Virus genome (UHGV): UHGV-0098755
DNA from: a virus
Reading direction: 5' to 3' (one strand)
Length of the DNA stretch: 64,000 nt
How positions within the stretch are numbered: the first letter of the stretch is position 1; each line of letters starts with the position of its first letter. The notes beneath the pieces were generated by a model. That model saw only the letters and a list, made by a program, of their open reading frames with translations. It was not told the DNA's origin and did not search any database. The position numbers were made by a program, and so were the translations under genes. Below, piece after piece: positions 1-64,000 of the stretch.

Positions 1-427
1 ATTTATAGTTAATTGCATCATTTGTATTAACTTGATACCGCTTAGCAAGTAACTTAATAATCAATACTTCGGTAGAATCTTCAACCAGTTTTGCCCATTT
101 ACCATATCTTTTACCCCGAGGAACAGCAGCCATCAGATAATTAAAATGGGCTTCATCGCTTAAACCCGATCCAATTAAATTCATAGCATATACAGCTGGC
201 ATGCACTCCGGAAATTGCGATAATGCATTCTCAACCATGTATTTTGAATAATCTTTTTGAGCAATAGAGCATTTAGTTTTATTATTAATAGCTCCAATTA
301 TTTCAAAAAACTCATTTTCAGCTTTTTCTTTAAAAGAATCAGCAGCAGATTGGACAGCTGTCCAATCTTTTGAATACCAAGCAACTTGATGCTCGTTTAA
401 TTGAATATCATCTTCAAATAAGCTCAT
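1..427 (-). CDS. 62: clamp-loader small subunit gp62, N-terminal part (gene runs past window start)
   Basis: Minus-strand ORF leaving the window; its ATG overlaps the gp44 stop; translation [22 protein letters not shown]... matches recalled T4 gp62; lies downstream of gene 44 as in T4. Confidence 0.8.
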
Positions 428-428
428 A

Positions 429-1388
429 TCACTTCCACTGCATTTCACATGCCAATTGAATGAAAAGATATGCTAAATGTAATTCAGTATTAGCCGCAAT
501 TCCATGGTACTGGTTATTTTCACCAACAATTTCATACATACGAATAATACTTTGCGGAGTTACGCGTGTATAGATTTCTTCAGCAAGTTTACCAACGAAC
601 CACGAATAATCAGCCGCATATTTTGGTGCTAAAGCTCTGAGTTGTTTAACATCTTTATTTTTGAGAGACTCAAGAACATCATCAATAGCACCACGATCGT
701 TAGTAACCAGTGATAAAATACCAGCATCCAAAACACCTTTAGATGAATAACTATCGAGCTCGCCAATAGTTTTACGAAAATCAGGAAAATTCTTTTTAAC
801 CAAAGCTGCTACAACTTTCATATCAGCTATAGCAATTCCTTCACGCTTGCAGATTTCAGTCAATCGACGAATCATCTGCTTCATCATTTCAATTTTATCT
901 TCATCGGTTGGTTGACCGAATGTAATAACTCGGCAGCGTGACTGAAGCGGTTTAATAATACCATCAATATTGTTAGCAGTAATAATAATACTACAGTTTG
1001 AACTATAAGCTTCCATAAAGGAACGAAGATGTCGCTGAGACTCTGCTAGCCCTGAGCGGTCAAATTCATCAATAACAATTACTTTTTGACGACCATCAAA
1101 TGAAGCTGCACTAGCAAAATTAGTCAAAGGACCACGAACGAAATCAATTTTACAATCTGACCCATTCACAAACATCATATCAGCATTTACATCATGACAC
1201 AATGCTTTTGCTACGGTTGTTTTACCTGTTCCTGGAGAAGGAGAATGAAGAATAATATGTGGAATCTTACCTTTACTTGTAATAGATTTAAAGGTTTCTT
1301 TATCAAAGGCGGGAAGAATACATTCATCGATAGTAGATGGACGATATTTCTGTTCAAGAATGTGTTCTTTTTCATTTACAGTAATCAT
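429..1388 (-). CDS. 44: clamp-loader large subunit gp44 (AAA+ ATPase)
   Basis: ORF track 429..1403; Walker [11 protein letters not shown] and Walker B VIVIDEFD; near-identical to recalled T4 gp44; start moved to internal Met (MITVNEKEH...) giving 319 aa. Confidence 0.93.
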
Positions 1389-1413
1389 AATTTCCTCATT
1401 CAAGTTTTAGTGT

Positions 1414-1440
1414 AAATTATAAAGGGCCGAAGCCCTCTAT
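1414..1440 (-). other. stem-loop between genes 45 and 44
   Basis: AGAGGGC-TTCG-GCCCTTT hairpin in the 36 nt gap. Confidence 0.4.
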
Positions 1441-2126
1441 TAAAAATCGTGGGTAGAATCAGCTTCAAGAGCTACTACATAATTCGCGTGTTCACCTTCA
1501 AATTTAGCAGCACCTTGTTTACCTTTTGCCCAGAGCAGAAGTTTATAATTTCCTGGTTGCATTTTCATATTTGCCATATTGATAATGAAATTAAATGTAT
1601 TTTCACCATCATAATCACCAAGAGTCAAAGAATATTTAACACGGGTTAAAGCAGAATCTTCTACTTTATTAAAACCGTTAATTACGATTTTACCTTCTTT
1701 TACTGTGATAGCAATTGTATCAATCTGCAGACCGCGAGATACACGCAACAGTTGTTGAAGGTCTTCAGCTTTAATTTCAGTAACAACAGATGCTACCGGG
1801 AATGGAATTGGTTTATTAGGAGCAACGACTGTACTCGGATCAGCTGCCGGCCAAAAAATTGTTGAACGGGCATCAGCAATTTTAATATTACCATCTTCTG
1901 ACTGGGAAATTTCTGCATCATCATTAACTAGAGACAGAATACCGAGAAAACCGTTCAAATCGTAAATCGCTACATCAAAATCAATAGTGTCAGAAATATT
2001 TGCTTCCGCATAAGTTGTACCATTAACCGCGCGAGTCATAATAAATTGACCGGATTTAAGCATAATACCGGAGTTAATAGTAGCGAAATTTTTAAGCAGA
2101 GCAGTAGTATCTTTAGACAGTTTCAT
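1440..2126 (-). CDS. 45: sliding clamp gp45
   Basis: 228 aa, matches recalled T4 gp45 (MKLSKDTTALLKNFATINSG...). Confidence 0.93.
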   Translation of the reverse strand: MKLSKDTTALLKNFATINSGIMLKSGQFIMTRAVNGTTYAEANISDTIDFDVAIYDLNGFLGILSLVNDDAEISQSEDGNIKIADARSTIFWPAADPSTVVAPNKPIPFPVASVVTEIKAEDLQQLLRVSRGLQIDTIAITVKEGKIVINGFNKVEDSALTRVKYSLTLGDYDGENTFNFIINMANMKMQPGNYKLLLWAKGKQGAAKFEGEHANYVVALEADSTHDF

Positions 2127-2157
2127 GTAATTTCCTTCAATTCAAATGAGATTTAAT

Positions 2158-2181
2158 TTTATAACTAATTTAATAAAGCAA
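2158..2181 (-). promoter_or_regulatory. MotA-dependent middle promoter upstream of gene 45
   Basis: MotA box TTGCTTTA with TATAAA -10 about 11 nt downstream. Confidence 0.5.
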
Positions 2182-2571
2182 TTAACGATTAAAATCAGCA
2201 GCAATTGTTTCAGCAACAATTTGAGCAGCAATAATTAGACGTTCATCTGCATTACCGCAATAATCATCTTCAAGGCGTTCACCACATGAAGTCATAATAA
2301 ATTTAGCACCAGCATTTAGAGATTCTGTCGTATGTTTGCGCATTAGTTCAATCCATTTATCACTTACTTCACGATCGATGGCTTCATAATATGCATGACG
2401 AGCAGGTGCAGATTTAATTTTGTTCTGAATAACTTCCATTGCGTTATCAGAAAGAGACAAAACCCATGCTCGACGAATTTTATTTTGGTTTTGTGGATTT
2501 GATTCAGAACGCACGTATTTTGGCTGAATATCTTTTACATCAACAGTATAATTCACAGTAATTTTAGTCAT
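2182..2571 (-). CDS. rpbA: RNA polymerase binding protein RpbA
   Basis: 129 aa ORF between 45 and 46, size and position as T4 rpbA. Confidence 0.7.
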
Positions 2572-2580
2572 AATACACCT

Positions 2581-2769
2581 TTAGTCATAATAATCAGTAA
2601 CAGTCCAAGCTTCATTTCTATTGGACATTATTTTCGTATATTCTGATTTAAATGCATTCTTAAGCATAGATTCAGTAACTATATGCTCTTCATTAGAAAA
2701 ATTATTTCTCAGAATATATCGTTTTATTTCAGGAATAGTTAATAGATGCTGTCCAGTTGAATATTCCAT
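2581..2769 (-). CDS. small early protein (T4 45.2 position)
   Basis: 62 aa ORF, size and position of T4 45.2. Confidence 0.55.
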   Translation of the reverse strand: MEYSTGQHLLTIPEIKRYILRNNFSNEEHIVTESMLKNAFKSEYTKIMSNRNEAWTVTDYYD

Positions 2770-2785
2770 GTTTTTCCTCCATAGA

Positions 2786-2811
2786 GATTATACTCTAATA
2801 AATTAAAGCAT
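2786..2811 (-). promoter_or_regulatory. MotA-type middle promoter upstream of 45.2/rpbA
   Basis: ATGCTTTA box, 12 nt spacer, TATAAT. Confidence 0.45.
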
Positions 2812-2824
2812 AATCTCTTATAAA

Positions 2825-4507
2825 TTAAACCATTACAGTAAATCGACCAACTTTCTTCATTTGAAGATGCTGACCATATTCTTGCGGGTCATGGTCTTTA
2901 TGCGAAATTATAAAAACATTAGTGTTTTTCATTGAATTTATAATATTAGCTACACCTTTAATACCTTCGGCATCAAATGACCCATCAAACACTTCATCGA
3001 GTATTAATGTACTAATACTAACACCAGATACAATAGAAGCAATATCACGCCAAGTAAATAAAAGAGCAATATCGATTCGTGCTTTTTCACCTTCACTAAA
3101 TGAAGCATAACTAAAATCTTCACGACCACGGGATTTAATTGTCTCATTAAATTCTTCATCTAATGTAAACACATAATCCGCTTCCATTATTTTAAGATAA
3201 TGGTTAATCTGCTTATTAAATAATGGAATGTACTTTTTAATAATAGCACCTTTAATACCAGAATCTTTGAGCATATCAGTCAAAATTCCTCGGTGGTATT
3301 TTTCCATTACTAAATTAGTTTTTGTCTTAACAATTTTATCAAGTTCTTCTTGAAGCAGTGCTATTTCATCAGCATGGTCAATAAACTCAGATGATGCTTT
3401 TTCTATAGCCGCTTTAACTTTTTTAGCTTTATCTACTGCTGCGATCAGAGATTGCTTTTTATTGCGAATATCATTTGCCAACGACTGCTGAGTTTTAATA
3501 TTATCTCGGTATTCATCAACAAGAACTTTTAAATTATCACGATGTGTTGAAAGCTGTTCAAACGAATGCGTACATTCAGAAACTTTATCTTTAATTTTAG
3601 AAACAACTTTATCACCGGAACTCAATTGTGACAAACAGGTTGGACATAATCCGCCTTCGTGATACATATTAATGACTTTATTATACGAGTCAATTTTTGA
3701 TTTAATTAAAAATGCTTCTTGACCGATTTTATTAAACGCATCAGTTGGGTCTTCGTCTAAAACAATATTAACTAATCTTTCATTAGCTTCTTCTATTTCC
3801 GATTTTAGCGTTCTAGCTTCTTTTGCCAAATCATCATACATATTTTGTAGACGAGTAAGGTTGTCACCCGTTAATTTTTTCTGGCGTTCAACGTTATCAT
3901 TATATATTTTAATTTGCTGGATAATACTATCTTTTTTAACATCAAGCACTTGGTTTTGTGAATTTAATTCACGTATTAGTGCTTTATTAAGCTTATCCAT
4001 TTCAGCTAATGTTCCTACCTCAAGCAGGTCTTCCACAAGCTTTCTTCGCGCAGGGGTCGACAAACCCATGAAAGGGGTATACCCTGCTGTACCAAGGACA
4101 ACAATCTGCTTGAAACTGGCATATGACATTCCGATAAGCTGTTCAAATTCTGCTTGGAAATCTTTACTGCTGGCAGATTCATTAAGACGTGTACCGTTAA
4201 CGGTGATTTCGAAAACGTTTGGTTTTTGTCCTCTTTTGATATAGTACTTTTTCTCATCATATTCCATCCACAGTTCAACTAAAAGTTCTTTCTTATTTGT
4301 GCTGTTTATTAATTGACCTTTCTTTACATCACGAAATGGCTTGCCAAAAAGCCCAAATGTGATGGCTTCTAACATAGTAGACTTACCACCGCCATTTCGT
4401 CCAGTAATAAGAGTTTTTTGAACCTTATCTAGTTGAATGTCAATAGGATTTCCACCTACTGACATTATATTTTGATACCTAACTCGGTTTAGTTTAAAAT
4501 TCTTCAC
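2825..4507 (-). CDS. 46: recombination endonuclease subunit gp46 (Rad50/SbcC-like ATPase)
   Basis: 560 aa; N-terminal P-loop GRNGGGKST, long coiled-coil with CPTC zinc hook, C-terminal LILDEVFDG signature. Confidence 0.92.
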   Translation of the reverse strand: MKNFKLNRVRYQNIMSVGGNPIDIQLDKVQKTLITGRNGGGKSTMLEAITFGLFGKPFRDVKKGQLINSTNKKELLVELWMEYDEKKYYIKRGQKPNVFEITVNGTRLNESASSKDFQAEFEQLIGMSYASFKQIVVLGTAGYTPFMGLSTPARRKLVEDLLEVGTLAEMDKLNKALIRELNSQNQVLDVKKDSIIQQIKIYNDNVERQKKLTGDNLTRLQNMYDDLAKEARTLKSEIEEANERLVNIVLDEDPTDAFNKIGQEAFLIKSKIDSYNKVINMYHEGGLCPTCLSQLSSGDKVVSKIKDKVSECTHSFEQLSTHRDNLKVLVDEYRDNIKTQQSLANDIRNKKQSLIAAVDKAKKVKAAIEKASSEFIDHADEIALLQEELDKIVKTKTNLVMEKYHRGILTDMLKDSGIKGAIIKKYIPLFNKQINHYLKIMEADYVFTLDEEFNETIKSRGREDFSYASFSEGEKARIDIALLFTWRDIASIVSGVSISTLILDEVFDGSFDAEGIKGVANIINSMKNTNVFIISHKDHDPQEYGQHLQMKKVGRFTVMV

Positions 4508-4767
4508 AAAAGATTCCTTTTAATGTATCTTTTAGACCATTCTATCATATCATCATAATCTAAAAAGTATTCATCAAATTCAGCCATGCAAACAACACCT
4601 TGCGCTGCTTTTGATGTGATATAAATTATTCCAACATATCTAGAATCTTCTTCGGTGTAATCAATATTTGCTATGAATTCATCATTAATGTCAAATGTCG
4701 AAAACTTCACAGTATGCATCCTTAATACAAGATACAGCCATATCTTGTAATGATTTAGGTGTGTCAT
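4504..4767 (-). CDS. hypothetical protein (T4 46.1 position)
   Basis: 87 aa ORF; overlaps next ORF, start uncertain. Confidence 0.45.
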   Translation of the reverse strand: MTHLNHYKIWLYLVLRMHTVKFSTFDINDEFIANIDYTEEDSRYVGIIYITSKAAQGVVCMAEFDEYFLDYDDMIEWSKRYIKRNLL

Positions 4768-4954
4768 TATCTAAAATGTTGAAGTTAAAAGATACAGCCC
4801 AGTCAGTGCAGACCGTAACCTTTTTAATACAATTATCTTCAACTTCTAGGGGTTCAAACCAATATTCAATAATTTCTTTATGCCCAATATCATCTTTTAC
4901 TTCGCATTCAAAATGCTGACACATCATAACATTTTTAAATTCATCAAAAGTCAT
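4691..4954 (-). CDS. hypothetical protein (T4 46.2 position)
   Basis: 87 aa ORF directly downstream of gene 47. Confidence 0.45.
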   Translation of the reverse strand: MTFDEFKNVMMCQHFECEVKDDIGHKEIIEYWFEPLEVEDNCIKKVTVCTDWAVSFNFNILDNDTPKSLQDMAVSCIKDAYCEVFDI

Positions 4955-5970
4955 TGTGTTGCCTCTACATATAACTGATTTGCATATTGAATAAGTGCTT
5001 CACGGTCAGAATCAGTGATGTCTGGAATTGCATTAATGTATTCTTCCATCAATGTCTGAAGAGATTGAACTTCAACTTCTTCACTATCATCTGACTCGAC
5101 AGAGTTATCAATCTTTGACACAACTCGTAATGAATGCACAACTTTTTCTAGTTCAGATTCGAACTTCGTTAGATTTTTGTCTACCTCAGTTACTATAACA
5201 CGCACTGATAGATTTGTAAAATCTTTATAGTCAATTTTTCCTTTAAATGGATACTGAATTCGACGATGCCAGGTAGTGTTGTTTGGAATAAATTCCATTC
5301 GTTCTGTTTCTGTATCAAACATCCAGAACCCACGAGGGTCATTCTCGTCACCCGCAGTTAGTGTCCATGGTGTCCCAATATATCTGACGTTAGCAGCCTC
5401 AGAGATAGTATGGAAGTGACCAGACCACACTTCTTTATAAGTCTTAAGGAAATCAGGTTCAAGACCGTGAGATTTCATTCCTTTATAAAAATAAAATCCA
5501 TTCAGTTCCCAGTGACCAACACAAAAAGAAGCAGATGAAGTTTTGATGTGTTCAAGAATTTCACCAGTATTTTCTTCGCACATCCAAGGAATTAAATCAA
5601 TCAAACATCCGTCAAAATCTACTGTAGTAGGCTTATCATATACTTTAACATTAGGGTATTTAGCCAAAAGCTCAGTAGAAGCATTTGGAGTTAAAGTATT
5701 TTTAAAGTGCATATCATGGTTTCCTACAACAGTATGTAGGGTAATACCAGCATCATCAAGCATTTGAACTATTTCACGGGCAAACTCCATAGTTTTATGC
5801 GTGATTGCTTTTCGCACATCAAAAATATCACCGTATTGAATCCATGTAGTAATTCCGTTTTTCTTAGAATATTCTATCGCTTGCTTAATTCCATCCAGCT
5901 GAATAGATTGAACCCACTCATCATCAGCTTTAACGCCTAAATGCCAATCACCTAAATTTAAAATTTTCAT
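4951..5970 (-). CDS. 47: recombination endonuclease subunit gp47 (Mre11/SbcD-like phosphoesterase)
   Basis: 339 aa; calcineurin-like phosphoesterase motifs (GDWHLG, GDIFD, GNHD, GHWE, GHFH). Confidence 0.92.
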   Translation of the reverse strand: MKILNLGDWHLGVKADDEWVQSIQLDGIKQAIEYSKKNGITTWIQYGDIFDVRKAITHKTMEFAREIVQMLDDAGITLHTVVGNHDMHFKNTLTPNASTELLAKYPNVKVYDKPTTVDFDGCLIDLIPWMCEENTGEILEHIKTSSASFCVGHWELNGFYFYKGMKSHGLEPDFLKTYKEVWSGHFHTISEAANVRYIGTPWTLTAGDENDPRGFWMFDTETERMEFIPNNTTWHRRIQYPFKGKIDYKDFTNLSVRVIVTEVDKNLTKFESELEKVVHSLRVVSKIDNSVESDDSEEVEVQSLQTLMEEYINAIPDITDSDREALIQYANQLYVEATQ

Positions 5971-6146
5971 ATATCAAGAACCGTCATTGAAATGCAAAAT
6001 AAAATTATTGAAATAAATCCATCTGGAGTACTAAAGAACCCAATCCAACACGCTCTGGTGAATAGATAAAATGCAAGAAAAAGTATCACATATCCAAGAA
6101 ATATCATTATATCAAACTCCGTATAAAGCTAAAGGGCCGAAGCCCT

Positions 6147-7349
6147 TTATTTTGTAATAATGTCAAACTGCTCTTTAAAGCAGAAGCTTGAATCTTGGTG
6201 CTGATACAAAAATTCATAAGCTTTTTCACGTTCACGGTCATAAAGAGCTCGGTCAGATGACAGTTCTTTAATACGTTCAAATGTTGATTCCATGTCATTT
6301 TCATCAAACCAAACGATACCGCTATCGTGTGAAATTAATGGAGTATTATCAACACGGAATTTTAAATTTTCGCCAGTAGATTTCCAAAATACTGGAATTG
6401 TTCCACATGCACCAAGCTCGAGATGAGTGTATTCTAAAGAACGCTGTAGATATTTTTTATCTAATTTACTCAGCTGATAACCAAATCCGGATTTACTCAT
6501 GCGTTCAAGCATTTCGCTATTTACATAACGGTCAAGAATTTGCGTTGGCAAATTAGGAGCAATTTTAATTTGGTCTACTTGATGAAGACGATAATACTCG
6601 TATGGAATTCCTTTTTCTTTAATAGGAATGAACGCTGGAGAACGTTCCAGACCTTCCATAATAGTACTTAGTCCTGCAGGTTTAAGATGTTTTTCATGAA
6701 AATCAAACATCTGATAAAAGCCTTTCCATGTAGTAGTACGACCAATCCAACGGTTGATATTCATGTTAATTTCAGAAACATCTTTCCAGTAGGTTGATCG
6801 AACCTTCGCAATATCCATAGGAGGCTGAAAGTTATATACGGTCGGTGCTTCTTCAATATCATCAAACAAAGAAACAGTTTCCGGATACCATTCTTTCATT
6901 AAAACTTTATTAAAATCACCATTATCAGAATGGCTAAAAATAACATCAGCTCGACGAACAGTTTCTTCTAATCCCAAATTTCGACGCAAAGAAAGAGAAG
7001 AATGGTCATGCTGATAAACTACAACACGAACCGAAGGTTTAATGTTATCAATAATTTTTTTATAGTTATTAATCGTGTCTTCTTCAACTGAAGTAGCAGG
7101 AACTGAATTGATAACTAGAATATCACAATCATTTACCAGCTTAAGTGTTTTATCGTATTCTTTTGCCAATAAAACTGGAATTGAAAATGACTTATAATCA
7201 TGCGCACAATTACGAGTAAATGATTTATCTTTAGCATAAACCAAAGTTACTTCATGACCATTTTTAATAAACCAATCACGCTGCTCAAGAGAAAATTTAG
7301 TTACACCGCAACCTTCAAGACCTCGAGCCATAAAAATACATACTTTCAT
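6147..7349 (-). CDS. a-gt: alpha-glucosyltransferase (DNA hmC glucosylation)
   Basis: 400 aa ORF; length, position (after 47) and N-terminus as recalled for T4 a-gt. Confidence 0.8.
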   Translation of the reverse strand: MKVCIFMARGLEGCGVTKFSLEQRDWFIKNGHEVTLVYAKDKSFTRNCAHDYKSFSIPVLLAKEYDKTLKLVNDCDILVINSVPATSVEEDTINNYKKIIDNIKPSVRVVVYQHDHSSLSLRRNLGLEETVRRADVIFSHSDNGDFNKVLMKEWYPETVSLFDDIEEAPTVYNFQPPMDIAKVRSTYWKDVSEINMNINRWIGRTTTWKGFYQMFDFHEKHLKPAGLSTIMEGLERSPAFIPIKEKGIPYEYYRLHQVDQIKIAPNLPTQILDRYVNSEMLERMSKSGFGYQLSKLDKKYLQRSLEYTHLELGACGTIPVFWKSTGENLKFRVDNTPLISHDSGIVWFDENDMESTFERIKELSSDRALYDREREKAYEFLYQHQDSSFCFKEQFDIITK

Positions 7350-7373
7350 TTAATGTCCTCATTGTTTTGGTTT

Positions 7374-7398
7374 ATTTTACCAAAAATTTATAAAGCAA
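7374..7398 (-). promoter_or_regulatory. MotA-type middle promoter upstream of a-gt
   Basis: TTGCTTTA box, 11 nt spacer, TAAAAT. Confidence 0.45.
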
Positions 7399-7592
7399 TA
7401 TAGGAGCCGAGGCTCCTATCCACATAATACACCATACAGAGGCTCATTAGAGCTTCTAAATTTTATGCGCTTATATGTTATAGTTCCTTCTGCTTTAGCT
7501 TTATCATGAGACTCTTTAAAGCGTCTCATCATTTCTACTTTAGAGGAACGAATTTTATTATAATCTATTTCAGAAGTCTGGGTGTTCATCTT

Positions 7593-7799
7593 TCACAGTT
7601 GCCACCATTTTTTGACTTGATAAGAATCAACCCACACTTTCATATTAGGGTCTGCTCTTACAATAGGAGGATTAACTTCTTTAATTGAACTATCATGGTA
7701 TTCTTTTTCAGAAATTTTCACACAAAGATGACCATTCAAAGATTCAGTAAATCCTGCATTAATTTTAAGACGCTTGAATTTTACGTGTGTAAGCATCAA
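7593..7799 (-). CDS. hypothetical small early protein
   Basis: 68 aa ORF, no recognisable domain. Confidence 0.35.
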   Translation of the reverse strand: MMLTHVKFKRLKINAGFTESLNGHLCVKISEKEYHDSSIKEVNPPIVRADPNMKVWVDSYQVKKWWQL

Positions 7800-8082
7800 T
7801 CATATCCTCAATCTGTGATCTAGTAGTCTTCCAAAGAATACTAATGAGTTCATCATTATATGGCTGTTTTAGAATATCCCGACTTTTCTTGATAGCATAT
7901 TCGTATTGAGCAAAATTATTGTTTTCAGCTGCAATCTGAGCGTGTTTATAAAGACGGTTCAGTTCGCGTTTGTTTTTAGACAATAACTTATTTGCTTTTC
8001 TTTCTGCTTCAAGACGGTTCTTTTCTTCAATAGAAGAAATAAGCTTTTCCACTTCATCATTAATTTCGGGTTTATCAGTCAT
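7765..8082 (-). CDS. hypothetical protein
   Basis: 105 aa ORF, charged and helical. Confidence 0.45.
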   Translation of the reverse strand: MTDKPEINDEVEKLISSIEEKNRLEAERKANKLLSKNKRELNRLYKHAQIAAENNNFAQYEYAIKKSRDILKQPYNDELISILWKTTRSQIEDMIDAYTRKIQAS

Positions 8083-8083
8083 A

Positions 8084-8302
8084 TTATTTCTCTAATATAA
8101 AATAAAAATCATCATCTGTTAAATGATACCGATAGTTTAATTCTACACCATTAGATTTAAAAGCGGTATCATACGGATTTTCTGGATCAATATCAATGTC
8201 AAGAGCTAAAACTTCCCTGAGATACATTTTAAGTAAATAGGGAATAGCTTCAACTTCAGGTATTTCTTCCAAGAATCCGGAGAGGTTAATCGTTAGCCTC
8301 AT
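8084..8302 (-). CDS. hypothetical protein
   Basis: 72 aa ORF immediately downstream of gene 55. Confidence 0.45.
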
Positions 8303-8843
8303 ATAAAAAATCCAAACTAGGAGAATCGTCTACAACACTTTTCTTTTCAGCCCCCGGTGTTCTATAGGTTGATTCTTCGTAATGCGTCATTTTATCGTAG
8401 ATGTCTTGAATAAAAGTTTCATCTACTAACGCAACCATATCGTCGTCACGACTGTCATAGACATTGTGAACGAAGTAACTATATTTCTTTGCAACTTCCT
8501 TACGTTCTTTTTTAATACGTTGGACGAATGCATTAAAACAAGCTTGAGTTATATATGCATGTGGGTTTTTATATTTCGTTTCATCAAAATTATGAAGCCC
8601 CTTAATAGAAGCTTCTATACCATCTGCAATCATTTCTTGTTTCCAAGACTGGGTGTATCCTGAAAAGTTGAAACGTTTAGATAAGCCTTCTGCAATAAGC
8701 ATAATGGCTAATCCGATAGTATCATTCTGACGAACTACTTTATTTGGGTCTTTATTATTTGCTAATTCTGTTTTCCAATCAATAATAGCTTGTAAAAGCT
8801 CTTTATTGTTTACGTAATTATATTTAGGCTTAGTTTCTGACAT
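8286..8843 (-). CDS. 55: late-transcription sigma factor gp55
   Basis: Matches recalled T4 gp55 ([23 protein letters not shown]...); start placed at third Met to give 185 aa. Confidence 0.9.
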
Positions 8844-8872
8844 TTTCACCTCTTAGCTCAATTCATAGATCT

Positions 8873-8909
8873 ATTATATCATAATATTTGAAGATCTATC
8901 TTAAAGCAT
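8873..8909 (-). promoter_or_regulatory. MotA-type middle promoter upstream of gene 55
   Basis: ATGCTTTA box followed by TATTAT/TATAAT candidates. Confidence 0.4.
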
Positions 8910-8925
8910 AGAGGATGAATCAATT

Positions 8926-9141
8926 TTACGTATTCATTAAGTTAGCCGCTTCGAGAGCTGCATCTAGTGAATCAAATTGATCGACATATTCAATTAATTC
9001 GCCATAATTAGCATATAACCACCATTGGCTAAATTCATACTCAAGGATGAATCCATTTCCTTCAATTTGAGTTAAACCATTGCCGTTTGTATTTACTTCA
9101 TATCCGGCAAGACGCAAATCGTTAATAAGAGCTTCGTTCAT
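8926..9141 (-). CDS. hypothetical protein
   Basis: 71 aa ORF. Confidence 0.4.
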   Translation of the reverse strand: MNEALINDLRLAGYEVNTNGNGLTQIEGNGFILEYEFSQWWLYANYGELIEYVDQFDSLDAALEAANLMNT

Positions 9142-9143
9142 AA

Positions 9144-9470
9144 TTATACCTTAGTAATTTTCAGGTCTGCAAATTTTTTCTTGCGTTGATTTTTCATGCG
9201 ACGAATAGTTTTATCGGAAATTTCATGTTTTTGATAAGCTTTAGATTCTACGCCAAAAGCTTTAACATCAAATTCTGACAAGATATATTGAACTAACAAT
9301 TCACGGACAGTATTGCGTCCAATCTTCTGATCATTCTGTTTCATCGTCTGATGAAGCTCTTTTTCCCATTTATCCAAAATTTGAGGAGTTACAATATCGC
9401 CTTTTTCTAGCAGAGAAACTACTTTATCATATGCGTAAGAATTGATGGCGTTTTTAATTTGAATAGTCAT
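9144..9470 (-). CDS. hypothetical protein
   Basis: 108 aa ORF. Confidence 0.45.
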   Translation of the reverse strand: MTIQIKNAINSYAYDKVVSLLEKGDIVTPQILDKWEKELHQTMKQNDQKIGRNTVRELLVQYILSEFDVKAFGVESKAYQKHEISDKTIRRMKNQRKKKFADLKITKV

Positions 9471-9494
9471 ACATTATCCTCAATTACGTTAAAA

Positions 9495-9524
9495 TTTTAT
9501 TATCCAAAAAGGGCCGAAGCCCTT
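9495..9524 (-). terminator. intrinsic terminator hairpin
   Basis: GC stem (AAGGGC-TTCG-GCCCTT on minus strand) followed by U-rich run. Confidence 0.55.
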
Positions 9525-9723
9525 AGCTAAACTGTTTGGCACCCTTCCAGCCTTCGTACATCATTGCGGCTGATATTAATATTGCTCCTGAGCAACTCGA
9601 ATATTTGTGATTCCAAAACCAGTTTAGAAAAACTTCATCATCAATACCTTGGGCTATCATATTTTCAAAGAACTGACGACGAGATTCGGCAATTCGTTGT
9701 GATAATTTAGATTCAGGATTCAT
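9523..9723 (-). CDS. hypothetical protein
   Basis: 66 aa ORF followed by a terminator hairpin. Confidence 0.4.
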   Translation of the reverse strand: MNPESKLSQRIAESRRQFFENMIAQGIDDEVFLNWFWNHKYSSCSGAILISAAMMYEGWKGAKQFS

Positions 9724-9855
9724 TTAAATTTTCCAGTTACCGTTTTCATCAATAAATTTAATCCAGTCATTTACTGACCACTTAGTTGTATCACCTTTTG
9801 GAGTAACATTTAAAGTGTATAATCCTTGTTTAAAAAGCATACGTTTGATATTCAT
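9724..9855 (-). CDS. hypothetical small protein
   Basis: Track ORF 9724..9939 trimmed to internal ATG (MNIKRMLFK...) preceded by GAGGA; the longer form would overlap the upstream gene by 77 nt. Confidence 0.3.
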   Translation of the reverse strand: MNIKRMLFKQGLYTLNVTPKGDTTKWSVNDWIKFIDENGNWKI

Positions 9856-9862
9856 ATTTTCC

Positions 9863-10156
9863 TCAGCTGTAACGATAGCACTCGTTTGATTTACGTTTAG
9901 CAACTCGTTGAGAAGTATTATAATCAAAATCATCATCAATGTAAACTGATTTTTTCAACTTTCTTACTTCACTACGTAATTGACGATTTAGCTCATCTTT
10001 AACTTCTGAATCAATGCCTTTCATTCTACGCCATTTATCTGAGCGAAAAATGTTTTCAACCATATCTTTATGACTTACCCCATCAGGAGCTTTACGCTTT
10101 CCGAAATAGTCATAATCACGCACTTTTAAGTCTTTACGACGATACGTTTTACCCAT
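9863..10156 (-). CDS. hypothetical basic protein
   Basis: Track ORF 9863..10195 trimmed to internal ATG (MGKTYRRKDL...); lysine/arginine-rich. Confidence 0.4.
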   Translation of the reverse strand: MGKTYRRKDLKVRDYDYFGKRKAPDGVSHKDMVENIFRSDKWRRMKGIDSEVKDELNRQLRSEVRKLKKSVYIDDDFDYNTSQRVAKRKSNECYRYS

Positions 10157-10331
10157 GGAGTTTAATTTCCTTAGCAATTGAACTAAATGCAGCACGATCG
10201 CAAATCATGCGTTTATGTAACTTGAGTATAATATAGCAAACTTCAAAACTATTTACATGAGTAACACGAACAGCATTACCATTCACGAGATAATACTGTC
10301 CCTTTTTAATTTCTTTATCAACCACAACCAT
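10149..10331 (-). CDS. hypothetical small protein
   Basis: 60 aa ORF. Confidence 0.35.
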   Translation of the reverse strand: MVVVDKEIKKGQYYLVNGNAVRVTHVNSFEVCYIILKLHKRMICDRAAFSSIAKEIKLHG

Positions 10332-10461
10332 ATCAATTCCTCAAAGGTAATTCATATGTTAATAATACCACAGTTTGAACTTGTTGTAAACAACTTTGTG
10401 AAAATTATTTTAGGGAATGATAAGAAAGGAACGATAGCTTAGAATGGTAATATACAGAATG

Positions 10462-10487
10462 TGAGAAAGAAAGGCCCAGAGGGCCCG
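10462..10487 (-). terminator. intrinsic terminator after nrdH
   Basis: GGGCCC-TCT-GGGCC hairpin then UUUCUUUC. Confidence 0.55.
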
Positions 10488-10489
10488 TC

Positions 10490-10798
10490 TTAATCTTCTA
10501 TGATATCTCTATCATATCCAAGTGAAATGAGAGTTTCTTTGAAGTGTTTAATGTTCTTTTGTCTAGAATCATTAATGAAAATGACTGGATAACGAATGTT
10601 AAGAGATGTGAATCCAGCGCGTTTAGCAAGAGATACAATCAGTGGACGATCATACTCAATCTTACCATTATTTGTAAGAACTTTATAGAAAGTAAAAGGA
10701 GCATTGAGCTCCTTTAGAAGTTTTGTAACTGATTGACATCCAGGACAACGACCTACTTCATCTGGAATTCCATAGACTTCAATCTTATTTTGTTTCAC
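10490..10798 (-). CDS. nrdH: glutaredoxin-like protein NrdH
   Basis: 102 aa, CPGC redox motif, adjacent to nrdG/nrdD. Confidence 0.75.
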   Translation of the reverse strand: MKQNKIEVYGIPDEVGRCPGCQSVTKLLKELNAPFTFYKVLTNNGKIEYDRPLIVSLAKRAGFTSLNIRYPVIFINDSRQKNIKHFKETLISLGYDRDIIED

Positions 10799-10800
10799 AA

Positions 10801-11013
10801 CTATTCCTTACTAAGAGCAGCATTCAGCTTGTTAGTAATTTTATCCAGACGCTCACTGAACTCACTGGAAGATAAGCCTTTTTCTGGAGAAATTAAACTA
10901 ATCACGAAAAATATAGCAATAAAAGGAATAAGGAAAATAGCTCCAACTGCCATAAACAGAAAGAATGTTACAGTTGTAAGAAAATCAGCTAAACCTTTAC
11001 GAAATTTATACAT
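10801..11013 (-). CDS. small membrane protein
   Basis: 70 aa, one long hydrophobic segment. Confidence 0.45.
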   Translation of the reverse strand: MYKFRKGLADFLTTVTFFLFMAVGAIFLIPFIAIFFVISLISPEKGLSSSEFSERLDKITNKLNAALSKE

Positions 11014-11128
11014 ATTTTACCCTTAATTGATTAACCAAGCATTGATAAGCACTAAACTATATTGGGAATAAAATTCTGGACCAAAATGAAAAATCATATC
11101 ATTTATAGTATCCATAATGTAATTCAAT

Positions 11129-11599
11129 TTAATCATGTTTCCACACCCCATCGGTATTTGACCAAAGCCGCTGATTATCTGATCCTCGCCACAGCTTTTT
11201 GGTCGGAAGATTTTTCTCATACTTCCCATCAATAATAACATCAACATATTTAAGCATTTCTAGTTGTTTAATATCTTCAAACTTGTATCCTGTCCACAAC
11301 CAAATGCTTTTATTCGGATAAAGATTTTTTACCGTTTGAACAATGCAATGAACAACATCTCGGTTATCAGGATAAAGAGGGTCTCCTCCAGTTATAGTTA
11401 ATCCTTCTATATAATCATTATTCAAACATTCAATTAATTGTTCTAGTGTTTCACCAGTGAATGGAATACCATTTCTAGCATTCCATGTTGATTTATTATA
11501 ACACCCTTCGCATTTATGCAAACAACCTGTAACGAAAAGAACAACCCTGCAACCAGGGCCATTCACAAAATCGCAAGGATAAAATCTATCATAATTCAT
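11129..11599 (-). CDS. nrdG: anaerobic ribonucleotide reductase activating protein NrdG (radical SAM)
   Basis: 156 aa; CxxxCxxC cluster (CLHKCEGC); overlaps nrdD stop. Confidence 0.88.
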   Translation of the reverse strand: MNYDRFYPCDFVNGPGCRVVLFVTGCLHKCEGCYNKSTWNARNGIPFTGETLEQLIECLNNDYIEGLTITGGDPLYPDNRDVVHCIVQTVKNLYPNKSIWLWTGYKFEDIKQLEMLKYVDVIIDGKYEKNLPTKKLWRGSDNQRLWSNTDGVWKHD

Positions 11600-13413
11600 T
11601 GGTGTTTAACCCTATGCATGATTTCTTTATTTTTACCGAGATTAAATCCGCGTTCGTTCGGGTTTCCAAGATATCCGCATGTTCTTCTTATTGTGTTCAT
11701 CTTTTTAGGATCAGTTTCTCCACAAATAGAACAAACAAATCCGTTTTCAGTAGGAGTCATTTCATGGGTACTTCCGCATGTAAAACATTTATCTACTGGC
11801 ATATTAACACCAAAATAATCTAAATGTTGTGCAGCATAATCCCATACAGCCTCAAGACCTTTTAGGTTATTTTTCATATCAGGAAGTTCAACATAAGAAA
11901 TGTGACCACCTGTCGCAATGAAATGATATGGGGCTTCTCGAGAAATCTTTTCAAACGGAGTGATATTTTCTTCTACTGAAACGTGGAAACTATTAGTGTA
12001 CCATCCTTTATCAGTAACATCCTTTACACTTCCATATTTCTCGGTATCAAGTTTACAGAAGCGATAGCACAGGTTTTCAGCAGGAGTAGAATACAAGCTA
12101 AAAGCAAAACCGGTTCTTTCAGTCCACTGCTTAAGATGTGCATTCATTTTAGTTAAAATTTCCTGTCCAATATCACGACCGACAAGAATATTCAATTCGT
12201 GAATACCGATGTATCCTAGGGACACTGAACTTCTACCGTTTTTAAATAACTCAATTATGTCGTCATCAGGTTTAAGACGAACCCCGAATGCACCTTCTTG
12301 GTAAAGAATAGGAGCAACAGTCGCTTTAACTCCTTTTAAGGAACTAATTCTACACATCAATGCTTCAAAACATAAATCCATTCGTTCATTGAACAATTCG
12401 ATAAATTTCTGTTCATTGAATTGTGTTCCAATATAAGAATCTAACGCGATGCGAGGAAGATTCAATGTTACAACGCCAAGATTATTACGTCCATCAAGAA
12501 TTTCATTACCAGTGGAATCTTTCCATACGCCCAAGAAACTACGACAACCCATTGGAGAAACAGGAATAGATGAACCTGTGATAGCTTTATTATTCTTAAC
12601 TGAAATAATATCAGGATACATTCTTTTACTTGCACACTCTAGGGCAAGTTGCTTAATATCATAGTTCGGATCGTCTTTATAAAGATTAACACCTTCTTCA
12701 ACGAACATAACAAGCTTAGGGAAAATAGGAGTTATCCCGTCACGACCGAGACCTTTAATGCGATTTTTCAGAATTGCTTTCTGAATCATTCGTTCAGTCC
12801 AGTCAGTTCCCGTACCAAATGTAATTGTTACAAAAGGCGTTTGTCCGTTTGAACTAAAGAGAGTATTTACTTCATATTCGTAAGCTTGGAATGCATCGTA
12901 TACGTCTTTTTCTGTTTTAGATTGGGCATAATTCAATGCATCTGCGATTTGCCATTTTTCTGCATCCTCAATATGTTTTGCATAGGTGCGTTTAACATAA
13001 GGAGAAAGTACTTTATCTACATTCGCAAAAGTCGTTCCGCCATATTGATGGGAAGCAACCTGTGCAGTAATTTGTGCCATAATTGCAGTAGCAACACCGA
13101 TTGATTTAGGAGTTTCAATCTGCGCATTACCGAGCTTAAATCCGTTCTCAAGCATTCCTTTTAAATCTACTAAACAGCAATTAGTAAATGGAAGAGCAGG
13201 GGAATAATCAATATCATGGAAATGAATAATTCCGCTTTCATGCGCTTTCATAATAAAAGACGGGACCATATTTTTGGCAATGTGTTTAGACACAATACCA
13301 GCCATAAGGTCCCGTTGAGTTGGAAAAACACGAGAATCTTTATTAGCATTCTCGTTTAAAAGGTCTTTATTAGTTTTATGAATCAATCCTTCAATTTCTT
13401 TTTCAATTGTCAT
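11596..13413 (-). CDS. nrdD: anaerobic ribonucleoside-triphosphate reductase NrdD, uninterrupted
   Basis: Single 605 aa ORF with C-terminal glycyl-radical and Cys-rich region (CFTCGSTHEM...CSICGE...RRTCGYLG). Confidence 0.92.
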   Translation of the reverse strand: MTIEKEIEGLIHKTNKDLLNENANKDSRVFPTQRDLMAGIVSKHIAKNMVPSFIMKAHESGIIHFHDIDYSPALPFTNCCLVDLKGMLENGFKLGNAQIETPKSIGVATAIMAQITAQVASHQYGGTTFANVDKVLSPYVKRTYAKHIEDAEKWQIADALNYAQSKTEKDVYDAFQAYEYEVNTLFSSNGQTPFVTITFGTGTDWTERMIQKAILKNRIKGLGRDGITPIFPKLVMFVEEGVNLYKDDPNYDIKQLALECASKRMYPDIISVKNNKAITGSSIPVSPMGCRSFLGVWKDSTGNEILDGRNNLGVVTLNLPRIALDSYIGTQFNEQKFIELFNERMDLCFEALMCRISSLKGVKATVAPILYQEGAFGVRLKPDDDIIELFKNGRSSVSLGYIGIHELNILVGRDIGQEILTKMNAHLKQWTERTGFAFSLYSTPAENLCYRFCKLDTEKYGSVKDVTDKGWYTNSFHVSVEENITPFEKISREAPYHFIATGGHISYVELPDMKNNLKGLEAVWDYAAQHLDYFGVNMPVDKCFTCGSTHEMTPTENGFVCSICGETDPKKMNTIRRTCGYLGNPNERGFNLGKNKEIMHRVKHQ

Positions 13414-13883
13414 TTTAAACTCTTTCTAAGCTGCTTCTTGAATGAAGCTATTAATTGTGTTTTGGTGTCAGATTCATTATATTCAAATCCTCTTTGAAGC
13501 ATCTCAGCCATCATTTCCTCTTTTCCTAAACGAGAAAATTCCTTTGATTTATCTCCAACGAAGTTAGGGTGAATATTATTTTGGGTGTAATCGGATTTTA
13601 AATAAGTAAGTAAATTTTCTAACCATTCAAGATAATCAACACCTTGTCCCTTTAAGCCAGAACGATTAAATTTATGCTTCATTTGACCTTCTGCGGCATT
13701 GCAGAGATTACAAAGCAATCCACGTACCTTTCCTGCTTTTGGTCCATTTAATTCATGGTCATGGTCGAGGTGATTAGCTTGAACATCAGGATTTAGTTCT
13801 CGTTGGCAAATTAAGCATTTACCGTTTTGTGCATCATAAAATTTCTGTTTTTCTTCTTTATATAATTTGCCAGTCAATAACAT
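13410..13883 (-). CDS. 49: endonuclease VII (Holliday junction resolvase) gp49
   Basis: 157 aa, matches recalled T4 endo VII incl. zinc-binding Cys pairs. Confidence 0.88.
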   Translation of the reverse strand: MLLTGKLYKEEKQKFYDAQNGKCLICQRELNPDVQANHLDHDHELNGPKAGKVRGLLCNLCNAAEGQMKHKFNRSGLKGQGVDYLEWLENLLTYLKSDYTQNNIHPNFVGDKSKEFSRLGKEEMMAEMLQRGFEYNESDTKTQLIASFKKQLRKSLK

Positions 13884-13925
13884 AATAAAACCCTTACCTT
13901 AAATAGATAAGGGTATTTATTATTT

Positions 13926-14411
13926 TCAAGTATTGTAAAACATTTGATTCAATCGCTTATATTGCCGAATCTTTTGGTCAGAAAAAGAAATTTGGGTTTC
14001 AAGCCATTCAATATATTCTGCCGCAGCTTGCATCAGGTTACCTTCATAGCCATCGTTATTTTCTTGTGCAGCTAATTTAGCTAATGCGTATGAAATACGT
14101 TCACCTTGAAAATCGGCTTTAGGTATTTGAACATCTTGACTAGTTCTCTCTACAACTTCTTCAATTTCGCCATTTTCAACGGATTCAGTATTCCATAAGC
14201 ACCAATACGTAATTGGCTTATCGTAGATGTTAATAATCTTTCCATCAGAAAGTTCAATTTCAATAATTCCAGTATCAGGTTCTATATCATCTTCGCATTC
14301 TTTTGCAAGTTCACGAACTTTAAAGACAGTACCTGCACTAAGTTCCGGCCAGTAATTACATAGCCCTCTATCAGCACGATTAATTCTAAACCACTTATCT
14401 ACTGTAATCAT
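13926..14411 (-). CDS. pin: Pin (protease inhibitor)-like protein
   Basis: Size (161 aa from Met7) and position next to gene 49 as in T4; no sequence check possible. Confidence 0.45.
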   Translation of the reverse strand: MITVDKWFRINRADRGLCNYWPELSAGTVFKVRELAKECEDDIEPDTGIIEIELSDGKIINIYDKPITYWCLWNTESVENGEIEEVVERTSQDVQIPKADFQGERISYALAKLAAQENNDGYEGNLMQAAAEYIEWLETQISFSDQKIRQYKRLNQMFYNT

Positions 14412-14534
14412 GTCCCATCTCCATATCAATTAAGTCATTTATCGTTGGTTCATTATATACTGTTTCTTCATCAGTGTAAACCGGTTCTTCCGGCTCTGGC
14501 TCTACAGTTTCCCATCTAGCCGCCCACCAAGGTT

Positions 14535-14855
14535 TTATAGCGTAATCCATTCTCGTACTGTCTGAGTTACTACACGTTCTCGAAGCTCAACCAGTTCAAC
14601 AGTAGGAACTGCATAATACCAGTCAGAATGGTAAGAACCTGAGCGAGATTCATTTACGGAAACATATACGTAGTGTTTTGGGCTAAAGTAAATTACTCGA
14701 CGATATTGGCATTTGCCTTGTTGAGTCCATTCTTCGGATTCAATCTGAATAAGATAGTCGGAAAAATCGAAATCATAGTTTTCCGAAAATGCATCATGGT
14801 CTTCGATGATTTCGCTCAGAACTGCATCAACATCTAATTTATTTTCAATAGTCAT
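14535..14855 (-). CDS. hypothetical protein (49.1 position)
   Basis: 106 aa ORF. Confidence 0.45.
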   Translation of the reverse strand: MTIENKLDVDAVLSEIIEDHDAFSENYDFDFSDYLIQIESEEWTQQGKCQYRRVIYFSPKHYVYVSVNESRSGSYHSDWYYAVPTVELVELRERVVTQTVREWITL

Positions 14856-14866
14856 TTTTTCACCAA

Positions 14867-15076
14867 TTAATTTCGCAATTTATTAAGTTCTTCATAATCA
14901 ATCCAGGATTCTAATCCTGATGGCAAATCAGATTCAATTTCACAAAGAAGCTCTTCAATTTTCTGAAGACGATCTAATTCTTCAGCTGGAATAGTAACCA
15001 TTGACGGAGTTCTTGATACACTAATATCGTAAATCATATTTACCCCAGTTTGACCATACAATCGCCATATTTCCAT
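14867..15076 (-). CDS. hypothetical protein (49.2 position)
   Basis: 69 aa ORF. Confidence 0.4.
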   Translation of the reverse strand: MEIWRLYGQTGVNMIYDISVSRTPSMVTIPAEELDRLQKIEELLCEIESDLPSGLESWIDYEELNKLRN

Positions 15077-15255
15077 TTAGAAATAGACTTTTCGCCGTTA
15101 GAATAATAAACTTCGAGTTTAGCGCGGCCATTTTTAATTTGAATAACCTTGGCTGTCATCAAAGTTCCATACCCATAGTAAACTGCAACTTCATCACCTA
15201 CATATACCGCGCTTCCGCGGTAATCATGGATATAATCAGTTCCTTCTAGCATCAT
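15040..15255 (-). CDS. hypothetical protein (49.3 position)
   Basis: 71 aa ORF. Confidence 0.4.
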   Translation of the reverse strand: MMLEGTDYIHDYRGSAVYVGDEVAVYYGYGTLMTAKVIQIKNGRAKLEVYYSNGEKSISKWKYGDCMVKLG

Positions 15256-15515
15256 TTAAAGTATTCCCGCAATTGGTCAAATCCACCAATATGACTTCCA
15301 TCAGGAGCAAATACCTGAGGCATTGTCAAGCCGATTTGAGTATCACGACCTAGTTTAGTCAGAAGCTCAGCAATTTTCTCATCATCAAAAACACCTTTTT
15401 CCGGCATAATGTTGATAAATTCAAACGGCTGTTTCTTCACGGTCAAAAGACGTTTTGCATTATCGCAATACACACATTTGTGGATGTTGCTATCATAACC
15501 ATATACTTTAAACAT
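15252..15515 (-). CDS. nrdC: thioredoxin/glutaredoxin NrdC
   Basis: 87 aa, CVYC active site, matches recalled T4 thioredoxin. Confidence 0.88.
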   Translation of the reverse strand: MFKVYGYDSNIHKCVYCDNAKRLLTVKKQPFEFINIMPEKGVFDDEKIAELLTKLGRDTQIGLTMPQVFAPDGSHIGGFDQLREYFK

Positions 15516-15516
15516 A

Positions 15517-15774
15517 TTATTCCTTAATTCCTAGTACTTGTTTAAAAGTCTCGTCGTAATCAAGACTTTGGCCCGTTTGTTCTTTATGTTTGTATATAAT
15601 ATCACTTACTTCTGATAGCATATTTTTATATGAACGAGTTAAAGCAGATTTAAGCACGCTGTATCTATCAGGAAATTTACCATGTTCATTATAATACGCT
15701 ATTGCTAATTCACGGACTGCCTTTTCAGCAGTCTCCATATATTCTTTACGCTTGGTCATTTTCTTCTCGGTCAA
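15517..15774 (-). CDS. hypothetical protein (nrdC.1 position)
   Basis: 85 aa ORF. Confidence 0.45.
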
Positions 15775-16060
15775 ATCGGTGTTTACAATGGCGACATTTA
15801 TAACGAAGATTACTAGTCTGCCAATGAACTAATTGTACCTGTTCAGTACCGCATTCAGGACAATTAGGAACGTTTTTAGAAGCCCTTTCGCGACGTTTAA
15901 CCATGACCATTACAGAATCCCAATTAACAGGAGGGCTATAATCATCACAACCATGAATCTTTCCACGCATTTCCAAATCGTCTTCTTCACCGGCCATAAT
16001 AATTTTAATTAAACTGGAATTACTTGAAGCTGCAATGTCTTCTAATAGACGCTTTTTCAT
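15746..16060 (-). CDS. hypothetical zinc-ribbon protein
   Basis: 104 aa; CPECG...CRHC four-Cys motif. Confidence 0.45.
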
Positions 16061-16986
16061 TTCAATACCTCAATAGCATTACGTAAACCATTTGCTTTTG
16101 CATTAAGAGCTTTTAACAATTTGGTGTGTTCTGCAATTTGGGCTTCAACTTCAATCAAACGGGCATTGAGATATTCACGTTCTTCACTCAGATTATCAAC
16201 CTTTTCTGCTTTAGGTTCTTTTACAACTTGCTTATATGTATTAGGGTTCTTCAGTTTAATTAGAATGCGTGAACTGTACAGCATTGAACCATTATCTTCG
16301 GTTTCGTCATACATTTCCACTACGTCCATCATCTCCACCATCGTGCAGAGTTTATAAGACAACGAACGAATAATTTTGTTGTGCTTATTAATTTCTCTAG
16401 CTGTCATGGTGCCGAGATTACGTGAGTAATAATAAGGAACCTGGATATTAATTAATACTGATGAACCACCTGGCTTGTGTGTTACTTCATCAGCAATAAC
16501 CCAATCCTTAACATGAACTGTATTTGTACGGTCATCGCCCGCGGTAAATAGTTTACGAGCATGCTTAAAAAGCATATTCACTTGGTCATTGAATTGACAA
16601 GCGAATTTATCAGCAAATTTAGTTTCGGGAATGGTAGATAACCAATCAGCCAAATGGGTCTTTTTAACATCGTTAACAATAGTAAATTCAACCAAATCGG
16701 TTATAGATGTCTCAGATTTAATGAAGCTCGGCTTCATAAAGTTTTTAATGTTATCACTAGCTACAGTAGAAGATAACAGACGAGAACGTTTAAACCATTC
16801 AAGCAAATTACCTAACGAATGAGAATAAGCGTTTTGAGTATCTTTACAGATATGATTTTCCTGGCCAACATATTGAAGGAAATCACGAAGAATATTATTG
16901 ATTACTGCCCTGTGTCCTATCTGATAATTACGATGTTTAGTAATAAGACTGTCAAAATAATCAATATAATGTTTACGAGTTTTCAT
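16057..16986 (-). CDS. hypothetical protein, member of coiled-coil-tailed paralog array
   Basis: 309 aa; N-terminus MKTRKHYIDYF; C-terminal ~50 aa heptad coiled coil. Confidence 0.55.
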   Translation of the reverse strand: MKTRKHYIDYFDSLITKHRNYQIGHRAVINNILRDFLQYVGQENHICKDTQNAYSHSLGNLLEWFKRSRLLSSTVASDNIKNFMKPSFIKSETSITDLVEFTIVNDVKKTHLADWLSTIPETKFADKFACQFNDQVNMLFKHARKLFTAGDDRTNTVHVKDWVIADEVTHKPGGSSVLINIQVPYYYSRNLGTMTAREINKHNKIIRSLSYKLCTMVEMMDVVEMYDETEDNGSMLYSSRILIKLKNPNTYKQVVKEPKAEKVDNLSEEREYLNARLIEVEAQIAEHTKLLKALNAKANGLRNAIEVLK

Positions 16987-17038
16987 GTTCTTCTCACTTT
17001 GTTAATGATTTATACTCCGAGCCATCCTTGGCTTTAAA

Positions 17039-18040
17039 TTACTTAATTAACTGTAAAGCTTGTTCCAGACGATCAAGACGATTAACGGATTCTTCCCAAA
17101 TCTTTTTAGCCTGCTCATATTCTTTCTGCGCTTTATTAGAAATTTCTAGAACTTCTTTATAAGCTTTTTCTAGTGCAATAACTTCTGGACGAATTTCTAC
17201 CGGTTCAGGTGAATCATCAAGATTATCCATTAGTTCCTCAAGGGTAGTTTCTTCTTTAGGAGTATTCACAACTTCATCACATTTTTGTTGGTAAATTTCT
17301 TTATCAGTCGGTGAGTACGCGCACTTTACTTCACGAAGGCTAATTACGAGTTTATATCCTTCCCAACCGCATATATTCTTAAAAGGATATGTATGAATAT
17401 TTTCTACTGTTTCCATACAAAGTAATGCGGTCTCTAATTGACGAGTTATAGTACTAGCAATTGAGAAAAATTTATTAATATTCTTTTGGTTAGTTTCTGG
17501 TGTAAAAAATCCATAATTCACAAAAATAGATACTTTATTTTTATCAAGTTCATATTCTTTTATGATAATCATATCAGAAGCCAAAGGATGAATTTGACGA
17601 TAATCGCCATAACATAATTTAGAAGCTGATTTTAGAATCTGTCCTTTGAAAAGTCTGAAATTACTAATCCAACGACGAGTAAAAATATTCTCAGGGTCTT
17701 CTTTATTATTAAGATGATAAGAATTAACATCACCAAACCAATTATATCCTACTACATCTTTGGTTCGTTTAATTTCTTTCCCAAAATTACCAAGAATATC
17801 CCGATTAACCAAATATGAAAGAAGACGAGACTCTTTAAAGGTTTTCTTGATAAGATCTTTATCTACACGGCTAGAAATTTTACGAATTTCATGAATAAAT
17901 TTAGTAGAAGAAACAATACTTGCATCAACACTATTGAGCCATTGATTGATAATAGAAAGAACGATATTTTGACCAAACATCGGTATAGCTTTATCATCAA
18001 TAACGCTATTGAATGATTTGATATATTCGTTACGAGTCAT
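17039..18040 (-). CDS. hypothetical protein, member of coiled-coil-tailed paralog array
   Basis: Track ORF 17039..18070 trimmed to ATG (MTRNEYIKSF) preceded by GAGGAG; C-terminal coiled coil. Confidence 0.55.
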   Translation of the reverse strand: MTRNEYIKSFNSVIDDKAIPMFGQNIVLSIINQWLNSVDASIVSSTKFIHEIRKISSRVDKDLIKKTFKESRLLSYLVNRDILGNFGKEIKRTKDVVGYNWFGDVNSYHLNNKEDPENIFTRRWISNFRLFKGQILKSASKLCYGDYRQIHPLASDMIIIKEYELDKNKVSIFVNYGFFTPETNQKNINKFFSIASTITRQLETALLCMETVENIHTYPFKNICGWEGYKLVISLREVKCAYSPTDKEIYQQKCDEVVNTPKEETTLEELMDNLDDSPEPVEIRPEVIALEKAYKEVLEISNKAQKEYEQAKKIWEESVNRLDRLEQALQLIK

Positions 18041-18067
18041 ATTAATCTCCTCAGTAGAAAGTAAGAA

Positions 18068-18099
18068 CATTATACCACATCCTTGTGACGAAGTAAACT
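18068..18099 (-). promoter_or_regulatory. T4 early-type promoter
   Basis: GTTTAC -35, 17-18 nt spacer, TGGTATAAT extended -10. Confidence 0.5.
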
Positions 18100-19123
18100 A
18101 GTTTAGTGCATTTAGTGCATTGTTCAGTTTAGAACGCTGCTTTGTCAGATTTTGAACCCTTGACTGAGCTTGTTCTAACACCTTTTCAGCTTCTAGCACT
18201 TCATTGGTCGCTTTAACGAGTTCATCATCTACTGCCTTAAGAGACTTCTCAATCGCGTCAGCGTGCCATTTTTCAACAGGTTTAAGACTCGGATTTTCAA
18301 TAGGAAGAAAATTCACTTTATTGAATTTCCATGCATCCTTATTACCTGAACTATACATCCAAAATTTAGGATCGTTTGATAAGTAATTGGATAAATTTAA
18401 ATTTAAGTTATCTTGTACTTCTTGCTTTTTCTCTTGTGTAACTTCGTCCTTTCTCAAAAAATCATATTTAAATGAAACGATCATATCAAGTTCATATGTT
18501 GTCGTATCTAACTTAAATCGTTCAAAACGAGGTAAAATCTTAGATTGAACAGCAGAAACAACATCCATATACTTAAATGCTTCTGTCAACTGTGATTTAA
18601 GGCATTCACAAATTGAAAGAGAATTTTTAGTATTAGGCTTAAAGCTAATTCGTGCAGTTCTATTATTTTCTTTTAATGGTCTTACTTCCATTTGAAGAGT
18701 ATAACCATCAAATTTCAGATTCTTTAAGTTAATATCAGAACCTTTTAATCGACTAGCAGTAGACAAAATTTGTTTTAATTGTCTACGGAACAGAGCAATA
18801 AATCTCCATTCAAGACGATAATGATTTGGATTAAAAAATCCTGTTGATAAATCGACCTTACTTTGACCAACGCCTTGAACAAATAGAGGATTTTTATAAT
18901 CAACAGTTTTACAGAAATCGGTGAGCTGCTCACGAGCAGTCATTTGAGTAATATACCCCGCTTTACTAAAATGACGTAACCATTCACTGCTATTCATATA
19001 CTTAAAGTGAATATCACGATTAACTTTATCAGGGTCTAAATTATTTTGGCACAAAAATGTCATAACATCACGAGTATAACTGGCATTACGAACCATATCT
19101 TCAATTTGAGAACGAGTTTTCAT
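18098..19123 (-). CDS. hypothetical protein, member of coiled-coil-tailed paralog array
   Basis: 341 aa; N-terminus MKTRSQIEDMV; C-terminal coiled coil. Confidence 0.55.
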   Translation of the reverse strand: MKTRSQIEDMVRNASYTRDVMTFLCQNNLDPDKVNRDIHFKYMNSSEWLRHFSKAGYITQMTAREQLTDFCKTVDYKNPLFVQGVGQSKVDLSTGFFNPNHYRLEWRFIALFRRQLKQILSTASRLKGSDINLKNLKFDGYTLQMEVRPLKENNRTARISFKPNTKNSLSICECLKSQLTEAFKYMDVVSAVQSKILPRFERFKLDTTTYELDMIVSFKYDFLRKDEVTQEKKQEVQDNLNLNLSNYLSNDPKFWMYSSGNKDAWKFNKVNFLPIENPSLKPVEKWHADAIEKSLKAVDDELVKATNEVLEAEKVLEQAQSRVQNLTKQRSKLNNALNALN

Positions 19124-19131
19124 GGTGTTCC

Positions 19132-20043
19132 TTAAGATTTAAGTAAATCAACAATTTTAATTAATTTTTCACGCTCAGATTTAGCTTTACTACTCAATCC
19201 AGATAGTCTGAAAATTTCATCGTCATATTGTTGAATAGAAATATTCAGCTCTTCAATTTGCTTATTAAAATAATCAATTTGTTCAGAATGTTTTTCGTTA
19301 CTACGAACTGGTGCAGGTTTTGTAGGCAATTTAGTTGAACTGGATTCATCCGGGCGATAAATTAAAATACAACTTGAACCAATCGGACATTTAGCACCAG
19401 ACACATATTCTAATGTTCCAGCTTCTTTTAAAATTTCAAAAGCTAAACAGAGATGATGCCCCATATTAACATAATCTGTAGAGTGAGCTCTGACGTAATA
19501 ATCATCTCCACGAGTGCTAAATTTAAAGCATTTAAGGTCTTCTGTATTATTAGTTTTAAAAATCATTTGTTTATCTAGACCTTTAGCCAATCGAGCGCCT
19601 AATGCTAATAATCGTCGTTGATTTTCCCACAAATCTGCGATCATTTGGTCAAATGATAATTTCGGCATTAGTCGACCATAAAGGTCATATCCTTTATTAT
19701 AATTACGAAGGATTTCACTCGCGTTAATACGAGACAATGCTCCAATTTTATTAAGGGCTTTCATAATGCGATTAGATAAACCCATTCCAGACCCGTTTGT
19801 TCGCTGTAAATGTTTTTCTAATCCAAATCCAATATCAACTTTAAATTTATCTAAAATTTCAGCATGAACATCTCTGTCAATAACATTCAAATCCAAAGTT
19901 GGGTTAAATCTATGAAAAAATTTATCTGGCTCTCCACGACGAAGTACAGTCCATTCATTCATCATTTTTTTATTAACTAAAGATTTAATTACTGCATTGA
20001 CATTATTAATTACTACTGACATATTTTCCTCACTCAATTTCAA
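19132..20043 (-). CDS. hypothetical protein with C-terminal coiled coil
   Basis: 303 aa ORF. Confidence 0.5.
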   Translation of the reverse strand: MKLSEENMSVVINNVNAVIKSLVNKKMMNEWTVLRRGEPDKFFHRFNPTLDLNVIDRDVHAEILDKFKVDIGFGLEKHLQRTNGSGMGLSNRIMKALNKIGALSRINASEILRNYNKGYDLYGRLMPKLSFDQMIADLWENQRRLLALGARLAKGLDKQMIFKTNNTEDLKCFKFSTRGDDYYVRAHSTDYVNMGHHLCLAFEILKEAGTLEYVSGAKCPIGSSCILIYRPDESSSTKLPTKPAPVRSNEKHSEQIDYFNKQIEELNISIQQYDDEIFRLSGLSSKAKSEREKLIKIVDLLKS

Positions 20044-20437
20044 TTTTACTAAATATACAGAATAAAATGGAACAGACTATATAAGCACCACACACAGATT
20101 GAACTAATACCATTCCAAAGAACCAAACAATATTATCAAACAATGTCTGTTTTACGTCGAAAGGACGTAAACTTACAGTAATATTATCACCTTTTTCTAT
20201 TGAAGAATACATCTCTGGTGAAATATATTCGCTAAATCTATAACCGTCTTTGAGTTCATATACAGCAATAAACGATAAACTAGACCCCTTTCCTTGAGTT
20301 CCTGTAAGGGTATTAACTACAGTAACATCATAATCTTTATAATGCATATAATCATTAATAGCATAATAACCATATGCAATTACTATACATAAACAACATA
20401 TCAATAAATTCAATCTTTTAATTATCAACTGTTTCAT
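20030..20437 (-). CDS. hypothetical membrane protein
   Basis: 135 aa; N- and C-terminal hydrophobic helices. Confidence 0.5.
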   Translation of the reverse strand: MKQLIIKRLNLLICCLCIVIAYGYYAINDYMHYKDYDVTVVNTLTGTQGKGSSLSFIAVYELKDGYRFSEYISPEMYSSIEKGDNITVSLRPFDVKQTLFDNIVWFFGMVLVQSVCGAYIVCSILFCIFSKIEIE

Positions 20438-20492
20438 AATAATCTCAATTAAAAGGGCTTAGAACCATTATACCATCCTTGGTATAAAGCGG

Positions 20493-21020
20493 TTATGCGA
20501 GTACCGTCTTTAACCGTTCTTCAAACTTCCGAAGAGTATTTTGGCGTTCAGCTCTTTGCTTTTTGTAAGTTTCAATACGCTCTGAAATGAGAGTGTATCG
20601 TTCATTTACTGATTCTTTCATAAAATCAGGAATTTCACGAGAAGCTTTAATCTCGTCAAATTTATCAATAACAGCTTGCTCTTCAGCAATTAAGTTATCA
20701 TACATCAAAATATCTTTCTTGATGAACTCAATATCTTCTTGAGTTACACGAGATAATTTAGATGCTTTATCCTTTTTGTACTGTTCGTTAGTATCACGAG
20801 ACCAGTGTAATGTACGATTTTTATTCGTATTCTTGTAAATTTCTACAATACCAATCTCATCAATAATAACGATCCAATTCCAGCGGGATTTGTAAATTTG
20901 TCCTCCATCAACAGTGATTTCACCTCCGATTGAGATGTCGTTAAAGAACTTGCTTTGTGCTTCAGATTTAAATTTACCATCGTTGTAATTTACCAAGTTG
21001 AAAATATCTTTAGCGTTCAT
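20493..21020 (-). CDS. hypothetical protein
   Basis: 175 aa ORF with early promoter-like element upstream. Confidence 0.5.
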   Translation of the reverse strand: MNAKDIFNLVNYNDGKFKSEAQSKFFNDISIGGEITVDGGQIYKSRWNWIVIIDEIGIVEIYKNTNKNRTLHWSRDTNEQYKKDKASKLSRVTQEDIEFIKKDILMYDNLIAEEQAVIDKFDEIKASREIPDFMKESVNERYTLISERIETYKKQRAERQNTLRKFEERLKTVLA

Positions 21021-21046
21021 TTTCTGTTCCTCCGTAGTTGATAGTT

Positions 21047-21080
21047 GTATAGTACCACAGAGGAACAGTCTTGTAAACCA
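21047..21080 (-). promoter_or_regulatory. T4 early-type promoter (conserved cassette)
   Basis: GTTTACA ... TGGTACTATACAACTATCAAC. Confidence 0.5.
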
Positions 21081-21395
21081 CTAAAAGAAACTTCTTTCAC
21101 AATTTTTTCCACTGAACCAAGCGCTCACTGCTTTCTTAGTCTCAGGAGCAGTGTTATCCATAAACCATTCAAAGGCAGCCTTTTTATGATTCTGGAGGGC
21201 TTCTCGGGCTTTAATCTGCTCACGGTCTATTAACACTAACATATGAGCCTTTCTTGTCACCATGGGCTTCTTATGATTTTTTGAATACTCCCAGTCATTT
21301 GTCCATCGCATTGTCGTTGCGAATTGAAATACAGCTTCTTTAATCTTAGTTTCGTAAATTTCACGAGCCTTTGAGTATAACATCACTACCTCCAT
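21081..21395 (-). CDS. hypothetical protein
   Basis: 104 aa ORF. Confidence 0.45.
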   Translation of the reverse strand: MEVVMLYSKAREIYETKIKEAVFQFATTMRWTNDWEYSKNHKKPMVTRKAHMLVLIDREQIKAREALQNHKKAAFEWFMDNTAPETKKAVSAWFSGKNCERSFF

Positions 21396-21484
21396 TTACC
21401 AGTTTAATTCTAATCATCTTTTTGATGGCAGTCCATATAATCTATTTCTGAACTGCCTTTTTGTCATAGAAGTCCTCTTATGAA

Positions 21485-22465
21485 TTATTTTAGAAGAGTA
21501 ACCTCAGCAATTTCTTCCCAACCATTTTTGTCGGTCATAATAAAGTCAGCAAGATAAAGAGCAGTACGCAGTGAAACATTGCGTAAACGATTAACATTAA
21601 CTTTCATCCATGATAATGCTTTATAAGTTTCTTCATCAGAAAGACCGCGCTTTTGCATCATGTCAGTTGAAAGAATAACATCTTCAACCCTGACCATAAT
21701 TTCTTCATTAGTGTGAACACCCAAATCTAAATAAACCGAGCGGGACACTAATGCTTGTAAGTGTGGAGCAAGTTTAGTACCACGGTCTAATTCGCGGTCA
21801 ATGTCAACGTTTGTGATAAAAACAATCGTTCCTTTAAATTCAAACTCACGGTCAATGCCTTTTTCTTCTAAGTAAGAAGATGCAGTGCTCCAGCAGACTT
21901 TACGGGTCTCTCCAGTGTCCAGAGCAGCTTTTAGAAGATTAAGAATGTCCATATCAGAGAAAACATCCACATCATCAATCAAAAGGACAGAATTCTCTTC
22001 ACGATTATTCCAAAGCTGTTCATAAAGACCAATACCAGAGATTTTACCATTAATGCTTTTATATTCAATGTATCCATTATCATTTGCTTTATTTAAAGCT
22101 TTATCTAAAGAATACGTTTTACCAATACCTGCTGCGCCAGAGATAATTAATGAACGAATATTTCCATTAATAATACCATTCGTCATCATTCCCATAACAT
22201 TAAATCTTTTATTAATGCGGGTTTTCATATCTTCATACGATTCTTTAACTTCTTCAACTTTTACACCATCATATGAAATATCTGATTTGTAAACCCAAAC
22301 ACCGCGACGTTTACCGTCAATTTCAACAAAAACTTTACCATCTCCTTGTGCATCTACCGGAGCATTATCTGGGAACCATTCGCCTAAGAGCTCAAAAGTT
22401 CCAGAGATTTCTTTACCGAAGTAGATACCCTTATTGATAGTTACAGTTTTCATTTTATTCTCCAA
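21485..22465 (-). CDS. P-loop NTPase (AAA-like) of unknown function
   Basis: 326 aa; Walker A SGAAGIGKT and Walker B VLLIDDVD. Confidence 0.6.
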   Translation of the reverse strand: MENKMKTVTINKGIYFGKEISGTFELLGEWFPDNAPVDAQGDGKVFVEIDGKRRGVWVYKSDISYDGVKVEEVKESYEDMKTRINKRFNVMGMMTNGIINGNIRSLIISGAAGIGKTYSLDKALNKANDNGYIEYKSINGKISGIGLYEQLWNNREENSVLLIDDVDVFSDMDILNLLKAALDTGETRKVCWSTASSYLEEKGIDREFEFKGTIVFITNVDIDRELDRGTKLAPHLQALVSRSVYLDLGVHTNEEIMVRVEDVILSTDMMQKRGLSDEETYKALSWMKVNVNRLRNVSLRTALYLADFIMTDKNGWEEIAEVTLLK

Positions 22466-22488
22466 TTTTACATTTGTTTTGATAGGGT

Positions 22489-22521
22489 AATAGTATCACA
22501 CTACTACCCTGCTGTAAACAA
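22489..22521 (-). promoter_or_regulatory. T4 early-type promoter upstream of the P-loop protein gene
   Basis: TGTTTACA ... TGATACTATTACCCTATCAAAAC. Confidence 0.5.
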
Positions 22522-22522
22522 T

Positions 22523-22786
22523 TTATTTTAATGTTTGCCAAATTTTTACTGCTTCGCGACGAGATACTTCTACGGCGCCAAGTTCTATAGCTTTTTGGCG
22601 TCGCCGAGCGTGTAAGTCATAATGTTTAATGCGTTTATCTTGAAACCAAGAACGTTTCATTCCTATTGCTTCTGCCATTTCGTGAAGCTCTTCAATATCT
22701 CCATCAGTGAACATATGACAATTTTTAGTTGGATGACCGCGAAGTTTCCATCCATGATTCATTAAAACATCTACGTAAACTGTCAT
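22523..22786 (-). CDS. hypothetical protein (nrdC.11 position)
   Basis: 87 aa ORF. Confidence 0.45.
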   Translation of the reverse strand: MTVYVDVLMNHGWKLRGHPTKNCHMFTDGDIEELHEMAEAIGMKRSWFQDKRIKHYDLHARRRQKAIELGAVEVSRREAVKIWQTLK

Positions 22787-22932
22787 TGATTCTTCTCCAA
22801 ATAAGTTTCGATAATTTTCTGGGCGAGATAAACCGCGTTATCTTCAGTTGCGTCTTCTAAGAAACTTTCAAAACACTCTGAAATTTCTTCTGTATCAATC
22901 AACTTTTTTACTTCAATTGGTGTAATTTTCAT
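22784..22932 (-). CDS. hypothetical small protein
   Basis: 49 aa ORF (below track cutoff) read by hand; stop overlaps next gene's ATG. Confidence 0.3.
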
Positions 22933-22965
22933 TTTGTTTTCCGTTTAAGTGTTTGTTTTGATAGT

Positions 22966-23000
22966 TGTATAGTACCATAAAGCTTTATGCTTGTAAACCA
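22966..23000 (-). promoter_or_regulatory. T4 early-type promoter (conserved cassette)
   Basis: GTTTACA ... TGGTACTATACAACTATCAAAAC. Confidence 0.5.
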
Positions 23001-23015
23001 CTTTGTGAAAAATTT

Positions 23016-23048
23016 TTGAAATAAAAAAGGGGACCTCTAGGGCCCCTT
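23016..23048 (-). terminator. intrinsic terminator after the 161 aa gene
   Basis: GC-rich hairpin then U6. Confidence 0.55.
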
Positions 23049-23057
23049 TGTGTTGAT

Positions 23058-23543
23058 TTATTCCATTTCTACTATATGCATGTTCTTTTTGCTATCAAAA
23101 TATATGTTTTTAACTATTAACTCAGAATTAATTGGCAGTAAAAACTCTCTTTCATAATCTACCATACAAAGATTATCATAAAGCTTGTTAAGCTTATCAT
23201 CGTCAGTTTGGCCAGATTCTTCAATTGCGATTAAATTTTCTAAAATGTCAATCATAGCAGTCGAATAGTCGAAAACGTTTGCATTTTTTAACACTACTAA
23301 AACATTAGTCATATAGCGTTCTGCCGCAAACGTTTCAGCTATATGAGACTCACTGCTAAAGGAAGTTATTCTTTTAAATTTGATTCTCCTATTAACTTCA
23401 AACTTATAAGATAGCACTTCCTCTATTGTAAGTCCTCTAAAAAGCACGTCTTTAATCTCAAGTTTGTCTTTAATGTAATCATTAACACGCTTATGATTAA
23501 AATCATTAATTTTGTTGCCAAGGCATTGCATTAAAATATGCAT
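23058..23543 (-). CDS. hypothetical protein with ADP-ribosyltransferase-like R / S-x-S / E-x-E motif spacing
   Basis: 161 aa; FRG (~aa 36), SFSSES (~aa 62), YEREF (~aa 130); own promoter and terminator; motif match by eye only. Confidence 0.35.
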   Translation of the reverse strand: MHILMQCLGNKINDFNHKRVNDYIKDKLEIKDVLFRGLTIEEVLSYKFEVNRRIKFKRITSFSSESHIAETFAAERYMTNVLVVLKNANVFDYSTAMIDILENLIAIEESGQTDDDKLNKLYDNLCMVDYEREFLLPINSELIVKNIYFDSKKNMHIVEME

Positions 23544-23587
23544 TGTATTCTCCTCAATTTTTAAAGAGCAATTAATTAACTACACAT

Positions 23588-23621
23588 ATATTATAATATG
23601 CTTTGCGATAGAAGTAAACAA
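23588..23621 (-). promoter_or_regulatory. T4 early-type promoter for the 161 aa ART-motif gene
   Basis: TGTTTACT ... CATATTATAATAT. Confidence 0.45.
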
Positions 23622-23641
23622 CTTTGTGACGTCATTTTAAA

Positions 23642-23669
23642 CAAAAAAAGGGGAGCCCGAAGGCTCCCT
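23642..23669 (-). terminator. intrinsic terminator after the nucleotidyltransferase-like gene
   Basis: GGGAGCC-TTCG-GGCTCCC hairpin then U7. Confidence 0.6.
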
Positions 23670-23670
23670 A

Positions 23671-24684
23671 TCATTTATAATAACTTCGGTGGTTTTCAAG
23701 ATAAACCCTCTCAAGGAAGTCATCCCAGAAACCCATGTCTACTTTTTGCTGCATACCGTTCTTAGAAGCTTCAATTGATGCTGCTTCTACTTGATCGACC
23801 ACATCTTCCAAAAACTCTTGAACCGTTTTAAATGGATGTTTACCAAGCTTCACGTCGAGAATAAATGGAGCGTCTTGGAGTGGATAGACTAAGTCACCAG
23901 TTTTGTAAATTTCCAATAGTTGGAGTCCACCACGACAAGCATGACTCAGAGCTTTCCAGTCAATACCCTCATTCGCTTCAGCCTTACGAGCGCGTTCACC
24001 ATATTCGGCATCAAGTTTATTCAAAGACTGCTTAAGCTCAATAAGAGAAAGTGTTGTCTGATATTTACGACCCAACACGGTATAAAACGTTTGTGGGCCT
24101 GTTTTCTCATGATTATGGAATACCCATTCGCAGAATTCGTTCTCTGGAAGACGATGCTTAATATCTTCAACTTTAGTGCGACGTTGCTTAATAGAACCAT
24201 CTTCTTGGTAATCAACCCACTGGTCAGGGATTTGATTAACTACTTTCAATACATCACGTAATGCGGCCAAACGAGAACCCTTGACACCGTATTTAGAAGC
24301 TTGCTTGCGAACATATCCTAAATAGGATTTCATGTTAGTCGTATAAAAACGAGAACGATTGTCTTGAATGAACTTCCATACATCAGGCAAATCAGATTTA
24401 ACTACCAGTTCAGGTGGAGTGTGGAGCATATCCAATGCTACAGTTTCACCATCTGCTGCTAATTTAAAGAAATACTTAAGACTGTACAGTTCATGGTCAA
24501 TATCATCTTTAGTGTTTTTAGATGATGTGTTGTTAGTGTTTTTACTCATATGCTCTTTAACATTTCCAATAAGAATATCACGAGCAGGAGGAACAAAGAT
24601 TTCTTTAAAATCTACATCAGATTCTGGAGTAGAAGTTCCATAAAGATGACTACCAAAATAGCTTTTCATTACTGTTTTCATCAT
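23671..24684 (-). CDS. Pol-beta-superfamily nucleotidyltransferase-like protein
   Basis: 337 aa; N-terminal YFGSHLYGTSTPESDVDF matches the GS-x(9-13)-DxD nucleotidyltransferase signature; helical C-terminal half; terminator hairpin after stop. Confidence 0.55.
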   Translation of the reverse strand: MMKTVMKSYFGSHLYGTSTPESDVDFKEIFVPPARDILIGNVKEHMSKNTNNTSSKNTKDDIDHELYSLKYFFKLAADGETVALDMLHTPPELVVKSDLPDVWKFIQDNRSRFYTTNMKSYLGYVRKQASKYGVKGSRLAALRDVLKVVNQIPDQWVDYQEDGSIKQRRTKVEDIKHRLPENEFCEWVFHNHEKTGPQTFYTVLGRKYQTTLSLIELKQSLNKLDAEYGERARKAEANEGIDWKALSHACRGGLQLLEIYKTGDLVYPLQDAPFILDVKLGKHPFKTVQEFLEDVVDQVEAASIEASKNGMQQKVDMGFWDDFLERVYLENHRSYYK

Positions 24685-25142
24685 TCAGCCTTATATTCAA
24701 TAACAGGACATACTTTAGCTTTACGCGCTTTTAAAAATTCGACGATAATAGATTTCTTGGGTTGAATAGGAGGTAAACCTTTATACGCCCTATCAATATT
24801 TTCTACGTGTAAAGCATAGTCCTTTTTCCATTTATAATCTTTATATTTTTCATGCAGTTGTGCAGGAATAACAAATGAACCAATAATAAGTAAAACAAGC
24901 AAAATGGCAAGTATAAATGCTGATGGAATAAGAGTCCATAAACTACCAAAAATAAGCCATTTCTGTATGATTTCTGCGCAGATGATAGTTAGACCTGCGA
25001 GTATAGTACATCCGAAAAAAGAAACGAAAAATGTAGGGATAACAATAGACCAAAAGTATGCGCACAGCGTCTTAGGTCGTTGCCATTCATCGTTAAACAA
25101 TTTGAATAATTTATAGTGCCAAGAGTTTTCATTAATAATCAT
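24681..25142 (-). CDS. membrane protein (about 3 TM helices)
   Basis: 153 aa, three long hydrophobic segments; overlaps the nucleotidyltransferase gene start by 4 nt. Confidence 0.55.
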   Translation of the reverse strand: MIINENSWHYKLFKLFNDEWQRPKTLCAYFWSIVIPTFFVSFFGCTILAGLTIICAEIIQKWLIFGSLWTLIPSAFILAILLVLLIIGSFVIPAQLHEKYKDYKWKKDYALHVENIDRAYKGLPPIQPKKSIIVEFLKARKAKVCPVIEYKAE

Positions 25143-25144
25143 AA

Positions 25145-25666
25145 TTATCCTTTCATTGAAGGTGTAACAGTTGTTAAATATTTAATCATAGCTTCAGCTT
25201 CTGATTTTGATAATGAAATTTCTCCATTGTTTTGACGAATAGAAATAAAATCCGGATGACGGTCACCACCGGCTTTTAAAACACACATATAAGTATCAGA
25301 TTCGTCTTCGATATTTGAAATGATTGAAGCAGTTCCACACGAATGTGGTTTTTGATAAATCAATACAGCTTTTCTTCCACCGTTTGACTGTTCATAAACT
25401 TTTAACACATCAAACAAATCACTTCTTTTATCAATAGCTAAGATGTTATTTTCATCTTCAATGTTAAATCCTTCGGATACTTCATAAAGTGTTACCCATA
25501 AATCACCTATATCGATAGTAGCATTTACTTTTCCATGACTTTCAAGAGCATGACAAATTTTCTTGATTTCGTCATAACTCATTTTAATAATATCATCTCC
25601 TTGAATAAGGAAGATGTCATTTTTAAATTCAACACGAATTAAACCACTTTCACTTGAAATAAACAT
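25145..25666 (-). CDS. hypothetical protein, tandem paralog B
   Basis: 173 aa; shares C-terminal block (...EAEAMIKYLTTVTPSMKG) and internal GFNIE motif with upstream 185 aa ORF. Confidence 0.5.
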   Translation of the reverse strand: MFISSESGLIRVEFKNDIFLIQGDDIIKMSYDEIKKICHALESHGKVNATIDIGDLWVTLYEVSEGFNIEDENNILAIDKRSDLFDVLKVYEQSNGGRKAVLIYQKPHSCGTASIISNIEDESDTYMCVLKAGGDRHPDFISIRQNNGEISLSKSEAEAMIKYLTTVTPSMKG

Positions 25667-25672
25667 ATTTCC

Positions 25673-26230
25673 TCACTTTGAAATCATAGTTGGAATGACA
25701 GAATCAAGATAAGTCTTTAGCGCAATAGCTTCGTCTTTGGTAAATGTGACAATATGTGATCGAAAATCGTCAATTTGGCGAATAGTTAAGACATCTCCTT
25801 CTTCATAACATTTTGATACATTTAAAACAGTTTCATCATTCTGATCACAAGCGTTAGTAATAATAGCATTGCAATTTTTAAACCATTTTAAACTATGTTT
25901 TCTTTCATTAGAATAATAAAAATATTTAATCTTAGTTATAAAATTATCCCAATTATTAATTGATAAGCATATTGACTCGCTTTCAATATTAAATCCTGGG
26001 CATGAAGAATAAAAATGAATTTTATGCTCATCATTAATGCTTACAATTTTATCAGTATAAGGATTTTCAATTTGGGTTAAATGAATGATTTCACTAGGCG
26101 TAAAATACAGCATATCGTCTTCTTGCGTCAAACGATACATATTATTTACTTTTTCTATAGCCAATTCACCAAAAAGTGAACTAACTTCTAGTACTAATCG
26201 TTTCATATTGATTCTCTTCGACTCACTCAC
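25673..26230 (-). CDS. hypothetical protein, tandem paralog A
   Basis: 185 aa; ...DEAIALKTYLDSVIPTMISK C-terminus similar to paralog B. Confidence 0.5.
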   Translation of the reverse strand: MSESKRINMKRLVLEVSSLFGELAIEKVNNMYRLTQEDDMLYFTPSEIIHLTQIENPYTDKIVSINDEHKIHFYSSCPGFNIESESICLSINNWDNFITKIKYFYYSNERKHSLKWFKNCNAIITNACDQNDETVLNVSKCYEEGDVLTIRQIDDFRSHIVTFTKDEAIALKTYLDSVIPTMISK

Positions 26231-26363
26231 AATTACATACTCCTTTGAATAATATCAATAATATTGTTCACTAGATTATAAGTAAACATTGGGTAATTAT
26301 ATTGAATCATCACATACACAACAAACAAAACTTTCATTCTCTTCTCCTTGACAGTTGACAAGA

Positions 26364-26396
26364 TTACTATATCATAACCTTGCCAACTTGTAAACC
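26364..26396 (-). promoter_or_regulatory. T4 early-type promoter for the paralog/TM/nucleotidyltransferase operon
   Basis: GGTTTACA ... TGATATAGTAAT. Confidence 0.45.
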
Positions 26397-26397
26397 A

Positions 26398-26571
26398 TTA
26401 AATGACGTTTTCAATAAAATTCTGAAGCTTTGTGTGCGCATCAACCATAATTTTCATTTCTTCCTTTGCGAAAGCTGTACCTCTTTCCCGAGCAGAATAC
26501 TCATAGTCAGAAACTGCATTAGCATATTCTTCAATTAGCTTCATTAAAAACATCTGCTTTTCAGTTTTCAT
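26398..26571 (-). CDS. hypothetical small protein
   Basis: 57 aa ORF read by hand, GGTGGA upstream of ATG. Confidence 0.25.
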   Translation of the reverse strand: MKTEKQMFLMKLIEEYANAVSDYEYSARERGTAFAKEEMKIMVDAHTKLQNFIENVI

Positions 26572-26755
26572 TATTCCACCTAATCATTTCAAGATATTGA
26601 ACTAACTTAGCTTTGGATTTATCCAAATCCTTTTTAGCTGCTTCTATACCATCGTATGAATATCCTTCACAATGCTCAACTGCTAATTGATATGAATCTA
26701 TTTCAATATCACGTGCTAATTTAATGATTTTTTCAAACTGTTCGCATGTTAGCAT
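26561..26755 (-). CDS. hypothetical small protein
   Basis: 64 aa ORF. Confidence 0.4.
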   Translation of the reverse strand: MLTCEQFEKIIKLARDIEIDSYQLAVEHCEGYSYDGIEAAKKDLDKSKAKLVQYLEMIRWNNEN

Positions 26756-26757
26756 AC

Positions 26758-26940
26758 TTAAACTCTCGTATTGTGATCGATAATTTCATCAAGAAACATA
26801 TCTAAAGCTTCTAAAGCATTATCAACTTTAGCTTCAAGTTCTTCAATACCTGATAAGGCAAAGTTAATGCGTTCCTCATCTGCTTTGCGAATTAAAGCTA
26901 CCAATTCTTTAATTTTATCTGCTTGTTCGATACTAATCAT
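26758..26940 (-). CDS. hypothetical small protein
   Basis: Track ORF trimmed to ATG overlapping upstream stop (TAATGA). Confidence 0.35.
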   Translation of the reverse strand: MISIEQADKIKELVALIRKADEERINFALSGIEELEAKVDNALEALDMFLDEIIDHNTRV

Positions 26941-27128
26941 TATTCCACCACATATGAAAGAGAGAATATTGCACACGCCATGTGAGTTGCAACTTCATCA
27001 CACATATCATAACGTTTCTTAAGAAGTTCTACAAGTTCTTCACTAGTAACTTCATCCATGTCGACGAAAAAATCACCATTAATGATGACGTAGATATTTC
27101 CTTCTTGATTAAGTGCTTCAATTTTCAT
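26940..27128 (-). CDS. hypothetical small acidic protein
   Basis: Track ORF 26940..27173 trimmed to internal ATG (MKIEALNQ) with AGAGGAG; the longer form would run into the promoter. Confidence 0.35.
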
Positions 27129-27154
27129 GATGTTCTCCTCTTTATCCGATGGTT

Positions 27155-27188
27155 GTATAGTATCACAGTTCAAATGGAAAGTAAACCA
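27155..27188 (-). promoter_or_regulatory. T4 early-type promoter
   Basis: GTTTACT ... TGATACTATACAACC. Confidence 0.5.
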
Positions 27189-27194
27189 GTAAAA

Positions 27195-27219
27195 TGAAAA
27201 AAGTCTCCCGAAGGAGACT
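27195..27219 (-). terminator. intrinsic terminator after rI.-1
   Basis: GTCTCC-TTCG-GGAGAC hairpin then U6. Confidence 0.55.
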
Positions 27220-27223
27220 AATG

Positions 27224-27610
27224 TTATTCGAGGGAAAGAAGATACTTACTCTGGTAAAACATTCCAGTAATATCATCTATCGTGCTTTGGATGGCTGGAG
27301 GCATTTCTTTATAAATGCTGTTAGATTGGTCTAGTATGCGATCAATCATTTTAATTGTGTCGGTAGGAAGTTTACTGGCATCTGGAATTGAAGGTGTGTA
27401 TTTTCTACCAGAATACCCCAAATATTGCTCACCAAATTTATCAATCAAATCTGGCAACTCGGAGAAAATAAAATCGTATGCTTTGTGTCTAGCATAACTT
27501 TTAGTTTCAAAATGTGCAGAATGAAAATAAGCTTGTGCAGCCATTAATAAACCTAAGTATTCATCTGCCTTTGAAGGTTTTCCACTTTGTGAAAAGTCGC
27601 TGAATTTCAT
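27224..27610 (-). CDS. hypothetical protein (T4 rI.-1 position)
   Basis: 128 aa ORF immediately downstream of rI. Confidence 0.5.
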
Positions 27611-27900
27611 TCAGTCTCCAATTTAATGTTCATAATTCTAGCGTATGATTGTGCCATCTCCGCGCCTCGTTCTATACATTCAAAATCAGAAGAGCACGGG
27701 TCATTTTTATAGGTCGTTCTCATAAAACTATAGAATTGTTCAGACGATTCTACGCTTTTATTTTCAAAAAGCATATAAACGTGCCTAATACCAGATTCCA
27801 TAAATTTATCAAAATGAGGATCGACATTCGCTTCAATCGATGGGGATAAAACAAATGACAATCCTAGCATGGCAAATAGTGCCGTTGCTTTTAAGGCCAT
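27607..27900 (-). CDS. rI: lysis inhibition regulator RI
   Basis: 97 aa, N-terminal signal-anchor; matches recalled T4 RI. Confidence 0.8.
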   Translation of the reverse strand: MALKATALFAMLGLSFVLSPSIEANVDPHFDKFMESGIRHVYMLFENKSVESSEQFYSFMRTTYKNDPCSSDFECIERGAEMAQSYARIMNIKLETE

Positions 27901-27912
27901 AAAGGCCTCCTA

Positions 27913-28125
27913 TCATTTTTGCCCTGTATTTACTTTATGCCGATGCACGGCCTTAACTTTATCAAGGTATTTTTCAAAATTTCGCAATCTAGTATAGTCT
28001 GCCGGAGATTGGTTGAGTGATACTTCTCGACGCAAAGCTGAAATGATATTTCCAACTTCCCTACGAATTTCATCTAATTGAAGAACAGTAAGATTGCGAA
28101 GTTGCTTTTCAGTTAATTGTAGCAT
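27913..28125 (-). CDS. hypothetical protein (rI.1 position)
   Basis: 70 aa basic ORF. Confidence 0.45.
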
Positions 28126-28167
28126 ATATACCCCTTTAGTTAGATAAACCTATTTATAACTTTTGCA

Positions 28168-28749
28168 CTAACCAAGCTTTTTAGTTAATTCATTCCAATG
28201 TTTTCTACACAAAGAAACATAAATTTCATCACCAATACAGATTTGATTACCTTCTTTAACTGGTGTTCCATCTTCCATTAATCGAGCTGTCATAATCGCT
28301 TTTTTACCGCAATGACAAACTGCCTTTAGTTCAATAAGTTTATCTGCAATCGCCAAAAGTTCTTTAGAACCTTCAAACAATTTTCCAGCGAAATCAGTCC
28401 TTAATCCATAAGCCATAACAGGAACATTATATGTATCAACAATTCGACTCAATTGATGCACTTGTTCAGTTTTTAAAAACTGGGCTTCATCTACAAATAC
28501 GCAATGAATATCTTTTTGTGCTTCAGCCCATTTATAGAACTCGAAAATATCCATATCATCTGTAATAATATTTGCTTCCTGCCTAATTCCAATGCGAGAA
28601 ACGACTTCACAGACAGAATCGCGAGTATCAATAGCAGGCTTAAGAACTAATACACTCATTCCACGTTCTTTATAATTATGTGCAGCAGTCAAAAGAGAAG
28701 CAGATTTTCCAGCATTCATTGCTGCATAAGTAAAAATTAAACTCGCCAT
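28168..28749 (-). CDS. tk: thymidine kinase
   Basis: 193 aa; P-loop AAMNAGKS, Cys zinc motifs; matches recalled T4 Tk. Confidence 0.9.
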   Translation of the reverse strand: MASLIFTYAAMNAGKSASLLTAAHNYKERGMSVLVLKPAIDTRDSVCEVVSRIGIRQEANIITDDMDIFEFYKWAEAQKDIHCVFVDEAQFLKTEQVHQLSRIVDTYNVPVMAYGLRTDFAGKLFEGSKELLAIADKLIELKAVCHCGKKAIMTARLMEDGTPVKEGNQICIGDEIYVSLCRKHWNELTKKLG

Positions 28750-28750
28750 T

Positions 28751-28939
28751 TTAGTCCTTAGTTAAATTTTCTAAATATGTTTCTAAATCATTTTCAGCTT
28801 TATCGATAGATTTTACTAATTCGTAATATGTTTCGGCATCTCCATAATCAGAAGATAATTCAAAAGACAAATCCTTTTCTAAACTAATAATTTCACCAAC
28901 TAAAAATAATATTTCGTTCTTTTGTTCGCGAGTAATCAT
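28751..28939 (-). CDS. hypothetical small acidic protein
   Basis: 62 aa. Confidence 0.4.
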   Translation of the reverse strand: MITREQKNEILFLVGEIISLEKDLSFELSSDYGDAETYYELVKSIDKAENDLETYLENLTKD

Positions 28940-29142
28940 AAGGAATTTATATAATCAATAAGTTCTTGTTCTTTATTATCGAATTCTTTAGAAAGTTCTT
29001 CGTACTCGTTTGCACTAAAAGGACCGCATTCATTACAAACTTTTTCCAATTCACTATTTTTATCCATAACTTCGTGGATAAGAGAAAAGAGTTTGTCTTT
29101 TTGTTCTTTGCTTAAACTCATAACCATGTCACCTTTAAGCAA
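28936..29142 (-). CDS. hypothetical small acidic protein
   Basis: 68 aa. Confidence 0.4.
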   Translation of the reverse strand: MLKGDMVMSLSKEQKDKLFSLIHEVMDKNSELEKVCNECGPFSANEYEELSKEFDNKEQELIDYINSL

Positions 29143-29345
29143 TATTCTTCTACGTGCTGTTTACGACCTTTCTTATCAATAAAGGTGTATTCAACGAATG
29201 TTCCAATGTAGTCTTTATCGACATCATGTGGACTATTAATTGGACATTTAGTACGGCAAATGCGTTCCCATTGACGAATAATTACTGCCTTATTCTTTGG
29301 GTCATACGGATGTGGATAATGTATATTCATAATAATGGTTCCCAA
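29118..29345 (-). CDS. hypothetical protein
   Basis: 75 aa. Confidence 0.4.
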   Translation of the reverse strand: MGTIIMNIHYPHPYDPKNKAVIIRQWERICRTKCPINSPHDVDKDYIGTFVEYTFIDKKGRKQHVEEYCLKVTWL

Positions 29346-29794
29346 TCAACAATCACAATTTCTAATTTAGAGGAATATGTATCTAAAATCCCCTCAATAA
29401 TATCCCAGTTCCCTTTACCTATGCCTGCACCAATCCTAGGCATATAGATTGTAGGTTTAATCAGTTTATTTTCACCAAACTCATTTAATTCTAACATACA
29501 ATTCATTAAAGCGGAATATTCAAAATTTGGCCCTGGTTGAAATTGAGTATAAAGATTAAAGCAGTAAGCTTTATGAGTCCTAAAGTATTTTTCATAGACT
29601 GAGTAAGAACCAAGTTTAGTTACATCACCCCATTCAGTCTGTAATTTATCAGCTTCCAAAATTTTAGGGAAAGCTTTGGTTAATTGACCTGCGACTCCAG
29701 CTTTCATCGTATGAAAACAATTGCATCCATGCGCAATATTTTTACCTTCAGTGAAAAGGGCGACAATATCGCCCTTGATATATTTTATAATCAT
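29327..29794 (-). CDS. macro-domain protein, TARG1/OARD1-like (putative ADP-ribose hydrolase)
   Basis: 155 aa; KGDIVALF...AHGCNCFHTMKAGVAGQL and MPRIGAGIGKGNW resemble the TARG1 blocks (HCIS..MGAGIA and MPRIGCGLDRLQW). Confidence 0.6.
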   Translation of the reverse strand: MIIKYIKGDIVALFTEGKNIAHGCNCFHTMKAGVAGQLTKAFPKILEADKLQTEWGDVTKLGSYSVYEKYFRTHKAYCFNLYTQFQPGPNFEYSALMNCMLELNEFGENKLIKPTIYMPRIGAGIGKGNWDIIEGILDTYSSKLEIVIVDWEPLL

Positions 29795-30138
29795 TTAGTA
29801 CTCAATCCTCGATTATAAGAATCTACCAAACGGTCAACCATTGAATGACAAGCGGCTTTATCTTTCTCCTCCGCAACTGAACATTCTAAGGTATTCCACT
29901 TTTTAGCATATCGTTTTAATAATGTATCGTTTTTGTATCTGCTTGATTTATCTCTTTCTCCGTCTTTATATGCATATATTAATTTCTGCGCAAATTCAGC
30001 TTGGCATGCTTTATTTTTCCCACAATAATCTGCCGCAGTGCGATTTACATATTCTCTAATTTCAGTATATGATGTATCTGCTGACGCAGAAGCAGAAAAT
30101 GAAATTAATCCTATACATAAAACCAAAATTTTAGTCAT
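29791..30138 (-). CDS. secreted small protein (signal peptide), T4 vs position
   Basis: 115 aa; N-terminal signal peptide MTKILVLCIGLISFSASASA; Cys-containing. Confidence 0.45.
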   Translation of the reverse strand: MTKILVLCIGLISFSASASADTSYTEIREYVNRTAADYCGKNKACQAEFAQKLIYAYKDGERDKSSRYKNDTLLKRYAKKWNTLECSVAEEKDKAACHSMVDRLVDSYNRGLSTK

Positions 30139-30676
30139 TTACTATTTCCAAAAGTTTATTATTTTTAAGGTAATTAGCCTTTTCTAGGACTTCAGAAGCA
30201 TATTTAGAACCAGCTTTAACATTCCATCCCGAATTATAAGAGGATATTGCTTTTCTTATATCGCCCTTATGTATATTTAACCAATAAGAAAGTTCAATGT
30301 ACGCCCAGGAAGCTGAATTGGATCGTTTATTCAACATTCTTTTTATTTCAGCATCGGTCATATTATAACCAAGTTCCTTAACTCTCGCTCGCATAGTAGG
30401 CAAATAATTTTGGAACATTCCGTAGGCGTGATGCTTTGGTTTAGATTTTAAATTAACTCCGCCAGAGCTTTCTTGCCATAAAATAGCAGCCATTATATGA
30501 CCTAATCCGCTCTTGTGGATATTTTTGTGTGTTTTATATTTTCCATCCTTAGAAAACTGTTCCCCGAATTGATACGCGTAACGCATGTTATCGAGTTGGA
30601 CATTACTGAAAGTATGCTCGGAGCTATGTGCCATCATAGAAATGGCCAATAGACCAGCGAGTAGTGCTTTTCTCAT
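30131..30676 (-). CDS. lytic transglycosylase-like protein with signal peptide
   Basis: 181 aa; signal peptide; SLT-like motifs QESSGG, GMFQ, SYNSG. Confidence 0.55.
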   Translation of the reverse strand: MRKALLAGLLAISMMAHSSEHTFSNVQLDNMRYAYQFGEQFSKDGKYKTHKNIHKSGLGHIMAAILWQESSGGVNLKSKPKHHAYGMFQNYLPTMRARVKELGYNMTDAEIKRMLNKRSNSASWAYIELSYWLNIHKGDIRKAISSYNSGWNVKAGSKYASEVLEKANYLKNNKLLEIVND

Positions 30677-30683
30677 GCTTACC

Positions 30684-31145
30684 TCATTGAGTTTTAATTA
30701 CTGCTTTAGAAGCCTTTCCTGGTAAACGACGACTGTTGATAATTGCCATCCTACATTGAAGTGACGGGTCTTTGAACTTCGCGTTAGGTTTACAAACTGT
30801 AAATCCAAGCCAAAGATTTCCATCTGTGATTTCTAAACGTCCAGGACGATATTCAACCCCATCAATAAAATCCTCGTCAATGTCAGGACGCGGAGGCATA
30901 CTAAGGAATTCATTAACTTCTAAAACATGGTCTTTTATTTTATGGAATAATTCAAAAACATATGTCTCGTCAATCTCCCGTTGAATTGCACGATCAAGAA
31001 GATGCTGAGAATATTTTAGATGAAACGATGAGACCCCTGCTGCTTTTGATGCCTCACGAATCTCATTGTTAATTTGACGAAACTCCGACTCAAAGTGACG
31101 ACGAAGCTTATTTCGACGGATAAAAACTTCTGTATTGATAGTCAT
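30684..31145 (-). CDS. regB: endoribonuclease RegB
   Basis: 153 aa, matches recalled T4 RegB. Confidence 0.8.
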   Translation of the reverse strand: MTINTEVFIRRNKLRRHFESEFRQINNEIREASKAAGVSSFHLKYSQHLLDRAIQREIDETYVFELFHKIKDHVLEVNEFLSMPPRPDIDEDFIDGVEYRPGRLEITDGNLWLGFTVCKPNAKFKDPSLQCRMAIINSRRLPGKASKAVIKTQ

Positions 31146-31170
31146 GTTATTCTCCTCTTAACTGATAGAA

Positions 31171-31204
31171 AAATTATACCACAGTCAAGAGGAAAAGTAA
31201 ACAG
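31171..31204 (-). promoter_or_regulatory. T4 early-type promoter upstream of regB
   Basis: TGTTTACT ... TGGTATAATTTT. Confidence 0.5.
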
Positions 31205-31525
31205 TTATTCTTTAAATCTAATCAATTTATTCATAGACTTTGAAACTTCTGCACGAACCTCATGTAGATTTTTGAGCTGTTCAAGACGCTGCTCATAGTA
31301 AGCAATTTCATCTTCTTCGAGACAGTCCTGTGAATCTTCTTTAAGATAACGTGCATAGTCCTGGAAAGCGTTACGAACTACTTCCTGGAAGTCATCAAGA
31401 CTTTGAATTTTCTTAGGAGCAACAGATACACGACGAGGGGCAGTATAATACTCATAACCAAACCCTGCGCTTAATTGAGCCATTAGTATTTTTCCTCTGG
31501 TTGGAACACAGCACGGCAAGCCCAC
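31205..31525 (-). CDS. hypothetical protein
   Basis: 106 aa. Confidence 0.45.
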
Positions 31526-31749
31526 ATACTGGCTTCTTTGAGTTTCGTTTTAGCAATAGTTAACTGATCGAGGCTTTCGGCGTAATTCTTCGCGAGTTCA
31601 TCATCTTCACAGCTATCAAATGCTTCCCAAAATTCATCGTATAAAGCATCAAAGATAAGTCCTAAACGAACTTCAGCGTCTTTAATAGCATTTACTTTAC
31701 CGATTTTTTCGTCGGTATGTGGCTTATAACCTTTAATATCTTCAATCAT
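31483..31749 (-). CDS. Acb2-like protein (T4 vs.4 family, cyclic-nucleotide sponge)
   Basis: Track ORF 31483..31785 trimmed to [11 protein letters not shown]...; resembles recalled T4 Acb2/Vs.4. Confidence 0.5.
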
Positions 31750-31963
31750 ATTTGACTTCCTCACCAGTACATAAATCGTATTCAACTAAACGAATAGGTT
31801 CATGAATGCCATATCCTTGAACAGAAATTTCTGTCGTAGGATAAATTCCATTAATATCACCCATGTTCCATGCTTCGTTAAATTGCTGTTCGCCTGAATT
31901 ACTAAACCATTCGGCGAAAGCATTTAGCACATCTTCAGAACCTTCAATAATTATCTTTGCCAT
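31742..31963 (-). CDS. hypothetical protein
   Basis: 73 aa. Confidence 0.4.
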   Translation of the reverse strand: MAKIIIEGSEDVLNAFAEWFSNSGEQQFNEAWNMGDINGIYPTTEISVQGYGIHEPIRLVEYDLCTGEEVKYD

Positions 31964-32325
31964 TACAAACTCTCGGTAAAGGTACGAGCGATAACGTCGC
32001 GCTGCTGTTCCGGAGTCAGAGAGTTAAAGCGAACTGCATAACCGGATACACGGATGGTCAGCTGCGGATATTTTTCCGGATGCTTAACTGCATCTTCCAG
32101 AGTTTCGCGACGCAGAACGTTAACGTTCAGGTGTTGACCACCTTCAATTTTAACTGTAGGTTGTGTTTCAATTTCAATTTCACGGGCATGCAAACCATAG
32201 AAAATTTCTGGGTCTACAAAAGAGTCCTCTTTAAAGGTTTTAGAAACGATAATTCGTGCTTGAATACCATCTTCAAAATAAATAGTACCTTTATGTGTGC
32301 CTTCAAGAATTTGATATGCTTTCAT
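31963..32325 (-). CDS. autonomous glycyl-radical cofactor (GrcA/YfiD-like)
   Basis: 120 aa; C-terminal [28 protein letters not shown] glycyl-radical motif. Confidence 0.8.
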
Positions 32326-32332
32326 ATAAACC

Positions 32333-32662
32333 TCAATTAGAAAATAAATTTATCCAAGATTGTTCTTTAATTAAAAATGGCTCAGAATCATATGCCATTA
32401 AACTTTGGGTGATTAGTCCTTTAAAAGGCCCATCAATAAATTCCATGGTAAAATATGGAATTTTATTCATTAGCCGTGCATTAGGAGCAGTGCACAAAAC
32501 TCTGCATCCTTTGAATACGCCTTTTTGTAATTTGTATTGCTTAGGATAAAATTCGCTCAAAATGTTATTTTTTGCCAAAATTTCAAAATGATTCACCAAT
32601 TTATTTTTAATAGTTTTTGGTGAAAAATAAAGATATTCGAAAAGCTGAGTGTCTGTCATCAT
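32333..32662 (-). CDS. hypothetical protein
   Basis: Track ORF 32333..32713 trimmed to internal Met to remove overlap. Confidence 0.4.
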
Positions 32663-33246
32663 TGCATTCCGATTACGAAAAACTGTGGACGAGTAATACC
32701 ACCAATGCAACATTTAATATTACAGCAGCAGTGTACAGTGTCAATATGGACACTATAAATCTTATCCATATCAGGAGATTTGACAGGCTCATCAATTATA
32801 TATAAAATTCGCGAAAGCTTTAAACCTCTGAACTTGCTTCCTTTATTACCGATAAAACTGCGCACAGAATCAGTAAATAAACGAAAACGTATATCATCAT
32901 TAGAATAACGCGAAAATTCCTTTTTGATGCTATTTGCAGAAATTTTAGCGTAAGCTGAAGTATTAGAAAGAACAATAACTGTTCCACCGTCATACAACCA
33001 ATTAGCGGCAAAATTAGTTACTGCAGTTGATTTACCGGATTGACGTCCACCATCTAGTCGAAGTGTGCAATACTGTTTGAGTAAGTCTTCAAATGGTGGG
33101 ATATAATCGTTTTTACAAATTTCTTCTACTCTAGCATCAGAATGGTGTGTAAAAGCATTCATCAGGGATAGATAAGGACCAGTTAAAAATGTTCTCATTT
33201 TGTTATCTCTAAATTTGGGCCATTCCGTGGCGCGTGAATTGTCCAT
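32659..33246 (-). CDS. P-loop protein with Cys-rich C-terminus
   Basis: 195 aa; Walker A-like GGRQSGKST; C-terminal HCCCNIKCCIGG. Confidence 0.45.
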   Translation of the reverse strand: MDNSRATEWPKFRDNKMRTFLTGPYLSLMNAFTHHSDARVEEICKNDYIPPFEDLLKQYCTLRLDGGRQSGKSTAVTNFAANWLYDGGTVIVLSNTSAYAKISANSIKKEFSRYSNDDIRFRLFTDSVRSFIGNKGSKFRGLKLSRILYIIDEPVKSPDMDKIYSVHIDTVHCCCNIKCCIGGITRPQFFVIGMQ

Positions 33247-33375
33247 TTCTGTATTTACCCATTACCGCACTTGGGCTCGACCTTATTACAGGTTGGCGGG
33301 AATCCCTCACAGAATCATGAGGTCCAGCTTGTTCCCATGTTATTTGAATGTAAATAGGCCTAAGTATAGGCCTTA

Positions 33376-33954
33376 TTAATTACCACGGGCTGCATTAGCA
33401 ACGGCATAAGCGTACTGAACATTAGCGTCCTTAAACGTACCTTTAGAGGTATCTATTTCTGCCTTAAAGCCGCCTTTAGCCATAACATCGGCAAATTCTT
33501 TACGGAAAGCCATTGCATCAAGACCTTTCCATGATGATTTGTGCTTAGCGAATTCAAGACCAGCGTAGTTGACAGCCTTAGCTAATTTATTATCAATGAC
33601 CCATTTACCGGCTTTAGGCACAAACTTCGGGCCTTTTTGTTTAGAGAACAGTTTTAAATTCCAGCGACGAAGGTCACTGTCGGCTTTAACAAAAGCTGCG
33701 TCTAAGTTACTAGCAACAACATCTTCAATATGAGCAAATTTAAGTCCGTCAACTTCAATATTTAGATCGTTACGCCAGCGAAGTCCTTCCCAAGCGAAGG
33801 CTTTAAAGTCGGAAGCCTTTGTAGCTAAGTACCGTTCAATAGGAGCTGTTTTAGGGTCAAAGCCGTTTCCCGATCGGTAGGTCCACTCATCTTTATTAAT
33901 GCCTTTGGCCTTTACTATAGAAGCTTCGGCAATAAATTCTTGATAGGTTTTCAT
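33376..33954 (-). CDS. ipIII: capsid-targeted internal protein (IPIII-like)
   Basis: 192 aa; N-terminal capsid-targeting sequence MKTYQEFIAEA with gp21-type I-x-E cleavage site; size as T4 IPIII; early promoter upstream. Confidence 0.7.
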   Translation of the reverse strand: MKTYQEFIAEASIVKAKGINKDEWTYRSGNGFDPKTAPIERYLATKASDFKAFAWEGLRWRNDLNIEVDGLKFAHIEDVVASNLDAAFVKADSDLRRWNLKLFSKQKGPKFVPKAGKWVIDNKLAKAVNYAGLEFAKHKSSWKGLDAMAFRKEFADVMAKGGFKAEIDTSKGTFKDANVQYAYAVANAARGN

Positions 33955-33982
33955 GTGTTTCCTTGTTTGTTTTGATAGAGTA

Positions 33983-34012
33983 ATTATACCATATTAATAC
34001 TTAAGCGTAAAC
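33983..34012 (-). promoter_or_regulatory. T4 early-type promoter upstream of the IPIII-like gene
   Basis: GTTTAC, 18 nt spacer, TGGTATAATTAC. Confidence 0.5.
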
Positions 34013-34015
34013 CGT

Positions 34016-34276
34016 TTAAGCTTTACCGCCAGAAATAATTCCGAAGTTGTTAAAATCATATCCAATATCGTCAACATCTACTTTAGGACTTGCTACAACA
34101 TAAGCAATTTCACTACGTTTTGCACAGGTGTTGATTTCTTTACCATCGCCACCTAAGAAAGAATACCCATTACGTTTTAATGAGCCAAAGTCTTCCGCAT
34201 CACCAATGAAAGCTTTAACTTTAAATTTAGAACCTTTGGCATCTGCTTCAACGATAAATTCTTGATACATTTTCAT
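34016..34276 (-). CDS. capsid-targeted internal protein (IP family, 86 aa)
   Basis: N-terminus MKMYQEFIVEA is a variant capsid-targeting sequence. Confidence 0.6.
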   Translation of the reverse strand: MKMYQEFIVEADAKGSKFKVKAFIGDAEDFGSLKRNGYSFLGGDGKEINTCAKRSEIAYVVASPKVDVDDIGYDFNNFGIISGGKA

Positions 34277-34411
34277 TTTTCCTTAGTAAATTGATTTACC
34301 AAAGTATTTGTACCAAGTCGGACGTTGATCAATTTTTTCATCTAAGCGTGCTTGATTTATCGCAATGGACGCTTCGGACGGGTCATAATTTCCTCCAAGT
34401 AGTTGATGAAT

Positions 34412-34443
34412 ATATAGTATCAAAACCCTTGGAGGAAGTAAAC
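34412..34443 (-). promoter_or_regulatory. T4 early-type promoter inside the denV remnant
   Basis: GTTTACT ... TGATACTATATAT. Confidence 0.45.
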
Positions 34444-34445
34444 AA

Positions 34446-35686
<1,241 letters not shown>

Positions 35687-35705
<19 letters not shown>

Positions 35706-36175
35706 TCAGTGATAAAGCTATTTAAATTTTGAGCATATTTCTTTTCATCATAAATCTTTTGCTGTCTGCGTAAACGCCATGGCATTTCAATGAACATACG
35801 CCATGTTCCTGATAATACTGCTGCTGTAAAAATATTAACAAGTATAGTTAAAAGAACCCAATCTCCTATTCTGTCCATTGGATTTTTTATAAAAAAGTAA
35901 AATACTAACGATGATATAGGAAGACTAATGATATACCACAGAAGAACCTTCTTATCTGTGAACCAATCAGCATTCGTTAACTTAGCGCGACCATTTTGAA
36001 TACACACGAATTTATCATCTGTTACCGTAAATGGCTTAGCTGCTTGATATCCCATTCTAAACTCCCTAATCAGCAAATTTTTCATATCTTCGGAACAGCC
36101 ATTCCAGTCAACTCTATCAACTGAAATGCCATCGTCCCCATCATCTAAATCATACCAGCGAGTTTTTAAAATCAT
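35687..36175 (-). CDS. membrane protein, paralog family with next two ORFs
   Basis: 162 aa; two TM helices then basic tail ending ...ECRKLK. Confidence 0.5.
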
Positions 36176-36534
36176 TTAATTTTCCTACAATCACTCACAA
36201 ACTCTTCCATTGATTCATTTTCAATATAAGACATGTAGTTATTATATTCTTTTAATTGTATTTTGTAATCCTTTTTTCTTTGCCAATTTATTTTAAAATT
36301 ATCATAATGAAAATATAGCATGGTACCAAAGAATGAAAATAATGTAATCGCTATAGTAAAACGAAGTTCACTCCAAACCTCTGTTATAATTGCTGAACCA
36401 TCGATGTTTAAAATAATACAGTCAATTAACAATCCAATAAGACTACCAGCAAGAGCTGCAAATACTGACACGGCAAGAATTAATAGTGCCTCGGGAAACG
36501 AATATTTGACTTTATTTAGTTTTGGCTTTTGCAT
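36172..36534 (-). CDS. small membrane protein (paralog)
   Basis: 120 aa; two TM helices; tail ...DCRKIK. Confidence 0.5.
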   Translation of the reverse strand: MQKPKLNKVKYSFPEALLILAVSVFAALAGSLIGLLIDCIILNIDGSAIITEVWSELRFTIAITLFSFFGTMLYFHYDNFKINWQRKKDYKIQLKEYNNYMSYIENESMEEFVSDCRKIK

Positions 36535-36929
36535 CGTGATTCCTTAACAAATTTCATAATTTCATTAAATTCATACTCAGCAAGTTTAAGCTGGTGTTCC
36601 TTTTTAATCTTTTTACACTGTGCTTTCCAATCACGTACACGTTTACGATAATGTCTTCCTTGATACCAATATCCTATCCAATTTACAGGTACTAATAAAA
36701 GTGGAACTATTAATGGAAGAATTAGCATTAACACAAGTATTTCGCCAGAATCAATATCAGTCATAACATCTAAAACACCTCCAATAATCAATAGAATTAC
36801 AAATGATATGAGTATAACAGGACCTATTAATACATCAGTAGGAATTAGCTGGCGTTTTAATTCATACTTCAAAGGTTTACTTGGAAGGTATAGTGATGGC
36901 TTTGACATATTCTCTACATTCCTTAACAA
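36516..36929 (-). CDS. small membrane protein (paralog)
   Basis: 137 aa; two TM helices; basic tail ...SRCKSQN. Confidence 0.5.
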   Translation of the reverse strand: MLRNVENMSKPSLYLPSKPLKYELKRQLIPTDVLIGPVILISFVILLIIGGVLDVMTDIDSGEILVLMLILPLIVPLLLVPVNWIGYWYQGRHYRKRVRDWKAQCKKIKKEHQLKLAEYEFNEIMKFVKESRCKSQN

Positions 36930-37485
36930 ATTTTTCTAGTAATAAATCACTTTCAAAATTAGGATTTTCCACTAATTTATCAAAAAGATCATCAACAATA
37001 TTCAAGATATTTCTTTTACTAAGAATACGTTTATTTTCATGCTTCGTTTCAGAATCAACTATAAGAGTAAAGAAATATTTCTTTCCCTGAAATTTTACTG
37101 TAGTATCAATATAGAATAAATTTGACTTTTGTAAGTTACGTTTAAACCATGCGTCACTTAAACTATAAACGCCGAGATAATCAAAATCGTCGTTTAAATA
37201 ACATACTGTCCATTCAGGAGAAATGAAATCAGTAAATTCAACATCAAAATCACACGTCAATGAATGAATTGATTCAATACTGTTAATAAGTATTCCAGGA
37301 CGTATTAAAGACTTTTTACCTCTAGAAAATCTTCCAGAAAGACTTTCATCAGTTTCATATGAAGACCCCCAATAGTAATTACGTCCTTCTGCCATACGTT
37401 TAAGAGCATTTAATAATTGGTCTGGAACATCAACTTGTCTTTGGAATTCTTCAAACATTGAATTGAAATCACTTTGCATTTTCAT
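36877..37485 (-). CDS. hypothetical protein
   Basis: 202 aa. Confidence 0.5.
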   Translation of the reverse strand: MKMQSDFNSMFEEFQRQVDVPDQLLNALKRMAEGRNYYWGSSYETDESLSGRFSRGKKSLIRPGILINSIESIHSLTCDFDVEFTDFISPEWTVCYLNDDFDYLGVYSLSDAWFKRNLQKSNLFYIDTTVKFQGKKYFFTLIVDSETKHENKRILSKRNILNIVDDLFDKLVENPNFESDLLLEKFVKECREYVKAITIPSK

Positions 37486-37526
37486 TCCTATTTACTCCAA
37501 GTAATAGGGGCCGAAGCCCCTTATCA

Positions 37527-38120
37527 TTATTTCAGAGAATTAATATATTCCTGAACATCGGCAGAGGTAGTTTCAACCCCAGAAATATTACCGTTAAAGG
37601 TTTCAACTCGAGCGAGAGTGTCTTCAATATCAACCTTAGTCAGCGCTGCAATTTCAACTACATCATCAGCAGTACTAATTCCAAGTGCATTCGCTGCACG
37701 AGTTTCACGGATATATTCCAATTTAACTGCAAGTTCTTGGCGAGCATCATCCAATTCAACTACTTTCTTGGCGATTTCAATTCGCATTTCAGCATAACCA
37801 TCAGCTTTAGTAGTCAACTGTTCAGCTGTTCGACGATATAGCAAACCGAGTTTAGCATGCATTGTTACATCTTGACCCTCGGAAAGAAGCTTGCGAATTT
37901 CACGCTCTTTTGATTCGGCCTGCTTATTCTTTTCAATAACAAGTTCACGAATACGTTTTTCTTCATTAATAGATTTAACAGAAGCAGTTTTTAGATCTTT
38001 AATTTTATCAAGTAGTTTTGCTGCTGCAGCAGTATACTGTTCTTCAACAGATAGATTTTTAGCCATAGCAGAACCAAGTTTAGTGCGAATAAACTCAACA
38101 ATTTTCTTCAGCATGTTCAT
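37527..38120 (-). CDS. coiled-coil protein, PspA/IM30-like
   Basis: 197 aa; extended heptad-repeat helices; weak resemblance to phage-shock protein A. Confidence 0.4.
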
Positions 38121-38162
38121 AGCATTTCCTTTAGTTAATTAAGGGTTTTATAATCCATGGGA

Positions 38163-38190
38163 GTATTATACTCCGGATAGTTTGTAAACT
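38163..38190 (-). promoter_or_regulatory. T4 early-type promoter
   Basis: GTTTACA ... GAGTATAATAC. Confidence 0.45.
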
Positions 38191-38342
38191 ATTTCAACAT
38201 CGCCTTTTGCTGCTTTATAACCTTCAGCCCAAGATACAACCGAGTTTTTATCCGAAGATTCAAATTCTGGCATTGGGCTTTCGCCAATGTTCACGCAGTA
38301 TGTTTCTTCATTTTCGTCAAACCAAATAATTAAAGTAGTCAT
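38166..38342 (-). CDS. hypothetical small protein
   Basis: 58 aa ORF read by hand. Confidence 0.3.
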   Translation of the reverse strand: MTTLIIWFDENEETYCVNIGESPMPEFESSDKNSVVSWAEGYKAAKGDVEIVYKLSGV

Positions 38343-38410
38343 TTATTTCTCTGTTTCTGTATTTGTTTTGATAAGTCTATAATAACACCGTCCTTGGTGT
38401 TTGTACACAA

Positions 38411-38674
38411 TTATTTCATATTATTGAAATATTCTTCAGCGATTTCGTCGTTATCATGGTAAACTTTAGAAGACAGTTTAACATAACTTTCAGCAGTGAA
38501 CATGTTAATCACAACCTTTACAGTATACCACTGACCATCTTCATTACCCATTACTGCATAGGTTTCAAACATCGGATGGTCAGGACCGATAACTTTAATA
38601 TCATTCACTGTACGACCGAAATCTTCTGAAACACATTTCATAAAGAAGTTGAACAGTTCGCCGTAATTATCCAT
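38411..38674 (-). CDS. hypothetical protein
   Basis: Track ORF 38411..38737 trimmed to ATG (MDNYGELF) preceded by GGAGAA. Confidence 0.45.
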   Translation of the reverse strand: MDNYGELFNFFMKCVSEDFGRTVNDIKVIGPDHPMFETYAVMGNEDGQWYTVKVVINMFTAESYVKLSSKVYHDNDEIAEEYFNNMK

Positions 38675-38713
38675 TTCGTTCTCCAAGTTGTTTTCTGTAT
38701 CAGTAGTTGATAG

Positions 38714-38748
38714 TTGTATAGTACCATGGAATGACAAGGGTGTAAACA
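38714..38748 (-). promoter_or_regulatory. T4 early-type promoter (conserved cassette)
   Basis: TGTTTACA ... TGGTACTATACAACTATCAAC. Confidence 0.5.
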
Positions 38749-38875
38749 GTTTTGTGAAAAAATTTTTAAAAAGTTTTAGGGAATTCTAGGGCAAAGAGGG
38801 GCAATTAAAGGATAGGATAATATATTAAAAGGGTAGAAACTAAATGATGCCTAGAGAGGTCCAGAAAGGCCTAGA

Positions 38876-38905
38876 TACTAAAAAGCCCCAACCTTTCGGT
38901 CGGGG
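38876..38905 (-). terminator. terminator hairpin at the 3' end of the tRNA/small-RNA transcription unit
   Basis: GCCCCGACC-GAAA-GGTTGGGGC hairpin then U-run. Confidence 0.5.
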
Positions 38906-39218
38906 CTAAGCCTTGCGGCAACCTTGTCGGGGTTCCACCTGCTAAGGCAAGTGTTTGTACGAAACGCCGGGATTCGAACCCGGTTATTAAGTAGTTGACG
39001 CTACTCAATATTTTTAAAAGGCCATATCTCGACCATATCCGAACGTTCCGTCAAAAACGCTACTCGGCTTACGGCAAAGATATTTCCTCGAATCGATAAT
39101 TCTGTGCGCCGTTTCTGCTGTGATGTAAGGGGACATTAACAGATCGTAAAGATTTGTTAATGCCAGTCCTTACCCAGGGAACATCAGTCCGACGACTTAC
39201 CGGTAGCGACCCGGTTTC
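38884..39218 (-). ncRNA. candidate stable small RNA(s) downstream of the tRNA cluster (T4 RNA C/D-like region)
   Basis: 335 nt without ORF; tRNA-like T-arm (CCGGGTTCGAATCCCGG on minus strand, plus 38964-38980); terminator hairpin at 3' end. Confidence 0.35.
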
Positions 39219-39569
39219 TTAGTATTCTTTTAAAGCATCAATCTGTTCACGGCGTTTACGCCATAAATCAATTGCCTCATACGCGGATTCAGCATTTCGA
39301 ATTGGTCGGCATTTATGTAAAGACTTGTGATTTTGATATTTTGTAGATAATGGAATTTTATCTAAAAGGTCTTTACGTTCAAAGTATTCGTAACCATCTA
39401 AACCAAATGAACGATTTTTGAGAAATTGCCAATGACCATATTCGTTTTGGATGTAAATATAATCCGCGTGTTGATAAAGCAAATTAGTTTCACGAGATGA
39501 GATATGGTTTTCATATTCATTGAAGTAAAATGTTAAATCATGAACTACTAAATAAACATTACCTTTCAT
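39219..39569 (-). CDS. hypothetical protein within tRNA region
   Basis: 116 aa ORF. Confidence 0.5.
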   Translation of the reverse strand: MKGNVYLVVHDLTFYFNEYENHISSRETNLLYQHADYIYIQNEYGHWQFLKNRSFGLDGYEYFERKDLLDKIPLSTKYQNHKSLHKCRPIRNAESAYEAIDLWRKRREQIDALKEY

Positions 39570-39587
39570 ATTTTCCTCACTTATAAT

Positions 39588-39663
39588 TGGTCGAGGCAGT
39601 AGGGATCGAACCTACGACCCAGGACTTAGAAGGTCCTTGCTCTTCCTTCTGAGCTATGCCTCG
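39588..39663 (-). tRNA. tRNA-Arg (anticodon UCU)
   Basis: Cloverleaf folded by hand: perfect acceptor stem, T-arm GGTTCGATCC, anticodon loop CUUCUAA, CCA encoded. Confidence 0.8.
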
Positions 39664-39667
39664 TATT

Positions 39668-39742
39668 TGGCGGACGTGATAGGATTCGAACCTATAACCA
39701 ATCGCTTAACAGGCGATCGCTCTGCCATTGAGCTACACATCC
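39668..39742 (-). tRNA. tRNA-Asn (anticodon GUU)
   Basis: Hand-folded; D-arm GCTC/GAGC, anticodon stem ATCGC/GCGAT, loop CUGUUAA, T-arm TTCGAAT, CCA encoded. Confidence 0.75.
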
Positions 39743-39746
39743 AAAT

Positions 39747-39833
39747 TGGTGGGGAGTGATGGAGTCGAACCACCCGAGTCGCAATGACAATGGATTTACA
39801 GTCCACACCGCTACCTCTACGGGATAACTCCCC
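39747..39833 (-). tRNA. tRNA-Tyr (anticodon GUA), long variable arm
   Basis: Hand-folded 87 nt; anticodon loop CUGUAAA; long extra arm; T-arm GGTTCGACTCC. Confidence 0.7.
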
Positions 39834-39842
39834 AAATTAATT

Positions 39843-39917
39843 TGGTGGCCCTGGGTGGAATTGAACCACCATCTGGCGATTATGAGTCGCTTGCTTGAAC
39901 CTTCCAGCTACAGGGCC
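39843..39917 (-). tRNA. tRNA with anticodon CAU (Ile2/Met type; T4 tRNA-Ile equivalent)
   Basis: Hand-folded; anticodon loop CUCAUAA; T-arm GGTGGTTCAATTCCACC. Confidence 0.7.
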
Positions 39918-39918
39918 T

Positions 39919-39994
39919 TGGTGCTGATTGACGGAATCGAACCGCCGACCTTCTCATTACAAGTGAGTTGCTCTACCTACTGAGCTAAATCAGC
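39919..39994 (-). tRNA. tRNA-Thr (anticodon UGU)
   Basis: Hand-folded; anticodon loop CUUGUAA; D-arm GCTC/GAGC. Confidence 0.8.
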
Positions 39995-39999
39995 AAAAC

Positions 40000-40089
40000 T
40001 GGCGGAGGCGATAGGATTTGAACCTATGAGTCGCCGGAGCGACTGCCGGTTTTCAAGACCGGTGCATTAAACCACTCTGCCACGCCTCC
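40000..40089 (-). tRNA. tRNA-Ser (anticodon UGA), long variable arm
   Basis: Hand-folded 90 nt; anticodon loop CUUGAAA. Confidence 0.8.
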
Positions 40090-40091
40090 AG

Positions 40092-40165
40092 TCTCCATAC
40101 AAGGATTTGAACCTTGGACCTCCTGATCCCAAATCAGGCGCTCTACCAAACTGAGCTACACGGAG
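40092..40165 (-). tRNA. tRNA-Pro (anticodon UGG), CCA not encoded
   Basis: Hand-folded; anticodon loop UUUGGGA; T-arm AAGGTTCAAATCCTT. Confidence 0.75.
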
Positions 40166-40175
40166 TAAATTAAAT

Positions 40176-40249
<74 letters not shown>

Positions 40250-40254
40250 AAATT

Positions 40255-40341
40255 TGGTGCGAGAAGTGGGACTCGAACCCACAAGGAAATCATTCCGCAG
40301 CATTTTAAGTGCTGTGCCTTTACCAATTTGACCATTCTCGC
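40255..40341 (-). tRNA. tRNA-Leu (anticodon UAA), long variable arm
   Basis: Hand-folded 87 nt; anticodon loop CUUAAAA. Confidence 0.8.
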
Positions 40342-40342
40342 G

Positions 40343-40415
40343 CTGGGAATAAAGGACTCGAACCTTTGCATCTAGCAGTCAAAGTGCTATGCCTTACCAA
40401 CTTGGCTAATTCCCA
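40343..40415 (-). tRNA. tRNA-Gln (anticodon UUG), CCA not encoded
   Basis: Hand-folded; anticodon loop CUUUGAC; abuts tRNA-Leu 5' end. Confidence 0.75.
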
Positions 40416-40575
40416 ATTATTAACAAAGGCTCTTAAGCAAGAACCCTTGATGATAGAGGGTATTAATCAGTGCGATATGAGTTAATAATAACAAATAATT
40501 CTTAAAGCAAATTAAACATTTTAACGGTCGGCAAAACAATTTCTTCTTCTATATAAGAGTATTTAACACTCTCAA

Positions 40576-41025
40576 CTACACGCAAAAATCATAATCATAA
40601 TACTCAGAAGCATTACCTAAAATATTAATAAGTCCTTCAAGCACTTTATTACCATTCACAAAGAATAAGTCAAATACACGTTCTTCATCTTCTTCAGATT
40701 TATTACCAAGGTCAACTTCTATATCAAAGACCTTTTTAATGAATTCTGGATAAAGTTGGTCTGAGAACAGTCCTTCAACCAAGTATTCATAGATAAAAAG
40801 CGATTGCTCACTGAACGAAGCATTACCACAATAGTGCTCAATTTTAGTACTAGAATGTCGGCTTTTAAACTTCTTTAAAAGATATTGGAATTGTAAGATT
40901 TCATGCTCTTCTACGCCAAACAGTGTTTTGGTTTTATAGTTGTCACCATCATTTTCCCAGGTAGTGACATCAATTACGTAACCCTGCGGAATTGTAGTAC
41001 CCAAACAAATATTCATTTTCACCAC
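40576..41025 (-). CDS. hypothetical protein
   Basis: 149 aa. Confidence 0.5.
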   Translation of the reverse strand: MVKMNICLGTTIPQGYVIDVTTWENDGDNYKTKTLFGVEEHEILQFQYLLKKFKSRHSSTKIEHYCGNASFSEQSLFIYEYLVEGLFSDQLYPEFIKKVFDIEVDLGNKSEEDEERVFDLFFVNGNKVLEGLINILGNASEYYDYDFCV

Positions 41026-41315
41026 GCTGCATTAATGTAAGTATATTTAATACATTCAAGACCCAAAGGATTCTTGAAAATATCATATTCAAGAGGACCT
41101 TTTTCTGTTTCAATAAAGAAATCAAAATTTACTGTATTAAATTTACGGTCTTCCTTTACTAATTTAACTTGAGAAGATGAACGGTCAATGTAAACCTTTT
41201 CAACTTCAAAACATGTTAAAATGCCATAATCATCAATCAAGGCTTTAGCCGCATCTTGATCATATTTATATCCATTTTCAATGGATGATACTTTCGCATA
41301 AAGAATCACTATCAA
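41019..41315 (-). CDS. hypothetical protein
   Basis: 98 aa. Confidence 0.45.
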   Translation of the reverse strand: MIVILYAKVSSIENGYKYDQDAAKALIDDYGILTCFEVEKVYIDRSSSQVKLVKEDRKFNTVNFDFFIETEKGPLEYDIFKNPLGLECIKYTYINAAW

Positions 41316-41722
41316 CCTCTATCAACAATAGCATGAGTATGGGCATTTACAATTTGCCACCAATCGAAACGATTGGAACCATAATCTGGTTTATTTTCAT
41401 TTTCTTTAATGATATCACGCAGTTTATCTTCTGTTTCAGCATACGCAATTAAATCATCATATCCACCACAAGGATAATAATTATCACCCGCGAATAAAAG
41501 AAAATTTACCTTAGATGGATTTACGTAATAATGGTCTTTAGGATATTTAGTTCCTCTCCAATCAGTTACTTCAACATAACGATAAGAAAATCCATTTTTA
41601 CTTTCAATCCAACTCCACGCTTCAAAAGGAGTATTAAAAACTTTATCAGGTATTAAATTACCTTCAAAATGAGAAGGATTTGCATAATCCCCGGCATAAA
41701 CATAATATTCGTTAATACTCAT
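41312..41722 (-). CDS. hypothetical protein
   Basis: 136 aa, aromatic-rich. Confidence 0.5.
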   Translation of the reverse strand: MSINEYYVYAGDYANPSHFEGNLIPDKVFNTPFEAWSWIESKNGFSYRYVEVTDWRGTKYPKDHYYVNPSKVNFLLFAGDNYYPCGGYDDLIAYAETEDKLRDIIKENENKPDYGSNRFDWWQIVNAHTHAIVDRG

Positions 41723-41908
41723 TTATTCACCTTTAGAAATTTTATCCATAACGATAGCGATTAAACCAATTAAAAATGCTACTACAAGTGAAAACACATT
41801 TTCTGCTGTAGTTAATAATCCGCATATAAATCCAGCAAACATTGAAAAACTAAAAGCGGAAGCAGAAATTGCAATAGCAACATTTCGAATTAATTCACAA
41901 CGTTTCAT
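41723..41908 (-). CDS. small membrane protein
   Basis: 61 aa, two hydrophobic helices; early promoter upstream. Confidence 0.45.
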   Translation of the reverse strand: MKRCELIRNVAIAISASAFSFSMFAGFICGLLTTAENVFSLVVAFLIGLIAIVMDKISKGE

Positions 41909-41935
41909 TTTATTCTCCTCAGTAGTTGATAGGGT

Positions 41936-41967
41936 AATAATATCACTACCCCATCTAAAAGTAAACG
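41936..41967 (-). promoter_or_regulatory. T4 early-type promoter
   Basis: GTTTAC ... TGATATTATTACC. Confidence 0.5.
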
Positions 41968-41976
41968 GTTTATAAA

Positions 41977-42285
41977 CTATTTTATTCCGCGTGATGCAAT
42001 TGTGTTCTGCCGTTTAACGCCAGTTTGTTTAAAGTCATGATTGTCAATTTGATCGGTACGAGCAACTCCGAATGATGATTTGATCTTAGCTTTAGATCCT
42101 TTAGTTATAGAAATAAACATCTCGGAAGCCCCTTTCTTAAAGTCCGAGGCGATTACTTCAACGCCGTTCTTAGCAAGTGACTTCAGAATTGCCTCTGCAT
42201 ACTCATCGTCAAGACTCGTCTGAGTATTAATAACGAATGTCTTTGGCGCAGCCGCTTCATTGATAAATTCTTTAAATGTTTTCAT
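41977..42285 (-). CDS. capsid-targeted internal protein (IP family, 102 aa)
   Basis: N-terminus MKTFKEFINEA is a variant capsid-targeting sequence; own early promoter; at the ipI locus. Confidence 0.6.
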   Translation of the reverse strand: MKTFKEFINEAAAPKTFVINTQTSLDDEYAEAILKSLAKNGVEVIASDFKKGASEMFISITKGSKAKIKSSFGVARTDQIDNHDFKQTGVKRQNTIASRGIK

Positions 42286-42313
42286 TTTATTTTCCTAATT
42301 AATTTTTGATGAG

Positions 42314-42347
42314 ATAATAGTATCACAACCCTATTTAAAAGTAAACT
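42314..42347 (-). promoter_or_regulatory. T4 early-type promoter for the 102 aa IP gene
   Basis: GTTTACT ... TGATACTATTATC. Confidence 0.5.
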
Positions 42348-42619
42348 CATTTTAAATAAATTGCGTATTTTTTATAACCCGCTGACTCATGACGAAGACC
42401 CTTATCATTAGCAAAACGCTCAATGTTGTTAATTTGATTCTGGTCAAGTTCAGAGATGTCAAACACGAAAAAATTACGTTTGTTACCAACTGTTACATAG
42501 TCAGTTAAATCAATATCATATAGGTAATTGATGTCAGCAATCAAAGTCTTGACAGCTTTGCTAATTTTTACTTTTTCGTTAAAAGCAGCTTCAGCAATAA
42601 ATTCTTGATACGTTTTCAT
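42347..42619 (-). CDS. capsid-targeted internal protein (IP family, 90 aa)
   Basis: N-terminus MKTYQEFIAEA is the canonical T4 capsid-targeting sequence; own early promoter. Confidence 0.65.
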   Translation of the reverse strand: MKTYQEFIAEAAFNEKVKISKAVKTLIADINYLYDIDLTDYVTVGNKRNFFVFDISELDQNQINNIERFANDKGLRHESAGYKKYAIYLK

Positions 42620-42647
42620 TTTATTTTCCTAATTAATTTTGATGAGG

Positions 42648-42680
42648 TAATAGTATCACTACTAAAACCCCATGTAAACA
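42648..42680 (-). promoter_or_regulatory. T4 early-type promoter for the 90 aa IP gene
   Basis: TGTTTACA ... TGATACTATTACC. Confidence 0.5.
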
Positions 42681-42691
42681 ACTTTGTGAAA

Positions 42692-43388
<697 letters not shown>

Positions 43389-43389
<1 letters not shown>

Positions 43390-44114
43390 TATAGTACCTT
43401 TAGTGTATTTTTAATTTTAGAAAAAAGTTCTTCAAGAGAACCATCGTTTGTAATTACTAAATCGCCATCACGAATTGGCAATCCAGCTTCTGTAATATGT
43501 GTATCATTGGATTTTTGACCAGGACGAACTACATGAATTACTGTAGCACCCATCGCCCTAGCCGCATCCATTTCATGATCTTGACGAGTATCAGGAACGA
43601 TATAATAATCATAACCTGAGTTAAATTTATCAAGATAATCTAAAGCAAATAATTTTACCCAATACATGCGGTCGAAGTTATTAACAATCAAATCCGTACC
43701 TAGGGCTTGCATCAGACGACGGACTGACCATTGATCTTCAATATTATTTATAACGTCAGCAATCTTGTTAAATGCTACGAAAGTAACTGATTCCTTTCCT
43801 TCGTCATCAAAAACAAACACACCTTTAATTGGGCTTTTACTATTAAGATAGCAAAATGCTTGTTCCATAATCGTAATTACTTCTAATTTAGTCAGATTTA
43901 AATTAGTCTCACGATCATAGTCAATTCCTTCAAACTCTTTACGAGTTAAACAAGGATAGTCAGTGTTTGCTGCAAATACTCCCCATGCATAAGCCAATGC
44001 ATCTTTAATAGGACCAGCAAGTTGATATTTAACTGCAGAATAATTATTCATGATAAAATCTGCAGTAGTATCTTTTCCACTACGCTTTACACCACTTAAA
44101 AAGATTAGTTTCAT
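43389..44114 (-). CDS. 1: deoxynucleoside monophosphate kinase gp1
   Basis: 241 aa; P-loop GVKRSGKDT. Confidence 0.9.
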
Positions 44115-44163
44115 ATGTTTCTCCTCAAATTTAGTTAAGATTATAACACATGAAACTGAAGCA

Positions 44164-44694
44164 TTAAACTTCTGCTATAATTTTACCATCTTTTTCTACT
44201 TGAAAATACGTATAAGGAATCGTTGCTGTACATACTAAAGCTGGGTCTGAATCTTCCGTGTAGCTAAATTCTACTTCAGACAGGTCAGAAACCCAAGGCT
44301 TATAAAAATTTATTGACATCACGATTTCAGTTTTACTGTTATCTAAAATGTAAAGCGTAATGTATTCAGGACCTGTTTTTTGGGCAGTATTTTCGCCTGT
44401 AAGATAGTTGCTAGTTCCTAGCATCCATTCATACATTCCTATCCACGACTTAAGTTCTTCATCAACTATAAATCTCACAATGAGTGGGTCGTACTCAAAT
44501 GTAACACCTGGACGTTGTGCTCGGCCTAGTCCAAACGGCCCAGTCACGGTATCAGTAACAGGTATCCTAATTCCCGGAATAGGAACTGACTGAGCATTTA
44601 AAGTAAAAGCGGATGTAGTATTACTATGCGGTATTGATACTACAAAGTTAGTTGTATTTGCTTGGTTAAAAATTTGTTGTAGTGCTTGCGACAT
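44164..44694 (-). CDS. 3: tail sheath stabiliser/terminator gp3
   Basis: Track ORF 44164..44775 trimmed to Met (MSQALQQIF...) giving 176 aa as T4 gp3. Confidence 0.8.
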   Translation of the reverse strand: MSQALQQIFNQANTTNFVVSIPHSNTTSAFTLNAQSVPIPGIRIPVTDTVTGPFGLGRAQRPGVTFEYDPLIVRFIVDEELKSWIGMYEWMLGTSNYLTGENTAQKTGPEYITLYILDNSKTEIVMSINFYKPWVSDLSEVEFSYTEDSDPALVCTATIPYTYFQVEKDGKIIAEV

Positions 44695-44800
44695 ATATTC
44701 CTCATAATGCTTCATAAATGTTGGTGGTATAATGGGTCTAAGTCCCTTCCATTCAATTCCAATTAGAACAAACAATAGAAAAGAATGGAAGATAATAGAA

Positions 44801-45625
44801 TTAGATATTTGACCAGACTTTGTTTGCAGAGAAACGTTTTCCTTTTGAAACGAACTGCTGAAGTGGCATTAATACAACGTTCGCCCAGTCTTTCGGGGCG
44901 ATTTCAACAAGGTTACCCATAATATTACCAGGTATATATGCCTTAATCATTTGGTCTGCACCCCTAAATCCTTTCACTTGACTCCAATCAATTTTTAATT
45001 TCGTTTTATTAGTAATAGTAGGTGTATTTGAATATTGCTTTAAAAGCTCTTCTAGAAATTGCTGACGAGCTTTAGGTGGAATATAGTGCAAGTTCAATCC
45101 ATACATTAAATTATGTTTACCTAAACCAAGGTAGATTATCAAAGGAAATTTATCCCAGTAAGGAAGAGTTTCTTTGTGTTTAGCATCGTAAGCAAAAGCA
45201 TATATTCGTCCCGGCTGCGGGCGAACAACTTTATGTCCTTTTACTTGCTTAATAGTTTCAGCAAACCACTTTCTGGTTTTATTATTAATTGCTGCACCTT
45301 CATTACGAATTTTATCACGCAATGTTTGCCTGAATGAATTTATCATAAGCAGTTGTCTTTCTTGCTTATTGAGTTTATTCATTGGTTTTGATTCAAGCTT
45401 TTGAATCTTTTCAGCCGTTTTAATTCCTGAAGCATATTTTGACATTGCCGAAGTAAACGTAGAGTATTTGATTCCTCTTTCTTCAGCAAATTGCTTTCCT
45501 GACATTCCTTTTGCTTTGGCCTTTCTGTATTCAAGACCTATCTGAATCCATTTCTTTTCGTTTAATGATTGCTTAACCTTTGGAACTTGGGGAGTGCTTT
45601 CATTAATTATTTGAAAAATAGCCAT
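44801..45625 (-). CDS. 2: DNA end-protector protein gp2
   Basis: 274 aa, size and position as T4 gp2. Confidence 0.85.
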
Positions 45626-46077
45626 TATGCCCCCTTAAAGCCAAGAGCTCTTAATCCATCTTCTGTTAGAATTCTAAATTTTATTCCACGCTTTTCAGCT
45701 AAAGCTTGAGCTGCTTTCCATTTGTCAGTATTAACGGAATATGTATAAATTTCATTCATAAATCTTTTCTTCGCTGCAGTTGTTAGATGTGCTGGTTTAA
45801 CTGGTGGTTGTGTTTCTTTTTTAGGCTTTATTTCAATAAAAAATTCTTGTCCAGAAGAATCTTTCATCCAAATATCCATGAAGTATCTACGTTTTTTCCC
45901 TTCTGCATTACAAAAATAAGGAATTACTGCTGTTTCACTACCCCATGCAATAATTTCTGGATTTTTATCTAACCATTCAAAAAAGAATTTTTCCCAATTT
46001 GATCTATACGTAATTTTTTTAGGGTCACCTCTATATTTTGATATATTTTTAGGAACCCATTTTCCAGAATATGCCAT
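45625..46077 (-). CDS. 4: head completion protein gp4
   Basis: 150 aa, size and position as T4 gp4; late promoter upstream. Confidence 0.85.
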
Positions 46078-46088
46078 TGGATTCTCCT

Positions 46089-46096
46089 TATAAATA
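46089..46096 (+). promoter_or_regulatory. T4 late promoter (TATAAATA) for gene 53
   Basis: Exact TATAAATA about 30 nt upstream of gene 53 ATG. Confidence 0.7.
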
Positions 46097-46103
46097 GATA
46101 ATA

Positions 46104-46111
46104 TATTTATA
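46104..46111 (-). promoter_or_regulatory. T4 late promoter (TATAAATA) for gene 4, divergent from the gene 53 promoter
   Basis: TATAAATA on minus strand about 27 nt upstream of gene 4 ATG. Confidence 0.65.
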
Positions 46112-46124
46112 AACAGGAGGGCCC

Positions 46125-46715
46125 ATGCTCTTTACATTTTTTGATCCGATTGAATATGCGGCCAAAACGGTGAATAAAAACGCGCCGACTATTCCTATGA
46201 CAGATATTTTTAGAAACTATAAAGACTATTTTAAACGCGCTCTTGCGGGATACCGCTTACGTACTTATTATATTAAAGGTTCACCACGCCCGGAAGAATT
46301 AGCAAATGCTATATATGGAAATCCGCAGTTGTATTGGGTTTTATTGATGTGTAATGATAATTATGATCCGTATTATGGATGGATTACTTCGCAAGAAGCT
46401 GCTTATCAAGCATCTATACAAAAATACAAAAATGTAGGTGGAGACCAAATAGTATATCATGTGAATGAAAACGGTGAAAAATTTTATAATTTAATATCAT
46501 ACGATGATAATCCATATGTTTGGTATGACAAAGGCGATAAAGCTAGAAAATATCCTCAATATGAAGGAGCACTTGCTGCGGTAGATACGTATGAAGCTGC
46601 TGTTCTTGAAAATGAAAAACTTCGTCAAATAAAAATAATAGCAAAATCAGACATCAATTCATTTATGAACGACCTTATACGTATAATGGAGAAATCTTAT
46701 GGAAATGATAAGTAA
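46125..46715 (+). CDS. 53: baseplate wedge protein gp53
   Basis: 196 aa; first gene of plus-strand late operon; late promoter upstream. Confidence 0.88.
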   Translation: MLFTFFDPIEYAAKTVNKNAPTIPMTDIFRNYKDYFKRALAGYRLRTYYIKGSPRPEELANAIYGNPQLYWVLLMCNDNYDPYYGWITSQEAAYQASIQKYKNVGGDQIVYHVNENGEKFYNLISYDDNPYVWYDKGDKARKYPQYEGALAAVDTYEAAVLENEKLRQIKIIAKSDINSFMNDLIRIMEKSYGNDK

Positions 46716-48426
46716 TAACCTTAATTGGTTTGTTGGTGTTGTTGAAGATAGAATGGACCCATTAAAATTAGGTCGTGTTCGTGTTCGTGTAGTTGGTCTG
46801 CATCCACCTCAAAGAGCACAAGGCGACGTAATGGGTATTCCAACCGATAAATTGCCATGGATGTCAGTTATTCAACCTATAACTTCTGCAGCAATGTCTG
46901 GAATTGGAGGTTCTGTTACAGGGCCAGTAGAAGGAACTAGAGTTTATGGTCATTTTTTAGACAAATGGAAAACTAACGGAATTGTCCTTGGCACTTATGG
47001 CGGAATAGTTCGCGAAAAGCCTAATAGACTTGAAGGATTTTCTGACCCGACTGGACAGTATCCTAGACGTCTAGGAAATGATACTAACGTATTAAACCAA
47101 GGCGGAGAAGTAGGATATGATTCGTCTTCTAATATTATTCAAGATAGTAATCTAGACACTGCGATAAATCCTGATGATAGACCGCTATCAGAGATTCCAA
47201 CTGATGATAATCCAAATATGTCAATGGCTGAAATGCTTCGCCGTGATGAAGGATTAAGACTAAAAGTTTATTGGGATACTGAAGGATATCCGACAATTGG
47301 TATTGGTCATCTTATCATGAAGCAGCCAGTTCGTGATATGGCCCAAATTAATAAAGTTTTATCAAAACAAGTTGGTCGTGAAATTACTGGAAATCCAGGT
47401 TCTATTACAATGGAAGAAGCGGTAACTTTATTTGAACGTGATTTGGCTGATATGCAACGTGACATTAAATCACATTCTAAAGTTGGCCCAGTTTGGCAGG
47501 CAGTTAATCGTTCTCGTCAAATGGCATTAGAAAATATGGCATTTCAGATGGGTGTTGGTGGTGTAGCTAAATTTAACACAATGTTAACTGCTATGTTAGC
47601 CGGAGATTGGGAAAAAGCATATAAAGCCGGTCGTGATTCATTGTGGTATCAACAAACAAAAGGCCGTGCATCCCGTGTTACCATGATTATTCTTACAGGG
47701 AATTTGGAATCATACGGTATTGAAGTGAAAACTCCAGCTAGGTCTTTATCAGCAATGGCTGCGACTGTAGCTAAATCTTCTGATCCAGCTGATCCTCCTA
47801 TTCCGAATGATTCGAGAATTTTATTCAAAGAACCTGTTTCTTCATATAAAGGTGAATATCCGTATGTTCACACAATGGAAACTGAAAGCGGTCATATTCA
47901 GGAATTTGATGATACCCCTGGGCAAGAACGATACAGATTAGTTCATCCAACTGGAACTTATGAAGAAGTATCACCGTCAGGAAGAAGAACAAGAAAAACT
48001 GTTGATAATTTGTATGATATAACCAACGCTGATGGTAATTTTTTGGTAGCTGGCGATAAAAAGACTAACGTCGGTGGATCAGAAATTTATTACAACATGG
48101 ATAATCGTCTTCACCAAATAGATGGAAGCAATACAATATTTGTACGTGGCGATGAAACTAAGACGGTTGAAGGTAATGGAACTATCCTAGTCAAAGGTAA
48201 TGTTACTATTGTAGTTGAAGGTAATGCTGACATTACAGTTAAAGGAGATGCTACCACTTTAGTTGAAGGTAATCAAACTAATACAGTAAATGGAAATCTT
48301 TCTTGGAAAGTTGCTGGGACAGTTGATTGGGACGTTGGTGGTGATTGGACAGAAAAAATGGCATCTATGAGTTCTATTTCATCTGGTCAATACACAATTG
48401 ATGGATCGAGGATTGACATTGGCTAA
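46699..48426 (+). CDS. 5: baseplate hub / tail-associated lysozyme gp5
   Basis: 575 aa; OB-fold N-terminus, central lysozyme domain, C-terminal VxGxxxxx beta-helix repeats. Confidence 0.95.
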   Translation: MEMISNNLNWFVGVVEDRMDPLKLGRVRVRVVGLHPPQRAQGDVMGIPTDKLPWMSVIQPITSAAMSGIGGSVTGPVEGTRVYGHFLDKWKTNGIVLGTYGGIVREKPNRLEGFSDPTGQYPRRLGNDTNVLNQGGEVGYDSSSNIIQDSNLDTAINPDDRPLSEIPTDDNPNMSMAEMLRRDEGLRLKVYWDTEGYPTIGIGHLIMKQPVRDMAQINKVLSKQVGREITGNPGSITMEEAVTLFERDLADMQRDIKSHSKVGPVWQAVNRSRQMALENMAFQMGVGGVAKFNTMLTAMLAGDWEKAYKAGRDSLWYQQTKGRASRVTMIILTGNLESYGIEVKTPARSLSAMAATVAKSSDPADPPIPNDSRILFKEPVSSYKGEYPYVHTMETESGHIQEFDDTPGQERYRLVHPTGTYEEVSPSGRRTRKTVDNLYDITNADGNFLVAGDKKTNVGGSEIYYNMDNRLHQIDGSNTIFVRGDETKTVEGNGTILVKGNVTIVVEGNADITVKGDATTLVEGNQTNTVNGNLSWKVAGTVDWDVGGDWTEKMASMSSISSGQYTIDGSRIDIG

Positions 48427-48955
48427 TATACTTCCAATGAGCGCTGATTTAGGAGAATCCATGGAAGGTTCTTCTATCGACGTCACCTTTACCGCTCAAT
48501 TAGAAACAGGTGAAACGTTAGTATCTATAAATATAACTAGTTACGAAGAAACTCCTGGGGTTTTAGTAGAAGAAAATCGTTTATATGGAACGTATGAATC
48601 TGTATTTGGATTTGGAAATGATGCATTGAAATATCGTTTAGATAATGAATTTAAAACCGCTGCTTCATGGGAAGACCTTCCAACTGATTCTAATACTCAG
48701 TTATATCTATGGAAAGCTCCTCAAAACCTCCAGAAGACATTCACTTACGAAGTAACATTAATATATGACTACCAAGAACAAAGTGAATCTGGAGGTTCTG
48801 GCAGTAATTCTAGGTCATCTTCTGATACTACTGAACCAACGAATCCTCCAGCTCCAATAAGAAAAACTCTTGTTAAAAATTACACAAAAACTATAGTTGG
48901 AAATTGGAGTCGTTGGGCTAATAAATTGAGAAGCTATGTGTATGAGAGGCCATAA
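48398..48955 (+). CDS. 5.1: gp5.1
   Basis: 185 aa ORF between 5 and 5.4. Confidence 0.7.
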   Translation: MMDRGLTLANILPMSADLGESMEGSSIDVTFTAQLETGETLVSINITSYEETPGVLVEENRLYGTYESVFGFGNDALKYRLDNEFKTAASWEDLPTDSNTQLYLWKAPQNLQKTFTYEVTLIYDYQEQSESGGSGSNSRSSSDTTEPTNPPAPIRKTLVKNYTKTIVGNWSRWANKLRSYVYERP

Positions 48956-49249
48956 ATGTCAGGATTAAGTTATGATAAGTGTGTTACTGCTGGCCATGAA
49001 GCATGGCCTCCAACAGTTGTGAATTCTACACAAAGTAAAGTATTCACTGGAGGAATTGCTGTTCTCGTAGCAGGTGATCCAATTACAGAACATACAGAAA
49101 TTAAAAAGCCATATGAAACACATGGCGGAGTGACACAACCTAGAACTTCTAAGGTATATGTCACTGGAAAGAAAGCTGTTCAAATGGCTGATCCAATATC
49201 ATGCGGTGATACTGTGGCTCAGGCATCATCTAAAGTATTCATTAAATAG
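48956..49249 (+). CDS. 5.4: PAAR-repeat spike-tip protein gp5.4
   Basis: 97 aa; size and position of T4 gp5.4. Confidence 0.8.
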
Positions 49250-49257
49250 GATTTAAA

Positions 49258-51240
49258 ATGGCAAATACCCCTGTAAATTATCAATTAACAAGAACAGCAA
49301 ATGCTATTCCCGAGATATTCGTCGGGGGTACATTTGCTGAAATAAAACAAAACCTCATTGAATGGCTTAATGGCCAAAATGAATTTTTGGATTATGATTT
49401 TGAAGGCTCAAGATTAAACGTTCTGTGTGACCTTTTGGCTTATAATACGCTGTACATTCAGCAGTTTGGTAATGCTGCTGTGTATGAAAGCTTTATGCGT
49501 ACTGCTAACTTACGAAGTTCAGTTGTTCAAGCTGCGCAAGATAACGGATATTTACCTACTTCAAAATCCGCTGCGCAGACCGAAATTATGTTAACATGCA
49601 CCGACGCATTGAATAGGAATTACATTACTATTCCTCGCGGTACTCGCTTTTTAGCATATGCAAAAGATACTTCTGTTAATCCATATAACTTCGTTTCTAC
49701 CGAAGACGTTATTGCTATTCGTGATAAAAATAACCAATATTTTCCACGTTTAAAATTAGCTCAGGGACGTATAGTAAGAACTGAAATCATTTATGATAAA
49801 TTAACACCTATTATCATTTATGATAAAAATATTGATAGAAACCAGGTTAAATTGTATGTTGATGGAGCGGAATGGATTAACTGGACGAGAAAGTCAATGG
49901 TTCATGCTGGTTCAACATCAACGATTTACTATATGCGTGAAACTATTGATGGAAACACTGAATTTTATTTTGGCGAAGGTGAAATTTCTGTTAATGCTTC
50001 TGAAGGAGCTTTGACCGCTAATTATATCGGAGGTCTTAAACCTACTCAGAACTCTACGATTGTTATTGAGTACATCAGTACTAATGGTGCTGACGCGAAC
50101 GGAGCAGTCGGATTTTCATATGCAGATACATTAACAAATATAACTGTCATCAATATTAATGAAAATCCAAACGATGACCCAGATTTTGTTGGGGCAGATG
50201 GCGGCGGTGATCCAGAAGATATTGAGCGTATTCGCGAATTGGGTACTATTAAACGCGAAACCCAGCAACGCTGCGTAACTGCAACTGACTATGATACATT
50301 CGTTTCAGAAAGATTTGGTTCTATTATTCAAGCAGTTCAAACTTTCACTGATTCTACTAAACCTGGGTATGCATTTATTGCTGCTAAACCTAAATCAGGG
50401 TTGTATTTAACTACTGTACAACGCGAAGATATTAAAAATTATCTCAAAGACTATAATTTAGCTCCTATTACGCCATCAATTATTTCTCCTAATTATCTTT
50501 TTATTAAGACTAATTTAAAAGTCACATATGCTTTAAATAAGCTGCAAGAATCTGAACAGTGGCTTGAAGGTCAAATAATTGATAAAATTGACCGCTATTA
50601 TACTGAAGATGTAGAAATTTTTAACTCATCTTTCGCTAAATCTAAGATGTTGACATATGTAGATGATGCAGATCATTCTATCATTGGTTCATCAGCGACA
50701 ATTCAAATTGTTCGTGAAGTACAAAACTTCTATAAAACGCCTGAAGCAGGTATTAAATACAATAATCAAATAAAAGATCGTTCTATGGAATCTAATACGT
50801 TTTCATTTAATTCTGGACGAAAGGTTGTAAATCCTGATACTGGTTTAGAAGAAGATGTATTATATGACGTTCGTATAGTATCAACAGACCGAGATTCTAA
50901 AGGAATTGGTAAAGTTATTATTGGTCCATTTGCTTCTGGCGATGTTACAGAAAATGAAAACATTCAGCCATATACAGGCAACGATTTTAACAAATTAGCA
51001 AATTCTGATGGACGCGACAAATACTATGTTATCGGTGAAATAAATTATCCAGCTGATGTGATTTACTGGAATATCGCTAAAATTAATTTAACATCTGAAA
51101 AATTTGAAGTTCAGACTATTGAATTATATTCTGACCCAACAGATGATGTTATCTTTACTCGCGATGGTTCACTGATTGTATTTGAAAATGACTTACGTCC
51201 ACAATACTTAACTATCGATTTGGAGCCTATATCACAATGA
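49258..51240 (+). CDS. 6: baseplate wedge protein gp6
   Basis: 660 aa. Confidence 0.92.
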   Translation: MANTPVNYQLTRTANAIPEIFVGGTFAEIKQNLIEWLNGQNEFLDYDFEGSRLNVLCDLLAYNTLYIQQFGNAAVYESFMRTANLRSSVVQAAQDNGYLPTSKSAAQTEIMLTCTDALNRNYITIPRGTRFLAYAKDTSVNPYNFVSTEDVIAIRDKNNQYFPRLKLAQGRIVRTEIIYDKLTPIIIYDKNIDRNQVKLYVDGAEWINWTRKSMVHAGSTSTIYYMRETIDGNTEFYFGEGEISVNASEGALTANYIGGLKPTQNSTIVIEYISTNGADANGAVGFSYADTLTNITVININENPNDDPDFVGADGGGDPEDIERIRELGTIKRETQQRCVTATDYDTFVSERFGSIIQAVQTFTDSTKPGYAFIAAKPKSGLYLTTVQREDIKNYLKDYNLAPITPSIISPNYLFIKTNLKVTYALNKLQESEQWLEGQIIDKIDRYYTEDVEIFNSSFAKSKMLTYVDDADHSIIGSSATIQIVREVQNFYKTPEAGIKYNNQIKDRSMESNTFSFNSGRKVVNPDTGLEEDVLYDVRIVSTDRDSKGIGKVIIGPFASGDVTENENIQPYTGNDFNKLANSDGRDKYYVIGEINYPADVIYWNIAKINLTSEKFEVQTIELYSDPTDDVIFTRDGSLIVFENDLRPQYLTIDLEPISQ

Positions 51241-54200
51241 CAGTAAAAGCACCTTCAGTCACTAGTCTCAGAATTTCCAAGTTATCCGCAAATCAGGTGC
51301 AAGTACGCTGGGATGACGTTGGTGCTAATTTCTACTATTTTGTAGAAATCGCTGAGACAAAAACAGACTCGGGGGAAAATCTCCCGAGTAATCAATACAG
51401 ATGGATTAACTTAGGATATACTGCAAATAACAGCTTCTTTTTTGATGATGCCGACCCATTGACATCATACGTTATTAGAGTAGCTACAGCTGCGCAGGAT
51501 TTTGAGCAGTCTGATTGGATTTATACCGAAGAGTTTGAAACTTTTGCTACAAACGCTTATACATTTCAAAACATGATTGAAATGCAATTAGCTAATAAAT
51601 TCATTCAGGAAAAATTTACTCTTAATAATTCTGATTATGTTAATTTTAATAATGACACTATAATGGCTGCATTGATGAATGAATCATTTCAATTCAGCCC
51701 GTCATATGTTGACGTTTCATCAATAAGTAATTTTATTATTGGTGAAAATGAGTATCATGAAATACAAGGTTCTATTCAGCAAGTATGTAAGGATATTAAC
51801 CGAGTTTATTTGATGGAATCAGAAGGGATTCTATATCTTTTTGAGCGTTATCAACCTGTAGTTAAAGTATCCAATGATAAAGGACAAACCTGGAAAGCGG
51901 TAAAGCTCTTCAATGACCGTGTAGGATATCCTTTATCTAAGACAGTATATTACCAATCTGCGAACACAACATACGTTCTAGGATACGACAAGATTTTCTA
52001 TGGCCGCAAATCTACTGATGTTAGATGGTCAGCTGACGATGTCAGATTTAGTTCGCAGGATATAACATTCGCTAAACTTGGCGACCAATTACATCTAGGA
52101 TTTGATGTAGAAATTTTTGCCACTTACGCAACTTTGCCAGCGAATGTATACCGTATAGCTGAGGCTATTACTTGCACGGATGATTATATCTATGTTGTTG
52201 CCAGAGATAAAGTTAGATACATAAAAACGAGTAATGCACCTATAGATTCTGATCCATTATCTCCGACATATTCGGAAAGACTTTTTGAACCTGATACTAT
52301 GACTATAACCGGAAATCCTAAAGCAGTATGCTATAAAATGGATTCTATCGGTGATAAAGTTTTTGCTCTTATTATTGGTGAAGTTGAAACATTAAATGCT
52401 AATCCTAGAACATCAAAAATAATTGATTCTGTTGATAAAGGAATATATGTTTTAAATCATGACACAAAAACGTGGAAAAGAGTTTTTGGCAACACTGAAG
52501 AAGAAAGAAGACGTATTCAACCAGGGTATGCGAATATGTCAACTGATGGTAAATTAGTTTCTCTATCATCGAGTAATTTTAAATTTTTAAGTGATAATGT
52601 TGTTAATGACCCTGAAACTGCAGCAAAATATCAGTTAATCGGTGCTGTTAAATATGAATTTCCTCGTGAATGGTTAGCTGATAAGCATTATCATATGATG
52701 GCATTTATAGCAGATGAAAAGTCTGATTGGGAAACTTTTACTCCTCAGCCGATGAAATACTACGCTGAACCATTCTTTAACTGGTCTAAAAAATCTAACA
52801 CACGCTGTTGGATAAACAACTCTGATAGGGTTGTAGTAGTTTATGCTGATTTAAAATACACTAAAGTTATAGAAAATATTCCGGAAACATCACCAGATAG
52901 ATTAGTTCATGAATACTGGGATGATGGCGATTGCACTATAGTAATGCCAAATGTTAAATTCACTGGATTTAAAAAATATGCATCTGGGATGCTTTTCTAT
53001 AAAGCCTCTGGTGAAATAATTTCTTACTATGATTTTAACTATCGTGTTAGAGACACTGTCGAAATTATTTGGAAGCCAACTGAAGTATTTTTAAAAGCAT
53101 TTTTACAAAACCAAGAGCATGAAACTCCTTGGTCGCCCGAAGAAGAGCGTGGATTAGCTGACCCTGATTTAAGACCATTGATTGGCACAATGATGCCTGA
53201 TTCTTATTTGTTACAGGATTCGAATTTTGAGGCATTTTGCGAAGCATATATTCAGTATCTTTCTGATGGATATGGAACTCAGTATAACAATTTACGAAAT
53301 TTAATTCGTAACAAATATCCACGAGAAGAGCATGCATGGGAATATTTGTGGTCAGAGATATATAAAAGAAACATTTATTTAAATGCTGATAAACGCGATG
53401 CTGTTGCGAGATTCTTTGAATCACGTAGCTACGATTTTTATTCTACTAAAGGAATTGAAGCATCATACAAGTTTCTTTTTAAAGTTCTTTATAATGAAGA
53501 AGTTGAAATTGAAATTGAATCTGGGGCTGGTACTGAATATGACATAATCGTTCAATCTGATTCTTTGACTGAAGATTTAGTAGGACAAACGATTTATACG
53601 GCAACAGGAAGATGTAATGTTACTTATATAGAAAGAAGCTATTCTAATGGTAAATTGCAATGGACCGTAACTATTCATAATCTTTTGGGAAGATTAATTG
53701 CTGGTCAAGAAGTTAAAGCAGAAAGACTCCCTAGTTTTGAAGGCGAAATTATTCGTGGCGTTAAAGGAAAGGATTTGCTTCAAAACAATATAGACTATAT
53801 TAATAGAAGTAGATCATACTATGTAATGAAAATTAAATCCAATTTACCTTCTTCCCGCTGGAAATCTGACGTTATTCGTTTTGTTCATCCAGTAGGATTT
53901 GGATTTATAGCAATTACACTTTTAACAATGTTTATTAATGTTGGTTTAACTCTTAAACATACAGAGACTATAATTAATAAATACAAAAACTATAAATGGG
54001 ATTCTGGATTGCCTACTGAATACGCTGATAGAGTAGCTAAATTGACTCCAACTGGCGAAATTGAGCATGATTCAGTAACAGGCGAAGCAATTTATGAGCC
54101 TGGCCCAATGGCTGGCGTAAAATATCCTCTTCCTGATGACTATAATGCTGAAAATAATAATTCAATATTTCAAGGTCAATTGCCGTCTGAACGACGTAAA

Positions 54201-54335
54201 TTAATGAGTCCTTTATTTGATGCATCTGGAACAACATTTGCGCAATTTAGAGATTTAGTTAATAAACGTTTAAAAGATAATATAGGAAATCCAAGAGACC
54301 CTGAAAATCCAACACAGGTTAAAATAGATGAATGA
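51237..54335 (+). CDS. 7: baseplate wedge protein gp7
   Basis: 1032 aa. Confidence 0.92.
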   Translation: MTVKAPSVTSLRISKLSANQVQVRWDDVGANFYYFVEIAETKTDSGENLPSNQYRWINLGYTANNSFFFDDADPLTSYVIRVATAAQDFEQSDWIYTEEFETFATNAYTFQNMIEMQLANKFIQEKFTLNNSDYVNFNNDTIMAALMNESFQFSPSYVDVSSISNFIIGENEYHEIQGSIQQVCKDINRVYLMESEGILYLFERYQPVVKVSNDKGQTWKAVKLFNDRVGYPLSKTVYYQSANTTYVLGYDKIFYGRKSTDVRWSADDVRFSSQDITFAKLGDQLHLGFDVEIFATYATLPANVYRIAEAITCTDDYIYVVARDKVRYIKTSNAPIDSDPLSPTYSERLFEPDTMTITGNPKAVCYKMDSIGDKVFALIIGEVETLNANPRTSKIIDSVDKGIYVLNHDTKTWKRVFGNTEEERRRIQPGYANMSTDGKLVSLSSSNFKFLSDNVVNDPETAAKYQLIGAVKYEFPREWLADKHYHMMAFIADEKSDWETFTPQPMKYYAEPFFNWSKKSNTRCWINNSDRVVVVYADLKYTKVIENIPETSPDRLVHEYWDDGDCTIVMPNVKFTGFKKYASGMLFYKASGEIISYYDFNYRVRDTVEIIWKPTEVFLKAFLQNQEHETPWSPEEERGLADPDLRPLIGTMMPDSYLLQDSNFEAFCEAYIQYLSDGYGTQYNNLRNLIRNKYPREEHAWEYLWSEIYKRNIYLNADKRDAVARFFESRSYDFYSTKGIEASYKFLFKVLYNEEVEIEIESGAGTEYDIIVQSDSLTEDLVGQTIYTATGRCNVTYIERSYSNGKLQWTVTIHNLLGRLIAGQEVKAERLPSFEGEIIRGVKGKDLLQNNIDYINRSRSYYVMKIKSNLPSSRWKSDVIRFVHPVGFGFIAITLLTMFINVGLTLKHTETIINKYKNYKWDSGLPTEYADRVAKLTPTGEIEHDSVTGEAIYEPGPMAGVKYPLPDDYNAENNNSIFQGQLPSERRKLMSPLFDASGTTFAQFRDLVNKRLKDNIGNPRDPENPTQVKIDE

Positions 54336-55332
54336 TTCAAGTGTTATCTATCGTGCGATAGTTACTTCAAAATTTAGAACAGAAAAAATGTTGAATTTTT
54401 ATAATTCAATTGGAAGTGGTCCGGATAAAAACACTATCTTTATCACATTTGGAAGATCAGAACCATGGTCATCAAATGAAAATGAGGTGGGATTTGCCCC
54501 ACCTTATCCCACCGATTCTGTATTAGGTGTAACTGACATGTGGACTCATATGATGGGAACCGTGAAGGTTCTTCCATCTATGCTTGATGCAGTTATTCCT
54601 CGTCGAGATTGGGGAGATACTAGATATCCGGATCCATACACATTTAGAATTAACGATATTGTAGTATGTAACTCAGCTCCTTACAATGCTACCGAATCAG
54701 GCGCAGGCTGGTTAGTATATCGATGTTTAGATGTTCCTGATACCGGAATGTGTTCAATAGCATCTTTAACTGATAAAGATGAATGCCTTAAGTTAGGTGG
54801 AAAATGGACTCCTTCCGCTAGGTCAATGACTCCTCCTGAAGGTCGAGGAGACGCGGAAGGAACAATTGAACCTGGAGACGGATATGTTTGGGAATATCTT
54901 TTTGAGATTCCGCCTGATGTATCTATAAATAGATGTACGAATGAATATATCGTGGTTCCTTGGCCTGAGGAATTAAAAGAAGACCCGACTAGATGGGGAT
55001 ATGAAGATAATCTCACATGGCAGCAAGATGATTTTGGATTAATTTACCGGGTTAAGGCAAATACTATTCGTTTTAAAGCATATTTAGATTCAGTTTATTT
55101 TCCTGAAGCTGCATTGCCGGGAAATAAAGGATTTAGACAAATATCAATAATCACGAATCCTCTTGAAGCTAAAGCTCATCCAAATGACCCAAACGTTAAA
55201 GCTGAAAAGGATTATTATGATCCAGAAGATTTAATGAGGCATTCGGGCGAAATGATTTATATGGAAAATAGGCCACCTATTATCATGGCAATGGATCAAA
55301 CAGAAGAAATCAATATTCTGTTTACATTTTAA
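54328..55332 (+). CDS. 8: baseplate wedge protein gp8
   Basis: 334 aa; followed by terminator hairpin. Confidence 0.92.
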   Translation: MNDSSVIYRAIVTSKFRTEKMLNFYNSIGSGPDKNTIFITFGRSEPWSSNENEVGFAPPYPTDSVLGVTDMWTHMMGTVKVLPSMLDAVIPRRDWGDTRYPDPYTFRINDIVVCNSAPYNATESGAGWLVYRCLDVPDTGMCSIASLTDKDECLKLGGKWTPSARSMTPPEGRGDAEGTIEPGDGYVWEYLFEIPPDVSINRCTNEYIVVPWPEELKEDPTRWGYEDNLTWQQDDFGLIYRVKANTIRFKAYLDSVYFPEAALPGNKGFRQISIITNPLEAKAHPNDPNVKAEKDYYDPEDLMRHSGEMIYMENRPPIIMAMDQTEEINILFTF

Positions 55333-55335
55333 CTT

Positions 55336-55361
55336 AAGGGAGCCCATGGGCTCCCTTTTTC
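55336..55361 (+). terminator. intrinsic terminator after gene 8
   Basis: GGGAGCC-CATG-GGCTCCC hairpin then TTTTTCTTT. Confidence 0.6.
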
Positions 55362-55363
55362 TT

Positions 55364-55371
55364 TATAAATA
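55364..55371 (+). promoter_or_regulatory. T4 late promoter (TATAAATA) for gene 9
   Basis: Exact TATAAATA after the gp8 terminator, about 25 nt upstream of gene 9. Confidence 0.7.
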
Positions 55372-55395
55372 CTATAAACTCATAAGGAAACCGCT

Positions 55396-56262
55396 ATGTT
55401 CATTCAAGAACCAAAGAAATTGATTGATACCGGCGAAATTGGTAACGCTTCTACTGGTGATATCTTATTCGACGGTGGTAATAAAATTAATAGTGATTTT
55501 AACGCAATTTATAATGCGTTTGGCGATCAACGTAAAATGGCAGTAGCAAATGGCACTGGAGCGGATGGTCAAATTATCCATGCTACTGGATATTATCAAA
55601 AACACTCTATTGCAGAGTACGCAACTCCAGTAAAAGTTGGCACTAGACATGATATTGATACCTCTACTGTGGGTGTTAAAGTTATCATTGAAAGAGGCGA
55701 ACTTGGCGACTGCGTTGAATTTATTAACTCAAATGGATCAATATCAGTTACTAATCCTTTAACGATTCAAGCTATTGATTCAATTAAAGGCGTTTCAGGT
55801 AATTTGGTAGTAACTAGCCCATATAGTAAAGTAACTTTACGCTGTATTTCATCTGATAATTCTACATCGGTTTGGAATTATTCTATTGAAAGTATGTTTG
55901 GACAAAAGGAATCACCAGCTGAAGGTACATGGAATATTTCTACATCCGGATCAGTTGATATTCCACTATTTCATCGTACTGAATATAACATGGCTAAATT
56001 GTTAGTTACATGTCAATCGGTAGATGGAAGAAAAATTAAAACGGCAGAAATAAATATTCTTGTGGATACTGTTAATTCAGCTGTCATTTCTTCTGAATAT
56101 GCTGTCATGCGAGTTGGGAATGAAACCGAAGAAGACGAAATCGCTAATATTACATTTAGTATTAAAGAAAATTATGTAACGGCGACTATAAGTTCTTCAA
56201 CTGTCGGTATGAGAGCAGCAGTTAAAGTTATCGCTACGCAGAAAATCGGGGTGGCTCAATAA
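55396..56262 (+). CDS. 9: baseplate protein gp9 (long tail fibre socket)
   Basis: 288 aa; late promoter upstream. Confidence 0.92.
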   Translation: MFIQEPKKLIDTGEIGNASTGDILFDGGNKINSDFNAIYNAFGDQRKMAVANGTGADGQIIHATGYYQKHSIAEYATPVKVGTRHDIDTSTVGVKVIIERGELGDCVEFINSNGSISVTNPLTIQAIDSIKGVSGNLVVTSPYSKVTLRCISSDNSTSVWNYSIESMFGQKESPAEGTWNISTSGSVDIPLFHRTEYNMAKLLVTCQSVDGRKIKTAEINILVDTVNSAVISSEYAVMRVGNETEEDEIANITFSIKENYVTATISSSTVGMRAAVKVIATQKIGVAQ

Positions 56263-58070
56263 TGAAACAAAATATTAATATCGGTAATGTTGTAGATGAT
56301 GGTACCGGTGACTACCTGCGTAAAGGTGGTATAAAAATAAATGAAAACTTTGATGAGCTTTATTACGAGCTCGGTGATGGAGACGTTCCATATTCAGCTG
56401 GTGCCTGGAAAACTTATGATGCTTCATCTGGCCAAACACTAAAAGCTGAGTGGGGAAAATCATACGCTATTAATACCTCTTCTGGAAGAGTGACTATAAA
56501 TCTTCCAAAAGGAACTGTCAATGATTACAACAAGGTAATTAGAGCTAGAGACGTATTTGCTACATGGAACGTTAATCCAGTTACACTAGTAGCTGCTTCC
56601 GGTGATACGATTAAAGGGTCTGCAGTACCAGTTGAAATTAATGTTCAATTCAGCGATTTAGAACTAGTGTATTGTGCCCCAGGACGTTGGGAATATGTCA
56701 AAAATAAACAAATTGACAAAATTACCAGTTCAGACATTAGTAATGTAGCTCGCAAAGAATTTTTAGTTGAAGTTCAAGGACAAACGGACTTTTTAGATGT
56801 TTTCCGTGGAACTAGTTATAATGTAAATAACATCAGAGTAAAACATCGCGGTAACGAATTGTATTACGGTGATGTGTTTAGCGAAAACAGCGATTTTGGC
56901 TCTCCGGGCGAAAATGAAGGAGAACTAGTTCCTCTTGATGGATTTAATATTCGATTAAGACAGCCTTGTAATATTGGTGACACTGTTCAAATTGAAACAT
57001 TTATGGATGGTGTATCGCAGTGGAGAAGTTCATATACAAGACGTCAAATTAGATTGTTAGATTCAAAATTAACGTCAAAAACTTCTTTAGAAGGAAGCAT
57101 TTACGTTACTGATTTATCAACAATGAAATCAATTCCATTTTCTGCTTTTGGATTAATTCCAGGAGAACCTATTAATCCTAACTCTCTTGAGGTTCGTTTT
57201 AACGGGATTTTGCAGGAATTGGCTGGCACAGTTGGAATGCCATTATTTCATTGTGTTGGTGCCGATTCAGACGATGAAGTAGAATGTTCTGTTTTAGGTG
57301 GAACTTGGGAACAATCTCATACCGATTATTCAATTGAAACTGATGAAAACGGCATACCGGAAATTTTACATTTCGATAGAGTATTTGAGCATGGTGACAT
57401 TATCAATATCACCTGGTTTAATAATGATTTGGGTACATTATTAACAAAAGACGAGATTATTGATGAAACTGACAATCTCTATGTATCGCAAGGGCCGGGA
57501 GTAGATATTTCTGGTGATGTAAATTTAACAGACTTCGATAAAATTGGTTGGCCAAATGTAGAAGCAGTTCAATCCTATCAACGTGAATTTAATGCTGTTT
57601 CAAATATCTTTGATACGATTTATCCTATTGGAACTATATATGAAAACGCTGTTAATCCAAACAACCCTGTTACATATATGGGATTCGGCTCATGGAAATT
57701 ATTTGGGCAAGGAAAAGTTTTAGTTGGATGGAATGAAGATATTTCGGACCCTAACTTTGCTCTAAATAACAACGATTTAGATTCGGGCGGAAATCCTTCA
57801 CATACTGCAGGCGGAACAGGTGGTTCTACTTCTGTTACATTGGAAAATGCTAATCTTCCTGCAACTGAGACAGATGAAGAAGTTCTAATAGTTGATGAAA
57901 ATGGATCAGTCATTGTTGGTGGGTGTCAATACGATCCAGATGAATCCGGTCCAGTTTACACTAAATACCGTGAAGCTAAAGCATCTACTAACTCTACTCA
58001 CACTCCGCCAACATCAATAACTAACATTCAACCATATATTACAGTTTATCGTTGGATAAGGATTGCATAA
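56262..58070 (+). CDS. 10: baseplate wedge protein gp10
   Basis: 602 aa. Confidence 0.92.
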
Positions 58071-58729
58071 TGAGTTTACTTAATAATAAAGCGGGAGTTA
58101 TTTCCCGCTTAGCCGATTTTCTTGGTTTTAGACCTAAAACTGGCGACATCGATGTAATGAATCGTCAATCAGTTGGGTCAGTGACAATTTCTCAATTAGC
58201 GAAAGGATTTTATGAACCAAACGTAGAATCAGCTATTAATGATGTTCATAATTTTTCTATAAAAGACGTTGGTACAATTATTACTAATAAAACTGGTGTT
58301 TCTCCTGAGGGTGTTTCTCAAACTGATTATTGGGCATTTTCGGGAACTGTGACGGATGATTCGCTTCCTCCTGGTTCTCCTGTTACTGTATTAGTATTTG
58401 GTCTTCCAGTTTCAGCAACAACTGGAATGACGGCTATTGAGTTTGTCGCCAAAGTTTGTGTTGCTCTGCAAGAAGCTATTGCGTCATTTACTGCTATCAA
58501 TTCATATAAAGACCATCCAACCGATGGTAGTAAATTAGAAGTTACTTATTTAGATAATCAAAAACACGTATTAAGCACATATTCTACATATGGAATAACT
58601 ATTTCCCAAGAAATTATTTCCGAATCTAAGCCTGGATATGGCACATGGAATTTGCTTGGTGCACAAACTGTAACTTTAGATAATCAGCAAACTCCAATAG
58701 TACTTTATCATTTTGAGAGAACAGCATGA
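58070..58729 (+). CDS. 11: baseplate wedge protein gp11
   Basis: Track ORF starts at a TTG (58052); true ATG ([14 protein letters not shown]...) overlaps the gp10 stop, giving 219 aa. Confidence 0.92.
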
Positions 58730-60309
58730 GTAATAATACATACCAACACGTTTCTAATGAATCTCGCTATGTAAAATTTGATCCAACTGGCACAAATTTT
58801 CCAGCAGAGATTACTGATGTTCAGGCTGCTATAGCAGCCATTTCTCCTGCTGGTGTAAATGGAGTTCCTGATGCATCATCAACAACAAAAGGAATTTTAT
58901 TTCTTGCCACTGAACAGGAAGTTATCGATGGAACTGATAATACCAAAGCAGTTACACCAGCAACGTTGGCAACAAGATTATCTTATCCAAACGCAACTGA
59001 AACTGTTTACGGATTAACAAGATATTCAACCAATGACGAAGCAATTGCGGGAGTTAATAATGAATCTTCTATAACTCCTGCTAAATTTACTGTTGCCCTT
59101 AATAATGCCTTTGAAACTCGTGTTTCAACTGAATCAAAGAATGGAGTTATTAAAATTTCGTCATTGCCGCAAGCATTGGCAGGTGCTGATGATACTACTG
59201 CAATGACTCCATTAAAAACACAACAGTTAGCTATTAAATTAATTGCACAAATTGCTCCTTCTGAAACCACAGCTACCGAATCGGCCCAAGGTGTTGTTCA
59301 ATTAGCGACAGTAGCTCAAGTTCGTCAAGGAACTTTAAGAGAAGGCTATGCAATTTCTCCTTATACGTTTATGAATTCTACTGCTACCGAAGAATATAAG
59401 GGTGTAATTAAATTAGGAACGCAATCAGAAGTTAACTCAAATAATGCTTCTGTTGCGGTTACTGGCGCAACTCTTAATGGTCGTGGTTCTACAACGTCAA
59501 TGAGAGGCGTAGTTAAATTAACTACAACCGCCGGTTCACAGAGCGGAGGTGATGCTTCATCAGCACTAGCTTGGAATGCTGACGTTATCCACCAAAGAGG
59601 TGGTCAAACGATTAATGGAACACTTCGTATTAATAATACGCTTACAATAGCTTCAGGCGGAGCAAATATTACCGGAACAGTTAACATGACCGGTGGTTAT
59701 ATTCAAGGTAAGCGTGTTGTAACGCAGAATGAAATAGATAGAACTATTCCTGTCGGAGCTATTATGATGTGGGCGGCAGATAGTCTTCCTAGTGATGCTT
59801 GGCGCTTCTGTCATGGCGGAACTGTTTCTGCGTCAGATTGCCCATTATATGCTTCTAGAATTGGAACAAGATACGGCGGAAGCTCATCAAATCCTGGATT
59901 ACCTGATATGCGTGGTCTTTTTGTTCGTGGCTCTGGTCGTGGCTCTCACTTAACAAATCCAAACGTTAATGGTAATGACCAATTTGGTAAGCCTAGATTA
60001 GGTGTAGGTTGTACCGGTGGATATGTTGGTGAAGTACAAAAACAGCAGATGTCTTATCATAAACATGCTGGTGGATTTGGTGAGCATGATGATTCTGGGG
60101 CATTCGGTAATACCCGTAGATCAAATTTTGTTGGTACACGTAAAGGACTTGACTGGGATAACCGTTCATACTTCACCAATGACGGATATGAAATTGACCC
60201 AGAATCGCAGCGTAATTCCAAATATACGTTAAATCGCCCTGAATTAATTGGAAATGAAACACGTCCATGGAACATTTCTTTAAACTACATAATTAAGGTA
60301 AAAGAATGA
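58726..60309 (+). CDS. 12: short tail fibre gp12
   Basis: 527 aa. Confidence 0.92.
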
Positions 60310-61769
60310 CAGATATTGTACTGAATGACTTACCATTCGTTGACGGCCCTCCTGCAGAGGGCCAGAGCCGCATTTCCTGGATTAAAAACGGCGAAGAAAT
60401 ATTAGGAGCTGACACACAGTATGGAAGCGAAGGTTCAATGAATAGACCTACAGTTTCTGTACTAAGAAATGTCGAAGTTCTCGATAAAAACATTGGAATA
60501 CTTAAAACATCTTTAGAAACCGCAAATAGTGATATTAAAACAATTCAGGGCATCTTAGATGTATCTGGTGATATTGAAGCTTTGGCCCAAATAGGTATCA
60601 ATAAAAAGGATATTTCTGACCTCAAAACGCTAACCAGTGAACATACAGAAATATTAAATGGAACTAATAGTACGGTTGACAGTATTCTTGCTGATATTGG
60701 TCCATTTAACTCCGAGGCCAACTCTGTATACAGAACGATCAGAAATGATTTACTGTGGATAAAGCGTGAACTTGGACAATACGCAGGTCAAGATATTAAT
60801 GGTCTTCCTGTTGTAGGAAATCCTAGTAGTGGAATGAAGCATCGCATTATTAATAATACTGATGCCATTACTTCACAGGGAATACGTTTAAGCGAATTAG
60901 AAACAAAATTTATTGAATCTGATGTAGGTTCTTTGACTATTGAAGTTGGTAATCTTCGCGAAGAGCTTGGACCAAAACCACCATCGTTTTCACAAACCGT
61001 TTACAGTCGCTTAAATGAAATTGACACTAAACAGACAACAGTTGAGTCTGACATTAGTGCTATTAAGACGTCAATAGGATATCCAGGAAATACTTCGATT
61101 ATCACGAATGTTAATACAAACACTGATAATATTGCATCTATTAATTTAGAGCTAAATCAAAGTGGAGGTATTAAACAACGTTTAACTGTTATTGAAACTT
61201 CTATTGGTTCAGATGATATTCCTTCGAGTATTAAAGGCCAAATCAAAGATAATACAACTTCAATCGAAGCTCTAAATGGAATCGTCGGTGAAAACACTTC
61301 ATCTGGTTTAAGAGCGAATGTTTCATGGTTAAACCAAATTGTTGGAACTGATTCTAGCGGTGGACAACCTTCTCCTCCTGGGTCTCTTTTAAACCGAGTT
61401 TCTACAATTGAAACTTCTGTTTCAAGCTTGAACAACGATGTTCAAAACCTACAAGTAGAGATTGGTAATAACAGCGCAGGAATTAAAGGGCAAGTTGTAG
61501 CGTTAAATACTTTAGTAAATGGAACTAATCCAAATGGTTCAACTGTCGAAGAACGTGGATTAACCAATTCAATAAAAGCTAACGAAACCAACATTGCATC
61601 AGTTACACAAGAAGTGAATACAGCCAAAGGCAGTATATCTTCTCTGCAAGGTGATGTCCAAGCTCTACAAGAAGCAGGTTATATTCCTGAAGCTCCGAAA
61701 GATGGTCAAGCTTACGTTCGTAAAGACGGCGAATGGGTATTACTTTCTACCTTTTTATCACCAGCATAA
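60306..61769 (+). CDS. wac: fibritin (whisker) Wac
   Basis: 487 aa; long coiled coil; C-terminal foldon [27 protein letters not shown]. Confidence 0.95.
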
Positions 61770-61772
61770 CAT

Positions 61773-61788
61773 GGGGCCGCAAGGCCCC
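61773..61788 (+). other. GC-rich stem-loop after wac (no U-tract)
   Basis: GGGGCC-GCAA-GGCCCC; no T-run, so likely an RNA stability/processing element. Confidence 0.3.
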
Positions 61789-61800
61789 AAAGGATTTTAA

Positions 61801-64000
<2,200 letters not shown>

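Follow-up and report, generated by a model that had tools for sequence, protein, structure and literature searches.

The early region of this virus genome carries a cassette of about 40 bp that recurs in front of small genes. The question is whether the copies are early promoters and nothing more, or whether they also act as homology patches for gene shuffling, as the original prediction proposed. The window (the whole stretch of 64,000 nucleotides that was analysed) comes from a Tequatrovirus, a T4/T2-like coliphage with about 95-97% identity to W143 and T2. Within it, 21000-43000 matches W143, T2, and other Tequatroviruses at 95-97% identity.

The pattern GTTTAC-N15-TGNTAYWAT with at most one mismatch has 17 matches, all 17 on the minus strand, compared to 0.23 expected from shuffled sequences. 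The pattern TAYWAT-N4-YNATCAA, which joins the -10 element to the initial transcribed ATCAA, has 10 matches within 21038-42655, all on the minus strand as well (0.30 expected). The position weight matrix gave 18 minus-strand matches scoring at least 14 and no plus-strand match scoring 8 or more, while a longer, earlier matrix had zero matches across 20 shuffles. This motif search bore out the expectation that at least ten copies exist far above chance. Fifteen copies lie inside 21037-42690 and two further copies lie at 10391 and 18098 (Table 1). All nine coordinates that had been proposed (21037, 22481, 22960, 27150, 33963, 38701, 41921, 42307, and 42638) each mark the low end of a real copy. 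A weaker additional promoter candidate was seen at 44169.

The spacing that had been written for the cassette, GTTTACA-N17-TGGTACTAT, is wrong when taken literally, and the pattern as typed yields nothing relevant. The gap from GTTTACA to TGG is 14 nt, and N17 is the spacer that separates the hexamers TTTACW and TAYWAT. The description of the copies as near-identical was also overstated. Pairwise identity over 65 nt has a median of 0.50 and a maximum of 0.71, compared to 0.27 for random 65-mers, and the full TGGTACTATACAACTATCAA string is present in three copies only. Exact runs common to pairs of copies are 11-29 nt long, the longest being 29 nt (42346/42679), 24 nt (21078/38747), and 21 nt (22998/38747).

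Compilations of the T4 early promoters (Pe) were made by Wilkens and Rueger and by Miller et al. (2003), and a review by Hinton (2010, PMC2988021) gives the consensus TGTG(A/G)TA(C/T)(A/T)AT and a UP/-35/TGn/-10 architecture. The same UP/-35/TGn/-10 architecture is given in bioRxiv 10.1101/2024.04.04.588121. The copies in the window share with T4 Pe the -35 element GTTTAC(A/T), the 17-bp spacer, TGn, the -10 element TA(C/T)(A/T)AT, the A/T-rich upstream region, an additional start-site consensus, and an early-strand position before early genes. GTTTAC is exact in 16 of the 17 copies, TGn is present in 15, and the hexamer spacing is 17 bp in all of them. A/T content upstream of the copies is 0.76 against a background of 0.66. 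Each copy is followed, 20-30 nt downstream, by the ribosome-binding site and start codon with which a minus-strand gene begins. There is no essential difference from T4 Pe, the promoters of the window being predicted ones.

The same matrix run on T4 gave 12 sites at positions orthologous to window copies (nrdC.4, nrdC.8, nrdC.10, mobD.1, mobD.2, mobD.5, regB, ipIII, e.8, trna.4, ipI, and 55.6). We take these 12 counterparts to be the experimentally mapped T4 early promoters of the Miller 2003 list. T4 does not have the modules to which the 23619, 34443, 38408, and 42346 copies belong, whereas other Tequatroviruses have them. Each of the other relatives has 10-17 sites, in every case on the early strand, and more distant T4-like genera have the same promoter family with genus-specific flanks. 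Cassette cores at orthologous positions show no higher conservation than the coding sequence beside them (93% vs 97%). The fit to the T4 early consensus, the co-oriented early genes downstream, and the 12 positional orthologues support the early-promoter reading, and both promoter activity and start sites in this phage are inferred from consensus and orthology.

MotA/AsiA-dependent middle promoters, or chance matches to the sigma-70 consensus, would be conceivable in a region that is A/T-rich, where a generic sigma-70 scan gave 89 sites vs 77.6 expected. A generic consensus match is therefore uninformative here. The specific pattern is far in excess of chance, is limited to one strand, and occurs only before genes, and the MotA box (core TGCTT replacing the -35 element) is present in none of the 17 copies. 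We consider this reading extremely improbable; the strand-limited motif excess, the ATCAA start-region matches, and the lack of MotA boxes refute it.

As early promoters, the cassettes would be recognised by unmodified host sigma-70 RNA polymerase through four elements, namely the A/T-rich upstream region, the -35 element, the 17-bp spacer with TGn at its end, and the -10 element. The predicted start is the A of ATCAA, about 7 nt downstream. Immediate-early transcription of the leftward early genes would run from there through a short A/C-rich leader up to the ribosome-binding site. The copies would resemble one another mainly because all are kept close to one strong consensus. Sub-families have extra sequence in common, probably gained by local duplication or exchange. 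It comprises the -10 and start block, the leader, and, where an internal-protein gene follows, its first 7-10 codons, which specify the capsid-targeting peptide.

Table 1. Predicted early promoter copies and associated features in the window. Copies are named in the text by their high coordinate.
Feature	Position	Strand	Context	Observations
Early promoter copy (-35 G at 10391)	10350..10391	-	Upstream of 55.6 homologue (10149-10331); outside 21037-42690	Exact pattern match; leave-one-out matrix score 38.0; T4 counterpart L001 1707
Early promoter copy	18057..18098	-	Upstream of nrdC.4 (17039-18070); outside 21037-42690	Conserved 94-100% in 9 relatives; no breakpoint at junction
Early promoter copy	21037..21078	-	Upstream of nrdC.8 (20493-21020)	Has TGGTACTATACAACTATCAACTAC; pattern and start-region matches; no breakpoint, 14 relatives
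Early promoter copy	22478..22519	-	Upstream of nrdC.10 (21485-22453); within inserted orf49-orf87 module	Pattern and start-region matches; missing from 8 relatives along with 22466-22925
Early promoter copy, composite terminator/promoter	22957..22998	-	Upstream of orf49/orf87 (22523-22932); terminator stem-loop 23030-23046 just 5'	In T4 and T2 this promoter is joined directly to the nrdC.10 leader
Early promoter copy, composite	23578..23619	-	Upstream of orf161 (23058-23543); terminator stem-loop 23651-23668 just 5'	-10 is TATAAT, no TGn; 41-nt direct repeat (32/41) with region upstream of 22998 copy
Weak promoter candidate	26246..26287	-	Upstream of mobD.1 homologue (25673-26230, GTG start)	Hexamers match; poor leave-one-out score (-4.0); T4 counterpart L001 17883
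Early promoter copy	26354..26395	-	Upstream of mobD.2 (26233-26337)	1 mismatch to pattern; spacer and -10 region inside 36-nt hairpin
Early promoter copy, composite	27145..27186	-	Upstream of mobD.5 (26940-27128); terminator stem-loop 27202-27219 just 5'	No breakpoint across 14 relatives
Early promoter copy	31161..31202	-	Upstream of regB (30684-31145)	98-100% conservation in 9 relatives; no breakpoint
Promoter copy	33971..34012	-	Upstream of IPIII-like internal-protein gene (33376-33954)	Pattern and start-region matches; poor leave-one-out score (only 4.6); breakpoints 33917-33976, leader and first codons
Early promoter copy	34402..34443	-	Upstream of truncated denV remnant (34283-34386)	Pattern and start-region matches; breakpoints at 34378-34390
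Early promoter copy, GTGTAC -35	38367..38408	-	Upstream of orf58 (38166-38342); belongs to replaceable module	Pattern and start-region matches; breakpoints 38411-38416, just 5' of -35 element, 7 relatives
Early promoter copy	38706..38747	-	Upstream of e.8 (38411-38674)	Pattern and start-region matches; T4 counterpart L001 30697
Early promoter copy	41925..41966	-	Upstream of trna.4 (41723-41908); downstream border of second internal-protein locus	Pattern and start-region matches; homology with T4 and UFV13 stops inside spacer; precise deletion 41966/42280 in two relatives
Early promoter copy	42305..42346	-	Upstream of internal-protein gene IP102 (41977-42285)	Pattern and start-region matches; breakpoints in spacer, 42329-42330
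Early promoter copy	42638..42679	-	Upstream of internal-protein gene IP90 (42347-42619)	Pattern and start-region matches; repeat of about 85 bp (promoter, leader, first codons) in common with 42346 copy
Stem-loop	33356..33373	-	Directly 3' of IPIII-like gene; downstream border of first internal-protein locus	Breakpoint cluster; breakpoints 33336-33369 in 7 relatives
Terminator stem-loop, 10 pairs and T-run	38884..38907	-	About 130 nt upstream of 38747 promoter	Insertion site in relatives, 499-1224 bp, bounded by 14-36 bp repeats
Internal-protein genes IP102 and IP90	41977..42619	-	Each a deletable unit between adjacent cassettes	
Predicted start A residues (examples)	21042, 22483, 22962, 38711, 41930, 42310, 42643	-		

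The window was compared with 14 relatives and indel or replacement events were mapped. Of 55 distinct events, 22 begin and end in a cassette, 10 touch a cassette at one end only, and 23 touch none. Of the 47 breakpoint clusters, 43 coincide with a gene junction, cassette or not. Breakpoints were found at 10 of 15 cassette junctions vs 26 of 60 others (p = 0.09), and, when only intergenic gaps of 25 bp or more are counted, at 9 of 14 with a cassette vs 5 of 11 without (p = 0.30). Distinct events per junction number 2.73 at cassettes vs 0.73 elsewhere (p = 0.001; p = 0.11 among long gaps). Cassettes stand at both ends of 6 of 22 junction pairs vs 0.83 expected (p = 2e-4), or 2.42 expected (p = 0.02) when labels are shuffled among gaps of at least 25 bp only; these are few independent observations because all six pairs come from two arrays. 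The tallied shared overlap averages about 25 bp for cassette events, not clearly longer than the 17 bp or so of the others. The general enrichment at cassette junctions is weak to modest and not significant.

The claim that cassettes flank the variable blocks holds at the two internal-protein loci, at the nrdC.10-nrdC.11 modules, and at the e.7-equivalent block. It fails for the mobD-equivalent block, whose breakpoints (24685, 25648, and 26562) are plain gene junctions 640-1070 bp from the nearest cassette. Cassette borders were not found either for the tk.1-tk.3, e.2, trna.3, orf146, and tRNA/segB differences or for a homing-endonuclease insertion. The mobD, tk, e.2, trna.3, orf146, and tRNA/segB events were joined in other ways, at stop and start codons that overlap, at microhomology near an ATG, through tRNA similarity, or by a homing endonuclease. 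Nothing variable adjoins the 18098, 21078, 26395, 27186, and 31202 cassettes in the 14 relatives. Some synteny breakpoints do coincide with cassettes, but the cassettes explain less than half of the events, and cassette recombination does not account for gene-content differences across the region in general.

The clear breakpoint signal comes from two tandem promoter arrays, at nrdC.10-nrdC.11 and at the ipI-type internal-protein locus, where single genes are precisely deleted between adjacent cassettes with 13-85 bp of sequence in common. IP90 is deleted with an 85-bp overlap in 3 phages and IP102 with a 64-bp overlap in 2 phages. Orf161 is precisely absent with a 40-bp overlap in 6-7 phages. 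Orf49 and orf87 are deleted in 8 phages, with the crossover inside CTATCAAAACAAA, a 13-nt repeat common to the 22519 and 22998 copies. The hybrid promoter of T4 and T2 equals the 22998 copy up to this block and then the sequence downstream of the 22519 copy. Homology patches for shuffling are consistent with what is seen at the two arrays; the general enrichment is weak (p = 0.09 and p = 0.30). We infer that, as a by-product of their promoter role, adjacent co-oriented copies, together with the terminator stem-loops preceding some of them, form short direct repeats. Recombination between these would delete, insert, or swap the single intervening gene, and may have occurred repeatedly in the two arrays (22.4-23.7 kb and 41.9-42.7 kb) and the ipIII-type locus (33.3-34.5 kb).

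PeSL (promoter-early stem-loop) cassettes have been reported in T4-type phages by Arbiol et al. (2010, PMC2839356, RB49/phi1) and Comeau et al. (2014, PMC4122927, PST/T4 and nt-1/KVP40). The window shares with them the early promoter, leader, and start codon recurring among small accessory genes, indels or replacements adjoining the promoter, deletions between adjacent copies, and a crossover between the -10 element and the ATG or in the upstream A/T-rich part; its copies also fit the PST/T4 consensus TTTACW-N17-TAYWAT (PMC4122927). The copies could be dedicated mobile terminator/promoter units whose main role is modular shuffling and which are the chief cause of gene-content variation in the early region. 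This would agree with the 32 of 55 events that have at least one end in a cassette in either genome, with the per-junction excess, and with the 39 of 55 events that touch an element once five minus-strand terminator stem-loops are added post hoc (4 of the 5 coincide with breakpoints). Mini-circles between such elements were seen experimentally in RB49 and phi1 (PMC2839356). We regard this reading as quite unlikely. The stem-loop that defines PeSL is directly upstream of only 3 of the 17 copies, a fourth lying about 130 nt upstream of the 38747 copy. Five copies have no adjoining variability, the enrichment is modest against a gene-junction null and fades among long gaps, the mobD, tk, e.2, trna.3, orf146, and tRNA/segB events use other joints, and 12 copies stably occupy positions orthologous to T4 sites.

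Selection offers another explanation, in which the cassettes are promoters only and variable genes either arrive as 'moron' units with their own promoter or survive behind one, the joints being made by illegitimate recombination. In lambdoid phages, a moron is a gene that sits between conserved genes together with a promoter and a terminator of its own. Accessory genes of the window are likewise self-contained promoter-gene(-terminator) units between conserved genes, such as orf161, which has a terminator/promoter composite on either side, and orf58, which carries its own promoter. Unlike those of morons, the window promoters form one family that also serves conserved early genes, and several joints lie inside shared promoter/leader sequence, not at unrelated sites. 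Replaceable modules often bring their own promoter (the 38408 copy with orf58 and the 22519 copy in the orf49-orf87 insert), promoters are also present inside segments found only in relatives, many joints have just 0-20 bp of overlap, breakpoints favour any gene junction, and long gaps are hit about as often without cassettes as with them. However, several deletions are exact recombination products of adjacent cassettes with 40-85 bp in common, the hybrid promoter switches at the 13-nt block, and T4 homology stops within the 41966 spacer and, at the 42679 copy, after the seventh codon of the internal-protein gene. Selection alone is an unlikely account.

T-even phages have polymorphic loci for internal proteins (Repoila et al., 1994, EMBO J 13:4181, as relayed in PMC2839356 and PMC4122927), which those of the window resemble. 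The loci number two, one next to e/denV and one next to 57B, with variable sets of small genes that encode a capsid-targeting N-terminus, an early-promoter-based conserved sequence precedes the genes, and gene presence or absence differs between relatives. In the window, IP102 and IP90 begin with the capsid-targeting MKTFKEFINE and MKTYQEFIAE and vary in presence across relatives. Two of the five internal-protein-type genes of the window (34016-34276 and 34446-34727) differ from this arrangement in having no promoter copy of their own. The link of early promoters with accessory-gene gain and loss is already published for the T4-type group (Repoila et al., 1994, as relayed; Arbiol et al., 2010; Comeau et al., 2014). 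Judged from motif and orthology, the cassettes are very probably strong early promoters of the usual T4/T2 kind, of which a few adjacent copies also mark sites where accessory genes are gained and lost.

A total of 1209 phage records match the region 21000-43000, the best being Escherichia phages W143, ECO07P3, T2, and other Tequatroviruses, with 95-97% identity over ~90% of its length. The T-even gene order was seen after annotations were transferred from the T4 and T2 records. The gene order and strands (listed in the table) therefore place the repeated promoter cassettes in the leftward early/middle region of a T4/T2-like phage.

Positions of genes, promoter sites, and gene-content differences in the window and in T4
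Feature	Position	Strand	Remark
Genes 44/45/46/47, a-gt, 55, nrdG/D, 49, nrdC.x, mobD.x, rI, tk, vs, regB	up to ~46.1 kb	minus	
Internal-protein genes, e, tRNAs, 57B/A, genes 1, 3, 2, 4	up to ~46.1 kb	minus	
Late genes 53, 5 and onward	after ~46.1 kb	plus	
Weaker promoter-like candidate, GTTTAA-N15-TGTTATAAT	44128-44169	minus	upstream of gene 1 (dNMP kinase)
orf161	23058-23543		
e.7-equivalent block	38131-38411		
IP102	41977-42285		
IP90	42347-42619		
denV (endonuclease V) remnant	34283-34386	minus	
Ten tRNA genes	39588-40415	minus	Arg, Asn, Tyr, Met, Thr, Ser, Pro, Gly, Leu, Gln
orf146	40576-41016	minus	between tRNA cluster and trna.2
Homing-endonuclease insertion in relatives, 722-731 bp	21469-21504		no cassette involved
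tk.1 and tk.2-3 differences	28749/28945, 29120		no cassette involved
e.2 difference	35716/36172		no cassette involved
tRNA/segB rearrangements	39219-39979		no cassette involved
orf146 difference	40521/41043		no cassette involved
trna.3 difference	41321/41723		no cassette involved
T4 orthologous sites	before 55.6, nrdC.4, nrdC.8, nrdC.10, mobD.1, mobD.2	early strand	matrix
T4 orthologous sites, continued	before mobD.5, regB, ipIII, e.8, trna.4, ipI	early strand	matrix

The pattern GTTTAC-N15-TGNTAYWAT, with at most one mismatch, has 17 matches in the window (0.23 expected), all on the minus strand, which confirms that the repeats exist. Each copy is named by the coordinate of its -35 G. The promoter and start region that the copies had been predicted to share was also recovered, with ten exact matches of TAYWAT-N4-YNATCAA (0.30 expected), all on the minus strand within 21038-42655. 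The nine coordinates listed in the original prediction are all low ends of genuine copies. Fifteen copies are located inside the predicted span (21037-42690) and two, 10391 and 18098, outside it. The pattern as first written, GTTTACA-N17, finds only one irrelevant match because the spacing was mis-stated: the 17-bp hexamer spacer was put between GTTTACA and TGG, where the real gap is 14 nt. The description of the copies as near-identical does not hold, as their pairwise identity over 65 nt has a median of 0.50 and a maximum of 0.71. The longest exact runs in common are 24 nt (21078 and 38747), 21 nt (22998 and 38747), and 29 nt (42346 and 42679), the last of which consists of the leader and first codons.

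A position weight matrix derived from the copies yields 18 matches on the minus strand and none on the plus strand. Leave-one-out scores are 16-38 in 15 of the 17 copies, and the 26287 and 34012 copies are weak. The candidate upstream of gene 1 differs from the early pattern by one mismatch and scores under the matrix threshold. Discrimination from background was achieved by the T4-specific pattern only, whereas a generic sigma-70 scan of the window was uninformative (89 sites versus 77.6 expected).

Every copy is a minus-strand intergenic site placed 20-30 nt ahead of a ribosome-binding site and start codon; the plus strand and the late-gene half of the window have none. The -35 element is exactly GTTTAC in 16 copies and GTGTAC in 38408, and the base that follows is A or T in 16 of the 17. 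Every copy has 17-bp spacing from TTTACW to the -10 hexamer. The TGn motif just upstream of the -10 hexamer is present in 15 copies (except 23619 and 26287). The hexamer of 26395 is TATAGT; the other 16 copies have TACTAT, TATAAT, or TATTAT. A modest A/T enrichment marks the 25 nt preceding the -35 element (mean 0.76 versus 0.66 background), and TTTCACAAAGT just before that element is common to four copies. Downstream, ATCAA is located ~7 nt past the -10 hexamer and is followed by ACTAC, AACAAA, or AATTAATTAGG, and then by the ribosome-binding site and start codon.

The window copies are built like the published T4 early promoters (Pe), whose architecture comprises UP, -35, TGn, and -10 elements with extra consensus regions (Hinton, PMC2988021), where the -10 motif is TGTG(A/G)TA(C/T)(A/T)AT and +1A is preferred (T4 transcription-start study, bioRxiv 10.1101/2024.04.04.588121). 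The predicted reading as early promoters is thus supported by the -35 element, spacer, TGn, -10 element, A/T-rich upstream region, and position, all of which fit Pe. A MotA/AsiA-dependent middle promoter was considered and rejected, as the TGCTT core between -40 and -6 is present in none of the 17 copies. With the same matrix, 12 sites were located in T4, at positions orthologous to window copies; they are presumably among the T4 early promoters mapped by experiment, although no promoter features are annotated in the T4 records NC_000866 and AF158101. In other close relatives the matrix finds 10-17 sites each, always on the early strand. The same motif family with genus-specific flanks was also found in more distant T4-like genera from IMG/VR, which were used solely to show that the family is widespread. 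Judged from sequence, the copies are early promoters first, with promoter activity and start site being predicted.

The similarity among the copies is mostly their common strong consensus. Sub-families have further sequence in common: the start block and leader and, among internal-protein genes, also the codons for capsid targeting. Where orthologous copies are present, the cassette cores are not better conserved than the flanking genes (93% versus 97%), partly because some copies are mosaic joints; the lower value also fits free spacers.

Most copies differ from the promoter-early stem-loop (PeSL), the published terminator/promoter composite of T4-type phages, in the stem-loop that defines it. 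When every copy was examined, a stem-loop directly upstream was found at 3 of the 17 promoters only (22998, 23619, and 27186). A fourth is located ~130 nt upstream of the 38747 copy, and the best upstream hairpins of the remaining copies do not exceed those of random positions in strength. On the minus strand at 26330-26389, a 36-nt hairpin (AGTTGGCAAGGTTAT...GTAATCTTGTCAACT) encloses the mobD.2 promoter from its spacer through the -10 element to the start region. Its RNA fold of -17.9 kcal/mol is at the level of the most stable hairpins at 150 random positions, and it would form solely in read-through transcripts from upstream.

Gene content was compared with 14 relatives, namely T4, T2, W143, LF73P3, UFV13, P922, ECO07P3, vB_Eco-B1.1, BF15, and five IMG/VR Tequatrovirus contigs. 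These five are the only close Tequatroviruses in IMG/VR, and three of them were lengthened by merging overlapping loci. Events were defined as gaps of at least 40 bp in collinear BLAST chains. An event end was assigned to a cassette when it fell between 45 nt before the -35 element and 95 nt after it in either genome. The 119 events between 16.9 and 46.1 kb were reduced to 55 distinct events, of which 22 have both ends in a cassette, ten have one end, and 23 have neither. Five cassettes (18098, 21078, 26395, 27186, and 31202) exhibit no variable border among the 14 relatives. When terminator stem-loops are counted as elements, which the PeSL definition permits, 39 of the 55 events touch an element, although this count is post hoc.

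The first-pass ends formed 47 breakpoint clusters. Under a uniform-position null, 12 of the 47 are located in cassettes versus 6.8% expected (p=5e-5). This null is misleading and was set aside in favour of junction-level nulls because 43 of the 47 are at gene junctions anyway. Breakpoints are present at 10/15 cassette junctions versus 26/60 others (odds ratio 2.6, p=0.09) and, among spacers of at least 25 bp, at 9/14 versus 5/11 (p=0.30). The number of distinct events per junction is 2.73 at cassettes versus 0.73 elsewhere (p=0.001), and 2.79 versus 1.36 for spacers of at least 25 bp (p=0.11). The junction-level tests lend no support to the view of the cassettes as the chief driver of variation; the general enrichment at cassette junctions is modest. 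Junction pairs with a cassette at both borders are in excess (6/22 versus 0.83 expected, p=2e-4), and still so when the label shuffling is confined to spacers of 25 bp or longer (2.42 expected, p=0.02). Two runs, each of three consecutive cassettes (22453-23671 and 41908-42692), supply all six pairs.

Both runs contain modules bounded by cassettes. In the second, the internal-protein gene IP90 is precisely absent from three relatives, with a flank overlap of 85 bp that covers the promoter, leader, and first codons, and IP102 is precisely absent from two other relatives with an overlap of 64 bp. The IP102/IP90 pair is replaced whole in T4 and UFV13, where homology stops on one side inside the spacer of the 41966 copy (upstream of trna.4) and on the other after the seventh codon of the gene that the 42679 copy precedes. 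In the first run, orf161, a small minus-strand gene between nrdC.10 and nrdC.11, is located between two terminator-plus-promoter composites with a common 41-nt repeat (32/41). Between 6 and 7 relatives lack this gene, with a deletion overlap of 40 bp. The ECO07P3 homologue of orf161 is annotated as a ModA-like NAD-protein ADP-ribosyltransferase, a putative function. The neighbouring orf49-orf87 module is absent together with the 22519 promoter from eight relatives. In T4 and T2 the promoter left behind is a hybrid: it is identical to the 22998 copy as far as CTATCAAAACAAA and, beyond that, to what follows the 22519 copy. The joint therefore falls inside the 13-nt start block CTATCAAAACAAA that both copies contain.

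A crossover inside a shared element, with the module between two elements, was seen at these two tandem arrays only. There, tandem copies may act as short direct repeats, by which single genes between them would be lost, gained, or swapped. The proposal that the cassettes serve as homology patches is consistent with the precise single-gene deletions between neighbouring cassettes at the two arrays, but cassettes account for fewer than half of the events. An account by selection only, where accessory genes simply arrive with their own promoters, explains the presence of promoters inside modules; it leaves unexplained the exact cassette-to-cassette deletion products and the hybrid T4/T2 promoter. 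A further reading is that the start-onward block (ATCAAAACAAA or ATCAACTAC, ~+1 to +12) is a selected crossover site, or the site of a sequence-specific factor, through which promoter-gene units stay exchangeable. The position of the orf49-orf87 joint exactly in CTATCAAAACAAA and the recurrence of related A/C-rich start blocks in other T4-like genera count toward this reading, which we nevertheless consider very improbable.

The claim that cassettes flank the variable blocks stands for the internal-protein loci, the nrdC.10-nrdC.11 modules, and the e.7-equivalent block, which is replaced in several ways with one border immediately upstream of the 38408 copy's -35 element. It fails for the mobD-equivalent block, whose ends (24685 and 25648/26562) are 640-1070 bp from the nearest cassette and whose joints lie where stop and start codons overlap, with 13-23 bp of similarity near the ATG.

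The capsid-targeting N-terminal motif (MKTYQEFIAE-like) is present in all five internal-protein-type genes, three of which have a promoter copy ahead of them (alignment A1). At the first internal-protein locus, joints are located in the leader and capsid-targeting codons (33917-33976 and 34378-34390), and another joint is at the stem-loop just after the IPIII-like gene (33356-33373). Among nine relatives, no internal-protein gene was found in both loci of different phages, which would have pointed to inter-locus movement; the nearest match is one 48%-identical paralogue in T2. In the window, denV is a remnant whose frame opens MTRPKRPLR and then stops, and W143, LF73P3, UFV13, and P922 have 297 bp extra at 34378-34390, flanked by a 13 bp overlap. 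This phage is probably without a working pyrimidine-dimer glycosylase.

Other joints are located at stem-loops. At the terminator stem-loop 38884-38907 (minus strand), six relatives have insertions of 499-1224 bp flanked by 14-36 bp stem-loop repeats. This stem-loop and that at 33356-33373 (minus strand), both terminator-like and without an adjacent promoter, are recurrent insertion/replacement joints in 6-7 relatives. GGGC/GCCC motifs are present in the stem at 38884-38907 and in the promoter-adjacent stems at 23030-23046 and 23651-23668; the stem at 33356-33373 (AGGCCT...AGGCCT) does not have them. Such motifs have been reported at T4 deletion endpoints (Mosig et al. 1998, as cited in PMC2839356).

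The remaining differences involve no cassette (table). The nrdC.9/nrdC.10 insertion is present in W143, BF15, and one IMG/VR relative, and in BF15 (4467-5186) it is annotated as a site-specific intron-like DNA endonuclease. The window does not have it, and the site is therefore a homing-endonuclease presence/absence difference independent of promoters. The window cluster comprises ten tRNA genes and no segB, compared with eight tRNAs and an internal segB in T4. Insertions at tRNA-tRNA joints, with ~34 bp overlap, distinguish several relatives and suggest recombination between similar tRNA genes. The orf146 gene is absent from 10 of the 11 relatives covering the site and is present only in T2 (87% amino-acid identity), with no repeat or cassette at its borders.

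Conserved sequences based on early promoters have been reported at both polymorphic internal-protein loci of T-even phages (Repoila et al. 1994, as summarised in PMC2839356). PeSL-mediated shuffling was proposed and tested in RB49 and phi1 (Arbiol et al. 2010, PMC2839356) and extended to PST/T4 with the same promoter consensus, alongside other contributors including homing endonucleases and random short homologies (Comeau et al. 2014, PMC4122927). The cassettes and shuffling described here are a restatement of what is already known in another Tequatrovirus. Their discovery value is low because both the elements and the shuffling idea have been published for this phage group, and the value of the analysis is calibration. 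Most other gene-content differences are unexplained by cassettes and are located at ordinary gene junctions, terminator stem-loops, tRNA genes, and homing-endonuclease insertions. What the promoter copies in the window do explain is turnover among the internal-protein genes, whose products are injected and act against restriction, and among a few small genes in the nrdC.10-nrdC.11 interval.

Follow-up and report, generated by a model that had tools for sequence, protein, structure and literature searches.

The window analysed here is a 64,000-nucleotide stretch of viral DNA. The interval under study within it contains five open reading frames (ORFs), all on the minus strand, encoding proteins of 161, 337, 153, 173, and 185 aa. 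These ORFs, together with both promoters and both terminators, were all found where an earlier note on this DNA had placed them. In agreement with that note, Pfam and PHROGs scans of the five proteins gave no match to a homing-endonuclease family. The T4 and T2 gene maps fixed the correct gene order of the interval. The earlier comparison with T4 turned out to be one gene off, as the 326-aa ORF assigned to the nrdC.11 position is nrdC.10, and the 337-aa gene is nrdC.11.

Genes of the mobD.2-to-nrdC.11 transcription unit

The unit is headed by an early-type sigma-70 promoter on the minus strand (26366..26394; TTTACA-17-TATAGT, with an extended TG), which scored 10/12 including the TG in a pattern scan. 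Its core, GGTTTACA, could be aligned to the region's other T4-type early promoters. The unit had been described as beginning with paralog A (see below); however, a 34-aa mobD.2 homologue (26233..26337, minus strand) had been overlooked between the promoter and that gene and is the first ORF. It has an AAGGAG ribosome-binding site upstream, and its product, MKVLFVVYVMIQYNYPMFTYNLVNNIIDIIQRSM, matches T4 MobD.2 at all but 3 positions. An overlap of 4 nt (ATGA) joins the 153-aa and 337-aa genes, while the spacers further upstream measure 2 nt and 6 nt. A G+C-rich intrinsic terminator stem-loop (23651..23668, minus strand; GGGAGCCTTCGGGCTCCC, then a T run) closes the unit, and an identical stem lies between nrdC.10 and nrdC.11 in T4. 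A single early transcript, starting from the promoter at 26394 and ending at the terminator at 23651, would carry mobD.2, mobD.1, the mobD.1 paralog, the membrane-protein gene, and nrdC.11.

Paralog A (25673..26230, minus strand; 185 aa) is the orthologue of T4 MobD.1, with 88% identity (E 6e-120). It matched the Pfam families T4_y05I_N (E 9e-41) and T4_y05I_C (E 7e-21) and was assigned to phrog_1502 in PHROGs. Paralog B (25145..25666, minus strand; 173 aa) is a second y05I-family gene for which T4 has no counterpart. The proposed paralogy of the two was borne out by BLASTP (26% identity, E 2e-10) and by matches of both to the same two Pfam families (E 1e-21 to 1e-41). The locus carries a tandem mobD.1 duplication, unlike T4. 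Paralog A is predicted to be a PUR/Whirly-like single-strand nucleic-acid-binding protein. Both MobD.1-type proteins are predicted ssDNA/RNA binders with three PUR-like beta-beta-beta-beta-alpha repeats, of which two would form the N-domain and the third may act in dimerisation; confidence in the C-domain of the y05I model is low (pLDDT 50-79). In predicted structure the family comes closest to Pur-alpha, Whirly, MRP1/2, and PC4, but sequence similarity to Pur-alpha or Whirly was not detectable, and the y05I family is restricted to T4-like phages.

The 153-aa gene (24681..25142, minus strand), which is absent from T4, encodes a small conserved membrane protein assigned to phrog_944 (E 3e-50). 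The protein had been described as having three transmembrane segments; its membrane nature was upheld, but by hydropathy the core at approximately residues 28-98 fits either two or three helices. No Pfam family was matched. The protein belongs to a large, uncurated, and widespread family of phage membrane proteins, with 935 phage records and 436 cluster representatives at E<=1e-3, and the family also occurs in the jumbo Serratia phage BF. It is marked by SWH and LCxY motifs near the N terminus and KxCP near the C terminus, with C27, Y29, C145, and P146 invariant in the alignment.

The 337-aa protein (23671..24684, minus strand) is 98% identical to T4 NrdC.11, a Pol-beta nucleotidyltransferase of the RlaP family (phrog_388, E 7e-137). 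The earlier note had called it a Pol-beta-type enzyme, subject to its G-S...D-x-D match surviving a profile search. The assignment withstood that search: the Pfam RlaP family (PF10127) was matched at E 3.4e-11 and 43.7 bits, against a cutoff of 23, and G11, S12, D23, D25, and D85, which include all three catalytic aspartates, were invariant across four genera. This match is confined to the N-terminal catalytic half (residues 7-135; positions 23-142 of the 249-position profile), and the C-terminal half of the ~337-aa protein, a stretch of 200 residues, lies outside it. NrdC.11 was found in 1514 phage records, and this breadth, together with 64-98% identity across genera, indicates strong purifying selection.

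A nucleotidyltransferase had been predicted for this gene in 2006 (PMC1524935), and T4 NrdC.11 has since been named as a member of RlaP cluster 5 (PMC12776372). According to the same preprint, which characterises PfRlaP and PaRlaP, Pseudomonas RlaP adds one or two NMPs to RNA 3'-OH ends and restores tRNA aminoacylation (PMC12776372). Aravind's group had predicted that RlaP restores nucleotides removed by RloC-type nucleases (PMC7824862). By analogy with the Pseudomonas enzymes, the most likely substrate of NrdC.11 is broken RNA, chiefly tRNA halves trimmed by host anticodon nucleases, whose 3'-OH it would extend by one or two nucleotides; the phage kinase/phosphatase and RNA ligase could afterwards reseal a functional tRNA. 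No RNA ligase gene adjoins nrdC.11 in this DNA, which is the association that gives RlaP its name. T4 with a deletion from nrdC.11 to mobD.3 still grows on laboratory E. coli (PMC9825161), and any role is therefore conditional.

An ADP-ribosyltransferase gene between two PeSL units

The 161-aa gene (23058..23543, minus strand) has its own promoter and terminator and lies between nrdC.11 and nrdC.10, not next to modA and modB, to which it is additional in its carrier phages. Its product showed 30% identity to T4 ModB (E 3e-15) and 28% to ModA (E 4e-10) and was assigned to phrog_832 (E 1e-23); homologues of the protein carry the Pfam family PF26816, Mod_ADP_RT. The R / S-x-S / E-x-E spacing noticed earlier aligned with the catalytic residues of ModA and ModB: R36 corresponds to ModB R73 and E131/E133 to ModB E171/E173, with S-x-S kept, and R36, G37, S61, E131, and E133 were conserved in the homologues. 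An AlphaFold2 model (pLDDT 90.3) gave C3, Tre1, ExoS, VIP2, and Certhrax as top Foldseek matches, so that the predicted fold, in a gene with an early promoter, is that of the C3/ExoS-type ADP-ribosyltransferases of the R-S-E clade. Judged by alignment and model, the gene is a real third Mod-type ADP-ribosyltransferase. The protein is approximately 40 residues shorter at the N terminus than ModA and ModB. It is a putative arginine-specific transferase, most likely modifying a host protein early in infection with NAD+ as substrate. Its distribution is sporadic, with about 44 phage records; T2 has the gene, and T4 does not.

The gene is bracketed by two PeSL (promoter-early stem-loop) units, in each of which a stem-loop terminator leads straight into an early promoter with the pattern TTTACW-N17-TAYWAT (PMC2839356, PMC4122927). 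In the upstream unit, the terminator of nrdC.11 provides the stem and the cassette promoter (23590..23618, minus strand; TTTACT-17-TATAAT) fits the PST/T4-type consensus (PMC4122927). In the downstream unit, a stem-loop 3' of the gene (23030..23046, minus strand; GGGGCCCTAGAGGTCCC, then a T run) is followed by a further early promoter (22969..22997, minus strand; TTTACA-17-TACTAT, with TG). By alignment and blastn, the latter differs only slightly from the promoter half of the only PeSL between T4 nrdC.11 and nrdC.10. The empty T4 site carries one hybrid copy, composed of the upstream stem and downstream promoter of this cassette, and the gene enclosed by the copies here varies in its presence among close relatives. 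Another T4-like phage has a homologue of 61% identity located between regA and gene 43, and in a third phage one of 53% identity is found downstream of RlaP. On these sequence comparisons, the ADP-ribosyltransferase gene is a mobile cassette between two PeSL units; PeSL recombination, the mechanism of which has been described (PMC4122927), would move it between phages and loci. This is a further case of the known PeSL arrangement and does not differ from it in kind; the cargo here is not an ORFan but an enzyme that can be identified.

A separate insertion lies nearby (22523..22932, minus strand), comprising a 49-aa ORF (22783-22932) and an 87-aa DUF4031 protein (22523-22786; Pfam E 1.5e-21), with assignments to phrog_6888 and phrog_4887. 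It is absent from T4 (blastn) and from T2.

Joint module or accessory mosaic

By blastn against T4, the interval differs by three clean replacements or insertions. The unit had been placed at the mobD position of T4; this holds for paralog B and the membrane gene (~24686-25647) and not for the rest. In T4, the interval from mobD.1 to nrdC.11 is occupied by mobD, a free-standing HNH homing endonuclease, whereas here, as in most related phages, it holds paralog B and the membrane gene and no endonuclease. mobD is rare (47 records), compared with 434 records for paralog B and 423 for the membrane gene at >=80% identity. Going by these counts, paralog B with the membrane gene is the common state of the locus and T4 the exception. 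It is probably also the ancestral state, and in T4 mobD would have replaced the two genes. In a megablast search the region was shared by 685 phage records, with at least 80% of it covered in 320; on these numbers, the gene arrangement is not unusual.

The two MobD.1 paralogs, the membrane protein, and the nucleotidyltransferase could still act as one host-takeover or anti-defence machine, for example as an RNA-repair or RNA-modifying complex anchored in the membrane, with the PUR-like proteins presenting RNA to NrdC.11. A nucleic-acid-binding fold beside an RNA nucleotidyltransferase is a plausible partnership, and the four tightly coupled genes are bracketed by one promoter and one terminator. 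Mosigvirus, Klebsiella phages, Kanagawavirus, and one uncultured phage share the order y05I (or y05I_C), membrane protein, NrdC.11, and the membrane gene is still upstream of NrdC.11 in Acinetobacter Twarogvirinae. Such conservation from Tevenvirinae to Twarogvirinae, combined with the tight coupling, means that a functional link could exist, but T4-like genomes are generally collinear and conserved order is therefore weak evidence for it. T4 retained NrdC.11 and MobD.1 while losing the two genes between them to mobD. In T2, NrdC.11 (98.8% identity) and the ADP-ribosyltransferase are intact, whereas frame breaks interrupt both paralogs as well as the membrane gene, which argues against one obligate four-gene machine. 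In other genera the membrane gene and NrdC.11 have one to three unrelated genes between them, and in phage BF none of the genes within 4 kb of the membrane-family gene is long enough for a protein of NrdC.11 size (~330 aa). The members also differ in frequency, with NrdC.11 outnumbering the membrane gene and full-length y05I proteins fewer. A joint machine is accordingly considered unlikely.

Two other readings are less likely still. Instead of repairing RNA, the nucleotidyltransferase could interfere with host immunity, either as a signalling-nucleotide enzyme or as one of toxin/antitoxin type (like MntA, AbiEii, or CD-NTases). It did give weak matches to NTP_transf_2 (E 0.074) and the MntA antitoxin (E 0.06, 13 bits against a cutoff of 60), but these remained below threshold and reached only the G-S...D-x-D motif, ~18 residues common to all Pol-beta enzymes. 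With RlaP as the sole above-threshold match and no PADLOC match for NrdC.11, this reading is very improbable. Slightly less credible again is a two-enzyme NAD+/nucleotide module joining the ADP-ribosyltransferase to the nucleotidyltransferase or the DUF4031 gene. The three genes are adjacent here, and the 53%-identical homologue downstream of an RlaP gene fits such a pairing; against it stand the separate promoter and terminator of the ADP-ribosyltransferase, its about 44 records versus 1514 for NrdC.11, the position of the 61%-identical homologue next to the DNA polymerase gene, and its presence in T2 without DUF4031.

The interval is therefore quite probably a mosaic of independent accessory early genes, belonging to the nrdC-rI variable region of T4-like phages, rather than one system. 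The four-gene cassette had been put forward as a compact module and the best candidate for an undescribed system. The evidence runs counter to this: the genes are known ones, with NrdC.11 and MobD.1 close to their T4 counterparts, some are missing from T4 or frame-broken in T2, and no gene of the cassette gave a convincing match to a PADLOC defence model. These accessory early genes are already catalogued in hundreds of phage genomes. Of the host-takeover or anti-defence role suggested for the module, takeover remains a reasonable proposal for the ADP-ribosyltransferase.

Gene layout and correspondence with T4

The window was found to derive from a Tequatrovirus-type (T4-like) phage, with all genes of the interval on the minus strand. 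The five ORFs proposed in the earlier note were all present, namely a 161-aa short Mod-type ADP-ribosyltransferase (23058-23543), the 337-aa NrdC.11 (23671-24684), a 153-aa membrane protein (24681-25142), the 173-aa paralog B (25145-25666) and the 185-aa paralog A, or MobD.1 (25673-26230). A 34-aa mobD.2 homologue on the same strand (26233-26337), located after the promoter and ahead of the 185-aa gene, had been overlooked. Pattern scans recovered both the early-type promoter claimed for the unit at 26394..26366 (TTTACA-17-TATAGT, extended TG) and its strong terminator at 23668-23651. Separate transcription of the 161-aa gene, also claimed, was supported by a second promoter on its 5′ side (23618..23590, TTTACT-17-TATAAT) and a second terminator on its 3′ side (23046-23030), again located by pattern scan. 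The gene junctions were tight (one overlap, ATGA, and two spacers, of 2 and 6 nt), and each had a ribosome-binding site. Terminator-like sites were enriched in the region, with 7 found against 2.2 ± 1.5 in shuffled sequences.

The region's closest match to the sigma-70 consensus (TTGACA-16-TATCAT, 11/12) lay on the plus strand at 26348-26375, overlapping the early promoter of the unit; since no plus-strand gene follows it, the match is probably due to chance. The G+C content of nrdC.11 (23600-24400) was 0.39 to 0.42, compared with 0.26 to 0.31 in the MobD.1/paralog region upstream and 0.30 to 0.31 in the ADP-ribosyltransferase cassette downstream. An Rfam scan of the interval found no RNA family. 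Ten clustered tRNA matches, one of them at threshold (30.2 bits against 29), were observed at 39591-40415 on the minus strand; T4 is listed with eight tRNAs (PMC4122927).

In the T4 record, the transcription order is tk, rI.1, rI, rI.-1, mobD.5 down to mobD.2, mobD.1, mobD, nrdC.11 and nrdC.10. The 326-aa ORF (21485-22465) that had been placed at the nrdC.11 position is nrdC.10, and nrdC.11 is the 337-aa gene, whose product is 98% identical to the T4 protein. T4 MobD.1 and the 185-aa protein share 88% identity. By blastn, mobD stands in T4 in place of the segment 25647-24686, which comprises the membrane gene and paralog B, and two further segments, the ADP-ribosyltransferase cassette (23613-23032) and 22925-22466, are missing there. 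The latter holds an insertion (22523-22932, minus strand) that encodes a 49-aa ORF (phrog_6888) and an 87-aa DUF4031 protein (Pfam E value of 1.5e-21), located between the ADP-ribosyltransferase cassette and nrdC.10 and missing in T2 as well as T4. Sequence and profile searches of the PDB gave no solved relative of the DUF4031 protein, and no functional information on DUF4031 was found in the literature. A pairing of the ADP-ribosyltransferase with DUF4031 was considered and ruled out, because T2 has the first without the second.

A megablast search with the region matched 685 phage records, of which 320 covered at least 80% of it, T2 being included at 93% identity. The other complete T2 records and SV76 gave the same match across the region, at 93.4% identity. 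With tblastn, NrdC.11 was found in 1514 phage records (500 at ≥90% identity), reaching T4-like phages of Aeromonas, Acinetobacter, Vibrio and Caulobacter, while the membrane protein was found in 935 (423 at ≥80% identity) and paralog B in 479 (434 at ≥80% identity). T4-type MobD at ≥95% identity was present in 47 records and the 161-aa protein at ≥90% identity in 44. From these counts, the arrangement in the window is the majority state of the locus and probably the ancestral one, and not the novel, hyperplastic cassette at the mobD-equivalent position that the earlier note had described. The exception is T4, in which the homing endonuclease mobD, whose insertion site is listed as nrdC.11/mobD.1 (PMC2988022), erased two genes kept by most relatives. 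In Pfam and PHROGs, none of the five proteins hit a family of homing endonucleases, in agreement with the earlier note. The gene-by-gene mapping of a much-sequenced locus is thereby corrected, with the model phage T4 as the atypical one.

One system or several genes

Co-transcription, tight gene coupling and a conserved gene order all speak for a link among the four co-transcribed genes. However, two of the four are missing in T4, the numbers of phage records differ two- to three-fold from gene to gene, and in other genera extra genes sit inside the presumed unit. In T2 (NC_054931, 4723-6264), the membrane gene, paralog B and MobD.1 are each frame-split and annotated as small fragments, whereas NrdC.11 (98.8% identity) and the ADP-ribosyltransferase (95%), which flank them, are intact. 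A single machine was judged improbable on these grounds, and the interval is with good confidence a mosaic of independent genes.

No defence or counter-defence model of PADLOC was matched; the two marginal hits were paralog A (E value of 0.0019) and nrdC.10 (0.023). When eight proteins were scanned with NCBIfam and PADLOC, sub-threshold noise was all that appeared. A fold search of a viral structure library brought up nothing beyond family members and uncharacterised proteins of Bacillus phages. The suggestion of an undescribed system was not upheld; the parts belong to known or catalogued families. The observation itself essentially stood and its positional framing did not. No part of the interval is a new kind of system, and it offers three testable leads: the short Mod enzyme, the MobD.1 fold and NrdC.11.

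Proteins of the co-transcribed unit

Residues 7-135 of NrdC.11 matched the Pfam family RlaP (PF10127) at 43.7 bits against a cutoff of 23 (E value of 3.4e-11), so the G-S...D-x-D signal behind the claimed Pol-beta-type nucleotidyltransferase survives a profile search. The protein also matched phrog_388 (E value of 7e-137). The RlaP match ended at profile position 142 of 249 and covers only the catalytic half of NrdC.11; in RlaP enzymes, a helical domain at the C-terminus shapes an RNA-binding cleft together with the catalytic domain. In an alignment of five NrdC.11 orthologues from four genera, G11, S12, D23, D25 and D85 were invariant; RlaP proteins are described as requiring “three strictly conserved aspartic acids” (PMC12776372). 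On the profile match and this catalytic signature, NrdC.11 is assigned to the RlaP family as a predicted member. Identity across the four genera was 64 to 98%, with neighbouring genes far less conserved. The COG3541 match had already been reported in 2006 (PMC1524935), and a 2025 preprint placed T4 NrdC.11 in RlaP cluster 5 (PMC12776372).

The two Pseudomonas RlaP enzymes characterised in that preprint attach one or two NMPs to the 3′-OH of RNA and prefer damaged RNA; the aminoacylation of over-trimmed tRNA that has been repaired depends on them (PMC12776372). An earlier comparative study had predicted this role, in company with phage RNA ligases (PMC7824862). Given the RlaP homology and these characterised enzymes, NrdC.11 would most likely refill nucleotides at broken tRNA 3′ ends ahead of ligation. 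The protein is strongly conserved and is a candidate for the “nucleotide-restoring” step that phage tRNA repair has been missing. On laboratory hosts, T4 remains viable when the segment from nrdC.11 to mobD.3 is deleted (PMC9825161). Neighbourhood with an RNA ligase gene (RtcB or a 5′-phosphate ligase) is a feature of the RlaP family; no such gene was found around NrdC.11, either here or at five related loci. In T4, Pnkp and Rnl1 are encoded at other places in the genome. Sequence and profile searches of PDB sequences gave no solved relative of NrdC.11.

Paralogs A and B are tandem paralogs as had been proposed, sharing 26% identity (E value of 2e-10) and each carrying both T4_y05I domains (PF24449 and PF24448), which scored 138.9 and 74.7 bits in paralog A and 113.4 and 83.5 bits in paralog B against cutoffs of 24.9 and 27. 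Pfam labels T4_y05I_N and T4_y05I_C as “putative transcription factor”; y05I homologues were found in T4-like phages only, and no functional information on y05I or mobD.1 was found in the literature. Sequence and profile searches of the PDB gave nothing usable for paralog A. The AlphaFold2 model of paralog B had a pLDDT of 77 overall, with ∼88 in the N-domain and 50 to 79 in the C-domain. Repeated beta-beta-beta-beta-alpha units superposed on solved members of the PUR/Whirly/PC4-like folds, which are single-strand DNA or RNA binders built of beta-sheet-plus-helix repeats. The N-domain has two repeats and the C-domain one, a layout like that of Pur-alpha, whose repeat III dimerises. At the sequence level, the repeats were weakly supported: an hhalign comparison of repeat 1 with repeat 3 gave a probability of 62% (E value of 8e-5 over 28 columns), and other pairs were not significant. 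The predicted PUR-like fold of MobD.1 proteins is of modest novelty and, being typical of single-strand nucleic-acid binders, provides a testable lead. Some genera have at the same position only a ∼70-aa protein matching the y05I C-domain, and such a single PUR-like repeat could act as a homodimer. In T4-like phages of Klebsiella and Enterobacter (L005, 3777-3998; L006, 3772-3978), this small protein is encoded immediately upstream of the membrane gene.

The membrane protein belongs to phrog_944. The earlier note had called it a 3-TM protein; its membrane character was borne out, and the hydrophobic core (∼28-98) has room for two or three helices. An exhaustive search gave 436 cluster representatives at an E value of ≤1e-3, mostly full-length proteins of 130 to 170 aa, and a Pfam scan of 63 family members found no shared family. 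C27, Y29, C145 and P146 did not vary in the family alignment, and S7, W8 and H9 were almost invariant. The two invariant cysteines sit within LCxY, close to the N-terminus, and KxCP, close to the C-terminus; together with the near-invariant SWH, they suggest a conserved function on the soluble face, such as lipidation or metal or redox chemistry. With its two invariant cysteines, this large and uncurated family of membrane proteins is a modest novelty. The gene was located upstream of nrdC.11 in Mosigvirus, Klebsiella phages, Kanagawavirus and Acinetobacter Twarogvirinae, with one to three other genes between the two except in Mosigvirus, where they abut. Whether the membrane protein and the nucleotidyltransferase stay linked outside T4-like phages was also considered; they do not in the jumbo Serratia phage BF, which has no NrdC.11-sized gene within 4 kb on either side of its membrane gene.

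The short Mod enzyme and its cassette

The ADP-ribosyltransferase motif claimed for the 161-aa protein was confirmed at the levels of homology, motif and predicted fold. BLASTP gave 30% identity to T4 ModB (E value of 3e-15) and 28% to T4 ModA (4e-10), the protein matched phrog_832 (1e-23), and its homologues carry Pfam PF26816 (Mod_ADP_RT). R36, G37 and S61 were invariant in 13 family members; E131 and E133 were invariant in an alignment of six sequences, and in that of the 13 members their conservation was 90% or higher. R36 aligns with ModB R73 and E131/E133 with ModB E171/E173, and the S-x-S motif is present. Unlike ModA and ModB, the protein does not have the first ∼40 residues, the alignment starting at ModA residue 38 and ModB residue 39. 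PDB sequence and profile searches gave nothing usable. The AlphaFold2 model (pLDDT of 90.3, pTM of 0.83) had 82 PDB fold matches at an E value of ≤1e-3, led by C3 exoenzyme, Tre1, ExoS, VIP2 and Certhrax, and the best solved-structure matches were all ADP-ribosyltransferases of the R-S-E clade.

The database label “RNA polymerase ADP-ribosylase” on the 161-aa protein is inherited from the family. ModA modifies RNA polymerase alpha, and ModB modifies S1, EF-Tu and trigger factor, in NAD+-dependent reactions. T4 lacks the short Mod gene, which T2 and about 40 more T-even phages carry in addition to modA and modB. Such T-even phages, T2 among them, possess a fourth ADP-ribosyltransferase, never met in T4 work. 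As a speculative and rather unlikely combination, the short Mod enzyme may be a mobile host-takeover or counter-defence effector with a target unlike those of ModA, ModB and Alt (e.g., a host immunity or translation factor that it would inactivate) and, separately, the MobD.1-type PUR-like proteins may be RNA chaperones feeding damaged tRNA to NrdC.11. If true, a short Mod effector with a distinct target would explain some of the differences between T2 and T4 in sensitivity to bacterial defence systems.

The 161-aa gene is flanked by two copies of the promoter-early stem-loop (PeSL) unit, a terminator stem-loop with an early promoter directly after it, at 23668-23590 and 23046-22969. Both fit the PeSL consensus TTTACW-N17-TAYWAT, derived from the PST/T4 pair (PMC4122927). 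At the empty site, T4 has one hybrid PeSL that joins the stem of the upstream unit to the promoter of the downstream one, which is the pattern predicted for PeSL-mediated gain or loss. A PeSL-borne third Mod enzyme missing in T4 is a modest novelty. Because of the flanking units and the presence of homologues at a different locus, the gene is regarded as a mobile cassette, independent of the upstream operon. One such homologue, 181 aa long and 61% identical, is situated in an uncultured T4-like phage (L007, 6001-6546; L008, 2946-3491) between regA and the DNA polymerase gene, gene 43, and another T4-like phage carries a divergent short Mod homologue downstream of RlaP.

Follow-up and report, generated by a model that had tools for sequence, protein, structure and literature searches.

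A short homologue of the T4 ModA and ModB ADP-ribosyltransferases carried in an accessory cassette of T4-like phages

The gene on the minus strand at positions 23058–23543 (stop codon included) of the window, which is a 64,000 nucleotide (nt) stretch of the virus genome UHGV-0098755, encodes a 161 amino acid (aa) protein that is a homologue of the T4 proteins ModA and ModB, and hence belongs to the Mod family of R-S-E ADP-ribosyltransferases (ARTs). The original prediction proposed, from a motif match, a likeness to the R-S-E mono-ART class that includes T4 Alt, ModA and ModB. The proposal is supported and can be taken further, as the protein does not merely resemble the class but is a Mod protein in shortened form. 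It is probable that this protein, referred to here as the short Mod, is a third, shortened T4 Mod-family R-S-E mono-ART that acts early and on arginine residues of host proteins, and that its gene belongs to an accessory cassette.

The family assignment is already present in public annotation, and the classification is therefore not new. Orthologues are labelled 'RNA polymerase ADP-ribosylase' (RefSeq accession number YP_006986647.1, with a note naming ModB), 'NAD--protein ADP-ribosyltransferase', 'modA_2' or 'modB_2'. No paper describing or testing this third Mod paralogue was found in the literature. Literature matches to the name 'ModC' concern molybdate transport genes.

Sequence relationships and catalytic residues

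The open reading frame (ORF) list leaves no room for a 5' extension of the 161 aa ORF, as there is a stop codon upstream and no alternative start. A Shine-Dalgarno sequence, GAGGAG (minus strand, coordinates 23550–23555), was read directly from the sequence 6 nt 5' of the ATG. The motifs F35-R36-G37, S61-F-S-S-E-S66 and Y130-E131-R132-E133-F134 are all found where the original prediction had placed FRG, SFSSES and YEREF in a 161 aa ORF. That prediction had described the motif match as weak and made by eye, and counts of the pattern bear this out. Among the 93 stop-to-stop frames of the 64 kb window that are 100 aa or longer, seven contain a loose form (R, 18–35 residues, S-x-S/T, 50–90 residues, E-x-E), which is also found in 4.8% of shuffles of the 161 aa protein. 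A stricter form including [FYW]-R-G was found in only one of the 93 frames and in 0.01% of shuffles. As the loose motif alone is weak, identification of the protein has to rest on homology.

T4 ModB is an arginine ADP-ribosyltransferase and also an RNAylating enzyme, is encoded by an early phage gene, and has S1, EF-Tu, trigger factor and L2 among its targets. ModA ADP-ribosylates the alpha subunit of RNA polymerase at R265. In pairwise BLASTP comparisons, the 161 aa protein shared 30% identity with T4 ModB over 142 aa (E value 3e-15) and 28% identity with T4 ModA over 152 residues (E value 4e-10), and it matched PHROG 832 (phrog_832), annotated as 'RNA polymerase ADP-ribosylase', with an E value of 1.2e-23. 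When a profile of the clade of short proteins was aligned to 21 sequences of the ModA/ModB type using hhalign, the match covered residues 2–150 with a probability of 99.6% and an E value of 8.5e-25. The precomputed Pfam family PF26816 (Mod_ADP_RT) is also common to an orthologue (P0001), two further relatives (P0002 and P0003) and true ModB clusters. Local scans against Pfam-A and NCBIfam returned no match for the 161 aa protein and nothing useful for T4 ModA or ModB. Since ModA and ModB are themselves unmatched, these negative results are uninformative, and the Pfam copy used evidently did not include PF26816.

The chance that the motif arose at random in an unrelated small phage protein is accordingly negligible. 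The frequency of the loose pattern in long frames and in shuffled sequences speaks for this explanation, but it is refuted by the sequence, profile and fold evidence, all of which points to the Mod family.

The Mod family is narrow. When 1.84 billion representative proteins were searched exhaustively with HMMER, just 15 relatives were recovered, none of them longer than ModA/ModB, and a word-indexed protein search recovered three relatives only. The alignment available for structure prediction was consequently just 30 rows deep. A single-sequence phmmer search of the PDB sequences returned no match, and the only match to the family profile among these sequences was a marginal one to the Vis toxin (PDB accession number 4xzj; E value 0.089). 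Based on these PDB sequence searches, it appears that no Mod-family structure has been solved so far.

An alignment of 19 sequences including T4 ModA and ModB revealed invariant columns that include R36, G37, S61, Y77, E131 and E133. The arginine R36 (codon at coordinates 23436–23438, minus strand), which corresponds to the NAD-positioning arginine and is followed by the invariant G37, was also invariant in the 30-sequence alignment and occupies the column of R73 in ModB and R72 in ModA. The R73A mutant of ModB is catalytically dead (Wolfram-Schauerte et al., PMC10468400). The S-x-S/T motif S61-F62-S63 (codons at 23355–23363, minus strand), in a predicted beta-strand spanning residues 60–63, is in register with S99-F-T101 of ModB and S96-A-S98 of ModA, such that S61 occupies the column of S99 in ModB and S96 in ModA, and position 63 is S or T. 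The E-x-E motif E131-R132-E133 (codons at 23145–23153, minus strand) corresponds to E171/E173 of ModB and E163/E165 of ModA, with both glutamates also invariant within the short clade and the middle residue being R in the short Mod but Q in ModB and ModA. In addition, the aromatic pair in F91-D92-Y93 (codons at 23265–23273, minus strand) occupies the columns of F127 and F129 of ModA, both of which are listed in a review of the field (PMC8120803). The three motifs named in the original prediction therefore align exactly with those of ModB and ModA, and their key residues do not vary among homologues, conservation being one of the checks that had been suggested for the protein.

In the R-S-E clade, the arginine serves to position NAD+ and the S-T-S strand to stabilise the pocket, and the invariant glutamate promotes cleavage of the bond between nicotinamide and ribose (PMC8120803). 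The E-x-E form is typical of those members of the clade that modify arginine (PMC8120803). When a Mod-family profile that included the 161 aa protein was compared with the Vis toxin 4xzj, the YRG, TSFS and E-x-E motifs were aligned with YRG, TSTS and E-A-E of Vis.

The serine of the R-S-E triad in ModA has been listed as S109 (PMC8120803). The column containing S109 is occupied by A74 in the short Mod and varies among family members (A, V, R, S, L, H, G, Y or C). ModA S96, unlike S109, is invariant and, when the profile was searched against PDB sequences, was aligned with TSTS of Vis 4xzj.

Predicted fold and the short N-terminus

An AlphaFold2 (AF2) model of the 161 aa protein, built using the 30 family sequences, had a mean pLDDT of 92.6 and a pTM of 0.85, and is predicted to adopt an ART fold consisting of a split beta-sheet core with an NAD cleft. 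Fold searches with the predicted structure, a further check suggested at the outset, returned ART folds. The best 50 Foldseek matches in the PDB were all R-S-E ARTs (E values 1.7e-5 to 4.9e-4), and included XopAI, C3bot1/2, Certhrax, Tre1, ExoS/ExoT and Vis, as well as iota toxin Ia, VIP2, CDTa, C3larvin and C3stau2. However, the resemblance of these solved ARTs to the predicted model is distant, as TMq was just 0.44–0.55 for the best 50 PDB matches and identity was just 6–15%. In the Mod family, unlike in the solved R-S-E ARTs, the aromatic strand is separated from E-x-E by a helical hairpin. The C3-type enzymes carry Q-x-E and modify asparagine. Among the predicted viral structures in BFVD, the orthologue from phage ACG-C40 matched with a TM score of 0.98 and models of ModB and ModA with TMq values of 0.77–0.88, and many viral ARTs were found among the matches.

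The predicted core fold of the short Mod is the same as that of T4 ModB (accession number NP_049636.1; 207 aa) but the protein is 46 residues shorter. It begins at the alignment column of residue 38–39 of ModA/ModB, with ~38 N-terminal residues missing, and its N-terminus is likewise shorter than that of T4 ModA (accession number NP_049635.1; 200 aa). In the model of a ModB representative (P0014), four helices (residues 5–14, 18–31, 34–45 and 50–62) precede the strand that carries the arginine. In the model of the 161 aa protein, only two short helices (residues 3–7 and 17–27) precede this strand (residues 29–37), and these are equivalent to the last two of ModB. The helices at 5–14 and 18–31 predicted for ModB are absent, and the full-length architecture of ~200 aa with four N-terminal helices is thus not that of the 161 aa protein. 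The short N-terminus is an architectural difference, and the catalytic core is kept.

The possibility that the short N-terminus was an artefact, either a mis-called start or a truncation, was ruled out by the upstream stop codon, the good Shine-Dalgarno sequence and the conservation of the start at 53–95% identity. The same starting point is used in relatives with 95%, 93%, 61% and 53% identity. For this comparison, the protein called as 181 aa for P0002 was read from an internal 'MHILMACLG', as the longer call looks like an over-extended start.

The short Mod subfamily is under purifying selection. The dN/dS values were 0.12–0.18 in comparisons with the orthologues from T2 and ACG-C40, and ~0.14–0.20 in comparisons with the relatives of 53–61% identity, which are deep pairs for which dS could be estimated.

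In a rough neighbour-joining tree, the clade of 161 aa proteins joins proteins of 175–189 aa from uncultured phages on a branch that is apart from both ModA and ModB. These proteins (P0005–P0009) are encoded by single Mod genes of uncultured T4-like phages, and are the nearest sequences outside the 161 aa clade (E values 1e-13 to 7e-10). They also have N-termini shorter than those of ModA and ModB, but share only 26–33% identity with the short Mod and are 15–25 residues longer. One of them, P0006, is encoded by a single Mod gene that occupies the canonical mod locus of its phage, between soc/Y01E and dda.1/dda.

Cassette anatomy and distribution

The original prediction placed the gene away from the mod locus, and examination of its context agrees with this. 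The mod locus has the gene order srd - modA - modB - modA.2, whereas the short Mod gene is located between nrdC.11 (coordinates 23671–24684), which encodes an RlaP-type nucleotidyltransferase, and nrdC.10 (coordinates 21485–22465), which encodes an AAA-type ATPase. It is the sole Mod homologue in the 64 kb window.

In T4, the gap between nrdC.11 and nrdC.10 is 114 bp and has a single stem-loop together with a T-run and an early promoter, but no ART gene. In the window, the order on the minus strand is the T4 stem-loop, an early-type promoter different from that of T4, the ART gene, a new stem-loop, and then the T-run and promoter of T4. The first stem-loop (GGGAGCCTTCGGGCTCCC, coordinates 23651–23668, minus strand), which is followed by a T-run, is identical to the T4 intergenic stem-loop; it is the predicted terminator of nrdC.11 and marks the upstream boundary of the insertion. 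A consensus scan then identified a promoter-like site of the T4 early type, GTTTAC - 17 nt - TATAAT (coordinates 23590–23619, minus strand), with matches at 10 of 12 positions, and GTTTAC is the -35 consensus of T4 early promoters (PMC1524935). Downstream of the gene, a second stem-loop (GGGGCCCTAGAGGTCCC, coordinates 23046–23030, minus strand; 23022–23046 including its T-run) was found by consensus match to be terminator-like and forms the downstream boundary of the cassette. When set side by side with T4, the nrdC.11/nrdC.10 intergenic sequence resumes at 22960–23029 (minus strand) with the T-run and the early promoter TTTACA-17-TACTAT, and matches T4 nearly base for base. A predicted consensus-match promoter and a predicted hairpin with a T-run are therefore both present, in keeping with the earlier suggestion that the gene has its own early promoter and terminator.

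On either side of the ART gene there is thus a stem-loop with a promoter-like site after it, and T4 represents the empty site. A unit of promoter, gene and stem-loop is inserted within the stem-loop/early-promoter unit of T4, where the promoter and the terminators are predictions from consensus matches. Modular shuffling mediated by promoter-early stem-loops (PeSLs) has been described in T4-type phages (Arbiol 2010, PMC2839356; Comeau 2014, PMC4122927). The arrangement found here resembles PeSL cassettes, in that two stem-loop and early-promoter units bracket the gene and the single unit of T4 is split exactly at the junction. However, the published PeSLs come from the RB49/phi1, PST and nt-1 phage pairs, while recombination at the present site is suggested by its sequence. 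The Tequatrovirus nrdC.11/nrdC.10 site was not found in the text of PMC2839356 or PMC4122927.

The position of the gene was also compared in more distant relatives. The gene for the relative with 61% identity is located between regA and the DNA polymerase gene 43, and that for the relative with 53% identity follows an RlaP gene, just as the short Mod gene does in the window. The short Mod gene is therefore mobile among variable sites.

A functional link between the short Mod and the products of neighbouring genes (a DUF4031 protein, a 49 aa ORF and the RlaP-type nucleotidyltransferase) was considered but is unsupported, as T2 has the ART gene without the DUF4031 gene. The relative with 61% identity, which is encoded between regA and gene 43, likewise gives no support to such a link.

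An orthologue with at least 90% identity was found by tblastn in 44 of 50697 phage records. The carriers, T2, ACG-C40, EP01, W143 and VEc20 among them, are Tequatrovirus-type phages of Escherichia, Salmonella and Citrobacter. Below these orthologues, the next tblastn matches in the same records were ModB and ModA, with less than 33% identity. The flanking region was present in 713 records, of which ~6% have the cassette, and the cassette is absent from T4. In phage BW-1, the gene has been frameshifted to give coding sequences of 97 aa and 65 aa, indicating that BW-1 at least can do without it, at any rate under laboratory conditions.

ACG-C40 and T2 both have the short gene as well as modA and modB genes at the mod locus, the products of which are intact at 200 aa and 207 aa, respectively. 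The short protein as a replacement for a lost ModB can therefore be ruled out. As Alt is presumably present in the carrier phages as it is in T4, the short Mod would be a fourth ART in these phages.

Proposed role and alternatives

The conserved residues suggest that the short Mod would perform NAD+-dependent ADP-ribosylation of arginine in host proteins. Transcription of the gene would most likely start immediately upon infection, driven by its own early promoter, and the gene product would most likely bind NAD+ in the canonical ART cleft, with R36 positioning the NAD+ and the S61-F-S63 strand shaping the pocket. E133 would then be the catalytic glutamate and E131 would steer the transfer, such that ADP-ribose is passed to the arginine side chains of one or more Escherichia coli proteins. 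The resulting modifications may add to the takeover of the host by Alt, ModA and ModB and so may benefit the phage. The cassette itself would move between hyperplastic regions of T4-like genomes via recombination at the stem-loop/early-promoter units.

As two N-terminal helices are missing, the set of targets is probably different from those of ModA and ModB, and the loss of these helices suggests a substrate range other than theirs. A more specific form of this idea is that the short Mod is a distinct fourth ART of T2-type phages, in which the helix loss would have re-targeted the enzyme to a substrate untouched by Alt, ModA or ModB, for example a host defence or toxin protein. The enzyme might also differ in its use of NAD-capped RNA. 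This is possible but not the favoured outcome. If true, the short Mod would in either case give a conditional advantage on particular hosts.

A related alternative, with about one chance in four by our estimate put loosely, is that the same fold and chemistry serve a counter-defence role, with the enzyme ADP-ribosylating and inactivating a toxin, defence effector or other anti-phage protein of the host rather than retuning transcription or translation. The location of the gene in an accessory cassette of a hyperplastic region, and its presence in only ~44 of ~713 related records, would be consistent with this. There are also precedents, as T4 Alt inactivates MazF (PMC8120803), Alt and a ModA orthologue have been linked to the evasion of Mokosh type I, and an inhibitor of Septu, nrdC.1, is found in the same genome region (preprint 10.1101/2025.11.20.689424). 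However, the case is one of analogy, and ModA and ModB target RNA polymerase and the translation apparatus. It is rather unlikely that the short Mod shares the RNAylation activity of ModB, using NAD-capped RNA as well as NAD+ and attaching RNA chains to host proteins. ModB RNAylates rS1 and rL2 (PMC10468400) and the short Mod is slightly nearer to ModB than to ModA in its E values, but in the rough neighbour-joining tree it groups with neither, and the features that allow ModB to accept NAD-RNA have no definition at the level of sequence.

An explanation in which the gene is a dead or decaying mod remnant, encoding an N-terminally truncated pseudo-enzyme or a decoy, would account for the two missing helices, the frameshift in BW-1 and the absence of the gene from most relatives. 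It is nevertheless improbable, as the catalytic residues are all invariant, the low dN/dS values and a short N-terminus kept down to 53% identity are not those of a decaying gene, a compact fold is predicted with high confidence, and the gene has its own Shine-Dalgarno sequence and predicted promoter and terminator. More improbable still is a nucleic-acid or small-molecule target, such as the guanine modified by Scabin, pierisin and ScARP. Some R-S-E members do act on DNA or tRNA (PMC8120803), but those enzymes are tabulated with Q-x-E and a tryptophan, whereas the short Mod has the E-x-E of arginine-specific enzymes, and its closest relatives, ModA and ModB, modify arginine in proteins (PMC8120803).

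The favoured interpretation, that of a third and shortened Mod-family enzyme directed at arginine in host proteins, concerns a group of enzymes that is a classic model of host takeover. The T4 ADP-ribosyltransferases have attracted renewed attention through RNAylation by ModB and the links of Alt and ModA to the evasion of defence systems. A short Mod without the N-terminal helices offers a natural comparison for establishing which parts of Mod proteins decide the choice of target, and the gene is a candidate for contributing to differences between T2 and T4 in host range or in sensitivity to defence systems.

Genetic context of the ART gene

The sequence between nrdC.11 and nrdC.10 in the window was compared with that in T4, in which a single stem-loop/early-promoter unit lies between the two genes (T4 locus L005; coordinates 1415..1545). 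In the window, the counterpart of this unit (coordinates 22960..23668 with the insert, minus strand) is split by a cassette made up of a promoter, the ART gene and a stem-loop, and past the second stem-loop the T4 promoter sequence picks up again, nearly base for base. Judged by its sequence, this arrangement is a textbook modular insertion of the PeSL (promoter-early stem-loop) type.

A second insertion, found in neither T4 nor T2, is located at 22523..22932 (minus strand) and includes a 49-aa ORF assigned to phrog_6888 (22783..22932) that overlaps a gene for an 87-aa DUF4031 protein (22523..22786). An early-promoter-like site (TTTACA-17-TACTAT; 22518..22490), on the same strand, follows the DUF4031 gene ahead of nrdC.10. 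In the mechanical ORF list, a TTG is taken as the start codon of nrdC.10 (MENKMKTV...; 22453..22465, minus strand), and the T4-like start is an ATG that lies four codons downstream of the TTG and is preceded by GGAG. Downstream of nrdC.11, no mobD, the HNH homing endonuclease gene found at this place in T4, was seen at 24681..25666 (minus strand), and the mobD position is occupied by two genes on the same strand, one encoding a predicted membrane protein of 153 aa (phrog_944) and the other a y05I-like protein of 173 aa (PF24449/PF24448).

Homologues of the ART gene

A short Mod gene whose product is 61% identical was present in loci of an uncultured T4-like phage from Logan assemblies (L007, 5001..5546; L008, 2946..3491), and lay at another insertion site, flanked by regA and the DNA polymerase gene 43. 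The start in its 181-aa call has probably been set 24 codons too early.

In Escherichia phage BW-1 (GenBank accession number OR125554.1; L014, 401..885), a frameshift divides the orthologous gene into two annotated CDSs of 97 aa and 65 aa, and P0004, a database entry of 65 aa, appears to be the C-terminal fragment of a gene split in this way. The orthologues in ACG-C40 (L001, 3658..4143) and T2 (L002, 3177..3662) are separated by ~7.5 nonsynonymous changes and by only 0.5 synonymous ones, giving a nominal dN/dS of 3.4 from counts too small for a test; dN/dS was 0.12–0.20 in every other pair with an estimable dS.

The BFVD search also matched a 142-aa 'Adenylribosylating enzyme' (A0A2Z5WKD6; 30% identity across 97 aligned columns) from another Enterobacteria phage T2 record, presumably ModA or ModB with a shortened gene call.

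The serine of the R-S-E triad

The serine of the ModA R-S-E triad is given in the literature as S109 (PMC8120803). In the 19-sequence Mod-family alignment, the S109 column is non-conserved, with A74 at this position in the window protein, and the invariant serine is S96 in ModA, S99 in ModB and S61 in the window protein, a column that lines up with TSTS in Vis toxin in a profile search. The serine named in the published assignment may be the wrong one.

Follow-up and report, generated by a model that had tools for sequence, protein, structure and literature searches.

NrdC.11 of a T4-like phage as a long-form member of the RlaP nucleotidyltransferase family with a probable part in tRNA repair

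The first RNA-repair pathway came from phage T4, in which Pnkp and Rnl1 reverse the cleavage of tRNA-Lys by PrrC. The lesion made by RloC is an excision of the wobble nucleotide, against which, according to its description, the two enzymes of T4 would be expected to fail. The RlaP family was named by Burroughs and Aravind (2016), the name going back to linkage with RNA ligase or RNA-repair genes, and phage RlaPs are predicted by Aravind's group to restore nucleotides lost to RloC-type lesions.

The biochemistry of bacterial members was described in a preprint of December 2025. Two Pseudomonas RlaPs (from P. fluorescens and P. aeruginosa) add one or two NMPs or dNMPs to the 3'-OH of RNA, with a preference for Mn2+, and do not act on DNA, protein or 3'-phosphate ends. 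Full-length tRNAs, rRNAs and single-stranded RNAs all become labelled in total E. coli RNA, with little NTP specificity. Between the natural 3' end and the 5' half of a mimic of cleaved tRNA the enzymes prefer the latter, and a repaired tRNA that had been one nucleotide short is aminoacylated better through their action. In the crystal structure of the P. fluorescens enzyme (PfRlaP), a cleft separates the domains and the C-terminal helix folds back onto the NTase domain. [quoted passage not shown] The gene studied here is already known as T4 nrdC.11, is annotated as a nucleotidyltransferase and has been named in the RlaP literature; its family assignment and the role predicted for it were published earlier, as was the biochemistry of the bacterial enzymes, and the idea is not new.

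The window, a stretch of 64,000 nucleotides from the virus genome UHGV-0098755, belongs to a Tequatrovirus (T4-like phage). The 337-residue protein proposed by the initial annotation was confirmed as an ATG-to-TGA open reading frame with exactly the proposed ends, on the minus strand (Table 1); the plus-strand translation of 23671-24684 is full of stops. A second in-frame ATG at 24681 would give a form of 336 residues, which is the one annotated in relatives. By tblastn, the protein shares 98.5% amino-acid identity with T4 NrdC.11 over 337 residues and is 100% identical to its homologue in Shigella phage SH-1. Homologues are present in 1565 phage records and are conserved across Straboviridae. 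Relatives carry the RefSeq product name 'nucleotidyltransferase, similar to T4 NrdC.11', while many GenBank homologues are labelled 'thioredoxin', a mis-annotation inherited from the gene name nrdC.11 that was rejected.

Table 1. Features of the NrdC.11 locus, in window positions
Feature	Position	Strand	Remarks
NrdC.11 orthologue, coding sequence	23671..24684	minus	337 aa, ATG to TGA; stop codon 23671-23673
NTase core and first helices	24295..24684	minus	residues 1-130; strands 3-10, 24-31, 45-49, 62-68; aligns with Pfam RlaP model 23-142
hG[GS] motif and D23-x-D25 metal-binding pair	24607..24657	minus	FGSHLYGTSTPESDVDF; residues 10-26; regex match at 24657
DIDHE, with candidate residues for a third catalytic carboxylate	24490..24504	minus	residues 61-65; strand 62-68 in the AF2 model
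Long-form insert	23962..24294	minus	residues 131-241; helix 137-150, strands 155-209, helix 214-236
C-terminal helical domain	23674..23961	minus	residues 242-337; invariant DWKAxSHAxR motif (K244, H248, R251)
Membrane protein (PHROG 944)	24681..25142	minus	153 aa; stop overlaps NrdC.11 start by 4 nt (ATGA)
Intrinsic-terminator-like hairpin and T-run	23651..23668	minus	GGGAGCCTTCGGGCTCCC; 3 nt past the stop codon; predicted end of the transcription unit
T4 early-type promoter-like site	26366..26394	minus	GTTTACA, 17 nt, TG-n-TATAGT; consensus match only

The protein matches the Pfam RlaP model (PF10127; E-value 3.4e-11; score 43.7 bits, gathering score 23) and the PHROG 388 'nucleotidyltransferase' family (6.8e-137), and PF10127 is also matched by 126 of the 135 homologues that were aligned. 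By these profile matches it is assigned to RlaP, a family within the Pol-beta superfamily of nucleotidyltransferases. The N-terminal signature from which the initial annotation had proposed this superfamily (Y9-F26, 24607-24660) fits hG[GS]-x10-DhDh, with F10-G11-S12 followed by D23-V24-D25-F26, and G11, S12, G16, S22, D23 and D25 are invariant across all 135 homologues, of which the most distant have an identity of about 25%. For the third acidic residue, DHELY had been put about 45 residues further on. Conserved acids do lie on or beside strand 62-68 (D61 in 133, D63 in 131 and E65 in 126 of the 135 homologues), and the spacing of DHELY (residues 63-67) has to be corrected to 38 residues after D25. 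The motif expression taken by itself is weak evidence: when all reading-frame segments of the window with 60 or more codons are searched it matches once, and shuffled sequences would give 0.46 matches. The site is nonetheless not a chance match, because it is backed by the Pfam and PHROG matches, by the conservation of its residues and by an AF2 model in which the conserved motif residues sit on the NTase core strands. An alpha/beta NTase core, for which structure prediction had been suggested as a check, is present in that model. The profile matches, the conservation and the predicted structure together uphold a Pol-beta-superfamily fold that carries a DxD pair and has its third acid in the D61/D63 strand.

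The individual families named by the initial annotation (CD-NTase/cGAS-like enzymes, MNT antitoxins, aminoglycoside NTases and poly(A)/CCA-adding enzymes) all found no support, the family being RlaP. The MntA model scored 13.2 bits against a cut-off of 60, and the 337-residue protein has no adjoining HEPN toxin gene. No aminoglycoside nucleotidyltransferase HMM matched; the sole Pfam match of this kind was to NTP_transf_2, with 13.9 bits and so below the cut-off of 21. PolyA_pol-type Pfam models gave no match, and Cid1 and TUT7 appeared in Foldseek only at probabilities of 0.14 or less. Neither a CD-NTase/cGAS-like family HMM match nor a cGAS/DncV-like structure was found. HEPN-RNase activity of the C-terminal domain was also rejected: its only Rx4-6H motif (residues 326-332) is not conserved, since its end falls within a part of the C-terminus that aligns poorly (column occupancy of 0.49 for residues 331-337). 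Searches of PDB sequences with the window protein and with the 135-sequence profile gave no match even at an E-value of 10, and PADLOC and NCBIfam returned nothing useful for the nucleotidyltransferase, the upstream membrane protein or the ADP-ribosyltransferase-like gene downstream.

The long form differs from the short one by an insert of about 105 residues, which is missing from the 232-residue orthologue of the Krischvirus JSE; a 106-residue gap separates the two in alignment. The window protein covers positions 23-142 of the 249-position Pfam RlaP model and the JSE orthologue covers positions 24-198, the last 50 or so positions being unmatched in both. The gap and the model coverage together suggest that the RlaP core is colinear and interrupted by the insert after Pfam position 142 or thereabouts. 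The insert has conserved residues of its own, some of them basic (Y132, K135, G136, R138, Y228, G229 and R231), and no structural relative in the PDB; in the C-terminal domain P268 and G281 are invariant and K279 nearly so. The insert and its absence in Krischvirus appear to be newly described here, a modest addition.

In T4, NrdC.11 (38.9 kDa, nrdC-mobD region) is encoded on the same strand and at the same place, between the mobD.x/rI block and nrdC.10. The immediate neighbours differ. The T4 gene has the HNH homing endonuclease MobD directly upstream and NrdC.10 directly downstream, whereas in the window MobD's position is occupied by the membrane-protein gene and the downstream genes are a ModA/ModB-like ADP-ribosyltransferase gene, a 49-aa ORF, a DUF4031 gene and then NrdC.10. 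The nearest upstream promoter candidate is the early-type site of Table 1, followed by a 42-aa ORF, two y05I-like genes, the membrane-protein gene and NrdC.11. No terminator was predicted between this site and the NrdC.11 gene, and the hairpin of Table 1 follows the stop directly; early expression of NrdC.11 is predicted from these sequence signals. A MotA-box search of 23.6-26.4 kb yielded no middle-promoter-like site.

The 153-aa upstream protein has strongly hydrophobic stretches at residues of about 25-60 and 62-98 and no match in the PDB. Its coupling to the nucleotidyltransferase, as first proposed, holds as far as the 4-nt overlap of the two genes is concerned, but is not conserved. Homologues of the membrane protein are found in 935 phage records and those of NrdC.11 in 1565. 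Among 78 diverse viral loci, a direct overlap was found in 13; the membrane gene lies within 3 kb upstream in 42, in most of which other genes intervene, and is absent from 36. The membrane protein is a transcription-unit neighbour of NrdC.11 and not a demonstrated partner; the count that speaks against a conserved coupling is a modest addition of the present work.

Full-length homologues were also collected from 78 bacterial and archaeal loci (33-54% identity, query residues 2-328 approximately). These cellular long-form RlaPs, from Asticcacaulis, Desulfobacterales, Nitrospirota, Bradyrhizobium and others, contain the insert and match the same range of the PF10127 model; their genes are chromosomal. 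RNA-repair genes lie within 6 kb in 18 of the 78 loci and encode RtcB, Pnkp-ligase with Hen1, T4-type Pnkp, Rnl1-type ligase or Ro60, families that were checked with Pfam on cluster representatives; the other 60 showed no repair gene within the sequence stretch at hand. One contig has the order RlaP, T4-type Pnkp (37% identical to PseT) and Rnl1-family ligase, and in another a kinase-phosphatase-Rnl1 fusion ends 4 nt before the RlaP gene. Repair-gene linkage specific to the long-form clade, including the operon of RlaP, T4-type Pnkp and Rnl1-type ligase, is newly shown here, if as a modest advance.

The phage loci are different in this respect. Within 3 kb, neither the window nor the 78 viral loci have a gene for RnlA, PseT, RtcB or HAD_SAK_2, and no RNA ligase or Pnkp gene adjoins NrdC.11. 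In ACG-C40, the closest annotated relative, PseT and RnlA are encoded elsewhere in the genome, about 80 kb away. Since no repair gene adjoins in viral loci, the link of the phage protein to repair is drawn from the presence of repair genes elsewhere in the same genome and from the bacterial homologues. Contigs of jumbo-phage size offer suggestive, not decisive, ties of RlaP to repair: in a 370-kb metagenome contig, a gene for a HAD_SAK_2 'Swiss Army Knife RNA repair' phosphatase overlaps the RlaP start, and two of three such contigs (270-370 kb) have an ATP-dependent ligase gene 1-5 kb from RlaP. The RlaP locus of jumbo phage fENko-Kae01 has hypothetical neighbours only.

The reading preferred here, with a probability of roughly 0.6, is that NrdC.11 is an RlaP-type RNA 3'-end nucleotidyltransferase that serves as the third component of phage tRNA repair. 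It shares with the Pseudomonas RlaPs the Pfam family, the hGS...DxD...D set of residues and, apparently, the succession of an NTase and a helical domain, and by this analogy the same chemistry is expected. NrdC.11 would be a template-independent enzyme, dependent on a divalent metal (probably Mn2+), that transfers one or two NMPs from NTPs onto an RNA 3'-OH. The metals would be bound by D23, D25 and either D61 or D63; RNA and NTP would be held by the C-terminal helices and by K135, R138, R231, K244 and R251, which are conserved basic residues. During repair, the polynucleotide kinase-phosphatase PseT would first yield a 3'-OH end, NrdC.11 would then refill the nucleotides taken out by RloC-type host anticodon nucleases or other ribotoxins, and RnlA or Rnl2 would finally reseal a tRNA of the correct length. 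The earlier suggestion that the protein could modify nucleic acids appears right in this light, because characterised RlaPs modify RNA 3' ends. The T4 block nrdC.11-mobD.3 can be deleted with viability kept on laboratory hosts, which fits an accessory, anti-defence role but provides no positive phenotype.

There are also counterpoints to the repair role. As the preprint also remarks, untemplated addition would spoil tRNAs that are merely nicked, as by PrrC. Moreover, the Pseudomonas enzymes fall into SSN cluster 1a and not 5, lack the insert and are encoded between rtcB and rtcA, whereas NrdC.11 is encoded by a phage with no adjoining ligase gene; its activity is a prediction from homology.

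The same chemistry might instead act at RNA 3' termini, with NrdC.11 extending tRNAs from which host toxins have trimmed the CCA, or giving host RNAs short tails by which their decay is hastened. The broad and rather unspecific RNA labelling by the Pseudomonas enzymes, the phage's own cluster of 10 tRNA genes and the lack of an adjoining ligase gene in phage loci are in keeping with this. CCA-adding enzymes and poly(A) polymerase I, which are class II NTases, likewise make template-independent additions to RNA 3'-OH ends at a Pol-beta-type site; their body and tail domains are arranged differently, and what they add is either a defined CCA or a long tail. [quoted passage not shown] End mending or tailing as the main function is therefore considered unlikely. 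A transfer to protein or to a small molecule is more doubtful still. NrdC.11 would then resemble MNT enzymes or kanamycin nucleotidyltransferase (KNTase) and would, for example, neutralise an HEPN RNase toxin of the host by AMPylation or act on a metabolite or on a compound resembling an antibiotic. ANT(4'), the kanamycin enzyme, and the NTase-like protein 3c18 of Exiguobacterium have small-molecule substrates and 9-11% identity to NrdC.11, with no significant sequence or HMM match. The MntA and NTP_transf_2 scores given above are below their cut-offs, E. coli proteins are not labelled by the Pseudomonas RlaPs, an adjoining HEPN toxin gene and a conserved Rx4-6H motif are both missing, and family and clade alike are tied to RNA-repair genes.

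Two further proposals invoke nucleotide signals. HalB of the Hailong system, a host defence protein, makes an oligodeoxyadenylate that gates the HalA channel. NrdC.11 might by comparison be not, or not only, a repair enzyme: it could form a HalB/HalA-like module in which short oligo(deoxy)nucleotides work with the coupled membrane protein, or be a lone HalB mimic that keeps a host HalA-type channel shut and so jams oligonucleotide-gated defences, the insert setting product or partner. Such a role is very improbable. NrdC.11 has no detectable sequence relationship to any PDB chain, HalB (9dbh) included (E > 10), and the membrane protein has none either; PADLOC is blank for both. The membrane gene, moreover, is missing from T4 and 36 of the 78 viral loci and mostly separated by other genes elsewhere, and the Pseudomonas RlaPs stop after one or two nucleotides and do not extend DNA. 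The other proposal, already disfavoured, is a CD-NTase/cGAS-like enzyme whose products would be cyclic-nucleotide signals, or mimics of them, that interfere with CBASS-type signalling in the host. It is hardly to be expected: the shared Pol-beta superfamily motif speaks for it and nothing else does, and interference with host signalling, as first suggested, found no support.

The outcome is an ordinary fold, correctly recognised, in a gene that was already annotated. Its interest lies in the repair role proposed for NrdC.11. Should the protein prove to put back the nucleotide that RloC excises, the classic pathway of T4 would gain a third enzyme and the RloC question would become directly testable; given the conservation of the gene throughout Straboviridae, the answer would apply widely.

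The 337-aa protein is the orthologue of T4 NrdC.11, and its gene is already known: T4 nrdC.11 has been annotated, assigned to the RlaP family and published as a probable RNA-repair enzyme. The window shares 95-97% DNA identity with Tequatrovirus phages such as vB_EcoM_ACG-C40 and HY01 (megablast), and its NrdC.11 matches a reading frame of Shigella phage SH-1 at 100% identity and the T4 protein at 98.5% (tblastn); the RefSeq record of ACG-C40 names the product 'nucleotidyltransferase, similar to T4 NrdC.11'. By tblastn, 1565 phage records contain a homologue, across the Straboviridae (Tequatrovirus, Mosigvirus, Sinorhizobium phiM7, and the Klebsiella, Acinetobacter, Aeromonas and Vibrio KVP40-like groups) and in a few jumbo phages; among 1.84 billion cluster representatives, 3421 match at E<=1e-3 and 828 at E<=1e-30. 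Residues 7-135 match PF10127 (RlaP, 'RNA repair pathway DNA polymerase beta family') with 43.7 bits (gathering score 23), the whole matches PHROG 388 'nucleotidyltransferase' (6.8e-137), and 126 of 135 aligned homologues match PF10127 individually. Membership of the RlaP-family nucleotidyltransferases (NTases) is almost certain. Many GenBank and UniRef homologues of NrdC.11 and NrdC.10 are labelled 'thioredoxin', and one homologue record 'HNH homing endonuclease'; nothing in the sequence backs these labels, which look to be inherited from the locus name nrdC.x or the MobD neighbour.

NrdC.11 begins MMKTVMKSYFGSHLYGTSTPESDVDFKE, so that the sequence quoted in the initial annotation is found at residues 9-26; DHELY occupies residues 63-67. 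The first ATG of NrdC.11 is overlapped by the stop codon of the membrane-protein gene upstream (ATGA); most database records use instead the in-frame second ATG, at 24681, for a protein of 336 aa. The plus strand opposite the gene is closed to translation. By itself the Pol-beta regular expression is statistically unpersuasive, with a single match across the window's open segments of 60 codons or more, where shuffling predicts 0.46; on the remaining evidence, this match is a genuine active-site motif. In an alignment of 135 homologues reaching ~25% identity, G11, S12, G16, S22, D23, D25, Q128, G229, K244, H248, R251, P268 and G281 are invariant, and D61 (133/135), D63 (131/135) and E65 (126/135) nearly so. 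D63 of DHELY, proposed earlier as the third acidic residue, thus shares its candidacy with the equally conserved D61. The AlphaFold2 model built from this alignment (mean pLDDT 88, pTM 0.71) bears out the proposed fold: it has an alpha/beta NTase core with strands at residues 3-10, 24-31, 45-49 and 62-68, helices to about residue 150, a beta-rich segment (155-209) and a helical C-terminal region (214-336). The refuting outcome named in the initial annotation, a prediction without that core, thus did not arise.

One addition of the present analysis is a putative insert of ~105 aa in phage NrdC.11 (the long form), recognised by sequence comparison. The orthologue in Krischvirus JSE (L092:2504-3202) is a short form of 232 aa that lacks window residues ~131-241, keeps every catalytic and C-terminal motif and is colinear with positions 24-198 of the Pfam RlaP model; in every long form tested, the window protein included, the model match already ends at ~142-147. 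A homing endonuclease gene lies directly upstream of the JSE short form, as it does in T4.

A December 2025 preprint characterises two RlaPs of Pseudomonas whose genes lie between rtcB and rtcA. They attach one or two NMPs or dNMPs to an RNA 3'-OH, prefer Mn2+ and, with a cleaved-tRNA mimic, favour its 5' half; they do not use DNA, protein or 3'-phosphorylated ends as substrates, and they increase the aminoacylation of a tRNA repaired after the loss of one nucleotide; a 2.1 A structure of RlaP comprises an NTase domain and a helical domain (10.64898/2025.12.29.696909). The enzymes studied belong to SSN cluster 1a, whereas T4 NrdC.11, also in PF10127, falls in cluster 5 and is listed as of unknown function (10.64898/2025.12.29.696909). 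Iyer and colleagues had earlier predicted that phage RlaPs refill nucleotides lost to RloC-type nucleases before ligation (PMC7824862). The T4 nrdC.11-mobD.3 block is not needed on laboratory hosts (PMC9825161).

The most likely function of NrdC.11 would be nucleotide addition to an RNA 3' end in support of tRNA repair (probability roughly 0.6). An RNA 3'-OH as the probable acceptor is slightly more secure than this reading as a whole, and the specific RloC-type scenario less secure. Gene neighbourhoods in cellular genomes, the other addition of the analysis, are consistent with a repair role. Prokaryotic genomes, one per species, were scanned and yielded 168 stretches encoding a NrdC.11 relative, the best 80 of which (33-54% identity over nearly the full query length) were kept, 78 with an intact ORF; neighbouring genes were clustered and cluster representatives checked against Pfam. 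An RNA-repair gene lies within 6 kb of RlaP in 18 of these 78 loci, the genes near the long form being RtcB (~9 loci), Pnkp-ligase with Hen1 (~6), T4-type kinase-phosphatase (4), Ro60/TROVE (4) and Rnl1-family ligase (2). Judged informally from the genomic rarity of RNA-repair genes, such a frequency greatly exceeds chance adjacency. NrdC.11-type proteins are physically linked to the T4-type repair pair most clearly on a 4-kb contig binned as a Bathyarchaeota MAG (L008), which may itself be a phage fragment: positions 62-3803 compactly encode, on a single strand, a long-form RlaP, a T4-type Pnkp (37% identity to phage PseT) and an Rnl1-family RNA ligase, with a 130-aa ORF after the first of these genes and a 143-aa ORF after the second. 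At another locus (L052), a kinase-phosphoesterase-Rnl1 fusion stops 4 nt ahead of the RlaP gene. Apart from these cellular loci, a metagenome contig of 370 kb, the size of a jumbo phage, carries an RlaP gene whose start is overlapped by a gene for a HAD_SAK_2 'Swiss Army Knife RNA repair' phosphatase.

Counting against repair, none of 78 dereplicated, diverse viral loci shows ligase linkage to NrdC.11, with RnlA, PseT, RtcB and the HAD_SAK_2 phosphatase all absent within 3 kb. PseT and RnlA lie ~80 kb from NrdC.11 in the window's closest annotated relative; the repair partners of the phage protein thus exist in the genome, in trans. Untemplated addition would also spoil tRNAs that are only nicked, a weakness of the repair reading. 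Foremost among the alternatives, though improbable, is another RNA target, NrdC.11 acting on tRNA 3' ends or tailing host RNA. MNT- or KNTase-type nucleotidylation of a protein or small molecule is more doubtful still: MntA is the sole NCBIfam match, sub-threshold at 13 bits against a cut-off of 60. Least credible, to the point of being scarcely tenable, is the CD-NTase-like signalling enzyme that the initial annotation had raised, as cGAS, DncV and any other CD-NTase are absent from both match lists for the predicted structure; PADLOC returned no match to NrdC.11.

The 153-aa product of the upstream gene belongs to PHROG 944 'membrane protein' and has two long hydrophobic stretches. Its gene and NrdC.11 appear to lie in one transcription unit with a 42-aa ORF and two y05I-like genes. 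The latter pair is directly upstream of the membrane gene, where T4 has one copy; the place of the membrane gene itself is taken in T4 by the MobD homing endonuclease. Phage records with a homologue number 935 for the membrane protein and 1565 for NrdC.11. Among the 78 viral loci, the membrane gene is found within 3 kb upstream of NrdC.11 in 42 and not in the other 36, and in one (L100) MobD sits between the two; the gene of the putative AAA-ATPase NrdC.10 downstream is about as constant (34/78). The coupling suggested earlier is seen as an overlap in the window, but such overlap is limited to 13 of the 78 loci and the membrane gene is absent in T4. The arrangement is a conserved synteny in a hypervariable early region, with no evidence of an obligatory pair.

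Features of the NrdC.11 locus and the tRNA cluster (window positions)
Feature	Position	Strand	Basis
NrdC.10, 326 aa	21485-22465	-	weak Pfam nSTAND3, AAA_16, E ~1e-4, all below gathering scores
DUF4031 protein, 87 aa, and overlapping 49-aa ORF	22523-22932	-	DUF4031 Pfam E 1.5e-21
Terminator of 161-aa ORF	23046-23030
161-aa ORF between NrdC.11 and NrdC.10	23058-23543	-	PHROG 832, E 1.2e-23
Early-type promoter-like site of 161-aa ORF	23618-23590
Strong terminator hairpin, putative unit end	23668-23651
NrdC.11, 337 codons, ATG to TGA	23671-24684	-	ORF list
Two tandem T4 y05I/MobD.1-like 'putative transcription factor' paralogues	25145-25666, 25673-26230	-	Pfam T4_y05I_N, T4_y05I_C
T4 early-type promoter-like site, putative unit start	26394-26366
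10 tRNA genes	39588-40415	-

NrdC.10 is a candidate P-loop AAA/STAND-like ATPase by its weak Pfam matches; no homologue of it was found beside bacterial NrdC.11-like genes. The 161-aa ORF aligns to the C-terminal part of PHROG 832 'RNA polymerase ADP-ribosylase' (ModA/ModB-like), is present here in only 3 of the 78 viral loci, with nothing at this position in T4, and looks like a moron-type extra ADP-ribosyltransferase paralogue. The DUF4031 and 49-aa ORFs, likewise absent in T4, are inserted between NrdC.11 and NrdC.10 in only 5 of the 78. A MotA-box-like middle-promoter pattern (TGCTTNA-N10-14-TANNNT) occurs 27 times in the window where 7.6 would be expected; most copies lie on the minus strand within the first 14 kb and around the tRNA region, and none between 23.6 and 26.4 kb.

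The tRNA genes are Arg-tct, Asn-gtt, Tyr-gta, 'Met'-cat (probably a lysidine Ile tRNA), Thr, Ser, Pro, Gly, Leu and Gln, Tyr being barely above the Rfam threshold (30.2 bits vs 29). T4 has eight tRNA genes and lacks those for Asn and Tyr. The additional tRNAs may be relevant to tRNA-targeting host defences and hence to the proposed repair role of NrdC.11. The residual value of the gene is that the T4 member of the family may bear on the long-standing question of RloC versus T4 repair.
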